Source: Trichoplax adhaerens
Lineage: Eukaryota; Animalia; Placozoa
Length of the DNA stretch: 64,000 bases
NCBI RefSeq assembly: GCF_000150275.1
Contig: NW_002060945.1
Span: 8,262,011 to 8,326,010 of the forward strand
Direction: 5' to 3'
Below the pieces are notes generated by a model. The model saw only the letters and a list, made by a program, of their open reading frames with translations. It had not been told where the DNA came from and did not search any database. The position numbers and the translations under genes are program-made. Below, in pieces: positions 1 to 64,000 of this stretch; the first letter of the stretch is position 1, and each line of letters opens with the position of its first letter.

Positions 1-1404
1 TGGATTAAAAGTAAATTTATACCGGGCGAAATTTCAAAGAAATGGTCAATTGACTCCTGCTATAATCCAAGTTCCTGTTGATAAATCCGCGCACTCAATG
101 CATGATTTTATCAGCGATTGCCAAATTATTAAGTAAGATATGATATTCGTTACTAAGAATAATGCAGCAAAATGAAAATTAAAATTTAATGATATTGTTT
201 GCTTACCTTGAAAAATTATTGATTGATAAACTACTGTGTAATTATAAATAATAACTTCTACCATTACGTTCTGATTGATAATTAAATTCATTATACTATT
301 TCTGATTATAAATAAATTAATCTTAAAATAAGATCACAAGAATCGCAATATTTCGCCAAATTTCTTGGTATTTACTATACTCCATCGCCCACAATAACGC
401 CTATTGGAATTTTTAAAAATTCAATTTTAACCCTTCAAGACTTAATCCTAAACGATCAAACGATTGTCAGTGACACAGATAAAGATTTGACTAGATTAAA
501 GAAGATTTATTTTATGGTTAATCAGATTATACAAGGTATCATGTATTTACATAAAAGTAAACTAATCCATGCCCATTTGACAGCTGGAAACATATTAGTA
601 AATTGTACTGCTAAACAATCTCACAACTATAAGTATAGTGCACTATGGATACTTCAGACATTAGCTTGTAAAGTAGTTCAAGAGTAACAACATACCAGTT
701 TTTCTAGATATCTACCTTAATAAATTAAAAATATCTAAATTTGGTCATGGTGCAGACAGTAATTTTTTTAGTGATTAAGATTGTCCAATGTCGACTTATA
801 TTAAGCGATCTATTATTTATTGTAATAGATTATTTTCCGAGAAGATCAACTCGAATTAAAACTGTGTCATGCAACGACAGAATCTACACTCTATCAATGC
901 AATAATTTCGAAAAATCAACAATTCACTATTATTTGGCTCCTGAAGTCTTAAAATGTAAGTGTATACATATATATATATATAATAGCTAATTAGCTAAAG
1001 TTATAGATATATAAAAGAATCGGTAACTTTATTTATACTATCCTAATTTCTGATATAGATCAAGTAATTTAATATGAGCAAATATTTTATCACAAACTTA
1101 GCCCATCGTATTTTATTCTATGCGATTAGATAATAGTTATGAAGAAGCTTTAGATATTTACAGCTTAGCCATCTTATTTTGGGAGATTTGGTATTGGAAA
1201 TTAATCGCTAATGCGTTCAACTGGAATATTGGTACTGATCACGATCAAAAGATAAAAGATTTATTTGCAACAAATGAACTTGTTCCTAAGCTTCATGAAG
1301 ATATGAGCAATATATGTGCCGATTCCCTAGCTATTGATCCAGAAAGGAGACCGGATATTAAATCTTGGCACCATAAGCTAGAGGAGGCGTTAAAGTCTCA
1401 TTGA
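1..1404 (+). CDS. 3' end (pseudokinase domain) of a dynamin-like GTPase-pseudokinase gene, paralogue of 20099-26052; 5' part lies outside the window
   Basis: GT-AG exons <1-132, 333-597, 829-955, 1130-1404 splice in frame: GLKVNLYRAKF..AIIQVP / ..QGIMYLHKSKLIHAHLTAGNIL / LKLCHAT..YLAPEVLK / ..DIYSLAILFWE..DPERRPDI. Collinear with 24.7-26.05 kb, with the same intron phases. An upstream GTPase domain is inferred from the paralogue. Confidence 0.88.
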
Positions 1405-4400
1405 TAAAATTTTTAGAGGTTTCTCTTATTAATGGGTGATAATTTTTAAATCAATAATGTCGATTAGTTAGATATACAATTATCCGTCGATAGAGCTTCG
1501 AGGAAATCTCAGAATAAGTACTCGTCAGTATATAGGTTTATTAATTGCAGTGACCAATAGTAATTTGAAGGTAAAGATAATACGATAATAATTATATAGA
1601 GCTGGAGACATTGCCAGATAAATGCATAGTAGAATACAATATACAAACGATTGAATATGCTTATAGCAAGGATTGGATAAGAAATACATGTTTATAAATT
1701 ATTGATGTAATGGTTATAATTAAAAATATAAAATATCGTCTATGTGTGTATTTATTCTTATCTAGAGTGAGATATTGTATTATAGAATTATTTCTTACAC
1801 AAGAAAATCGCCATTATTACTCAACGTAGAAATATCAGACATTTATCAGCAACTGCACACGATATTAAATCTGATTTCGTGAAACTGTGTTAATGTAAGC
1901 CTGCATAAGATGCTGTACAAACTGTCACAAGAAATAACATTAATATTCTGTTATTATTATAAGATTACCATTATTAATGTAGCAAAATCTTTTAATCCCT
2001 TATGTTACAAATAGCCTCAGTGATCGTGTTTAGTGTGATGTTTCGGAAGGTTTACGGTCCGTCATAATCGCAATTAAATTACCAGAGAAGTAGAATTTAT
2101 TGGAATTAGTTTACGAAAAAACCGTGTGAGATTATAGCGTATACAACGACGTGGCTAGTCGAATAGCTATAGCAATGTAGAATGGGTAAAGTGTGCAAGC
2201 TTACCGTGCAACTAGCAGAAATAGCTTACGAAATAGATGTAGAATTAGCGCTTTTATAATATAAGAAACACAGCTCGAGGAAATTATTCATAAAACATGA
2301 ATGACTATTGAGAATGGCTTAATTCTATATTAGGTTAGTTCGATGATACAATCAAGCTAGAGTATAAGAGATTTCCACAATATAAATAGTTAAATGTTGA
2401 TTATACAAATAAGGATTTTTGTTACAATCTATATGAAAATTAACTTTACTAAGAGTATAATATACCGTATTCAGAAGTATACACTACATTTAGATTTCAG
2501 GAATAATATGTTGATAGGAATAAATCGTGAATAAGACATGTTTGAAATTGATTTTTTGCAATTACATCCCATATCTTTACAACGTCGGATTTACTATTTA
2601 AGAAAACATACCTTAGAATTCATAGCGAAATTGGCTCATCATTGCCTAAGGTGGTACTGTATAAAAATGCAATAAGAGCAATGCATAGATATAACCTCAT
2701 TATCAAGTCATTTGTAACTTTCCAGTAATTATTTTCTTGTATCAATTCAAAGCAAAATATAAATCATAATTTTAAATTTAATTATGATTTTATTTACTAT
2801 GCTATGCAATAAGCACTTACATGATATCTAGTCTTAATAAAACAGTAATAAATATACATATGCAATATATGTACTTACTTCATCCCATAAATAATAAAGT
2901 AGAACTCGAATTGCCACTTACTTTCAGAATAATCAACTGTAGATTTTCTTCGCCGACTTTAAAATAGCCTAAGAAGTTTAAAAAACTTTTAGCCTCTAAA
3001 CTTCTAAATTCTATAGTTACCCCAGCAATGTCAACTAGTACTCGCATTCCTTTTAAAGTATTCCATGAAGTGATTAAAGCAGATTACAAATAAATAACAA
3101 TGAGAAATTGGAGAAGATGATCATGTTGTCCAAACTCCTATCTCAATTATCTAGATCTGTTGCAAAGAAAGAGTTTGTCTTTTCATGTCTGGAGGAGAAG
3201 AGGATGACAACCGAGGCCTTGATAAATAGAATTTCTTATTTCGATAAAAATTATCTTTTACGCCTCCCATCAATCCTTAATATATTCGTAAAGTTGTTTA
3301 TCAACAATTGCTGATCATTATCTTGTATTTCATTTTTATGCTATTTGTGATCGAATTAATGTATTTAGGAGGATATTAGAATTCATGAAAAGGCGGTTAC
3401 ATTTTTCGGATTTTCTTATAAATCTTTAAATATAATTCCTACTATTCTAGGTGATCTAGTCCCACGGTAGCCTTTTCATACAGTGCGAAGTAAGCCTTAT
3501 GAATGATTTGTTTATCAGCTAAATTTCTTGTTGAAATCAATACAAATTTGACTTATCATAATTTATACGAGATTATTTCCTACAATGTTATATTCAACGA
3601 ATAAAATATGCAAGTATCGGTAAAATGAAAGTTTCAATTAAAATTTTGCAGAATTATGCACGCAAGTCGAAATCATTTAAAGAATCACATACTATTATAA
3701 GGTTATAATATTGTGCACGCTTAATTGCAAACTGTAATATCATAAGTATATCCAGCATAAAATAATGTAGTTTTTGGAACAAAATAGAGGGATTCTACTA
3801 TGAAATAAAATTAAATTATTTCTTTATTGTTACAATCACTTGCAATACATTGTAACACAGTGCACGTATAATTCGCAGAAAATAACTAAAATCATCTAGT
3901 ACTTCAGGGTAAAATAATCCTCTGTATCACAAAGTAAATTAAAGACTTTAATTTAAGATACCGGTATTACAATTACTCCGAAAGCTGTAACTGTGGTATA
4001 AACGAATTGCGCTATTCTAAAAATTATTTTCGGAGCTATAATTTTATGGTACCCTTAAATTCTCAGAGCATAAAATTTCGTTAAAAGTGAAGTTGATACA
4101 TACAGTAGGTGTCAGTAAATTAATCAGGAAAATATTAGTGCAATAAAACATAATGGATTTCATTTACCGTAGAAATACTAATAAAACGTAATTCGCTTTA
4201 GCTATATAATACTGGTATAAAATCCGATCACGAAAATTCAGAACTTTATTAGATCTAATACAAAGGTTAGCTACACACGTCGCTACTCTAGCTGAATACA
4301 ACTACTGAAAGACTCCCAGAAAGAAAAATCAGATAATCTAATATCACTTACTTTTATACTCTCCATAATCTTCGCAGCTAAAATCAATATAGCAATATTT

Positions 4401-5402
4401 CACCTTATAAACATAAACAAATTATTATTAGTAATAACATTTTACAGCGGACCATCATTAATCCAATATAGAAACGATTACAGTAATTGCGTAGACATTA
4501 TTCCTACCACTCAAAGTACAATGATCTAATCATTTCCTAATCTATAATTTACCGTTCTATTTTTACCTCTGACTCTATTATTAGCTGTCACAAAACAACT
4601 TTCGTGATGGAACCTAAACTAGTCTATCTACTCTATTCAATCTCCCGACTAACTTCAGAATATACTCTATAAGGAGCTAATCAATTCCAGTATTAGAGAG
4701 CTGAGTCAATCGATAGGGTTTAGGTTAATCAAACTTTATTTATTACTAGCTATTAAAGCAAAGCACCAATGTACTCTACATCATCTTCAGTGGAACTGAA
4801 GATAAAACTAATTAACATTTCTTGTATAATTTTTCTAATCTTATACAAATGCACCGGTGCTAACCAGTATTAACATTAACAATATCATAGAAAGTCATGC
4901 ACAATTTATCAGAGGTTTAGTATAGACTAGACCAAGTGTTAATGTTGTTAAGTATCACTAATAAATATTAATTAGCAACTATGAATAATTATAACACCTT
5001 TACATCATATGTTCGCTATCGTTATTTACTATCATACTAATCAATATTATGAAGATATAGCTTAACTCAAGACGTAAATAATAATAATTATCTAACATTT
5101 AAGATTATTGTCTGCCAAAACTCGCGCTTAACAATTATTAATGATCAATATTTTTGATCACATAACTCTAATTGTAACTTAATTCTAAAACTAGAACGAG
5201 GAACTTAGCTCCGTAACAGTGGCTCAACACCCCCACTGTATACAGTCATCCGTACTCTAACATAGAATCTATCATTACAGTCTATAATTATATGCTACTA
5301 AATATACCATAAGATATATATATAGAAACGATACCACCATACATTATACTAAACATGGCTAATAATCTACAATCACAATACTAAGTTACTTTACAAATAC
5401 AT

Positions 5403-8400
5403 TTACATGTCGTGGTCATATTTTCTCAAGATAACATTAACGCCTTCTCTAAAATTTTCAATGATATCAATCTTATCTTGCGCTGTATCCTTTGCCTGAT
5501 AGCCATTTTTCTCACTAGTTTGGCTAATAAAAGTTTCATTGGCTTCTATTTGCTGATATATTTTCCTTCGTATATCCTCGACAAACGTCTTAATTGGATT
5601 AGCATATTTCTGTGCGATTTCGTCAGCTTTCTGTTTCTCAGCTAATTCTAAAAGTATTTTAGGCGCATTTTGTTGCAATATTGATAAAATTCTCTTTCTT
5701 TGTCTATTTCTTTTATTTCTAGACCACACTACACCAACTAGAACACCCAAAACAACAACAGAAATAATTGCTCCAATGCCACCTGTTACACCACCAATGA
5801 CTCCTCCAATAACGGCAGCAGCAACACCATCGGCTATAGTAAGGCCGATAGCAGCACCTGCAACACCACCGCCAACAGCTCCAGTGGTAATACCAAAAGT
5901 AGTATAAAAGTTTCGCCACGATTTTGTTACGTTAGGTGGCGTAACATCAAGCCTTAAACTAATTTCTCCAAGCGATGAAGTGATATTTAAATCGTATAAA
6001 CAATCGAAACTGTCATCATTTATTTGTAATAAATTTTCCAAATTCGCTAAGGCAAGAAAAACATCACCATAACGTGCATCTAAAGATATTTTGATATCAT
6101 CTTGAAATTGTCTAAGTAAGCCATGTTTCTTTTCCCAGAGCGTTAATAAGCGAATAAATCGATCACTGAATAATATACAGATAAGTTCTTTAATATCCTG
6201 GTCAGCAACTTTTTCCCGAATTGGAATATCCTCTAATATCCAGGTCGTCATACCGTTTCTAAAATCGTCGCAGTCCAGAAATATACGCAAAGAATTAGCG
6301 ATTTGTTTAGTTCTATCATCAATAGTCTTTACGATATCTCCATGAAAATCTGGATTTTTTAAAGTGCTCTTAATACTTATTGTATTATTCTTCAGACTCT
6401 TTAAGTAAGAGATCCGAACAGCATCATTTAAGTAAGAACATCTGGATATGAAGCGGTATCGATTGGCTATGACCCCCAATAAACTATAGAACCAACTATA
6501 CATATATGTGTACGATAGATAAAATAAAGCCATCGTTAATGCATAATCTAATACATCAATTTTAGATTTATTAATATACACATCTTTTAGAAAAGGCTTT
6601 TAAAATAAGTGGAGATAACCATAATTGAAACAAAAAATAGGCAGCGTAGATTAATGATTACTATTTACTTTGGCAAATAATTTAAAAATTATTGGGAAAC
6701 TTACCAGCTACTGTTTGTTATTATTTTCTTCAAACTGTCTTCTATGAGTTGAGCAATAATGCAATGTAACGATTTCCATTCGTCTGAAACAAACCCAGCT
6801 TTAAGGTGATTTATTACATTGGTACTGGACAACAATATTAGCTGAGACTCGCGAAAACCAGGCCAAAGTCGTTTTAACTTCTCCTTAATACAATTTTCAA
6901 CGTCATGTTGGTCTTCACGTGCAATGGTGTCCCATTTATTACAAACAAAAATTGCTGATTCCGGAGAAAATAGATGAAATTTTTCTGTATTGAGATTTTG
7001 CGCTTCTGTTATAAGTCTTATAAGCTGTGAAATAATGAAAGATTGAATATTAGATACACTTTTTTATAGCTAATCAGTATAAATCAAATACGGTTATCAA
7101 TGCTTACTCGATCCTCCTTCATACCCCCAGCGTTGCTGACATCGATTACATAAATAATCGAGCATGCATTTGGTAAATATTTCATGACTTGTTCAGTTGC
7201 TAAAGAAGTTTCACCAATTCCAGGGCTATCTACTAGTAATATGCCATCCTAATGGATTTATAAAAAATCCAATTTAATAATCTCCATGTCGTGATGCACC
7301 CCATATTTGATTTTAAAAATAGCTATATTTGATAAAGCTAAATTACTAAGAATAGGTACTATCGTGAAGCTAATATTAGATGATTGATAAATACTATAAT
7401 GATAGCTAATATTAGCTAGTTAACTAATTATGGTATAAGATATATGTGACTAGAAATATTGTAATTTCGAAGATGCCCAACATCGAAAGGTGCTGAAGGT
7501 TAATAGAAGAGTAGTGATATCTTAAGTAGAATAATTTAGATTGTAGAAGATAATGATGTTCAATTTGACAGAAAATGTTTTGTTTGACGACTCATGTCTT
7601 ATTTTAAATTAATCAATTTGTCATAAAAGGATTTAGCGAAATATATTTAAGAACTGCAGAGATGAGCTCAGTGAGAGAGAAGAGACTTCACTTTGTTTTG
7701 AGTTCGGAAGACTTTAGATTTTAGACTAGATTCTTCTAGTAATCAATCATTGCTCTACTATTCCTAAAACTTTGTAAAAGCCTTTAGAAACACCATTGAC
7801 TAAAACTGCTATTGTGAGACACTTTTACTACACCCCACTAATACTAGATGAAACATCAGTTATATACAGTGTTATAAATTTTACTAACGTCGAATAATAA
7901 TTAATTAGCTAGTTCCATACAATGCGAGTTCAACGATCTCTCAACTCACTAGAATCAGAAAGTCTTATTCTACTCTATCATATTGGACGAACCTTCAGAA
8001 ACGGGAAATCCCATTGAATAGTCAGTTTTCCGCTTGCTAATTCTAAATCATCAGCGTCATCGCAAGCGATATCCACATCGTCTGCAGAGATTGAGGCTAA
8101 TAGCATTGGTGTTTCTTCATAAGTCTTATTATCTCTGTTCGATTGAAAAGAACCTCCACTTTTTGCCCCTCTGTTAGTAGATGTTGACGCTTTCGACATC
8201 GATTTCATGGCGTTTTCAATTGTTGCAGCCATATCGGAAATATTATCAATGTTTATTTCTTTACCAGATTTTAACTTCTTATCATTCGCATTCCAAGTAA
8301 AGAGATTAATGCAACGATTTGTAGAATAGCGTAACTTGCTTACGCATGTTGTGGTATGTAAATGGCCAACAGGTAACAATGATTCGCCTAAGATCAAATT

Positions 8401-9150
8401 AATCAGGGTACTTTTTCCTGCACTTACTTCTCCTATAATTATAACCAGATAAAATAGTCACTATCATCTTGTCGTTTACATTATATTTTTAATCAGAAGT
8501 TTAGTAAATATACATTATGTTACCGCATGCAATATAAACACGAAATCAGTAGATATTAATACCAAAGACCAATGTTTGAAAGCAGAAAAGATTACTATTC
8601 GAACGAACCTGCGATTAAAATCGGACATTCTACGCTACGCAAACGGCTAATGTACTTATTCATATTTTCTAAATATTGTTCATCATAAATTTCGACAATG
8701 TCAACCAATTCTGGCTCTAATCCTTGAAAGATTGATTTGTTCACTCCTTCTAATAAACTAATTAATTCCTTTTTATTTTCCGCAAATTTTCTGAAGGCGT
8801 TTTCAATCCTTTGAGCTGACTGCAGTTATTAAAAAAGCAAGTTGATAGTAGGTAACGTATGTATCATACACTAATCAGAATAGCCTATTAGTTACAGTAC
8901 ATCGATAATTTTATTCAATTGCATAGACTAGAACGGTTAAAATAGAACTGACCAAAAAATTGACAGCACTTACGCAGGAGCGATTATAATTTTCAATTGT
9001 TTCGTTTCTTCGAAATAAATGTAATCGTTCTTTAAAATTTTCGATTGTTTTTAATCCACTAGCGTCAATTTTACACCTTTCGCAGAGATTCATGGCAGTT
9101 TTGAAGCTTTGTATTTCGTCGATTTCATTTTCTTTTGGGATATAATCCAT
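5403..9150 (-). CDS. Dynamin-like (mitofusin/BDLP-type) GTPase with C-terminal glycine-zipper transmembrane hairpin, 793 aa, 6 coding exons
   Basis: Exons 9150-8974, 8819-8609, 8432-7993, 7248-7108, 7024-6705, 6495-5403 (2382 nt, open). G1 GEVSAGKS, G2 HTTT, G3 DSPG, G4 NKWD. Hydrophobic GITTGAVGGGVAGAAIGLTIADGVAAAVIGGVIGGVTGGIGAIISVVVLGVLVGVVW is followed by basic SRNKRNRQRKR. Confidence 0.9.
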
Positions 9151-12100
9151 TTTTAGCTGATATGTCTAGCGGTAAGAACAACGTATCGTCGCAAGATTTC
9201 GTTTTATATGAAATTGTACTTCTAATCACTTTAACTGAGAATATAATAGGTAAAGATTAATAAGACTATCGTGTACTGATTTCAACTAATCACAGTAGTA
9301 GTGAGATTTGAAAGGATAATGGAAATATGAATAAAGTATTATGTGATATGGAATAGTCTGATTCATATTTATTTCACTTTTCTGCTACAGCCTTTATAAA
9401 TAATTATGAAAAATGATTTTGATGAAGATATTTTTATGTTTCTACTCGAAGATATCTGACGTTGATTCTATCTCTTGGCACTCGATGTGTTCATTACTAA
9501 TTTAGATATTTTCAAAGCATTTAGGCTATAATCGACCTCATTAATTACAAAAATTCTGCCATAATGGATAGTACATAAAAGACTGGCAGCATCTACTAAT
9601 TTGTAGATATATACTACTGTCATGTGAAAGGCCGCATTACTTTACCTACTTTATATATGTGTACTGTAAGCTAACGAAAAATTTGATACCGTATTTTATA
9701 TCTGCCATAATTACATTATATTGCATTAATGTTTTATAATGATTGATTTTACCACCTTATAGCTTCTGGATAGAAACACTGCACGATGGCTGATCTGCTA
9801 GCGAATTCACAGTCAACAAGTATGCCAATGTCGAATTTTTCTAGCGTTGGAAATTTGAATTTTGTTAAAGCTGTGTTCAAAAGCGATCTATTAAATAAAA
9901 TGGGTGTGTCGGTACAGATTATGGATTAGTTTGATAAGGATATATTTTATCTAGCCTTGACAAGGCGTTGCTATTATCTACTTCAATATGATAAAAACTA
10001 TCGTCTAAGAGCACCGTTCAAATATAAAATACGACCTTATAAGGTTGTATAGAACATAAATCGAAAAGCTTCAATCCTTACTGATATTCATTTCACCTGC
10101 TACTAAAAGTATGAGATGATATAACCTGAAGATCAATCAAGATGTTTCAAAGTGGGAATATATCAAGCTGTGTTCTATACTGCTGTGCATTATGAAAACC
10201 CATCAAACCAGAATGGCGAAATGCTTTTAATTGAGTTGCCTGATGATAACAGTTTAACAATATCTCTCGTGACAGCAGGATTTAGGTAGATACTCCTCCT
10301 ATAAAGCTATAGTAAATAAAACCTATTGGATAGTTCTACTTTTATGTGCATATGTATGCATATATTGTATTTATTCATAAAAAAACTTTTCAATAGATAG
10401 GCAATAATTGAATTCAACTTTTCCGTTATTTTTTGTTAAAAAATAAGACTGTAGACAATCATGTCTGACTCTATCATGGTTGCATTTGTTTCGACGCTAT
10501 TTAAGGCAGCCATGAACAATCAAACGTCGATTTGTGACCTTGCTAGCTCTTTAGTAATCATGAACGGGATTTATATACTTTCAACAGACTGACAGGACTT
10601 ATTTTTCTTCATTGGTGTCCAATTTCAGTACCCGACCAGTTAGTTATAATATCTTGTTTCAGATTTTAAAATGACCAAAACTACCCGATAGATCGGTTCA
10701 AAATCAATTATAGTAAATTCTATTTAACTTTGTTTGATTTAACAGAGATAAAACAATTAACAGATAATTAACAGCAAGATATATCCGACGTCCCTTGCAT
10801 TTACTTTCGATGCCGCATATGGCGGTCTTAAGTTAGAAAATATTAATAATTCGGCTTATTATTTGTTATTGTACTCTATATTTATAACTTGACGAAGTTT
10901 ATTCTATTCAAATCTGCGAAATACAGACATATAATCCAAGCTAATCTAATATTTTCGACCAGGAAAGCAACGTATGCCATATTATCAAAATGAATAGTGT
11001 AGATTTGATTGCGTTTATGCTATGGTTTAGTTTATCGCCAATTTGTAAGAGAACAATAAAATAATATGAGTATACGCATGCACTGCTTTGATGATCAGAA
11101 TATGAAGCACTTTGAACATCTAACCTGATATTAGTAAGGCATCTCTCTAGTTATGCTTAAAGCTACCCTTCTACCCTACTATCATAAAAACAAATTTTCG
11201 AGTTGATTCCACGTTAATTCCTACCTAGACAACAAACGACTGCTATTACTAGTCTCACCTAAAACTAAAGTACGAATAACTGTCAATCATCCTTGTAATA
11301 ATAACTACAGTCGACAGCAATAACGATTTGCAGTGTCAATAATTTATGTAGGCAGAGGCGTAAAGCAATTCAGTGTAACGCTCAGGCAAAGGTATGAAGA
11401 GAAGTCCTACATTCCATGAATAGAGTGCTAAATCGTACAATGAAACTAAAGTAACTATATGAGTTTAATAGCTATTGTAATTATCTTCTTTATTATATGG
11501 ATATAAGATTTAGAATTGTAAAACTAAAACACAATCTTACAGCTTACACACATCATACTGTAAACATGCATGGGATATCAAGCCTTGCTGGAGCAGCGAG
11601 AAATGTACAAATGCTACATTTCAAGTACTAGCTTTTTTTATAAACACTAAACAAAAAACCTTTACGATAGTGGAGTAGTCCCAAAATTGGCTTGAAATTA
11701 TAATTAAATTATAATGATTAAAACTTACACCTCACAGCAAAATTGCCTTATTGAATAAGCTATAAGTACAGTTATTACCATGCTAATGCATTATTTAGAG
11801 GATTAAAATAAGGGAACCTATAGTAATATACATTTTTATTGAAATAACAAGGAAACAATAACATAAAAATAAAAATGTATCTATCTACATTTTGACCATT
11901 TATTGGGCTTGATACACCATCAAAGACAGGAAATTCATATTATATCTTGATCACGAAAATTTATCAGACATTTCTTGTTCTTGGTTAAAAATTTTAAAAT
12001 TTACGGTAGAACTAATTTCTCGATAAATGTAATTGCAGTGAAAAAAGTTAACAGTCAGTTATTCTACAAGCCTTTCGTGAGTATTTTTAGTTGCAATATA

Positions 12101-12260
12101 GAGTATCTTTAACTTAGTGGATGACTTGTAAAACAAGTCATATACGTACAAATACAGAAAATTAATTCATAGTATAATGGAAGAATTCAATAAAATGATA
12201 TTACTTCATAGATACTGTTGCTTCGTATGGGATAATAAAATAAAATAAAATACCTGCAGT

Positions 12261-15200
12261 TTATATACCACAATCATAACTTTTCAGGACATTATTAATT
12301 CCATTCCTGAGCTTACTAATAAGCTCAATCTTATCCATGGCAGCACTCCGCATTGTTGAGTAATCTATTTGATTAGCTTCGTTAAGGAGAACTTCGTTTG
12401 CTTTTAGCTGTTTTATAACCTGCATTCGCGTATGCTTAATAGATTCTTTAATTGGATTAGTGTAGGCCTTGGCAATCTCTTTAGCTCGATCACCAGTGGC
12501 TAATTCTGAAACTACATTGGGTACACTTTGCTGTATAGCAATCAAAATTTTCCTTCTTTGTCTAGAAATTCCAGTTTTCGACCACATATAACGAGCTAAA
12601 ACTGCTATAACAACTATAGAAATGACAATACCTATGCCACCTGTTACGCCACCAATTACTCCACCAATGACGGCAGCACCAACACCTTCAGCTATAGTAA
12701 GCCCGATAGCAGCGCCGGCAGCGCTACCGCCAATAGTTCCAGTAACAATACCAACACCAGCATAAAAATTCCGCCATGATTTACTTGTTTTAGGTGATGA
12801 ATTGACGTGTAAGTCTCGTAGATCATTAAGATCAGCATCAGCTATTTGCAGCGCATTTTCTAAGCCCTCCAATACTTTTAGAATACGGCTATAATGCAAG
12901 TTTACTGATTCTCGTATTTTATTATAAAATCGCCTGAGTAACCCATTGTCTTCTTCCCAAAACGTTAATAAGCTAATAAATCGATCATCAAATAAGTTAG
13001 TAATGACCTCTTCGATATCAGTGACTTTTTCCCGAATTGGAATATCATCTAAATGCCACTTTGTCATACCAACTTCAAATCTATTACTTTTTAGAAACTG
13101 AAGCAAAGAAACAGTAATTTCTGCAGTACCATTATCGATGATTTTTTCGATATTATCATGAAAATTTTGGTCTCCTATGGTAGACCTAGCTAATGCGATG
13201 TTATTTCTTAGATTGCTTAAGTAAGAGCTCCGAATATCACCTTCTAAGAAGGAGCAATTAGTCAGCAAGCGGTATCGATTAGCAACAATACCTAATAATG
13301 TATGGAGCCAACTGTTTTACGAAAGAAAACATTGAAGGAAGATGGGTTAAATGTAGTATATTATAATAATTTTAGACGTATTTATAATCTGAGTCATATA
13401 GACAATCGACTATCTTACAAAACGAGCTTTTGCATATCTTACAAATAAGATATTGCAACGGGAGCCATAATGTTAGTTTAGGTAAAAAAAGCGGATTGAT
13501 AATATAATTAACATAGTAACCTATGAATTAATAGCTAAATTTTTTTAATTGTAAACTTACCTGGTATAATCCACAACTTTCTTCTTCAAGCTTTCTTCTA
13601 TTAAATGAGCGATAAGAGAATGAAGTACTCGTAAATCATCCGATACGAATCCGGCTTTAAAATGATTAGCAGCATTTGTACTCGACAATAATATTAATTG
13701 AGAATCATGAAAGCCAGGCCAAATTCGTCTTAACTTTTGTTTAATAGAATTTTCAACAGTATCTCTGTCTGTCTTTGGAATACTATCCCATTTATTACAT
13801 ATAAAAATAGCTGATTCCGGAGTAAATGTCTTAAATTTTTCTCTTTCCATGTTTTGCTCTTCTATTAAAAGTCTAACAAGCTGTAAGTTATGAAAGACAT
13901 TATTACTGGATAAATAAGTTCATTAATCAATTGTAAGTAAAATTCGATCATTAAAGCTTACTCGATCTTCTTGTATGCCGCCAGCATTTTCAGCATTGAT
14001 GACATAAATAATTGAAGACACCTTTGGTAAATAACATACAATTTGTTCAGTGGCCAACGCTGTTTCACCAATTCCTGGGCTATCAACTAAGAAGACACCA
14101 TCCTAACGATTCAGATACAGAAAGAGTCTTACATTAATAATTCTTTATGATACCATTAAAAAACGTTTAGCTTCTACCCCATTTAAATACTTGACGACAG
14201 TAACAGATCATTAATAGTATTTAATACATTGTATTTGTTTGTTTGAGGTTAAAAAACGAACAAAGTTTACTAATTTAAGATGCTTTATCAGACCTTAGGA
14301 CGAGTAGCTCACAAGGCAACAATAAAAGATATCCAGGTTCATATACGTTTTAACACACTGCGATACAATTATATGCGTTAAATCCGTTAAATACTAGTTT
14401 GTTATCTATATCATAAACCTAATAATGAAAAAGCAGGATTATGATCATACAGTAGGCACATTTGCTACTAAAATGCTATATTTGTACGTATTTGTATCTG
14501 TGCTGATATAGAAGCATACGGCGTAGCACACGAATATCTCAAATGCTTTCAAAATAAGAGAAAAATATGATAACATAACCGAATGTATTACCAACATAAT
14601 CCTAAATTATATATCGTCTCAAACGGATTATGATCCTTATCCAGAATTTCTCTATACCAAACCAACCTTTAGAAAATCAAACTCCCAGCAAATTTCAAGC
14701 TTCCCGTTTGATAGTTTCAAATCTTCAAAATTATTACATTCGACATGCACATCATCAATTGAGGTAGATAGTAAGGCCAATTCCTCATCATTCGTACTAT
14801 TTCCATCTAGCCCAGCAAAACCTTGACTGCTTCTTAAGCTGTCCTTGGAGTCTTTTTTTTTCGATGTCAAATGCATAACCTTTTGAATCTCAGTCATCAA
14901 ATCGGAAGTACCATTGATAGGAGTTTCTTCATGAGGCTCTAACTTTTTTTCACTTGCATTCCAAATAAAGGATTTTAAGCAGGGATTTGTAGAATAGCGT
15001 AATTCACATATACATGTAGTTGTATGTAAGTGACCGACAGGTAACACAGATTGACCTAAAATTAAATTGATCAGGCTACTCTTTCCAGCGCTGACCTCGC
15101 CTAAAATGTGTTTAGATGAACAATTAATTTTATAAACATCTTGTAAATGTATGTATTGTAACTTATATCGTGTACATAAACCATTTAAAGTTATTTGAAT

Positions 15201-15885
15201 TTCAATAGTGGATAAATAGTACGCATAGAATATTTGTCAAACCTGCGACTAAGATCGGGCATTCCATACAATGTAACTGCTTAATATGCTTATTCATATT
15301 ATCTAGATATTGTTCGTCGAAAGTTTTAACTATTTCCACAAGCTCTGGTTCCAACTCCAGGAAAATAAACTGACTTGCTCTTTGTAATAAGTCGATGATT
15401 TGAATTCTTGTTTCCTTAAATTTATCGATAGCACTTTTGATCCTTTGCGATGACTACAATAGTTAAAAGAAAATTGAGATGGAACTCTTGAGGCTTTATC
15501 TACGCATGAAACATTATGGTTACGTTGAGATAAGTTTGGTGTATGATTAATTAAATAAATTAAGTAGTATTTCAAACATAATACCACTACATGTAATTCA
15601 CAACGGACGATCGCGCCACCGGAAGCATCAAAAACTGTTATCGAATTTTATTGAGCTAAATTGAAAGGTTTAAAATTGTCATTTTCACCAAAAATTTGCA
15701 ATATTTACCGCAGAGCGTTGATAATTTTCGATGGTTTCATTCCTTCGAAGTAAATCTAGCCGTTCTTTAAAATCTTGCACAGTTTTTAACCCTTTGGTAC
15801 TGATACCATACTTTTTACATACATTTCTTCCAGCTTTTAAGCTTTGTATTTCATCGACCTCATTTTGAGTTATTATGTATCCCAT
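12261..15885 (-). CDS. Tandem paralogue: dynamin-like GTPase with glycine-zipper transmembrane hairpin, 777 aa, 6 coding exons
   Basis: Exons 15885-15709, 15453-15243, 15100-14667, 14102-13962, 13880-13561, 13311-12261 (2334 nt, open). GEVSAGKS, HTTT, DSPG and NKWD are present. Exon sizes 177/211/141/320 are identical to the 5403-9150 gene. Confidence 0.9.
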
Positions 15886-18429
15886 CCTGGACCAATAAAC
15901 CTAATAACAGCTGACTTTATTCCAAGTCAAAATACCGTTTAATTCTGTCACTCGATTACTCCTTCATTGAAAATATAAAGATAAAAAGGATGATTTAATT
16001 GTCAACTTTAGGTGTCTTTAACGAATGAGGGGAAATGAATGCATGCAAGTTTGATAAATAAAAAGCGTATCATGACTATTATTTTAAATAAGGTTCAGCG
16101 TCTAAACGTTAGAATTGGTAAGAGTTTGCGGCACATACAGACAGCGTGTGTATTGCATACAGTTTTTCAACTATTAGAATAAAGGAGCAACCTTCAAACT
16201 TATTTTTTGCTGCTGCAGCTACGATGTGGTGCTAAAATAAAGTTTACAGCATATCAGATTAACTTTAAACATAAAATTAAATTTCAAGTTATCCTTGAAT
16301 GACTATTCAATGAATACCTCGATATACGCAAGTCATCAATGGTATAATTTTCACTCAAATCACGATGAATTGGGAGCAATAGTATCCACTGCATACAAAA
16401 ATTAATTGCGAGTATTTCAGTTAATATAGTCGTATTTTGACTGATAGACTGATCGAGCATTGATAGCTACTTCGTTAATAAGATGTTTTATTTTATACTT
16501 TGTTACTTCAATTTTTCTTCAAATCTGGCAAATAAGCTCGATGTGATGTCAAGCAGTAATGCTTGTATCTAGAAACCTTTCGAGACTGAGATTTATTCGG
16601 CAAATTCAATGCACTCCTACCCTTACGTGTGCAATCACGTTTATTGCTTGGCAGTAGTGTAAACAATAATATATAAATTATGATTTACTTTTCGAAAGTA
16701 TTTATTCTACGGTTTAGTATTATCCTAGAAATACGTATATTACAACGTTTCTAAATGCCCATGAACAACAACAGAAGGCGGAAGTTGAAAGTCATTTTAA
16801 ATAAAATAGATTTAAAGGGTAGCATTTGACTGTAGCACGGGCATCGCAATCAAACTCGTACTATCTGTACATCAATTTCATGATATTCTTGCCAAACATT
16901 GAAATATTAAAGTATTTCACCAGACCAACTTCTGCGTAATACGTCATCGATCATTTTAACAGCTTAGAGTAATATCAAATCGAAAGTAATACAGTACTAT
17001 ATCTCTCTAAAGACTGTCAATATATCATGTTTAGTTCACGATCAAATCACAATTAATGCAATCTTTAAAATTGATAAAGTTCCTCGGCTGCAACCTATGT
17101 GATATATTGTAGTAGTAAGTTCATGTCATGTCGGTTAAAATTGCTGCTATAAGGATTCATACAGTATTACGATGATCATTATTTATTAGTTATAGAGAGC
17201 GTTTTGTTGTCGGTAGTATCGATGGTGATTGCTGGTGATGTAGACTAAATTACTCTTAGAGTGTAGTAATAAATCCCTATCCAGAGATGCATTTTACCGT
17301 ACTACGATGCCGTATCGCTTTTATTCCATTTCCATCTCTGTACAAGCTCGAGTAGACAATAATTTGGGAAAATAAAATTGTAGTCTCATTTTTTAGGGCG
17401 TGACTAATTGCAATAGAAAAAATATTCTTCTATCAGATATACAGTATAATGAGCGATAAAACATTTTACAAATTAATGTTCCCCTTCTTAAGGAAAAAAG
17501 AAAGCATGATTAAACTTGATGGAGCAATAGCCTTTGACATAGTCGTATCTGAATCGTTATTCTATAAATAATTTAATTAAAAGTGGTCAAATTAATCGCA
17601 CATCAGCAAGGACTACAAGGTGATGCATTGATTGTATTATAATTTATTCTTCGAAATTTCTGTCCGCTTAACATTAGCGTGTTATTATGGCAAAGGTCGA
17701 CCAAACAAAATATTTCAAAATTGAATGCTGAACACGTCTAATTCTTAATCGATTGTAAGGCTACGTAGTGACCAAACAATTTTTAGTTACGCCTATCATG
17801 TCTGTAGAATAAAGGCTGGCCCTATCTGCTCGGTTTCAAACAGCTACTAACTTTAGCAGATTGGAGTTGTAATTTTAGAATCATCGCCACTCCATTTTCT
17901 AGATTAGAGTACGCGTATAAGTTAGTACTGATAAGTGTTATCGTAGTTTAAGGAGGAGGTTAACGATGCATTTGAAATCCGCTTAAGATAAAAGTAATCT
18001 GCTTACAGGAAATTTACGGTCGACCATTTCAACAGTACAGCATGATGAAATCGTTATGATGTAAAAACTCTAAATTGGAGTGTCAAGTTTATTATGCTTT
18101 CATGGTAACTATCTCTACTATACAGTACTTCAATATTTATTTGTATAATTAAAGATAAGATTATTGAATGCCTTGTTTATTACCAACAAAATACCCTACT
18201 ACACTTATTTCGATATTCATTAGCCGTTCAATTTCATGGAATCATGACTATTTATAAGAATTGCAGTAGAAACTTTAACGTATACGTAGTTGTATTGCAA
18301 TCAGGCTTGACTCTATTTACTCCGCATTCAATAGTTCATTATACAGTTATTAAATTACGCACCTGCTCTATTTCTACCGAAACGATGAAGACGTTCAATC
18401 AATCAGACTACATTACAAATATATCCATT

Positions 18430-19260
18430 TCAAGGCTACTAGCAAGCAATGCTGCAGAATCTTTCAAAATTAGCAACCAATCAACCGCATCAAGTTATCA
18501 CGACGGATTGATTCTATCTTCATGATGAGATAGTTGGACATGTTTTAACATAGAAGGATGACAGATCCAATCGATTGGATTTAGAAAAAGTAACGACTGC
18601 AGTTGAGAATAATTAGTCCAGGGTATCATCAATGCATTACTTAACAATATTTAAGTTGTTATAATGAATCAATTGTACCCCTAATGATGAGATAGTTAGG
18701 CATGTTTTAACATGACAGTTCAAATGGATTGAATTTGGAAAAAGCAACGACCGCAATGAAGAGTAATTATCCCAGGCTATCATTCATGCTTCATTCCTAG
18801 AACAGTATTCATGCTGTCATACTGGGCCAATGGATCGATTCTACCCTGATGATGAGATGTTGGACATGCTTTTAACATTGCAAGAGAAGAGAGTCTCAAC
18901 GGATTGAATTTGAAAATACAACGACTACAGTAGAGAACAATCATTCCAGACTATCATTAATACATCATTCAACAGTAATGAAGTTGTCATGATTGATTGA
19001 TTCTACCCGGATATTGAGCTCGTAAAAGACGTTTGAACGAACATAAAAGGATAATAGTCAAAATGGGTTAAAAATAGGAAAAAGGAACAACTGTAATAAA
19101 GAGTAATGATTCAGGGTTATCATTAGTGCATCCTTCAGCAGTCTTCAAGTGGTCATGATTGATCGATTATACCCTACGGATGAGATCATTCAATTTGTTC
19201 GCTTGATGATAGAAGGATGTAAGTTCAAATGGTTGAATTTGAAAAAAAGTAACAGACTGC
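18430..19260. repeat. Degenerate tandem repeat, about 5 units of 161-166 bp
   Basis: The anchor GATTCTACCC..GATGAGAT recurs at 18510, 18671, 18837, 18999 and 19165. Each is followed by TTCAAATGG(A/T)TTGAATTT(G)GAAAAA-like blocks and, in units 1-4, CCAGG(C/G)TATCATT-like blocks. Confidence 0.85.
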
Positions 19261-19569
19261 CATGGCGAATTCCTCCTTCATGGCCAGTTAATATCCATTC
19301 AACGATACACTACTGTATATCAACTCAACCATGATAGACTGTGGCAAAATGGCAAAGTCATAACTTACGGTTATTTTATAGAGGTCTGCTAGTATGATGA
19401 TAAAAAGTTGGAGAAGATCTTGAATAATGATGGTTCTATACAATTGGGGCATCAATTAAAATAGACGGCCTACAAATTTTCACGAATTTCGATGATGAAA
19501 AGTGATGTTGAAATAAACAATCCAGCGCTTGCAACGATGGAATATCGGCAAACCATTTTACAAGTTACG

Positions 19570-19830
19570 TCATACTGTGAGACCGGTCAACATCGTCGAT
19601 GTGTTCAAACCCCCTGGTCCAGTGTCCAACTGTCCAGTGCCCAGGATACAGTACACAGTTCGGTACAGTACTGTACACTGTACACTGTACTGTACACGAC
19701 GGCCATCTTCTCCGGCGACATGGACTTCAGTAGCAAAATCAGGTCTTTTTGCGCATGAGTAGTCCAGAGTAGCGATATACAGTACTGTCATGGTACCGTA
19801 CAGTATCGGACAGACCGATACATGATCCTT
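19570..19830. promoter_or_regulatory. GC-richer patch with palindromic ACAGTACTGT motifs; candidate promoter of the GTPase-pseudokinase gene
   Basis: Perfect palindrome GTACAGTACTGTAC at 19663-19676, repeated ACTGTAC/ACAGTAC, YY1-like GCCATCTT at 19702 and TGCGCAT at 19750. Lies about 300-500 bp upstream of the inferred ATG at 20099. Confidence 0.35.
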
Positions 19831-20098
19831 CTAGGGTCTGGGTGAGCATTTGGTGAACAAGAAAGGATAAACGCCAGCGGAGATTGCTGCCAGTTCCCAA
19901 TATAAACTGCCAGAATCCACTTCAAATACAAACTCTCGAGAGAGAAATCGATCGATATCGATTTTAGCCTAGTTAAACTAATCTCTACTATTGTAATTGA
20001 AGTCTTTTCAACGCCAATGGATTCTTCTGCTTCCTTTCCGTTTAAGCCATCATCATCCATTCAATGAGGAAACAACCTGGTCAACATTGATCACCATA

Positions 20099-23000
20099 AT
20101 GAATAACACAGGTAAAAACTTGCATGGACTCGTCTACCTACTAAATTTAGTCAGGTATTTGTCAGAGAAAGGGAATCTCTCTTACAAGCCCTTCCTCTAG
20201 TCATGTTACTCTATTTATAGTCTAACGCATTATCAATACAATGGCTGATAAACTATATTTTACCCAATGAGAATATTGCTATCATTCCTAATTTAAAACC
20301 CTAATATTCATTACAATGACAAAGAATTCTGGCTGATCATAATTCAATCTTAGCTGAACTGGAAGTAGTTACTAAAACTGCTAAATTGAGCCTGTTATCT
20401 AGATGTATATATACTGAACATATCAAATAGGAGGCTACTTCATTTCAGAATAACCTTTAAAATTAGGCTATAAATGAGAGAGAGAATCCTAACTTGTCCC
20501 AATTCAATCTCAGTTGGAGCAATCGTAGCCAAACTCGAAACGGTTACGAAAGTCAATAAAGTTTTTACGATAGTATGCTGATAATGTGATATTATATTTG
20601 TACGCCTTCCTCACGGCTCGCTCTAGATTCGCTCTAAATGCCTATACTAGGCATATCAAAATAGAGAAAGCTGCTTCATTTTAGAATAATTTCTAAAATT
20701 CGATTATAGATCAGAAACAATTCTAATATATCCTAATTGAATTTTAGTTGAATCACTTTTAGCTGAAATTGAAGCAGTTACTGAAGTCGATGAAGTTTTC
20801 GATATTGCCGATCGATTGGAATTAGATGTTGATGGAGATGATTTCTCATCATTAAAGATTCAAGTTAAGCAGCATTTACTCCAACTGCTGTCCGATACAG
20901 ATCAAACTACGTATCTAGAAGTAAGTAATAACTACAACTAACTTCATAAGTACTTTCAGCTAAATACAAATAGCTAGATATGAGCTAATATTGTAATTGT
21001 ATGCCTTTACTTCTATTATCTTATCTCCGGAAAAATATCTTTACCCATGATCGACGTAATGATACTAACGTTATTAAGATCAACTACTTATTCTTAAAAC
21101 TGTCATAGATTGCAGCCTTTATGGTAGCATTAGCAAATAATAACAATTATCATTTGCTGATGCTAAATCTAAATAATATTGTCATAAATACCTGGCTATT
21201 ACTTACAGTACGGTAATCTCGTTGAACTTCTTCTCAATTTTTTCGATATAAATAAAAGCATCGTACACCATCAGATGCAAATTAACCTAATCAATTTTAA
21301 CATTCTCTTCACAGTCTACAGTACATTACAAGTAATATTACCAGCTATTCAATGATAGCAAATCACGTAAAATATACACGTATATACGGTATACTATACA
21401 TTAACTATGGTCGCTTATGTTGTTGTTGTACTGTAGTATCTACTCATCATCAACCAGCCTCGTTTCATTCAAAGTGTAACACCACAAAGATTGCATTGAT
21501 ATTGCTACATCGTCTTGACTTGAAGTAATCTTTACTTATACAATTAATTTTCTGTAGGAGGTTAAGAAGGTAAATGCTGTAAGTGTTGATGACAATGAAG
21601 CTAGAAACACATTATCAAAACTTTACGCAAGTATTAAAGCCCTAGCGGAGAAGTTTGATAAATCGTTTGCCGGTGGAAGCAACTATCCTTGTAAGGAATA
21701 CGTGGAAGATATGCAAAGTGATTATTCCTTACTATTGGAAGAATTTAAATATCCAATTCTTGTTACGGGTAAACGATTACAATTATTTCTAAATTAGTAA
21801 TATTGCACCCTTGTATGCCGTTGAAATGTGAATTTATGGTGAACTTTAACCATGAGTATCTCGGTTTCGATTATAAGTTTTAGTGTACGTATGTTTAGTT
21901 AAATTCAAAATTGATTGCTATGCTAATAGGTCTTGCATTAAATATTAGGTGAAACTAGCGCTGGGAAGTCTTCCTTACTAAACTATCTACTTGGCGTTGA
22001 TTTATTATCGGTTCACACACTAAGTTGTACTAATAGAATATGTGAAATAACGTACGGAGAAGAGCCAAAAATTAAATTGGTAAATGCCTACGATGGCAAA
22101 GTGTTCTATACTGAAAGTTGGACCGCAGACAATAAGGACATTGCTATAAAAGAAATTCAGTCTCTAATATCTGAAAGGGAAACTCTGCAAGGCTCTAATA
22201 GTAATCATGAAATGAAGTCAAGTGAAGACGCACCTTATTCACTAGTTAGAATATATTGGCCATCTGAATTTCTTGAGGTACTATGGCAATTGTTGTAGTT
22301 TTTAATGACGTATATCGCATTAGTAGTATTATGTATCATTTTTTATTTATTATGCGTTTACCTATATAGAAAGATAAATAAATTTTCTTACTCTCTTTAA
22401 TTACAATCTTATGAATCATTTACAAAGTTGTAAAAACTTTTCGCAACGAATACCATCGTAATAAGATTTAGATCAAAATGCACATTTTATAAATACACTA
22501 GGATATGTATACTATACAGTGTATGTCGCTATGTCAAGAATATTCACAAGTGCACCATCGGCGTAGGCCGAGACTATAAAAGTCGAGCACTAGCTTAGCT
22601 GCTCAGTTCCATTTAGTCACTTGCAGGATCACTTGACTATTATTGCTAAGAATATTCTTACCTTTTTCTTTAGTACATTTTACGACTAAGATTAACGTAA
22701 ATAAAATGAAGTATTTAAACCTATTACTCATTAGTAGCTTATTTGTGTAGCTGAGAGTTAGTTCAACTACGATAGGTCCTTAAGTTAGTTGGAAACACAA
22801 GTACTAGTGAAGATAGTATTTAAGACCCGTTTTCTAGTTACAAAGGAGATTTGTAACAAATAGCAACTTGAATATTTATATAGTAATTGATATACTTATT
22901 TACTATAGTTTACCAGACTGTATTGGAACAACCATGATTCATAATCGTGTAGAGTGATCTAAATAATTTGTAAAACATATTTATTTCCTCAGAGTGGCAT

Positions 23001-26000
23001 ACTGGTCGTTGACAGTCCAGGAATTGGTGAGAAGAAAGAAGTACCGCACGCCTTGAGAAGCTACATTTTTAGAGCTGTTGCGTACATCATTGTCGTCAAT
23101 TCTGCCAATGCTGGAGGAATTCAGGCAGCTAGGGTAAAGTGCTTAATTATACGTTAATGTAGGAGATTGCGATTTATAAATATCTTTTATTTAATTTTGT
23201 TAGCTTCAAAAATTACTACAACAAATATCAGGTGTGCTAAGAAATGATGGGTATTTAAATTTTAATCCTTCTATGGCACTATTTATATGTAATAAATGGG
23301 ATACTGTAGCCGTACCGGAAAGAGAGCTTGTAAAAACTGATAGTATCACCAAGTTGAAGCGGTGCTGGCCAGGTATGATCCAAACCCAAATAATATTTCT
23401 ATCCATCAAAGAATTGTTGATGGCTAGAGCCGCCAATAATAATGCATTGGTACCACCCGAAGTTGTGCAACTATTCGAAATGCTTCGTGATTTGATTCCT
23501 ATTAGTCGAAAACAGAAATTATCGAAATCCTACAGGTGAACGTGATTAAACTATTAGCTTAGAAATGGTTATTCAATCTAAATTTCAAATATTAAATTTA
23601 AAATACTATCTGATTAGAGTTCTGTCTTGGATTAAATAAATCGTATTTAATATTTACTGTTCATTTTTAAGCTTTATGGCTGCTTTCGTTGAAGGTGTAC
23701 AAGAAACATGTCGATGTTATCTTCTGAGGGCAAAATCAATGGAGAGCGAACTAAAGGAAGATAAATCAAGATTAAAACTATTGGAAACAACAACGCAAAA
23801 GTGTATGAAAGAATTAGTTACGGAAAAAAATGCATTAATAAACGCTCTCATTGCAAAGTATCGGAAATTTGTTGAAAGTCTGAATAATGAATCCATAGTA
23901 AGTTGGTCGGAAAATGACCTTTTAGATGAAGAATTTGATGAAGATAATTTAATGAAATTACAAGAACATGCCGTTCTTAAAGTTAGGCAACGCTTAAATA
24001 ATCATTTAGAACTTGTTGCACAAGAGATACATGAAGATCTTCAGATAGCAAAAGACTTATTGTTAGAAAAATTTACCACGAGACTTGATGAAATTTTTGA
24101 TCAGACTCAGTCAAAATTAGTTGAATCAGCTGATATCGAAAATGATACACAAACGAATGACTTCTACTTAGATCCAAGAACTGGGTATTCGAAATTCTCA
24201 GAATTATACGGATTATACGATGTATGGACTAATATGACCGCGGCAAGGAGGGCTGCATTTATCCTTACAAGTCCTGTATGGGTGGCCCCAGCATTCATAG
24301 CTAGCCCTATCTACTATATTACAAAGTTGGTGAAAACCCGAAATCAACAAGAAGAGATTCAGAAATTTAAACAAAACAAACCTGAAGAAATGAAAGCTAT
24401 CACGCTTCTAATTCTTGACCATATCGGTTCAGAAAACTTTGCAAGAAAATTTGTTGTTGAGAAATTTGATTCATTAGCAACTTCTCTACTAAACAGTGTT
24501 AAAAGTACAATACTAAAATCTTTGCAAAGTAGAATTGATACCATTAAAACGGCTTTAAAGGATAAACGATGCCCTAAAGAAATCAACAAGCTTTATAAAC
24601 CGCTCAAAGAAGATGCTCGAAAACTATTAATAAATTTAAACAACTTTTACTTACAAGAATTAAGTGAATCATCGATTAAATTCAAAGATCTACAGGGATT
24701 CAATGAAGAATCTACCCCACTGTCATTAGGATTAAAAGTAAAATTATATCGGGCAACGCTGCACAAAAATGATGAAGAAAAGAACGTTATTATACAAGTC
24801 CCTGTTGACAAATCTATGCGTGATATGCATGAATTTGTCAGTAATTGCCAGATTATCAGGTAACCTTTTAATTAATGCATAAAATAATAAGCTAATTACT
24901 TTTCATTGTACAGTGGTTAAAGTAGCTTATAATTGATTCCTACAGTTATGTCAATTGATACTTTATCTCTTACATGGCGAATAATATCGTTACTATCTGA
25001 TCTTTTAATCACCTTATTAGTACTCTGGAATCGCAAAATGTCTTGAAATTTTTAAGTATCTGCTATACTCCACCACCAACAATAACGGCAATTGGAATTT
25101 TCGAAAATTGTAATTCAACCCTTCGAGACTTGATCTTATACAATGAAACAATTGTTAGTGAAAGCGACTCAGATACTATTCGTTTCAGAAAGATTTATTC
25201 CATGGTTAATCAAATTATACAAGGCATCGTATATTTACATGCGAAAGAATTGATTCATGCCCACTTAACGACTGAAAATGTATTGGTATGTTATATAGCT
25301 TGTTTTATATTAATAAAATTTAGTAGCCATTAATGTCTCAAAGCTGTTCGCCAAAAAGCAGTTAAAGAAATACTGCACTATATTTATCGATTTGAACCTA
25401 GTAATTATACTCGAGAGGTAATAGTCATTAAAGTATTAAACATTATATAGTGATGGCATTTAATGATCAGTTTTATTGATGATAGGTTTCGTTAGACAAA
25501 GATCAGCACAAATTAAAGCTGTGCCATGCAACGAAACAATGCACACTCTACGAAGACATTGATTTTGAAGAGTCAATAATCCCCTATTTGGCCCCTGAAG
25601 TTTTAAAAAGTAGATATATTTCTTTTTTTATTTATTAATACAATATCTAAGATAAATAGGCATGTGGAAATATCGAAAGCCTTAGCTACGATAACCTGGT
25701 TTATGATGCAAACCTTATCTTTTAGCAAATAGTATATCATCTCTAGCTTACTACGTGTTATTAAATCATTCTAGGCTATTATTATAAAGAGGCTTCAGAT
25801 GTCTACAGCTTTGCAATATTGTTTTGGGAAGTTTGGTACTGGAAATTGGTGACTAATTTGTTTGACTGGAATACTAATACCTGCCATAGTCAAAAAATAA
25901 GCGATCTGTTCAAAATGCATAAACTTACTCCTAAACCTCATAGAAATGTAGACGGAATATGTTTAGATTCCTTGGCTATTAATCCCAATGAAAGACCAGA

Positions 26001-26052
26001 TATTATTTCTTGGCATGATATTTTAGAAGATATTACGAAGAATCTTCAATAA
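20099..26052 (+). CDS. Dynamin-like GTPase fused to a C-terminal pseudokinase (DSTYK-like domain order), about 1017 aa
   Basis: Exons 20099-20111 (tentative start MNNT), 20748-20920, 21558-21768, 21949-22277, 22993-23133, 23204-23535, 23672-24859, 25021-25285, 25486-25609, 25775-26052 splice in frame. G1 GETSAGKS, G3 DSPG, G4 NKWD, hydrophobic AAFILTSPVWVAPAFIASPIYYI. Kinase fold: YLHAKELIHAHLTTENVL, LKLCHAT, YLAPE, SDVYSFAILFWE, ERP. Confidence 0.88.
20340..20800 (+). repeat. Local tandem duplication (about 235 bp) of the intron end and start of the exon at 20748
   Basis: About 20415-20565 aligns with about 20650-20800, including an AG acceptor at 20512-13 followed by GAIVAKLETVTKVNKVF versus ESLLAEIEAVTEVDEVF. 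A third partial copy (SILAELEVVTK) lies near 20345. Confidence 0.7.
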
Positions 26053-27787
26053 ATATCTCATCTATCTTATGCATAATCTTTAACATGATTGAAAGATACT
26101 TAAGCTAATACACTAACGAAAATTTAATCGGCAGCATTCATGTTTATAAGGCAAATTGGTGACATTATCCATATTGATTGAATTTTTTTAACTTCTGTCA
26201 ATTTCTAATTTAACGAACATTTATGTTATTCCGTCCAAAAGACATATCAAGAGGATTTACTTATTAAATTCAAAATATATTAAATAGCTTACTTATGCGA
26301 AATGTCATGAGCTGAGAGCTCGCTCGAGTAATGAAATATAGATTTAACGTCTATTTAAAATAATTTTAATACATCGCTAACTTCTGAACTGATAATTAAT
26401 CAGTTCTCTAACTTTAATAATAAGCTAATTATCTTTAAGGTTAAATCGATGATTAATCCAACGTAGTTATGATGATTGAATAAAACACAAAGAGCACATC
26501 TACCAGCCCTGATTAGTGAAATTACTGTGCTACAAATATCTTATTGGGCCTTATCTAAAATTTTACGATAAAGGGAATAATGAAATGAAAGGTAGCAGAT
26601 ATGTACCGCTATTAATTTCACATATTAGAATATACGATATACGTGTATAAGCACGAAAGCCATCTCAGTTTCCGAAAGTACTGTCAAAATAGTGCTAAAA
26701 TTTTTTTTTCAAAGTAATTATTCAGAGAAGCATAATGATTAAATTATATGCCGCTGAAGATCATTGTTGTATTCAGCGATATAAACTGTACTGCAAGTAC
26801 TGTAAATTGTAGAAAACTTTGAGAAATGCCCATTAAGGCCTCAAGAACACAAGTCAGTCATTTGCGGTACTGTATCCCCCAAAAATATTAATAATTTATA
26901 CGGTACTGAAAACATTTAGGACATTTACGCTGGAATGTAAAGGTAAAAGTAAAAAATTTTGCCTGTATACAGTAGATAAAAATATCTGATTATAGTGAGA
27001 TGGTGTAACAATTAAAATCAATTTAAATTATATCACTCTTATTAATACAACCGTTAATATTTGTGCTATAAGATCAGTCCAATAGGTTAACTGCAAGAAA
27101 AGTCGAGTAAAACTACCGCACGTTGGTTTACGTGTATGCTACAATTAATATTATATATCGGCTAGGGAATGCAAGAGAGAAGCTGCTCTGTAAAGACTAC
27201 TCAAGGCTGACAACTGCTATAAAATCGCTAAACACTACTAGATAAAAGGTATACTCAGTATAAGATATGCAGTTAAACGTATAAGGCAATACAATATCAC
27301 CCATACTGTAAATTTCCATTTTATCATTTCAAATTAGATTGTGAATGTTATTAATATCGGACTTCATACTGGATATTACAAACAGAGAATACAAGCTGTG
27401 CTAGTGATAATGATGAGTTGATCAAAATTGATCTATTCAAAGCTACCTCGGTATATGATGTTATCTAATGTTGATTAACAACGTACACAAGAATGTCGCC
27501 CATGAGATCTTATCGATAACTATCTTCTTAGCTGTATAGCCTTGAAAATGAGAGACAATAGAGTTTCGAAGGATTTTATGTATATTGGTAGCTCTCGAAA
27601 GGCAGAATAGAGGAACTCCACCCAAAGACGAAGGTAAATTTATTTTTCAATTTCCTTACTTAATGAGTTTATGCTGCTATAGTGATACCAGATGACTGTG
27701 ACAATATTTACATACAATACAGTAAGGGACTGCTCAAGAACAAATTTTACCCATTTCTATCCCATCTCATATCACATACTCGTAATT

Positions 27788-27947
27788 TATAATCACCAAG
27801 GATTACTCAAGTACAAATTTCATCCTTTTTCTCACGTCTCTTACTCTTACTTCATAATCCCAGGGATTAATTCCGGATTATAAAGTAAGAGTAAGACATG
27901 TAAGAAAAAGAATGAAATTTGTTCTAGAGTAGTCCCTAGCGATTATA
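27788..27947. repeat. Long imperfect inverted repeat (about 73-bp arms, 14-bp loop); foldback/MITE-like
   Basis: Arm 27788-27860 (..TCTCTTACTCTTACTTCATAATCC) pairs with 27875-27947 (GGATTATAAAGTAAGAGTAAGACA..). A partial direct copy of arm 1 lies near 27726. Confidence 0.85.
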
Positions 27948-27990
27948 TAGTAAAAAATAAAGTGCTTACAGTAAGAGTATATCAGTACAA

Positions 27991-28038
27991 TCATGGACTA
28001 CTAAAATATTCCCTAGGGAACATTTTAGTAGTCTATGA
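27991..28038. repeat. 48-bp near-perfect palindrome
   Basis: TCATGGACTACTAAAATATTCCCTAGGGAACATTTTAGTAGTCTATGA is self-complementary apart from 2 mismatched pairs. Confidence 0.85.
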
Positions 28039-28747
28039 AGTATTACAGCATGACTGCCCATTGTACATTACAGTAGCACTGTACATGCACAGAAGATGCG
28101 TCGAAACGATGTACACTGTAGTATATCGAACTAGAGTTTATACCGATTTTTTCAGATACGTCATTGACAAGTTCTAATTTTATTAATTGAAAGTATTATT
28201 AAAATTCACTAAATATGCTAGAAATGACGATTAAAATGTATTTATGCACTATACTACAATTAAGGAATAAACTATCTATCTCTTGACATTTAATTGAACA
28301 TCTAACATCGATAAAAACAATAACTTCATAATCGAATCCTTTGCTATTTACGGTTCTTAAATTACTATGCGCTATGTCATGATAATGAAATTAGATAGTG
28401 CATCACTTTTTATTTAAAGTAAATGCAGTCGAAGGGCATATATTGTTACTTGACTTTCTCTGTTGCATTGCGAATACAGTATGGCAATACCGTAATAATC
28501 AGTATCAGTTTACCTTTGTAGCAAACCGTAGCAAGTTTAAGCTCACATGAAAACAGTGCATGAAAGGTAAAATATTACTATGTACTGAAAAATACACAAA
28601 CACACACAATCGTACTTTTGACTTTTCATTATATATTAATAAAAGTAAAAAGTGTAAGTAAGGTACGCAAGTATTACGAGTGAAGGATGGTAAAAAAAGT
28701 AATGATAACTGTACGAGTGTACTGAATTATGTTATAGATAAATTACT

Positions 28748-31700
28748 TTAACTTTTAAAGATCATTGGCGCGTTATTTCGCCTCTGCCTTATCTTCGTAA
28801 TAATTGCCTGAGCGTCTACATCCTGCAAAAATAGAAAATATTGGATGGTATAAACCACACAAAATATAAAAATTCCTAATTCATTTATCTAAATAGAGAC
28901 ATTTCCGTAATAGTTTCCATAATATTTAGTGTATAAAATTAGTATAGCATAACCCATCAATGCAGTTTAATTATGAATACCTTACGGTTTTAAATATAGT
29001 TATCTATACGCGCGTATGTAAATACTAATTTCATGGAAGTGTATTGAACTATTGATATACTAAACTTAACTAAATGCTGCCGTAAATTAGGTTAATTTAG
29101 TTCAAGAATAACTGTCATAATCTAATTCCATGCATAAAGTTAGTATGGCAAAAACCCATTTCTAAATAAATTTTATAATTTATTTGATATTAACGTAAGA
29201 TCTAAACTAGTAAAAATCTCGAAACCGGTATGAAGGCAGAAGCTAAAATCCTCCAGTATATCTTAACAAATCGATGTCTTATTAACTGCTCATCTTATCT
29301 CTGAGATTCCGTTAGCGATTTTGATCTTATCTTTAAAAAGGTTATATTCCTAGAGTGATGTATACCTATCGTCTAGAATAACTACCAAATCTAAAACTAC
29401 AAATTTCCGTAAGCATTTTATCACGCAACTAAATCATTACCATAAACTTAGCTTAGATATCACAGTTACTATTGCTGTATAATTACATCATAACTTATCT
29501 ATGATGCGCATACCTTGCAACTTATTAATTTAACATCTACTACGCAAATTTTTCATGGTACTTCCAAAAAGAGACTTAATCCATGACTATAGGTCTTATT
29601 TTAGTTTTTCCATTGATCGAATGGCAGCAAGTGAATAACTAACTTTAAAACTTACGTTTTTAATAAGAGAAATAAGTTGATCAACAAAGCCATCATTAAC
29701 ATCAATATTAGACCGCTTGAATGATTTTTCCACTGATTCGTTTTTGGAGTATCTTCTAGCAAAGCTACCATTAGTTACGTTAGCAGCTTTCACCCTCAAT
29801 TTTGCAGCCTATTATGAATCACTTACGAGCATTAATTCAAACTGAAGTATGTACTATCGCCATGGTGAGTATTAAATAAAGCGGAAAACAAAAACTGCAA
29901 TTTATCCAAAAAATTCGATCATCCATAATAGTTAGATAACCATTAAGTCCATACAATACCCGTATTTATCGAAATATTAATAATCTATCAGATTAAATTC
30001 TGTTTAAAGAATAATTCATCGTGGGTACTCATTTCATTATCAAAAATTAAATCAAAAATCTCGTATGGTCACGATCAGTGATTTTAACTGTATAAACTTA
30101 TGGCATCATGGTTACTGAAATGTTAAGTATGTATGGTAATGCATAACGTGAATATAGACTATGATTTACGATACATACTATTACGTTTATTAAAAAATGT
30201 TTCTAATATTGTTACTATTTTGGTATTCTTCTTTTCTAGCAGTGCTATCAGTCAATGTATCACCGGTACTTTACATATATATTTACATATTACAATCGCT
30301 TACTTTTGGAATGAAGACGAGGCACATGGTAACAGTAACACCAAATATAATGAAACCGGAGGTNNNNNNNNNNNNNNNNNNNNNNNNNNNNNNNNNNNNN
30401 NNNNNNNNNNNNNGTTATCAATCTACCTCAGTTCTTAAAAATCTCAGCTTGCTAGTTAATGGATCGATCAATTCCCAAATTGTCAAGTAAATAACATCAA
30501 ATATTACCAAGAAAATGACCATGATGATAAGCTGATAATCTCGAATGACCTGATAAAAACAATACTAATATATTAAGATATACGTAAATGTGTACTACAA
30601 TTTATCAACCCATATGTTGCGTACATGAAGAATTTATCAACAATAGCTAGAAATTACAATTTTAGTTTTTTTGCCGCTGGTAAAGATTCGGTAAACGCGC
30701 CATGTTTTGGTTAGTAGAGATCCAAAAGCGATTGAAAATCCAACGCTTAGTAACCACACACGAACTGCACATATTGCAGGAGGAAACACCCCGCCGGCAC
30801 TGTTGGAATCGATACCGAATGTTATCGCTGCAATATAACAAATGATACAGCCAAAAAGAAATAGATTGTTGATGGTAGGACTTGACATTTTGATATGTCT
30901 AACAAATAATATCAAATTCAAGAATTTTAGTAGGATTGATGCTTATTAAAGCGAAATTATGTCCCGAGTCATAATTAAATATCCATAATTGTTTAAGGGC
31001 TTATATCAAATCAGTGAAGATTTTCCATACAAGTGTAGAGATAGATTGCTCAGATAAAACCTTAATTGTTAATATTTTCGATAAAGGTAACAATTATCAA
31101 TTTTACAGAATCATTTTCAGGTAGATTTTACATTCGCTATAAACATCACTATGGTTGAAAGTTAATAAATTACTACGTTAAATCCAATATTAAAATATTC
31201 AGCTCACCTGAGTTTTCTGTGAGTAATATTTATTACAAGAAAAATTGAAGCGCAAATTATAGCTAATACAGCCAGAACAGTCATGGCAAGAAAAGTTGCT
31301 CTTGAAATTCCAATAATACTATCCTCGGTTTTTACTTGATCTGCTGGTACACCTCCACCTGCGATATCGCAAAAAAGAAATAGAAATTATGTCGAGAGCA
31401 AGTAATCTTAACAGGATAAAATTAATCCATCAATAGAAGTTATGAAACGACCATATTAAATACGCTTATTATCACTAAAAGGAAAATTACTGATTCATGG
31501 GCGGTAACACATAACAGATTTCTCGTATTTACTCTAACCAACTTGATGACAGTTTGCCTTACAATCAACGGAACGCAATCTACAACACAAATATCACACT
31601 TACTAATCCAATAAATTTCATCTTCTTTGATATTCATTTTCTCTGTGAGACCAAAATGTGTCCCAACTTGGACAATTTTTGACTGATTATTCTTGACTAT

Positions 31701-34700
31701 AGTTCATCATTAAATACAGAATTAGTATTAAAGAAAAGTAAGCTTATACCCTCAATTGAGAGATAAATAAGGAATACTATCAGTATTAACAACTACAGTA
31801 TCGCTAATTCTTGATAATCATGTAGACTTTCCGATAACAATTGGTAGTTTGTAATCATTTATACTTTGGCATTGGTAAATTCCAACGTCAGTTATTCGAG
31901 CTCCGTCAGTGAAACGAACTGGTCCCTATAGAACAACAATATAAAATTACCTTAGTAATTGATATAAAGTATGAAACTGTTGCACATTGAAGTCTACAAC
32001 GCATACTTACACTAATTCCAATAAAATTTGTGTTTGACATTTCATTAAATAAAATACTTCTTATAAAGCTATTTTTATAATGAAAATCAGATAATGTACT
32101 TCCACTTTCTTTAAGAATATTCTCAGTTTTGTTTAAAGCCAATGCCAATGCCCACATTGCATCATAACCATTTATTTGAAAATACTTATAAAGTGAAGGT
32201 GGCCGTTGAACATAACTGTAGTAGTGCTCCATGTATTGGGATGAATTCTAATAGCATTTCAAAGTATAACATATAGATACATAAAAACATACAGTAAATA
32301 TTTTAGTCAATTAGATGTAGTAAGCTACATGAATCTGGAATTTAACATCAAAGAAACAAGCCTTTATTTTATCTATGCCAAATTATATAAAGTTATTAAT
32401 CAGATAGATTTTTGTTATCACATTCGTGTTATACAGCAATCTATTTTGGCAGCGAAAAATTCGATATAAACTCCTTACAACAGACAACATCTACTTTACG
32501 ATCCAGCAGACTCGCTGTTGTTAATCAAATTAAGAGCTGATGTAAAAAGGTACAGTAGAATTAGCAGATTTAATGCATATTCCAAGAAGGCATAATAGTT
32601 GATATTAACACCTATTCAGAAACGGAATTGTAAGTTTGGATATTAGATTAGCATCAACATGTAAAATGTTTTAGTAATACGTGATTAGTTACGCGTAAAT
32701 TTCTCACAGAATTGTAACTTATGGAAATTTTACAACAGGATTATTACTTTCTACTAACTATATTGGTTAGTCAGTGATAGCCTCATTGTCAATTAATAAT
32801 TACTTTTAGTCTATAAATTAGTAATTATAAATTAGCCTTTTTTGACAATATTCAGAACTATTGAGCCTTTAGATATATATTCCTGAGTACCGTTGCAATA
32901 TTTTCATCTATTTTGTTAATTTTTCCTATTTTCTATTACCAATAGATGAGTGCTAATCATCAAATCTCATTAACTGCCATAATACTGCTCTGTAGACATT
33001 ATATGGAGTGATAATCATATAGTCTATGAATTGCGTGCATTGTGAAGAAGTTTGATCATAATTTAGCAACAGTTAGCATTACAGGCGCCATTATATACAG
33101 AGTAGCATAGAGTCGTTTACGTAGTGATAAAAAATTTTCAAGCATGATTGACTTACCATGCCAGAGATTGTGTTTGGATTAAGGCCCAATTTGATATTAT
33201 TAAAAGTAAAATAGTTTGTTAAAACTTGTTCAATTTCAGCGATAGAGCAGTTCACATTCCCTTGTCCGAGATTGGATTTCCACCAATCCGTATTATGCCC
33301 ATATGTAATAAACCAAATATAATGAGGCCCATATAAACCTTGATGATAGGCCTGAAAGCAAGTATCAAAACCATTATGAGAAATTACTATGTAATCACGG
33401 GTCATTCACTAACGTAATACGTCGATGCTACCTGTAATTAATCTTTTATTCCTTACTATTTTAGAAATCGAAGAATATGAAAAACTGAACATTTGTTCGG
33501 TATAGATGTAGCATATCATTTTTGATATTCAAATTAAAATGCTGCTATGTTATCCCAATAGAATCAGTCAGATAAGCCTACAAATAAATTTATTACAGAT
33601 TTCGTTTACTGGCTATCAAATACTACAAGACATTCATGAGATAGTTATAGATTTCAAAATATGGCATTGTAATTTTACGATGTAGATCTCGCAATTCACT
33701 CAGGTAGCACAAACCGTAAAAATGCCAGTAGCATCGAAATACGCGAATTATCTATGATACTTCACTAAATACTAAAGCCTTTGATAATTTTTAGGACACT
33801 AATAAGACCCGCTTATTTATTTACAATCGCTAAAAATAGCCATAACTTATTCCACAATCTATGCAATACGCCAACAGTAAGCCGCGATGTAAATTAGTTA
33901 GAAATCCAAAGTCTATAATTAGCCCTACTACTGTACCATATCATTAAAATTTAATTATTATATTTTTTATCTCAAATTTGAATAATTGCATTATTGATCC
34001 TACCTGACAAATAACTCTAATAGAGTTTTCTGTACTAGCGAAAAGCAAAATAATTCTTGCACCTTTTTCCTACAAAAATTAATCATCGTCACCATTATAA
34101 CACAATAAAATTGCAACAATAAGTATAGGATTGAACTAATATCAAATGATGAGACAATATTCATATTAAACTTCTAAATGTCTACAATAAAATCGTGCAT
34201 TACCGCCAGTTCTATCGTTATACTGTATTTTATATTTCGTCTTACTATAGTAGACTGATCAAAATGCATATTTTAGTCTTAGAAGAGTTACTTTACTGTG
34301 TAAAGCCACTAATCAAATACTTATAGTAATTGTCTTTTTAATTATCAAATTTTGAAACTACTGGTAGAATTCATCAAACGTAAATATCATACGTTATAAG
34401 TGATTGTAAAAAACTTATTTATTGGCGAGAAAGTGGTTATAAATATCATTAATTTCATTTTATTAATCTCATTTCCGTACCTTAATACTTTTAACCTGAG
34501 CGACAGGATCTGTTACAAATGCTTCAGAAGTAACCAATGTGATATTTTGAGCAATGGCATCTGCAATAAAGTTTTTGGCAGACTAGATATTATAATAAGA
34601 AATAAGATAGGTCAGCAATTCATTGATTATAGGCGTAAACTTACACATATCCATTTTTAATAGGTACTGTAGCACAATGACAAATACAAGCTTAATAATT

Positions 34701-37700
34701 TAAATATCCCGATGATAGATCTAATAGAATAGTATACAGTAGAAAAAATATTTTGATATTTACATCCTACCAATTTTTATGTTCAATGTTTGGGTACAAT
34801 AATCCTATTTTATGGCAGCATCTACTGTGATGTAAAACTAATAAATAGCTTTCTAGTACCTTATGCTACTGTGCTGGAGGGTTCAATATCTCAGAGGATT
34901 GATATTTAGTCGCCATTTACAATTATTACACCAAAGGGTTTATAAAAGTTATGCTTTATTGTAGGTTAGTAATGTGAAGTACAGTGAGGTAGTTACGGTA
35001 GATCAGCGTGCAAGCTGTCGTGAGTAACGAGTAGAAGTATTAGACTGTGAGAGACTAACTAGAAGACTAACTGAGAAGCTAACGAACTCTGAGGTAGAAA
35101 TCGCCGATATTTATAGTTTTAAAGATAGAGCACATGCAGAGAATAAGATTGTGGAATTAGATACAACATATACCATAACAGGTTACAAAATAGCAGATGA
35201 TTGTAGAAAACAGCGAGTACCTTAATAACTAAATACAGTAGTCTATATATGAATGTAGAGTAAGCGGACGGTAGATCTGTCTAAATATAAGAGCAATACA
35301 ACATGTCTATATTTAAGGGTAGAATATAGTTACAGTATATTCTAAATACACTACGGCTACATTGCGCAATTTATCTATCTGATAGCAAGCAGCAGATATG
35401 ATCACGAAGGTATTCGGAACACTTGATATACTAATATGCCCTGTCTTAAAATCTATTAATAGCTAACTTCTAAGCCATTAGTATATTAACAGTAATTTAA
35501 TACCGGTAACGTATCCATGATACTTGCGCTTATTTAATGCATTATATTTCAATATACAGTATTTAAGATATCTGTTAGTAATAATTCAAGCCAAAAAATC
35601 ATTTTTGTACTCATTTATGGTATTATACAGAAGAAAATTACATTTGTCACAAATCATTAATTCGAACAGTTATTATAACAAATTCTGTCTTCATTCATTA
35701 ATTGCAGTATGAATAATACTTTGAAATTTAATTCATGTAAGACACCTACCGTTTCGTCAGTTTCTTCAATGTAATGGATGGTAGCAACACGGGTCCAGTT
35801 GTAGCGTTTTAAAAGGGCAACTCTAATTTGGTTCAGGGTAATATCCGTAGTTTCCGTTGTGAAAAAGTGAGGATATGTGGCTCTGTTTATTAGAGCAGCT
35901 GATGAAACTCCACTAGCTATCTATTAAAGCAGATTAAGTAGATCATACAATTAATTATAAGAGTTTCAGATATCCTATAATCCAGTTAAAATATCGTACT
36001 ACCTCCGCTTTCAATAGTAATTCAACTAAGATTACAACGTGCTACCTCGCATTGGTCTACAGTACATATTCATTTAAGTGCAATAATAATACCTCCTTTT
36101 TGAACTTAAGCTTAGTAGCACTATTCCAAACTAAAAGTATTCAGTGACAGCTGTTAGCCGTTGAATGAATAATGTAGCGATATAGTAATACAAACCGAAA
36201 TGTACTAAAATTATGAAATATCAATTTTACCGTTATCAAATTCCAATATTTAGCGATCGATGCAACAGGTTTCGCACAAATGCTAGTCAATGGACCGAAG
36301 GTGGCAATTTTAATAGGTCCAGTTGTGACAGCGTCGAAGAAGGATTTGGTTGTCACCCAAGTTTTATACTGAAAAGAAATTGATTACTGAGAACATATTT
36401 TTATATATAAAAGCATGACAGACCAGTAAAATAGATAGACGTCTATGTCCTAGCGAACTGTATAAACGTGGAATGCCGTCATAAATTGCAAGAGAAAGAT
36501 TTCTTCTAAACAACATACTCAAATACCATTATTAACAATTTAAAAATTGATTAAATGTATTGCTAAGAAAATTAAAATATTAATCTTAACTTAACTCAGG
36601 GATCTCAGAACCTAAGTTATGCTAACTGATCAGTTATATCTTAAGAAGTTCTATTCCTTAATCAGAATTTGCATCAACTGTGTTACAACCGCATACATCA
36701 AGCTGCTATGGAGATCGCTATAATTTTGTTTGCGCCATATTCGAATATAAATTTTATATATCAAGGACTACTGCAATCCCGTAAATATAAGTACATATGA
36801 AAAGGCTCGTACATATATAAAGTTTATTTTATTCTAGCAGCCTTTAGTTATATCATCCATTATCATTTATCCAGCAGCTGAACAAACGAATATAACATGT
36901 AACACATTTAAATATATTGATTTAAAAATTATAATATATCTTAGTGATGATAGTTAACTCAATGCATAAAACTCATTAACTAATTAAGTTATTAAAGTAT
37001 GTTCCATAAAAGCGATTCTTCATAAAGGACTTGAGTAGCCGATTAGGTGATCAGAACCAAACAGTGGAAATTGAGCTAAAAAGCTAACAGTTAACCAGCA
37101 TAGTATGCGCGTTGATAAAAAAGGTGTCTGTAGGATAAAAGGTAACGTAGAACTGATTATATCAGTACAGAGACTAATACTTGAAGAGTAGATCTACAGT
37201 ATTCCCTATGCAGTGGATTGCAACACATGAGGAAGAGAACATCTACTATCTTTAATTTAGAACTACTGACTATACTATTGAAATCTGATATCATTTTCGA
37301 GGAAGGCATTCTTTCATCTACTGAATACAGTAGCGCATATAGTAACTACACTCACTACCCTTGTTATAAAACCTAAATAAACAGTAAATGTTTAGAAAAG
37401 ATCCATGTATTCATCGTCAAAGGGTTACAGTGACACAGTGGAGGCTAATACCTAATCTAGTCATATAAAAACAAATTATGGTACGGAAGTTTTAAATTCA
37501 TAATCACCTGTCTTTCAAATGGTAAAACATATAACTAATATGTTCATCATTGAAAGATTACCGAGATATGTATGAAGGTAATGCCTAAGCTTGTAATAAA
37601 GCAATAAATAGTCATACTAGTAAAGACTGAAAATTATAAGCACCTGTCTTCCGGACGGTAAAATATGTAACTAATGTGGTCCGCGATATATAAGAGGGTA

Positions 37701-39530
37701 ATGCTAAATCTAGTTATAATGGAATAAATTGTCACACTAAAGTCTGATAATTATGAGCACCAACCTTTCGAACAGTAAAGCATACAACTATATACTTATT
37801 GAAACTACATTATACGACTGTGATGTACCGAAATGAATATTCGCGAATTTCAGTTTATACTATGAAATTGATCGCTGTTAGAGAGGAACAAGTCCTTCCA
37901 CATTAGTGGACTTCCTGAATAATGCAGTGATACTGAATTTAAATTTATTCTGCTCAATAAGGACGTTGATTTACTTCTAGAAATCCTTAAATTGAGAAAC
38001 AAACCAAAGGGCACAGCCCATCAGCCTACATGTATATGTATAAAATGAAGTGGAATCTAGAGCACTGAAATCGAATTAGCCTGCGGATACTGCGTTAAGT
38101 ATATTTAGTAAAGATATTTAACTTCCCATTTCCATAAAAGCATGAAATGAAAAGGTGAAATTATTGTTATGTTCTCTTCATTGGTGCATCAGATCTTATC
38201 TCGATAGAAACCTGTACACGGATAAGCCATGAATTAACCATAACACAAAAATTTAGACTTGCAGGCGATAACAATTATTATATGATCGATTATAATTATG
38301 TCATACGAAAACAAAAAAAACTCAATTATTTATCATTCTGCTGGAGATGCTTTACTCATCCTAAAATAATTCAATTTACTCCTACGGTTTTTTGAATAGA
38401 TTACTGTAATAAAAAGTAAGAAAAATTATAAACTGCTTTTCCATTTATTCTGGAATCAAATGATTATTGGTAAAACTTTTGATTTCAATGCCCGAAAGCA
38501 TTAAGCATAATTAATAATGAAAATGTCATTTACGCCTTTATACAATACCAACTTAAAATCTTATTGACGTTGAATTTATTTGACTACTGGGCTTACGGCG
38601 CCTAGATAGATTCCCTTACCATAAAGCGAATCGATACTGAAATTAACTAAGTATTATTTCTCTATTCGTAATTAAAAGATGAATCAAGTTTTACCAAATT
38701 TGCCGCACAAAAATGCTTAAAGATATGCTCTATATTGAATGATTGAAATTACTATTTTCATTCTTGGACTCCCACATGATAGTTATCATGTTGGTCAATT
38801 CATATTAAAAACCAGAGTAGACGATACTTTAATGCCTATTCTCCCCCACATTCTAGAACTTGTGAATTATTTCTAATCTATCACAATTGCGTCTTCTAGA
38901 AATTATCGGTAAATTGTGTCCATTGCTAGACCTTCACAGGTTAATAAGGCAAAAGATAATCTTAAATTGTTTACAAATCCATTTTCTAGACACCCAGTAT
39001 TTAACGGATATACTCAGTTAAAGCGATATTAATAGAATGCATTTAATATAATTGCCATGATGCAATTTCAAAGCCCGACGGCTATAATAAAGATAGCTCT
39101 ATGATACATTGCATCATTTCAAAGCTAATCTTGATAAATTTGAATTAATGCAACAACATAAATACTGGTATGAGAAAACATTAGCTTAGGTCCCTCTCTT
39201 AATTATTTCCTCGCTCCATTAGAACACAGGATACTAAATGATTTTGCTAATACCGAATACTTAAACGGTGACCTATTTTTTAACAATAATACCTACCTCC
39301 GTATCCCATACATCCATGGAAAGTTTATATTCAGGCAAAATATCGGATCTATTATTGATATCTAGGATAGCCAGTCTACCAGCATCCAATGTCATTTTTC
39401 CAAGAAATGTAATGTACGTGTTACTTAATGGTAGAAAGCCCGCAATTGTTAGAGTTTTATTCTTGGCTGCAACAGTCAAGGAGAAGCTTGATGTGAAGAG
39501 TATTATTATACTGCACCATAAAACCTTCAT
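28748..39530 (-). CDS. GABA-B-receptor-like class C GPCR (signal peptide, Venus flytrap, 7TM, no Cys-rich domain), paralogue 1; TM5-6 region falls in an assembly gap
   Basis: About 15 exons: 39530-39297 (MKVLW..LAILDINNRSDILPEYKL), 36368-36231, 35920-35750 (YPHFFTTE..YNWTRVATI), 34582-34481, 34069-34004, ~33352-33157 (AYHQGLYGPHYIWF), ~32248-32030 (GYDAMWALALALN), GPVRF exon, TM1 exon ~31358-31209, ~30898-30658 (IKMSSP..KTWRVYRIF), ..MCLVFIPK, and last exon ~28822-28748. Confidence 0.9.
34870..35355 (-). mobile_element. Solo LTR family A (486 bp), intronic
   Basis: Near-identical reverse complement of 53912-54397, flanked by 5-bp direct repeat GCTAC (34865-69 and 35356-60). Confidence 0.88.
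37446..37790. repeat. Degenerate tandem repeat, about 3 units of 115-135 bp, in intron 1 of GPCR paralogue 1
   Basis: Recurrent GGTAATGC(C)TAA..., AATTATAAGCACCTGTCTT..GGTAAAA..TAACTAAT blocks near 37500, 37635 and 37750. Confidence 0.7.
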
Positions 39531-42500
39531 AGTGGCAATCCCGAGTTATATAAATTTAGATTCCCAAAGTGATGATCGTTGATTAGAATTAAAAGTAGGT
39601 TACGAAGATACAATCGCTCGCTTTAACTTGTCCGTAATATTCCTACGCAAATCCCCAACGTCTACTACAAGTTGAACTAATATTACAGTAATAACGGAAT
39701 TCGATTGCAATTGTACTGTCACAAATATGCATTAATGCCTACAATAATAGCTTAAAATTTGAAGGCTGCTTGATTCCTTATTGTACAGTGCTAAAATAAA
39801 GGGTTTATCCATTCGAAATAAAGCAGTATATTGTTGTATTCCAGTAATCTATATTTATCGATATAATACGTAATAATTATAAAGAACGCGAATCTTTACA
39901 ATATCACAATAGTTTTTTTCGGCTACAAGTATATTCAGCTATTCATAAGGAAAAGCTGGTTATTATCTACCGCGGTTACAATCAATCATATAGCTTAATT
40001 TAGCAGGTAATTTTGCTGGCTTTGTACTTAAACACAATATCCTAAACAAAATCAAAAATTGATATCCATAAATTAATCATAAAATGGAATAATATTACCT
40101 GCAAGGCTTACTTTATTGTTTTATTTTTACATTATAGAAAACTATATCTTGTGGCGAACGAAAGTATAAATTAGTTATGTTAAGCTTACATCATTATTAA
40201 AAAAATTTAGAGTCTATGTGATAATAGATTGATGTCAATCTGTCTTCTTAATACAGGATTTCATGAGGCAAAGGAATCGAATAATCTAAAAGGACGCGCT
40301 GAATTCGTTAGGTATATCCGCATAAAAATTGGAAAGATTTCTCTCAAATATCTAAACACAATTTATTGTGTTAAAGAGCAATAAAATAGTGAAAATAATA
40401 TTTTCGCAAGTTTTCAGGTTGTAGACGAGAGACTTGAAAATTTACTCTCTCGCCTTGGAAGTCAGTCCAATTATTAGTTTCAAATTGCAACAGCTTTAGC
40501 CAAAAAATTTGCTATCTTTTGGTCTAAAAGTACTTGTCGAATTTAATATTTACTATATTATGCAAGAAAAATTTAATCAGCTTTTCAAATTTCTTGTCTC
40601 AGAATTAGCTAATATTTGGTTGTATGATAATAATTCGTGTAATCAACTCTTAAGAGAGAATCAATTCCAGCAGGATAGGCATCACAGAAGAAGTAAAACA
40701 AATGAATTTACTTCGTATTATTACAGAAACAACAAAATAAAAATGATCCAATAGATAGCAAAGCTGCCGAACTGTCAATAAGTTTTGATGGTGATGTCAA
40801 TGCTGATCAATAAGTCAATAATAAATAGGAATGGATAATAGATTTAGTCAAAAGAATTTTTACATAACTGAATCTTGAATATTACAATAAGCACATAAAC
40901 AGAATATATTAAGGATCAAGTATTCAATTTGCTATTTATATGAAAGTAGATTACGGCTGAGGGCAAGCTAATGGATTATAGAAATTTATCGCCATTACCT
41001 CTTATAATACGATTGTACAAAAATCGCACTTTCATTATAACCTACAGTAGATTAATTCTATGTTATTCTTGCACAAACATAATCTTTCAACAACGAGTGA
41101 CTCTCAAATTTATTGTCGATAAGCAGGCTGCAACTGCCAATTATAAATGCATTGAGAGCCTGTATCAAATGATATTCAGAGGTAATTTCCTGTCGGATAT
41201 TAATGAAATAATACAATAATTTGGCTATCATATATTATTAATGCACCTAGAGTTATTGATCATTAATTACGAAAACATATATAGAACCTTTTGAAACCTC
41301 TTCACTTTATTGTATCTAAACATCTCGAGGAGATCATGTAACACCTATCTAGATCTCTATTTAATATTCTTCGCCATTCCATCACCAAGATATCATAGTT
41401 TTACATAAATAGCTCTTAACATGGATGCGAATTAGAGGCCTATGTAATTGCCTAAGAAAAATGCCTAGGATCCCTGATAATCCTGATTGTTATGCCACAA
41501 AACTGTTTCATTTTTAATAAGTACCTAGTTGCTGTAAAATTATTAACCTTTAGCTTTAAAACACTCGCTTATTATCAGTATTATTGCTTAAACATTAACA
41601 ACGAATGGGTGTATATATCTTTTTAGACACTTATTAGAATTATGAATAGGAATAATACTAATAATCAACAGACACAAACGGTAGAGTGGACTGTTAACTA
41701 AGTTTTCTTTAATATACTTATAATTCACGAAATAATTTATGTACTGACGGTATTTAATTACCAGCCCATTTCTCTGAATTGCATTAAGAATTAAATCCTT
41801 TAATCATTTAAAATGTAAACAGCTTTTTAAATCTATTATTATCTAAATACAAAAATACGGACGGCCCAGATAGCTATAATTTCCTTAATATTCGTACCCG
41901 CTATAGCCTAAAATCATTGCCATCCCTGTAGTATCTTCAAAACTAACTCTTTACCTATGCCTTTGCCACGCATTCGATTATTACCAATTTCTCAAGTACT
42001 ACGCTAAAATGGATACAAATCATCATCGGGCCAATACTAGATCTTCCAAGACTATTTCATCGCATTGTAAGACAATAAAATAATAATTTAATAAATTGAT
42101 TGATCCATAATCAAACATTTACCGTATTCTATCCAATAATCTGCTATTATAATTTTTTAGCGATAGTCTACTAACTTACAACAGTCCATTTCACGTATTA
42201 TATAGATGCAATAGCTAAATTAATTTTTGAATCCATTAGAGTAGATTGAGCTAGGCTAAGCCATATGATAATGGCCAAGCCAACATTTCAGATATTATTA
42301 TTCCTTCAAGCTCAACATATGTTAATATCCATACATTTTTTATTGTTAAAATCAGGTAAATAAAAATAAGAATGAAGACGATGAGCCTAGTAGGCTACGC
42401 ATACATTATCAAGTGATATTTACTAATCAATACTCGTATTGAGAACATTACTTAAAATAGAAAATAATTGACGTATGAGATAAGTTTCAACATCAATACA

Positions 42501-43990
42501 ATCAAAATATCCTTTACGATACCTTAATCTTATTGATATTTAAAATTCATCCTAAAGAATCAATTTAGCTACTCAGTTACAACAATAATGAATTATACGA
42601 ATAACTTACGGCTGGATAAGAAGATTAATGAGCATTTATTATATCGTAATTATCTAAAATATAATATTCCGTGTATCGTTAATAGATAATATTTTCCATT
42701 ATAAAATAGCTTCAGGGTATTGATTTAAGGACTATTATGCTTTTAGTTTCAGTAAACCGGAATAAAATGATTTTATTTTCTGAAATGGCTAAAACTAGCT
42801 ATCTTTGCTGCAATATGCTAATTATTTTCCTGAAATAGGAGTTTTAATATTGCCCTAGCACCTACAAAGAACGTTTCGTTTTGCAATAGTGTAGTAAGAA
42901 TCCAGCAAAATGCGATTCTAAAATATCATAAACTTGATAAGAATATATCTTACACGAACCTAATGCCATTATTTCTGCAAATATTAGGCTGACTTATAAT
43001 ATTAATGTGGTAACATTTTATTAATCATATTAGATGATGTTCTTAATCACAAAGATAGAATTTATGGCTTAAATGAGCTATTGACTCTAGACTTAAAGCC
43101 TAGAGGTACGACTACTTCATTTTCTTTATAATTGTAAAGATTGCACTCTGAATTTTATTACGAATGATCTTTTGTTGAAAAAAGAATTAGAAATATTCAT
43201 AAAATTAGGAAACTGCTGATATTCATTACATATTTCTGAAGTCAAATGCTCATTAGACCATTATTCTATTTCTAGTCTTCATTCTTGTTCAACATCTATA
43301 CCTATTTCAGCTTTAACCTAGCCAAAGCCTTAGACATTTCAGCTATAAAATTACTCCTTATTACAACAAAATCAGATTTAAACAGCCATTATCGTTTGTC
43401 ATAGCAGCTAATTAAGCTAGTTCAATAAATAACTTTATATATAATCGCACGAATTTATCCTTGATGAGATACAGTCAAGAAAACTAAGGGAGAAAAAGAC
43501 CGCAAATGTAACTCTCATTGATCGTCAAGTATTCTAATGAATATTGTACCTTGCGGACTTTAATAATGAGAAATGTACTAATAAAATATTTTATTGATAT
43601 TGGAATGTGACTAAAAATTTGTTACTAGTGTAAAATATCGAGAAACTGAACGTGAACCATCTAGATATTCATAATTAGAACCGTAGTTCAATATTTTATA
43701 CAAAAAAATAACACAGCCGTAATAGAAAGTGTACACTTTTGTATACTCGTACTAATTTATTTTACTCGTAAAATGTCCTATCTTAATCTCACAGCCAGAA
43801 ATTGCGATACTTACTCTAACCAAAGTATAGCAGTACCCGTTATTTTACTCGTAAAATGTACTATTCTGATTTCATAGCCATAAATTAGATACTTACTCTC
43901 AACGAAGTAAAACGGTAACAGTAACTTAATACTATGATTAAAGAATTACTGTGGATTGACAACTAGTCATTTTATAAAAAACTTACCGTC

Positions 43991-44517
43991 TGTTACGGTG
44001 TTGCCTTACCATTAGAACAGTTTAATAAGTACAGTAGTAGCTAGTGCTGGGTAAGGTAAGTAATGCCTTAACGTGGATGTTGTTTGTGATAGTTCATTAA
44101 ATATCTGATATTGATTGTTATTGTGTGATAGATGGCAGTAAGATGATTCAAGTTCTAGTTGATGATAGTTGAATTAGACAACCTACGAGCTTAGATTAAG
44201 AATAAGTATGAGTAAGAGATTCAAAATATTTACTGATAGAAAAGCCATGCAAGGAACATCTCAGTTTGAGATGTTTCTCCTAGTAAGGCATAATTATAAT
44301 ACTATTGTTGTTTACAAATTAGACGGTTCCTATATAAACGGTAACATTGGAGTTGAGTGGTGTAGTAAAAGTTGTAGATGTATCTTTGCTAATAAAAGTC
44401 TAATCTTTACAGTATTTTGCTGTGTGTGTTTAACGTTAAGTAAAAGGGCGTTTAAGTCAGTAGCTACTTAAAAACTTTTACTGTATGTTACCTTGTAGCA
44501 GAAGTGAAATTGTGACA
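43991..44517. mobile_element. Probable older solo LTR family E (527 bp)
   Basis: Starts TGTTAC, ends GTGACA, and is absent from the paralogous site near 54667. The target-site duplication is imperfect (CCGTC/CCATT). Confidence 0.55.
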
Positions 44518-45069
44518 CCATTATACCTAAATTGACGTCAGGTAATGTGAAAAATTTATTTCAGTCGTTTAATTGATATCAAGAAACATCCTAAATACAT
44601 ATTAAAAGTATTTTTAGAAGCGAAATTAGTTTCCTTTATTATAATCGAATAAAACGTAATAGACAAATCTGATACCATAAAATTACCAAGTAACGCTTGG
44701 CCATTACCGACATTGGCCAAGCGTTACCTGGCCAATAAATTTCTGTTTTTTAACAGTATTAGATTAATACGTTTACTATAGGATGTAAGCTTATGCTATA
44801 TTATTTTGTATGGAATTGATTGCTTGTAAAAATAATCTAAGTCCGTTTATCCGGTTTATCTTAGCCGTTTTCGACTGATTATATGAGGTGAAAATTGAAT
44901 TCACTCTCACGGATAGACGGAATAATAAACGTAGTTTTAAAATTACTCTCTCGGTTGTGACGATTTATTGCATATCATAAGGATTTGCTTAACTTAAATA
45001 ACTCAGATTAAGAGTTAGAGGTCGCGAACCTATAGTAATGGTAAAAGACTATTACTCGGTCATAACAAT

Positions 45070-48000
45070 GTTATTTAAATCTGTGTTTCTAAACAAGATG
45101 ATTGTAACTGTATGTAGTAGAGCTGAACAGTTACGATGAATATTATTTACTACATGAATCACAATTCAAATTCTGTAAATATAACGCTAAACTAATAGCT
45201 AGTATCAAAACAGGATATCGAATGTGCTTATAGAATTTAGTGATATTTTCTTACTAAAACCTTCGAGCTTAAATATGTTATTAACAAAGTGTTAGGTAAA
45301 GCTATTCTTACTTTCGCTTTCTTTTCATTATATTAAGCGAAAGGAAAACAATTGCCAAAATTATTGCCGCGATTGCCAGTACATTTACAGTGATAAAGAC
45401 ATGCTGGGAAACACCAATAATTCTGACTTCAACTGAAACCGTATCAGCGGGTACAGCTCCACCTAGAATTATCATTAATAATGAATTATTATTAAGTACA
45501 TACAAATCACGGAAATCTGTAATCTGGAGGTAAGAAGTGCTAATTGCAGAAATATGAAAAATACGGCGATTATTAAACTATCTAACTGTCTCCATAACGA
45601 GAAAATGATATTTCTTAAGGATAAATCTCGTAAACTAACATTACTGATTGTTAGTGTAATGGGTAGTCCTCAAAGGTAATGTTGACTTTCTTAATCTAAC
45701 ATATTAGCATTTAGTATTTATCGTCCAAGCTAAAAAAGTAAGACTGTGCAGGACATACCTATCCAATAGATTTTATTCTCATAAATCTGTAGTTCATTTG
45801 TTATACCATAATGTAGACTAATAGGAATAACGTTCGATTCGTTTCCAATAACTATTAGTGTAGCCAATATTGAATAATTAAACATTGCTTAAGCCTATTT
45901 ACGCATATTAGCTGAATTCGTATCATTTAGTTAAAGCTTAATATATTAGTAAATCAGCCAATTTAGAAAGAATTTTTAGTAAAGATTAAGTTATCAAGGT
46001 ACAGTATGAATAAATCGTAAAGATATTTGTATTTCAGTTTTTATTCCGAATAATTAAACAGGGTCTTTCTGACTATACGTAGTAGTAACAGTGGAGTGAA
46101 CGCAACTATTACATAAGGATTATTTTCAATCAAGAAAAAGAATTGTATTACTAAATGTGATGCTAATACATCTCATCAAAAGACAGTAACTTATTCAAGT
46201 ATAGAATCGCAAATTTCTTCCATCAAACATAACATAGAAAGATTAATCAATCTCTCTCCTTAATGTACTCTGTGCTTACTCTGATTTTGATAGATATAGA
46301 CATCACTTATATCTCATCAAATAAAATACTTCTTATCATGGTATTACTATTGTTGTATATATAGTTCGTAATAGATTAAATACGATATCTTAACCATAAA
46401 GGCATAAATAAAGGAAACACTATATATGTACCTATATGATGATTGTATGGTAGTACTTGTAATACAGTAGGTGATAACATTGTAAAAGGCGGACTGATAA
46501 GTTACTAATTGTAGTGCGAAGTATAAACTGTAATCGTATCGAGGTGTAACCTCGTGTAGCTATAAATACCGATCAACTAATAATAAAATGCGGTTATCAA
46601 TCTTACTCACGGAGTGAACTTATTATTGAAGAACAGAACAACTATAATTAAAATCAGATAAGGACCTTCCATTTTTTTTCAGTATATTTTCAGTTCTATT
46701 TAGTGCTAGTGCTAGCGCCCACACTGCGTCATAGCCATTAGTTTGGAAATACTTGAAAGGCGAGTTAAGAGGATTTACTACGAAATTATTATAATGTTCA
46801 ATATATTGCGATGAGTTCTAGTTAGAATACAAGTAACATACGATATATTTTAATGTTAGTAAATTATTCGTTAATTTACCCTTCTTTCATATATAAATAT
46901 CTATTAATTTATTTCAAACACAGGAACTATAAACAAAATGTCATTTATAATTCATGAATAAGGAGATAGAAACTTCACAGTCTACTATCAACTCTATCAC
47001 GAAGAATAAAATTGTAATCAAAGATCTTAATAAAATTCATTATTGTGTATTTTCTATAATATATCTGCAGTAATTTATGATAGCCGAGTTAAAGCTAAAA
47101 CAATCTCACTCACAGACAAGACAGATCATCTTACGAAAACAGAAATAACTTTGCTAGTGTAGAAAGTTCCTATTAGTAAAATGATATACGATAGCTATGT
47201 ATCAATATCTGATAGTCTGAGACAACGCTTACCATCCCTGAGACTGTCGTTTCATCAGAACCAAGCTCGACATTATTAAAGGTAAAATAGGATGACATTG
47301 CTAATTCCAATTGCTCTGACGTGCAGTTAACATTAGCATCTGTACGAAATGCTCTCCACTAATTCTTGATATATCCATAGGTTATAAACCAAACGTAATG
47401 CGACCCATACATTTTTTGATGATAAACCTAACAAAGATTAATTACAAAATACGGAAATCGGCTTTATACACGTAAGATTAAATTTCTATAAATGTAATTA
47501 ATAGTCGTTGCAGTGACTAATTGGTGACAATGATGTAAAATAAGTCAACTTTACGTCTTCTTATTAAGTAACCTTTAATTATTCATATTAAAACTATTAA
47601 AAATTTACAACGTTAAAATGGTTCAATTCGGCACTACTTCGCAAAACAATCTGATGGTAGGAATCAGATCGGCAAATAACAAAATAATCTTAGCACCTTT
47701 CTCCTATAGAAAAGATATCAGTTAAAATTTGATTCTTATGAGTAAGCATTGAAAACTACGCTTAAAATTAGTCAATATAATTAAGTACAGAAGACTGGGA
47801 TAAACACATAGTCTTGCTTCGTACTTAGAATTTAAAAATTATAATTATTGAAGTAATTCTAAAATTCAATGTTTTGTTAGATAAAATGATACTATAACGT
47901 GGACAATAACCATTATTCGATCTTTTTCCTAGAGTAACATCTCAATGATAACATAATTTACTACCTTAACTATAGAAACTTAAATGAATACTATGAAGCT

Positions 48001-49478
48001 GATTATTTGTGCTAATTATAATAAATAACTTCAACTTATTACCTTAATGCTTTTGAGTTGTTCTACTGGAGAAGTAAAAAAAGCTTCTGTAGTGATCAAA
48101 GTGAAATTTAGTTTGTCTGCATCTCTGATAAAATTTTTAGCGGCCTACAGTTTCAAATTTTCAATGATTTTACAGCATTAGACGTCTTACAAATGATTAG
48201 ATCTGTTCTATTTCGATAGAATCAAAATGTAAAATTTTATGACTTAGTTTACAATGTGATAAAATATCATATGTATCGAATGTAGGAGTAGACTTATCAT
48301 ATCAAGAGATAAAATAGTAATAAAACTTTTATTCAGCGAAGTTAAAGAAAAGCTGAAAAATACAAAGTCAATATTTATTGGCCAATATTAGCACATAATT
48401 TAACTTGGCAATTGATTAACTGAAAGTTTAAGGGTTGCTATCAGTTGTTTTCACCATTCTATGTCTTTATTTAGAATTTTATCTAGCAGGTACTCTAGAC
48501 TTATAAATAGATGCAAGTATCTATTTAAGATAAGGGACCTAGTTACGCTACGCCACAAAGTAATACAAATAATATAAATTGTAATCTCTAAGCAGGCTAG
48601 AATTACAGTGCATATGTTATTTTTACGATTATTTTGTCTTATTTAGAATTTTAGCAAACAGCTACTCTAGACTACTGTATAGATGCGAGTATCTATTTAG
48701 GGTAGGTAACCTAGGTATACTACTCTATAAAGTAATACAAATAAAGTAAACTTTAACTTTTGAATAGTCTAGAATTGTATCTAGAATTGTATCTAGAATC
48801 GCAACACTGTGTAGATAATCAATAATAAACTCTACATTATTATAAACTTGGAATCTGTAGCTCTGAGATATGGTGGATCGTAGCAATCCGAGTCCAATTA
48901 AATCGTCGCAGCATGGCTATTCGAATAGGATTAAGAGTTACGTCGGTTGTNTCAGTCGTAAAGAAATAAGGATAGATATCTCTGTTAATTAGAGCAGCAG
49001 AGCTCACTCCGCTGGTTACCTAGCATGAATTAATAGGTTTTACAGTAAATGACTTGCGTTTATTTCGTTAATTTTCTCTAAAATTGATTATTATCTGTTT
49101 TCTTTCATGACATATGCATATTAGGGTAGAATATCTCTATCTTTAATATCTTATTTAGACTAGATAAGAATTACAAGACTCTTATGTATTTTTTATATCG
49201 TACATTTAATGTTTGTAGATGGAGAGAAGAATAAACAGCAATAATGTGATAAGATAATTTGGAGCAATTCTAGACAGTCTTAATAACAATTGTCATGATT
49301 CTACACTTAATACAGTCTAAGTATATTATTATCTTTACCGTGACTAGATTCCAATATTTAGTCAATGAAGCTACCGGTCTAGAGCCAACCGTAGTCAGTG
49401 GTCCAAAAGTAGCAATTTTAATGGGCGGATTATTGATAGCATCTATGAAACTTTTAGTTGCAACCCAAGATTTATACT
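45070..49478 (-). pseudogene. Disrupted GABA-B-like receptor copy (exons 2-10 only)
   Basis: Compared with the 55186-63145 copy: a ~38-bp deletion near 48857 removes the exon-3 splice donor, a 290-bp LTR sits inside exon 7 (46351-46640), a deletion at ~46310 removes the exon 7/8 junction, and everything after the TM1 exon is lost. Confidence 0.88.
46351..46640 (+). mobile_element. Solo LTR family D (290 bp) inserted in a coding exon
   Basis: TGTTG...GAACA with perfect 5-bp TSD ACTAT (46346-50, 46641-45). Internal TATAAATA (~46561) then AATAAA. Empty site at ~59186. Confidence 0.88.
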
Positions 49479-50111
49479 AGAAGCAAGAAATAATACAAAT
49501 TAGTTTATAGAATATAGGCGTTATACCATTAGAGATTTCATATAGAGTAATATAACATTAGTCCGATAGGAATTATAACTTATCAAGTAACGACATATTT
49601 GATACGGATCATTATTTCTATCGTAATCTCACATCATTTCGATTTTTATAGTCATCTAATGTTTACGCGTATACAAGTAATACTTAGAAATTTTATGCAA
49701 GAAAAGTTATAAGTGCACACCCAGTTATTATATTTTCATTAGTTACTATTTATCACTACTGGTAGTTAGTTATTAACAATTTACTTCCATGGTATTATAT
49801 ATAGTAATCGTTATACCATGTGATATTACAATTTATCATTAATCCAACCTCCTTNNNNNNNNNNNNNNNNNNNNNNNNNNNNNNNNNNNNNNNNNNNNNN
49901 NNNNNNNNNNNNNNNNNNNNNNNNNNNNNNNNNNNNNNNNNNNNNNNNNNNNNNNNNNNNNNNNNNNNNNNNNNNNNNNNNNNNNNNNNNNNNNNNNNNN
50001 NNNNNNNNNNNNNNNNNNNNNNNNNNNNNNNNNNNNNNNNNNNNNNNNNNNNNNNNNNNNNNNNNNNNNNNNNNNNNNNNNNNNNNNNNNNNNNNNNNNN
50101 NNNNNNNNNNN

Positions 50112-50328
50112 GTAAAAAAAGGTAAAAGGTTGCCGTGCGGATTGTAGCTGCGAATGCTACGAAAAGTATAAAAGCATGCAACTTTAGACTATTCTGTTAA
50201 TTCTTTCTAGAAGTCTTTAGTGGTAGTATTCGGCTAGAGTTGAGCTGTGTGTAGTTGATCTTTGTATAAGATTCAATAAAGCCCTTATTTTTCTAAAATT
50301 TGGAATTTTGTGATCGGTATATATCATA
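50112..50328 (+). mobile_element. Right end of solo LTR family B, left part in the gap
   Basis: Matches 61674-61890 with the same right flank CGAGTGTAGGAG. Confidence 0.85.
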
Positions 50329-50937
50329 CGAGTGTAGGAGTAGACTTATCATATCAAGAGATAAAATAGTAATAAAACTTTTATTCAGCGAAGTTAAAGA
50401 AAAGCTGAAAAATACAAAGTCAATATTTATTGGCCAATATTAGCACATACTTTAACTTGGCAATTGATTAACTGAATGTTTAAGGGTTGCTATCAGTTGT
50501 TTTCACCATTCTATGTCTTATTTAGAATTTTATCTAGCAGGTACTCTAGACTTATAAATAGATGCAAGTAGCTATTTAAGATAAGGGACCTAGTTATGCT
50601 ACGCCACAAAGTAATACAAATAATATAAATTGTAATCTCTAAGCAGGCTAGAATTACAGTGCATATGTTATTTTTATGATTATTTTGTCTTATTTAGAGT
50701 TTTAGCAAACAGCTACTCTAGACTACTGTATAGATGCGAGTATCTATTTAGGGTAGGTAACCTAGGTATACTACTCTATAAAGTAATACAAATAAAGTAA
50801 ACTTTAACTTTTGAATAGTCTAGAATTGTATCTAGAATTGTATCTAGAATCGCAACACTGTGTAGATAATCAATAATAAACTCTACATTATTATAAACTT
50901 GGAATCTTTCAGTCATATACATTTAGTTTATTACTTA

Positions 50938-52620
50938 CTATTTCTTGTAGCTCTGAGATATGGTGGATCGTAGCAATCCGAGTCCAATTAAATCGTCGCA
51001 GCATGGCTATTCGAATAGGATTAAGAGTTACGTCGGTTGTTTCAGTCGTAAAGAAATAAGGATAGATATCTCTGTTAATTAGAGCAGCAGAGCTCACTCC
51101 ACTGGTTACCTAGCATGAATTAATAGGTTTTACAGTAAATGACTTGCGTTTATTTCGTTAATTTTCTCTAAAATTGATTATTATCTGTTTTCTTTCATGA
51201 CATATGCATATTAGGGTAGAATATCTCTATCTTTAATATCTTATTTAGACTAGATAAGAATTACAAGACTCTTATGTATTTTTTATATCGTACATTTAAT
51301 GTTTGTAGATGGAGAGAAGAATAAACAGCAATAATGTGATAAGATAATTTGGAGCAATTCTAGACAGTCTTAATAACGATTATCATGATTCTACACTTAA
51401 TACAGTCTAAGTATATTATTATCTTTACCGTGACTAGATTCCAATATTTAGTCAATGAAGCTACCGGTCTAGAGCCAACCGTAGTCAGTGGTCCAAAAGT
51501 AGCAATTTTAATGGGCGGATTATTGATAGCATCTATGAAACTTTTAGTTGCAACCCAAGATTTATACTAGAAGCAAGAAGTAATACAAATTAGTTTATAG
51601 AATATAGGCGTTATACCATTAGAGATTTTATATAGAGTAATATAACATTAGTCCGATAGGAATTATAACTTATCAAGTAACGACATATTTGATACGGATC
51701 ATTATTTCTATCGTAATCTCACATCATTTCGATTTTTATAGTCATCTAATGTTTACGCGTATACAAGTAATACTTAGAAATTTTATGCAAGAAAAGTTAT
51801 AAGTACACACCCAGTTATTATATTTTCATTAGTTACTATTTATCGCTACTGGTAGTTAGTTATTAACAATTTACTTCCATGGTATTATATATAGTAATCG
51901 TTATACCATGTGATATTACAATTTATCATTAATCCAACCTTCCTTTCACTATTTTGCTCTATTTCTGGGGTAATTTCTAACCAAAGAGGTAAATTACAGC
52001 TTATAGAATAAGCGTTTACATTATTTTTATAACCAATCCTCAAAATACAGGATAAACTAGGTGTAATAGCCTCACTACTACTACGTTAGGTTCGTAGTTT
52101 AATAATCTTAGGGTCTTAGACCGACAGAGTGAATACCGTACTTCACTATTTCATCATCAGACACGGCCCACAAACAAACATACTTTATTCTAAGCAAACT
52201 ATTGTACTAGGATATTTTAATTTTAAGTCTAATGTGTGAATAGATATCTTTTGATAAATCTACCTAGAATTACCATAAGATATGGATAGCAATTCTTACA
52301 ATCTAGAGTATATCGTATGAATTTCAAGGAAATCATCAGAATTTTCGACAACATTATTTTTACTCTACCTCCGTATTCCAGAACTCCATTGTTAGATTGT
52401 AGTCAGGTAAAATATCTGGTCTTGCGTTAATATCCTTAATAGCTAACTGCCCGGCTGGTAAAGTGATTTTTCCAATGTAAGATACTGTACTCCCAGAAAG
52501 CGGCTGAAAACCGGCAATGGTTAAGGTTTTCCATTTCTTGCCCTCAATTATTGGTGAAGCGATCCAAATTAAGAATAGCGATATTGCTAATGGAGATAAT
52601 TTCTTTCCTTTAATGATCAT
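50938..52620 (-). CDS. 5' fragment (exons 1-3) of another GABA-B-like receptor copy; continuation unresolved at the gap
   Basis: Exon 1 52620-52369 (signal peptide MIIKGKKLSPLAISLFLIWI.., LAIKDINARPDILPDYNL), exon 2 ~51567-51430 and exon 3 ~51108-50938 with an intact donor. Near-identical to 62515-63145. Confidence 0.75.
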
Positions 52621-53911
52621 AACTTTAACACTTTAATTGCAAACTATCGTAGTTTTCAACAACAAAAAGAAAATACGACGAACATAGCAAAATATATCTT
52701 CAATGGAATGATTTGTATGAATTTTTTAGGGTAAAGTTGGACATTTGTCATCTAAAAACAAAGAATTCATTGAGATCAATATTTTATTGTTTTGAGTTAA
52801 TAATTTATGCACTTATTATTGCTATCAATAAACGTAATTTTAAATAATAGAACAAATTTTTACTTATAAATTAAATATTAGGAAGTACTAAAAAATTTCT
52901 TTAATTGAAGGTTATAGATGCAAACTATATACCGAAGCTATTAATAATGTTTACTGATCAATCCTTGTCAAAATAGGAATAATAAACTGTTTCTGTTCAT
53001 TTTTAGCTGCTATAAGCTATGATGTAGCAGTTTTTAAACACGTGAACTTAATTTAGTGGAAACAGTTTTCTTTCGTAACAAGTTTTTATGAAGCCAAGCT
53101 AAATAGCAACATCTAAGAAGAGTTGAGCGCTAAACAATAATTCCCTATTCATCTCTCAGCCTAAGGCTATCTTGATCCATATTGAATCCTAAATGCATAG
53201 TACAATATTCTAATTTTTTTCAGGTCAAGATATCATTTTGAGTATATTGACCTTTCTTAGTATTATACTGGTTTCTTTAAAGGAAAAGTCATTTTTCAAA
53301 TAATACTTTAGCGAACCAATTGCCTCTGGCTAAATAAACTTTATACGGAAAATCCAGCTAAAGAATAGCTACTTATAATATAAAATGTCAAATTGAAATT
53401 ATGACGTGATTGTTGTCGTCAGCATAAATAATAACATTATCAAGATTAAGACGACTGCAAGGAAATACATTGAAATCGCGATCTGCTTTTAGCTATAAAT
53501 ATAAAAATATTTATTCTTATTTGGATTGAGTTATTGATCAATCGATTTTAAATTAACGCATCAACTTAACAAAAAAGCTTTTTCTTTTATTTCGTTTGAG
53601 CGAAATTGAAAGCTTGTCTAGCGATACAACATTCCATCTCATTGTGATAAGATAAGGAAACTGTTAAGAAAACTAAGGGAGAAAAAGATCGCAAATGTAA
53701 CTCTCATTGATCATCAAGTATTCTAATGAACATTGTACCTTGCGGACTTTAATAATGAGAAATGTACTAATGAAATATTTTATTGATACTGGTATGTGAC
53801 TAAAAATTTGTTACTTGTGTAAAATATCGAGAAACTGAACGTGAACCATCTAGATATTCGTAATTGGAACCGTAGTTCAATATTTTATACAAAGAAATAA
53901 CACAGCCATAA

Positions 53912-54397
53912 TGTAGTGTATTTAGAATATACTGTAACTATATTCTACTCTTAAATATAGACATGTTGTATTGCTCTTATATTTAGACAGATCTACAGTC
54001 CGCTTACTCTACATTCATATATAAACTACTGTATTTAGTTATTACGGTACTCGCTGTTTTCTACAATCATCTGCTATTTTGTAACCTGTTATGGTATATG
54101 TTGTATCTAATTCCACAATCCTATTGTCTGCATGTGCTCTATCTTTAAAACTATAAATACCGGCGATTTCTACCTCAGAGTTCGTTAGCCTCTCAGTTAG
54201 TCTTCTAGTTAGTCTCTCACAGTCTAATACTTCTACTCGTTACTCACGACAGCTTGCACGCTGATCTACCGTAACTATCTCACTGTACTTCACATTACTA
54301 ACCTACAATAAAGCATAACTTTTATAAACCCTTTGGTGTAATAATTGTAAATGGCGACTAAATCTCAATCCTCTGAGATATCGAACCCTCCATCACA
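53912..54397 (+). mobile_element. Solo LTR family A (486 bp)
   Basis: TGTAG...TCACA with 5-bp TSD CATAA (53907-11, 54398-402). TATAAATA at ~54152 and AATAAA at ~54307. Empty site at ~43718. Confidence 0.92.
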
Positions 54398-55185
54398 CAT
54401 AATAGAAAGTGTACACTTTTGTATACTCGTACTAATCTATTTTACTCGTAAAATTTCCTATCTTAATCTCACAGCCATAAATTGCGATACTTACTCTAAC
54501 TAAAGTATAGCAGTGCCCGTTATTTTACTCGTAAAATGTACTATTCTGATTTCATAGCCATAAATTAGATACTTACTCTCAACGAAGTAAAACAGTAACA
54601 GTAACTTAATACTATGATTAAGGAATTCCTGCAGGATTGATAACTAGTCATTTTATAAAAAACTTATATTTTAGCATCATACCTAAATTAACGTCAAGTA
54701 ATGTGAAAAATTTATTTCAGTCGTTTAATTGATATCAAGAAACATCCTAAATACATATTAAAAGTATTTTTTGAGGCGAAATTTGTTTTCTTTATTATAA
54801 TCGAATAAAACGTTACAGACAAATCTGATATATTAAAATTATTCGTATTAAAACAAGAAGAAATCATAATGAATGACTTAAGAATCAAACGATGTTGTCA
54901 TTAGATGATGACAATACGACAAATTATACGAAGTAGAATGTTATCTATCAAGATATAACTGTAAGTAATAGTCTTCATGACAAGTAAGTCATCGGTCATT
55001 TACAAATCAAATAATAATCGATTTTTATCCGTATTACGTTACTACTGATCTCAATGTGAAGATTAAGCGCTATTAATCAGTATTTAGTAAACAGGTAAGA
55101 TTCTACAATTAATAAAGACTTCAAGAAGAAATTTAGATCAGAGTGTATAGCTTGTATAATTTATTTCTTAATCACATATTGAGAA

Positions 55186-58100
55186 CTAATTCAAAATATC
55201 GGTTCCAAGTGTTAGTGGTGAATTAGTAGCTTCCCATCTACGCCTGATTTTTGTCACAATGCCGTTTGCTTCATCGCACTATATTAAAATTTCAAAACAA
55301 TTATTGTGAAATAATAAAAGATAGAATAAAATTCTACCACCACTCGTGGTACAAATGATCGATAACTACCCGATTCTATGCAAAATGATGTAGAAAATTA
55401 ATCAATTAATCGTTCACTGGTAGAAGATCGATCGATTAATTATTAGCTAGTACAAGATTTTTAGCGCTACTCTTTGATATACAAGTATTATAATTTAGAT
55501 AAAATAGAAAAAATTATGAAAGTCACGGTGCAACATTTGGCAGTACGAATAAATTACACATTATACACGTCTTTCTCAACTTTGTATTATTAAGTAATCG
55601 ACAAGTGCTGCTACTGTTTACATAATTGTGTATTTAAGCACTAGTAATTATTCTTATACACATTTACTAGTACGAAAGAACGCCATTATCTAAATGTATT
55701 AAACTATTAAATTTAGACTATTCCAGCATACTGAACGGTCCACAGAGCTAATTAAACTCACATTTTTTATTCGTCGAATAAATTCCTCGACAACTTTGTC
55801 TTCACATGTGATATTTCTACCTTTACCAAAAGTTATATCCATAGAGTCTACTCTAGAGTTCGCTCTGCCAGTATTATTATTACTTTGCATAACAGCAAAG
55901 CCGTTTCTTTTTAAATGTATTACCTCAGTTCATAAATTAAACATTAAAAATATTAATAAATTCTACTGTTAGTTTCTTCTAGTCAATAGCCTATAATGTT
56001 CAGCTTTATCGCTTACCTTAGGCACAAAGACAAGGCACATTGTTACTGTGATTCCAAAGATGATAAATCCTGCAATAACTGCAAAATTTGCATCCACTTG
56101 GCTTCCAAGAAACTGACTAATAATGATTGCAATAACGCAGAGAAGTGTTGTGTTGTAGATAGACATTCCAATATAACGAGAGTCATTTAGGGCGGGAATA
56201 GTAACATATCGAGTTTCCCAGGCCAGAAAAGTTCCAAAAACTAATAACAGTAATTTCATACCATATATAATGCCTAACCAAATGGAAGAATTTTGGGAGC
56301 TGCATAAAACATTATAGTAGCGTATAACAGTATTTAAGTCTTGGCTTGAGTCCTGTAATAGCCATAAATAATCGCAAATGGTAAGTAACAAAGAATTCGT
56401 TAGCGCACAAGCTCATAATTAGATAGCAATAAACTTTTATGTAATACGATATTCAAACCAGAGCTAATGAACTAAGATTATATACCGAAACACATCCATA
56501 TCACTACCAGCTATCTATATAATTGAAATGGGCAAATAAACAAATCAAGAAGTTTTGTGGCTGGCATAGATAGAACTATTAGTCGACGTTACCGAGCAGC
56601 CTATGAAATATTTTATAGTTGGATGTATAGTCATACAGATTACATAGAACTGTGCTATCTAATTTAAAACTGTAGATTTCTTATTTTCAGACTATCGGAA
56701 TTATTCATATGCACGGTAAGCTAGTTAGCAGATAATCTGTCATTTCGACTATATATGACATTGTGATTCTACGATGCTTAGTAAAATAAGTAATGCAAGT
56801 CATATAATATGTTTTAAACTCTCGTCACCTTAAAAGTGAAGACTTTATCTATATCTAGGTCACGGCCAATGTCCGAATCTACGGTCCTCTATTAATACCT
56901 GGTGTTGTAAGCTTTCACTATCTACTATAAAGTATGAGATTATCTTCTGTAATTAAATAGCATTACTTAGGCTTAGTTATTATTATTTATAAGATGCTTA
57001 TTTGACAAACTAATGAGACTCTATTACTTTACATTAGCATTTACCTCGATCCTTACAAGGATCTGCTTGCCTTTTAACGGATCAGCTAATTGCCAAATTG
57101 TTAAGTAGCACAAATCTATGCATATAAGAATTACTACCATAGCAATAAGTTGATGATCTTTAATCACCTAAAACCATCAAGATAATGTAATAAATATGAA
57201 AATTGATATAAATTTAGTACACTCCGTACGTACTCGATAAAACAATATTTTACAATTAAAGTAATCGAAGCAATCTTCAAACATAGTATACAGCTTATCA
57301 GCTGAAATCTCACGAGCTTATATGTTGAATCCATAAACTTAAATATCAGTGAACTTTAAATATAGTAAAGAGATTATAAACATAGCTGAATGTATAACAA
57401 TTTGTATACATACGATCTTTGTTTTCTTGCCGCTAGTAAATATGCGATATACACGCCAAGTTTTAGATAGCAGTGATCCAAAAGCGATTGAAAATCCGAT
57501 ACTTAGAATCCATACACGTAATGGGCATATAAGCGCTGACGTTACACTAGGTGTGTTATTGGAGTCGATGCCAAATGTAATTGCTGCGATATAGCCCATG
57601 ATACAGCCGATAAGAAACAAATTATTGATATTCGGACTTGACATTTTAATATGTCTATCAGTAATAATCGATGAGAAAGGATATTTTTGTTAATATTCTT
57701 TTTTGATAAATTTCCTAGACGCTAATTGTATGTTATTTAAATCTGTGTTTCTAAACAAGATGATTGTAACTGTATGTAGTAGAGCTGAACAGTTACGATG
57801 AATATTATTTACTACATGAATCACAATTCAAATTCTGTAAATATAACGCTAAACTAATAGCTAGTATCAAAACAGGATATCGAATGTGCTTATAGAATTT
57901 AGTGATATTTTCTTACTAAAACCTTCGAGCTTAAATATGTTATTAACAAAGTGTTAGGTAAAGCTATTCTTACTTTCGCTTTCTTTTCATTATATTAAGC
58001 GAAAGGAAAACAATTGCCAAAATTATTGCCGCGATTGCCAGTACATTTACAGTGATAAAGACATGCTGGGAAACACCAATAATTCTGACTTCAACTGAAA

Positions 58101-61100
58101 CCGTATCAGCGGGTACAGCTCCACCTAGAATTATCATTAATAATGAATTATTATTAAGTACATACAAATCACGGAAATCTGTAATCTGGAGGTAAGAAGT
58201 GCTAATTGCAGAAATATGAAAAATACGGCGATTATTAAACTATCTAACTGTCTCCATAACGAGAAAATGATATTTCTTAAGGATAAATCTCGTAAACTAA
58301 CATTACTGATTGTTAGTGTAATGGGTAGTCCTCAAAGGTAATGTTGACTTTCTTAATCTAACATATTAGCATTTAGTATTTATCGTCCAAACTAAAAAAG
58401 TAAGACTGTGCAGGACATACCTATCCAATAGATTTTATTCTCATAAATCTGTAGTTCATTTGTTATACCATAATGTAGACCAATAGGAATAACGTTCGAT
58501 TCGTTTCCAATAACTATTAGTGTAGCCAATATTGAATAATTAAACATTGCTTAAAGCCTATTTACGCATATTAACTGAATTCGTATATCATTTAGTTAAA
58601 GCTTAACATATTAGTAAATCAGCCAATTTAGAAAGAATTTTTAGTAAAGATTAAGTTATCAAGGTACTGTATGAATAAATCGTAAAGATATTTGCATTTC
58701 AGTTTTTATTCCGAATAATTAAACAGGGTCTTTCTGACTATACGTAGTAGTAACAGTGGAGTGAACGCAACTATTACATAAGGATTATTTTCAAATCAAG
58801 AAAAAGACTTGTATTACTAAATGTGATGCTAATACGTCTCATCAAAAGACAGTAACTTATTCAAGTATAGAATCGCAAATTTCTTCCATCAAACATAACA
58901 TAGAAAGATTAATCAATCTCTCTCCTTAATGTACTCTGTGCTTACTCTGATTTTGATAGATATAGACATCACTTATACGAGATCCGGATTTAAATCTAAC
59001 TGGCCCCTAAAAGCCGTAAAGTGACATTAGCAATAAATTAACAGAAATATATATACATATATATATATATATCGACATTAAATTGGTAACGGATAGTTCA
59101 ATTTATTATATTAGAGACTTACACTAATACCAATAAAGTCAGTCTTACTCATCTCATCAAATAAAATACTTCTTATCATGGTATTACTATAATTAAAATC
59201 AGATAAGGAGCTTCCATTTTTTTTCAGTATATTTTCAGTTCTATTTAGTGCTAGTGCTAGCGCCCACATTGCGTCATAGCCATTAGTTTGGAAATACTTG
59301 AAAGGCGAGTTAAGAGGATTTACCACGAAATTATTATAATGTTCAATATATTGCGATGAGTTCTAGTTAGAATACAAGTAACATACGATATATTTAATGT
59401 TAGTATGTTATTCGTTTATTTACCCTTCTTTCATATATAAATATCTATTAATTTATTTCAAACACAGGAACTATAAACAAAATGTCATTTATAATTCATA
59501 AATAAGGAGATAGAAACTTCACAATCTACTATCAACTCTATCACGAAGAATAAAATTGTAATCAAAGATCTTAATAAAATTCATTATTGTGTATTTTCTA
59601 TAATATATCTGCAGTAATTCATGATAGCCGAGCTAAAGCTAAAACAATCTCATTTTTACAGACAAGATAGATCATCTTACGAAAACAGAAATAACTTTAC
59701 TAGTATAGAAAGTTTATATTAGTAAAATGATATACGATAGCTATGTATCAATATCTGATAGTCAGAGACAACGCTTACCATCCCTGAGACTGTCGTTTCA
59801 TCAGAACCAAGCTCGACATTATTAAAGGTAAAATAGGATGACATTGCTAATTCCAATTGCTCTGACGTGCAGTTAACATTAGCATCTGTACGAAATGCTC
59901 TCCACCAATTCTTGATATATCCAAAGGTTATAAACCAAACGTAATGCGACCCATACATTTTTTGATGATAAACCTAACAAAGATTAATTACAAAATACGG
60001 AAATCGGCTTTATACACGTAAGATTAAATTTCTATAAATGTAATTAATAGTCGTTGCAGTGACTAATTGGTGACAATGATGTAAAATAAGTCAACTTTAC
60101 GTCTTCTTATTAAGTAGCCTTTAATTATTCATATTAAAACTATTAAAAATTTACAACATTAAAATGGTTCAATTCGGTATTACTTCGCAAAACAATCTGA
60201 TGGTAGGAATCAGATCGGCAAATAACAAAATAATCTTAGCACCTTTCTCCTATAGAAAAGATATCAATTAAAATTTGATTCTTATGAGTAAGCATTGAAA
60301 ACTACGCTTAAAATTAGTCAATATAATTAAGTACAGAAGACTGGGATAAACACATAGTCTTGCTTCGTACTTAGAATTTAAAAATTATAATTATTGAAGT
60401 AATTCTAAAATTCAATGTTTTGTTAGATAAAATGATACTATAACGTGGACAATAACCATTATTCGATCTTTTTCCTAGAGTAACATCTCAATGATAACAT
60501 AATTTACTACCTTAACTATAGAAACTTAAATGAATACTATGAAGCTGATTATTTGTGCTAATTATAATAAATAACTTCAACTTATTACCTTAATGCTTTT
60601 GAGTTGTTCTACTGGAGAAGTAAAAAAAGCTTCTGTAGTGATCAAAGTGAAATTTAGTTTGTCTGCATCTCTGATGAAATTTTTAGCGGCCTACAGTTTC
60701 AAATTTTCAATGATTTTACAGCATTAGACGTCTTACAAATGATTAGATCTGTTCTATTTCGATAGAATCAAAATGTAAAATCATCCGGCGGAATTCAGCT
60801 TGATAGTTTATATAACAAGTGTGTTATAGCTGGCGAGTATTGTGCTATTGCTTGACTTCAATTTTATGACTTAGTTTACAATGCGATAAAATATCATATG
60901 TATCGAATTGTAATATAACCTAGTATTGTGATTGTAGACTGTTAGCCATGTTTAGTATAATGTACGATAGCGTAACTTCTATATTTATCCTAAGATATAT
61001 TTGATAGCCATAACTATAGACTGTAGTGGTATACTCTATGCTAGAGTACAGATGGATATATACAGTAAGGTGTTAAGTTACTAATAAGGTTATAGGTAAA

Positions 61101-63145
61101 AATAGAACTGTAAATCATATATTAGGATATGGTTAATTCATTGTACTTTGGCTGATGTGAATAATGTTGTGAGGTTGATAGATTAAGAATCTTCAAAACT
61201 TTAGAAAATTTAGATTTATTGAACAAAACATCGTTTAAGAAGGCTCAACGTAATCGATTAGCAGAGGACCTCTAACGAGAAAGAACTCTCTTACTATACA
61301 AAACTACTCGCTTATATACTTTTCCGCGTTTACAGTCTTAGCACCTTTACTTACTACACACTTCAGTATTAGCATCTCAAATACAGGATAGTTTACACCT
61401 TTCACGTGAAGCTCTAGTGTGAGCAATGTAGCGCTCCTATTCAAAAGGATTACAGTTACTAAGCTAGCTATATTTAATACTTAAGCCTCTAACGAGAATA
61501 TCTATCACATGTTGAACACAACACCTACGGCAGACATTACTAAATGTATCATCAACTTAGAATACAATATTACACTGTCTTACAAATGTCTACGTAAATA
61601 CTGTAGTCGTATCCATATCGGATTAATGATGGTCCGCAGCAGAATAGCGTTACTAAGAATAATTTAACTATGTGTAAAAAAAGGTAAAAGGTTGCCGTGC
61701 GGATTGTAGCTGCGAATGCTACGAAAAGTATAAAAGCATGCAACTTTAGATTATTCTGTTAGTTCTTTCTAGAAGTCTTTAGTGGTAGTATTCGGCTAAA
61801 GTTGAGCTGTGTGTAGTTGATCTTTGTATAAGATTCAATAAAGCCCTTATTTTTCTAAAATTTGGAATTTCGTGATCGGTATATATCATACGAGTGTAGG
61901 AGTAGACTTATCATATCAAGAGATAAAATAGTAATAAAACTTTTATTCAGCGAAGTTAAAGAAAAGCTGAAAAATACAAAGTCAATATTTATTGGCCAAT
62001 ATTAGCACATACTTTAACTTGGCAATTGATTAACTGAATGTTTAAGGGTTGCTATCAGTTATTTTCACCATTCTATGTCTTATTTAGAATTTTATCTAGC
62101 AGGTACTCTAGACTTATAAATAGATGCAAGTATCTATTTAAGATAAGGGACCTAGTTACGCTACGCCACAAAGTAATACAAATAATATAAATTGTAATCT
62201 CTAAGCAGGCTAGAATTCATGCATATGTTATTTTTACGATTATTTTGTCTTATTTAGAATTTTAGCAAACAGCTACTCTAGACTACTGTATAGATGCGAG
62301 TATCTATTTAGGGTAGGTAACCTAGGTATACTACTCTATAAAGTAATACAAATAATGTAAACTTTAACTTTTGAATTTAGAATTGATTGAATTGTTCTAG
62401 AATTGTATCTAGAATTGTATCTAGAATCGCAACACTGTGTAGATAATCAATAATAAACTCTACATTATTATAAACTTGGAATCTTTCAGTCATATACATT
62501 TAGTTTATTACTTACTATTTCTTGTAGCTCTGAGATATGGTGGATCGTAGCAATCCGAGTCCAATTAAATCGTCGCAACATGGCTATTCGAATAGGATTA
62601 AGAGTTACGTCGGTTGTTTCAGTCGTAAAGAAATAAGGATAGATATCTCTGTTAATTAGAGCAGCAGAGCTCACTCCACTGGTTACCTAACATGAATTAA
62701 TAGGTTTTACAGTAAATGACTTGCGTTTATTTCGTTAATTTTCTCTAAAATTGATTATTATCTGTTTTCTTTCATGACATATGCATATTAGGGTAGAATA
62801 TCTCTATCTTTAATATCTTATTTAGACTAGATAAGAATTACAAGACTCTTATGTATTTTTTATTTCGTACATTTAATGTTTGTAGATGGAGAGAAGAATA
62901 AACAGCAATAATGTAATAAGATAATTTGGAGCAATTCTAGACAGTCTTAATAACGATTATCATGATTCTACACTTAATACAGTCTAAGTATATTATTATC
63001 TTTACCGTGACTAGATTCCAATATTTAGTCAATGAAGCTACCGGTCTAGAGCCAACCGTAGTCAGTGGTCCAAAAGTAGCAATTTTAATGGGCGGATTAT
63101 TGATAGCATCTATGAAACTTTTAGTTGCAACCCAAGGTTTATACT
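55186..63145 (-). CDS. GABA-B-receptor-like class C GPCR, apparently intact copy; exon 1 lies beyond the window end
   Basis: Exon series from YKPWVATK..(63145) through YPYFFTTE, GYDAMWALALALN, GPVRF, TM1, IKMSSPNIN..KTWRVYRIF, WLGIIYGMK..FLAWETRYVTIPALNDSRYIGMSIYN..LVFVPK to a last exon ending ..GTDILN* at 55186. No lesion noticed. Confidence 0.9.
60909..61890 (+). mobile_element. Solo LTR family B (about 560 bp) containing a nested insertion
   Basis: TGTAATATA...TATATCATA (CA in the sister copy), flanks CGAAT/CGAGT. The empty site with a single CGAAT is at ~48277. Confidence 0.85.
61168..61584. mobile_element. Solo LTR family C (417 bp) nested in LTR B
   Basis: TGTGAG...CTTACA with perfect TSD AATGT (61163-67, 61585-89). 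Absent from the LTR B copy at ~63560. Confidence 0.88.
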
Positions 63146-63343
63146 AGAAGCAAGAAATAATACAAATTAGTTTATAGAATATAGGCGTTATACCATTAGA
63201 GATTTTGTATAGAGTAATATAACATTAGTCCGATAGGAATTATAACTTATCAAGTAACGACATATTTGATACGGGTCATTATTTCTATCGTAATCTCACA
63301 TCATTTCGATTTTTATAGTCATCTAATGTTTACGCGTATACAA

Positions 63344-63865
63344 TGTTTAGTATAATGTACGATAGCGTAACTTCTATATTTATCCTAAGATATATTTGAT
63401 AGCCATAATTATAGACTGTAGTGGTATAGACTCTATGCTAGAGTACAGATGACTATATACAGTAAGTTGTTGAGTTACTAATAAGGTTATAGGTAAAAAT
63501 AGAACTGTAAATCATATATTAGGATATGGTTAATTCATTGTACTTTGGCTAGTGTGAATAATGTCTATGTAAATACTGTAGTCGTATCCATATCGGATTA
63601 ATGATGGTCCGCAGTAGAATAGTGTTACTAAGAATAATTTAGCTGTGTATAAAATAAGGTAAAAGGTTGCCGTGCAGATTATAGCTGCGAACGCTACGAA
63701 AGGTATAAAAGCATGCAACTTTAGACTATTCTGTTAGTTCGTTCTAGAAGTCTTTAGTAGTAGTATTCGGCTACAGTAGAGCTATGTGTAGTTAATCGTT
63801 GTATAAGATTCAATAAAGCCCTTATTTTTCTAAAATTTGAAATTTCGTGATCGGTATATATCACA
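63344..63865 (+). mobile_element. 5'-truncated solo LTR family B copy
   Basis: Matches 60949-61167 plus 61590-61890 and ends TATATCACA. About 140 bp of host intron present at 51766-51905 is missing on its left. Confidence 0.85.
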
Positions 63866-64000
63866 CGTGTGAATTTACAATTCGTCATTAATCCCAGCTT
63901 CCTTTCATTATTTTACTCTATCTATTTTCGGGATAATTTCTAACCAAAGAGGCAAATTGCAGCTTATAGAATAAGCGTTTACATTATTTTTATAACCAAT

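Follow-up and report, generated by a model that had tools for sequence, protein, structure and literature searches.

The genome of Trichoplax adhaerens carries a gene array of ~85 kb that is the product of repeated copying of one ancient head-to-head gene pair. Both members of the pair encode BDLP-type dynamin-like GTPases. One class, Z, comprises glycine-zipper GTPases, and the other, PK, GTPase-pseudokinases. We see roughly even chances that, beyond this shared history, membrane-anchored Z and PK act jointly on membranes in a stress or defence role. The array contains four PK genes and six Z genes (one without a zipper and one degenerate), plus fragments. The 64-kb window, by which we mean the whole stretch of 64,000 nucleotides analysed, covers its downstream end and holds the 3' end of a PK gene (g1), two Z genes on the minus strand (g2 and g3) and a complete PK gene (g4) lying head-to-head with g3. 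An earlier note had read this order from the sequence as PK (+), Z (-), Z (-), PK (+), with the last two head-to-head; both order and strands are as claimed, and the early-branching animal that it had proposed is a placozoan.

Both classes belong to the BDLP/mitofusin type of the dynamin superfamily by motif, fold and predicted membrane element. The G domain was defined by G1 GxxxxGK(S/T), G3 DxxG, G4 (N/T)KxD and a Pfam Dynamin_N match above the cut-off. Every Z and PK copy carries G1 GE(V/T)SAGKS, G3 DSPG and G4 NKWD, and the Dynamin_N matches reach 76-84 bits (76 bits for g2) against a cut-off of 27. The three motifs are conserved in nearly all of the 30 family members compared. The AlphaFold models of Z and PK (pLDDT 73.6 and 74.5) place the G domain in helical neck and trunk bundles, and in each class this domain is predicted to be catalytically competent. 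Foldseek returned 2j69 and 2j68 as the best matches of both models, followed by IniA, SynDLP, MFN1/2 and DLP1/2, with E values against 2j69 of 1e-15 for g2 and 9e-15 for g4.

The first Z gene of the window, g2 (Z-e, TRIADDRAFT_54952; 5403..9150, minus strand), encodes a BDLP-like GTPase of 793 aa with a glycine-zipper hairpin. Its six exons (9150-8974, 8819-8609 of 211 nt, 8432-7993, 7248-7108 of 141 nt, 7024-6705 and 6495-5406) were assigned by reading the splice sites and by the orthologue P0020 of Trichoplax sp. H2, to which the model is 98-100% identical per aligned exon segment. Exon 3 (7993..8432, minus strand) encodes, as judged from sequence motifs, the P-loop GEVSAGKS, the switch region and a variable Ser-rich and acidic insert, whose residues 219-262 have a pLDDT below 50 in the AlphaFold model. 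The second Z gene, g3 (Z-f, TRIADDRAFT_54953; 12261..15885, minus strand; 777 aa), has the same six-exon structure (15885-15709, 15453-15243 of 211 nt, 15100-14667, 14102-13962 of 141 nt, 13880-13561 and 13311-12264). Its model rests on a match to the annotated H2 protein, with 100% identity over the segments compared. Exon 6 of g3 is 48% identical to that of g2.

In Z, the zipper is a hydrophobic stretch of 52 residues in which Gly, Ala, Val and Ile abound and GxxxGxxxG motifs overlap; we define a glycine zipper as (G/A/S)xxxGxxxG repeats within a hydrophobic segment. Hydropathy and a cluster of invariant columns locate the hairpin of g2 at 5712..5918 (minus strand), where it forms the sole transmembrane-grade segment of the protein, and hydropathy locates that of g3 at 12573..12776 (minus strand). 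The g3 hairpin is ~80% identical, as read off the alignment, to that of the fragment P0002, compared with 58% for the whole exon. The zipper core GGVIGGVTGGIG is nearly invariant in the four aligned intact paralogues (one has GGVIGGATAGIG) and identical in P0002. No other part of the Z exon is as well conserved as the zipper: between paralogues, zipper identity is 0.42-0.72, against 0.40-0.53 for the helical part before it and 0.35-0.51 for the part after it. Since dS is lower in the zipper too, composition or gene conversion may explain part of this conservation. The corresponding alignment columns of PK hold a hydrophobic stretch of only about 19-20 aa and moderate hydrophobicity. The membrane region at the trunk tip is modelled at low confidence. 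By analogy with mitofusin, the Z hairpin would anchor the protein permanently in the membrane with both ends cytosolic, while the short BDLP-like paddle of PK would be suited to reversible membrane binding.

Among the PK genes, g1 (PK-c; database models P0027 and P0038) starts ~3,993 nt upstream of the window, which contains its 3' part (1..1404, plus strand), comprising the last portion of the stalk exon together with the exons for the pseudokinase. This part was assigned from Pfam kinase matches in the open reading frames 487-687 and 1120-1404 and from tblastn with P0027, whose residues 318-822 align up to position 133, residues 821-907 to 328-606 and residues 880-1016 to 808-1401. The complete gene g4 (PK-d, TRIADDRAFT_54954; 20741..26052, plus strand) encodes about 1004-1017 aa, in which a BDLP-like GTPase is combined with a stalk, a short paddle and, at the C-terminus, a pseudokinase. 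Its exons lie at about 20747-20920, 21558-21768 (211 nt), 21949-22277, 22993-23133 (141 nt), 23204-23535, 23672-24859, 25021-25285, 25486-25609 and 25775-26052, consistent with TRIADDRAFT_54954 and with the corresponding H2 protein; the first four annotated codons could not be placed. Exon 3 (21949..22277, plus strand) carries the P-loop motif GETSAGKS, with intron position and phase as in the Z genes. Alignment and hydropathy identify a short hydrophobic segment containing Pro as the paddle (24234..24335, plus strand), which occupies the position that the zipper has in Z. Pfam, motifs and fold delimit the pseudokinase domain (24720..26052, plus strand), in which APE and the C-lobe are kept.

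The kinase had been called catalytically dead, and the catalytic Lys, Asp and Asp are indeed all gone in 4/4 array copies, which read VIIQ for VAIK, HAH (HGH in one copy) for HRD and HAT, HAI or HLM for DFG (VIIQ, HAH and HAT in g4). The kinase fold itself is present. That of g4 is JAK-like (TM 0.7), and the PK kinase is generically TK/TKL-like, with JAK and FGFR as best matches.

The proposal that Z and PK descend from one ancestor and differ in their C-terminal part also held: both are of the BDLP/mitofusin type and have five introns in common. The earlier note had pointed to shared intron phases and to the 211-nt and 141-nt exons, and 5/5 introns of the shared region match in position and phase (0, 1, 0, 0, 2 in both classes). 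The phase-1 intron cuts the Gly codon immediately 5' of the P-loop in both. The tree contains a single deep split between Z and PK, followed by within-class duplications of similar depth, with PK-a and PK-b as sisters. A 319-bp block with 66% identity is common to the spacer between Z-a and PK-a and that between a Z fragment and PK-b. Paralogues have a dN/dS of ~0.4-0.5 with dS near 1, and the array includes pseudogenes as well as fragments.

Across the array the strand rule is without exception, all Z genes lying on the minus strand and all PK genes on the plus strand. Five Z/PK junctions are head-to-head, two of them known from remnants only. The Z/PK spacers measure 2-4.9 kb and have little conserved sequence, and are thus not compact bidirectional promoters. 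Within the head-to-head region between g3 and g4 (15886..20740), units of ~160 nt are repeated in a degenerate tandem array (about 18505-19253). The region also has a short dispersed repeat at roughly 19630-19700 and two pseudo-copies resembling exon 1 (about 20318-20580); it gave no matches to Rfam.

The relatives of these genes place them in a wider animal family. PK is a member of an unnamed, uncharacterised family of dynamin-like GTPase-kinase fusions found in corals, bivalves, amphioxus and the hemichordate Ptychodera; the PK profile matches proteins 990-1080 aa long, collinearly and from end to end, with E values from 0 to 1e-170, and these proteins come from Cnidaria, Bivalvia, Cephalochordata and Hemichordata. 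The animal Dynamin_N-kinase proteins form a clade relative to bacterial DLPs, and Z falls inside this clade, without a kinase. Z is a kinase-less branch of the family, known only from placozoans: the Z C-terminal profile had two strong matches among 1.84 billion representative proteins, strong matches occurred in placozoans only, and no Z-type partner was found outside them. Kinase motifs are intact in Oculina, Stylophora, Mytilus, Mizuhopecten, Ruditapes and some Branchiostoma copies. Many animal relatives retain VAxK, HRDLKLxN and DxG and look active, as far as motifs can tell.

In the joint-action model, Z and PK would remodel or tether membranes through GTP-dependent dimerisation of their G domains, by analogy with BDLP, mitofusins and DynA. 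Membrane-anchored Z would recruit soluble PK, or co-assemble with it, as a heterotypic pair, and the dead kinase of PK may have a regulatory or scaffolding function. The fast-evolving birth-and-death array would serve membrane maintenance related to stress or defence rather than housekeeping. A complex prediction for the G-domain pair P0019 100-400 and P0027 135-440 scored 0.00 and made no call either way. A broader version, which we regard as doubtful, holds that non-vertebrate, non-ecdysozoan animals keep a kinase-fused second BDLP lineage and that placozoan Z and PK provide immunity or membrane repair in the manner of Eleos or DynA; the two would then co-assemble on damaged or invaded membranes. 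The available part of Table S1 of Cury et al. contains no DefenseFinder Eleos call for Trichoplax.

It is quite possible, and we give this explanation substantial if minority weight, that Z and PK are old subfamilies adjacent by history, their copies kept local by tandem duplication, and that each forms homo-oligomers in a membrane or pathway of its own, with no functional pairing. The repeated Z/PK adjacency arises because one ancestral head-to-head unit was copied inside one array, so that it counts once and is not independent evidence of coupling. Z and PK are separated by a split comparable in depth to those between phyla (path length ~3), and the stalks have diverged so far that a profile-profile comparison of the Z and PK stalks finds no similarity left. 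Z-Z neighbours (g2/g3 and Z-b/Z-c) occur as well. Other phyla carry PK-family genes without a Z partner, and so PK can function without Z; divergent family members on scaffold C1411 of the same genome likewise have no Z neighbours. Against this, the head-to-head orientation and the strand-class rule have outlasted many duplications, losses and two partial deletions. Paired heterotypic DLPs are also the rule in bacteria and mitofusins, and PMC6104087 describes bacterial DLP genes as commonly paired and acting heterotypically.

Two further explanations carry less weight. In one, the sensor/executor module put forward in the earlier note, PK would sense a pathogen or damage, as a decoy or switch, and trigger a Z zipper pore and cell death, as in RIPK3-MLKL or plant NLR pairs. 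GxxxGxxxG zippers have been described in proteins that form pores or channels, the zipper is the most conserved stretch of its exon, and active-looking and dead kinases are mixed within single species of the family. We nevertheless consider this improbable. A pore, toxicity or death role of the zipper would be an argument by analogy, its conservation is open to the dS caveat above, and the Z-b copy keeps an open frame despite having lost its zipper. Moreover, the zipper may be a plain anchor, because ordinary bacterial DLPs that do no more than bind membranes have similar Gly-rich segments and because, in both classes, the PADLOC LeoA/LeoBC profiles match the stalk, the zipper and the C-terminal helix (E 3e-11 to 8e-8; residues 636-757 in g2), although these weak matches fall in a region of biased composition. 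None of the Trichoplax copies inspected (array and C1411) has a fully canonical active kinase able to act upstream, and neither Z nor PK is fused to an immune-type domain (TIR, Death, CARD or NACHT). The other explanation, that the Z genes are ordinary mitofusin orthologues or the cluster a bacterial contamination or recent transfer, is refuted, and we leave it practically no probability. UniProt automatically names one oyster member of the family 'Mitofusin-2', MFN1, MFN2 and Fzo1 are among the best solved relatives, and outside animals the closest relatives are bacterial DLPs (BDLP, DynA and LeoA/LeoBC, the DynA type coming next after the animal family). However, a mitofusin/Fzo orthologue was defined by a C-terminal Fzo_mitofusin domain (PF04799) and one-to-one orthology across eukaryotes; this domain is encoded by the true mitofusin on a different scaffold, at C1409:2.758 Mb, and has no match in Z, which has no strong relatives outside placozoans. 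The genes contain at least five spliceosomal introns with GT-AG ends, and their GC content of ~30% resembles that of the sequence around them. They are part of a 9.66-Mb scaffold and have conserved counterparts in Trichoplax sp. H2.

To our knowledge, mitofusin is usually regarded as the sole BDLP-type dynamin in animals. The family described here is a second such lineage beside it, widespread in non-vertebrate animals, and combines a BDLP body with a kinase or pseudokinase in an unusual architecture. It is apparently unstudied so far: the literature searched held no description of the lineage, and public annotation lists its members as hypothetical proteins or under names such as 'Mitofusin-2' and 'spe-8', which were probably assigned automatically. 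In placozoans the family also includes a kinase-less partner that has a glycine-zipper anchor and whose genes stand head-to-head with those of PK. Z and PK offer a compact, tractable system for asking how heterotypic dynamin pairs work and whether animals have a counterpart to bacterial dynamin-pair defence. Should the genes prove to have ordinary organelle functions, the result would still correct their annotation and the picture of dynamin-superfamily evolution.

The closest known proteins are the animal Dynamin_N-kinase proteins, such as Crassostrea gigas LOC105335524, Oculina LOC144663376 and those of Mytilus, Branchiostoma and Ptychodera. They share with PK the N-terminal motif, G domain, stalk, Pro-containing paddle and TKL-like kinase (C-lobe WE-x-WY), but many have an active-looking kinase, whereas that of the Trichoplax copies is dead. 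A GTPase and a kinase also occur in one polypeptide in ROCO proteins such as LRRK2, and in MLKL, which works with RIPK3, a single chain joins a pseudokinase to a module that acts on membranes; PK lacks both the four-helix-bundle/HeLo domain and Roc-COR, and the resemblance is one of analogy only.

Mitofusins and Fzo1 (sequence matches with E 5e-7 to 4e-3) share with Z the BDLP-like branch and a hydrophobic hairpin that is flanked by two helical regions and leaves both ends on the same side of the membrane. Mitofusins also act as paralogue pairs (Mfn1/Mfn2). Unlike them, the Z/PK family is lineage-restricted, tandemly expanded and fast-evolving, and Z has no Fzo_mitofusin domain. Campylobacter DLP1/DLP2 (5OWV) and Eleos LeoA/LeoBC place two different DLP paralogues side by side, as do Z and PK, and LeoA/LeoBC and DynA protect against phages. 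These bacterial genes lie in co-directional operons and encode no kinase domain, whereas Z and PK are divergent eukaryotic genes separated by spacers of 2-5 kb. Finally, Nostoc punctiforme BDLP (PDB 2J68/2J69) is the best structural match of both classes over nearly the full length (TM on target 0.56 at E 1e-15 and 0.49 at E 9e-15) and the best sequence match among solved structures, at an identity of only about 14-17%. It has the G domain, neck, trunk and membrane paddle in common with the Trichoplax genes, which differ from it in being intron-bearing animal genes, in the 52-residue glycine-zipper hairpin that takes the place of the paddle in Z and in the C-terminal kinase fold added in PK.

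The four genes of the window (C1412:8,262,011-8,326,010; AT-rich, GC ~30%) were called from six-frame ORFs, tblastn and tblastx searches of paralogue against paralogue, and GT-AG splice sites. Full-length queries were database protein models, and the window was searched one exon at a time. The order and strands that the earlier note had proposed were borne out: a GTPase-pseudokinase gene (PK) on the plus strand, two glycine-zipper GTPase genes (Z) on the minus strand and a further PK gene on the plus strand. The first, PK-c, is a paralogue of the last; the window contains its 3' end, while its start lies ~4 kb upstream of the window. Z-e (TRIADDRAFT_54952) encodes 793 aa in six coding exons of 177, 211, 440, 141, 320 and 1090 nt, while Z-f (TRIADDRAFT_54953; 777 aa) repeats this pattern except for a third exon of 434 nt and a last exon of 1048 nt. 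Both models agree with proteins of Trichoplax sp. H2, with 98-100% identity per aligned exon segment between Z-e and P0020, and 100% across the compared segments between Z-f and P0019. For PK-d (TRIADDRAFT_54954), nine exons were located, including one of 211 nt and one of 141 nt. The claim that both classes have their intron phases and their 211-nt and 141-nt exons in common also stood, as all five introns of the shared region match in position and phase. The second of these introns interrupts, in Z and PK alike, the Gly codon immediately ahead of the P-loop.

Reading 70 kb upstream of the window together with the window genes gave the order of the array: Z-a(-), PK-a(+), a Z exon-1 fragment, PK-b(+), a PK 3' fragment, a Z fragment, Z-b(-, zipper lost), Z-c(-), a PK exon-1 fragment, Z-d(-, degenerate), PK-c(+), Z-e(-), Z-f(-) and PK-d(+). 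The array, which is located within a 9.66-Mb scaffold and whose genes have near-identical counterparts in Trichoplax sp. H2, on a contig of 210 kb, is real and well defined. Strand separates the classes throughout, all Z pieces being on the minus strand and all PK pieces on the plus strand, and two of the five head-to-head junctions are recognisable from remnants alone. A tree of the shared exons, for which exon-wise matches were aligned per exon and then concatenated, contains a single deep Z/PK split followed by duplications inside each class at similar depth. The branching order inside Z and inside PK, which bears on the congruence of co-duplication, is poorly supported. A 319-bp block is common to two spacers, and the PK genes adjoining those spacers are sisters. 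The single deep split, the strand rule and the shared spacer block together indicate that the array expanded by copying of one head-to-head pair, and the repeated adjacency of the two classes therefore reflects one ancestral arrangement, to be counted once as evidence. Paralogues display a dN/dS of ~0.4-0.5, with dS close to saturation.

In Z-b (L005:1165-2091; window about -25679 to -24810), the last exon is open over 309 aa and has lost nearly all of the zipper. This copy is a soluble variant or else in decay. The G-domain insert of PK-a (TRIADDRAFT_54945, P0047) has grown to ~190 residues rich in Ser, Asp, Glu and Gln. Every other copy has a short, variable loop at this place, and this variability, together with the expansion in PK-a, marks it as a hypervariable surface. 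The annotated model of PK-b (TRIADDRAFT_54946, P0087) is without the hydrophobic paddle seen in the other three PK genes, which is either real or an artefact of the gene model.

The spacer between Z-f and PK-d contains a degenerate tandem array of 4-5 units of about 154-174 nt (window 18505-19253), with a period that is no consistent multiple of 3 and no Rfam match; Rfam gave no match across the whole window. An element of ~35-55 nt at ~19630-19700 recurs at >40 places on many scaffolds and on both strands, sometimes in local tandem sets (e.g. C1401:616000-617219), and probably represents a small repeat of dispersed or minisatellite type. Upstream of the true first coding exon of PK-d, at 20318-20580, two pseudo-copies spaced by 160 nt look like the beginning of PK exon 1 (motif type ILAxLExVT); they could be alternative first exons or what is left of an exon duplication. 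Elsewhere in the window, two class-C GPCR paralogues occupy the minus strand at 28000-34000 and 55000-60000, with 7tm_3 ORF matches at 30637-30921 (E 5e-22), 57339-57644 (E 1e-18) and 55969-56391 (E 9e-21), and a weak ANF_receptor match at 31906-32232. Runs of N at ~30300-30350 and ~49870-50110 are assembly gaps, and ORFs spanning them are artefacts.

Both protein classes share a dynamin-like body. Dynamin_N scored well over threshold in Z and in PK, and the GTPase motifs GE(V/T)SAGKS, DSPG and NKWD are intact in all copies. AlphaFold models of Z and PK, obtained with a 30-sequence family alignment, were of moderate quality (pLDDT 73.6 and 74.5). The top structural match of each was the Nostoc bacterial dynamin-like protein (BDLP) over its full length, followed by IniA, SynDLP, mitofusins, Fzo1 and Campylobacter DLP1/DLP2, and a sequence search ranked the solved structures identically. 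The likeness of the Z and PK stalks is limited to their fold and one short trunk motif, and when exon 6 of Z was compared with that of PK, profile against profile, no significant similarity emerged. Z has a single hydrophobic stretch of ~52 residues made of overlapping GxxxGxxxG motifs, whereas PK has, in the alignment position of this zipper, ~19-20 moderately hydrophobic residues including Pro. Given the long zipper in one and the short Pro-containing stretch in the other, the sequences are most simply read as those of a hairpin-anchored Z and a peripherally membrane-binding PK. A protein-atlas search with the zipper half of Z returned unnamed bacterial leads only. Comparison of dN/dS between paralogues did not set the zipper apart, because dS is also lower there.

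The PK model additionally matches JAK-type kinase domains (TM ~0.7). In the Trichoplax kinase domains, VAIK is replaced by VIIQ, HRD by HAH/HGH and DFG by HAT/HAI/HLM, in agreement with their earlier designation as pseudokinases. APE and the C-lobe are retained, while the glycine-rich loop is absent. With this loop lost as well, nucleotide binding would be unlikely.

Searching 1.84 billion representative proteins with a profile built from the C-terminal exon of Z gave only two strong matches, the Trichoplax cluster and a 362-aa fragment with 58% identity to Z-f (~80% in the zipper, as read off the alignment). The PK architecture is widespread, with representatives in scleractinian corals, many bivalves, three Branchiostoma species and Ptychodera; the model from the octocoral Dendronephthya is kinase-less or truncated. 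All PK-family database entries are annotated as uncharacterised, save for names that were probably assigned automatically. VAxK, HRDLKLxN and DxG are intact in many of the family's proteins outside Trichoplax and degenerate in others, sometimes within one species. In the Trichoplax assembly (105.6 Mb, 1,414 contigs), a profile search recovered more divergent GTPase-kinase family members at C1411:210-233 kb and ~143500-144400 (L023-L026), with mixed motif states: in one, the P-loop and DTPG are intact and the kinase is dead, another keeps HRDLKLDN with EIG replacing DFG, and a third has HPD and DPS. Single-sequence searches had confined the family to the array, which these members show to be wrong for the PK side. 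Two fragments from Logan assemblies, P0005 and P0008 (407 and 457 aa), match the Z profile in the trunk motif (W..E.P ... WE; E about 1e-5 to 1e-4) and terminate in a kinase N-lobe-like segment, suggesting that the GTPase-kinase family probably reaches additional taxa.

When the family tree is rooted on bacterial dynamin-like proteins (DLPs), Z and Trichoplax PK are each monophyletic and long-stemmed inside an unresolved animal clade. A weak grouping (86/79) of Z with a long-branch Sinanodonta row was discounted. A clade uniting Z with Trichoplax PK is not rejected (AU p = 0.36). The absence of a kinase from Z may thus represent either its loss or the preservation of a kinase-less ancestral form.

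GTP-dependent dimerisation of the G domains, a stalk that switches on lipid between closed and open forms, and a frequent pairing of adjacent paralogues into heterotypic partners are established for BDLP, mitofusins, DynA and DLP1/DLP2 (PMC6104087, PMC6162298). Judged by its architecture, Z would be a GTPase that resides in a membrane and has both ends in the cytosol, and PK a recruitable GTPase whose non-catalytic kinase fold could act as a docking or switch domain under regulation. Heterotypic assembly of Z with PK is plausible, and we consider it the most likely working mode. A complex prediction for the Z-f and PK-c G domains, run without alignments, scored 0.00, which counts neither for nor against such an assembly. 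The alternative of Z as a pore-forming 'executor' has no specific support, and the presence of Gly-rich segments like the Z zipper in ordinary bacterial DLPs speaks against it. The case for a function in defence or in membrane repair is circumstantial only, drawing on birth-and-death evolution, patchy distribution and the part that the bacterial counterparts play in phage defence. The lineages of this patchy distribution are known to possess large innate-immune repertoires. In placozoans, fiber cells are the mediators of innate immunity and wound healing (PMC8639732).

Beyond the animal family, the closest matches are bacterial DynA-type and other DLPs, ahead of mitofusins. A genuine mitofusin domain was found on scaffold C1409, and the zipper genes are thus distinct from the ordinary mitofusin orthologue. 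PADLOC models of LeoA/LeoBC, the components of the Eleos anti-phage system (formerly 'Dynamins'), match the stalk, zipper and C-terminal helix of Z and PK (E 3e-11 to 8e-8). Cury et al. 2022 screened eukaryotes for Eleos-like pairs and obtained eukaryotic matches; the accessible part of their table contains no Eleos-like call for Trichoplax. Our literature search returned no paper describing either these loci or the GTPase-kinase fusion architecture. Within the dynamin superfamily, the array represents a new architectural variant in the BDLP/mitofusin branch.
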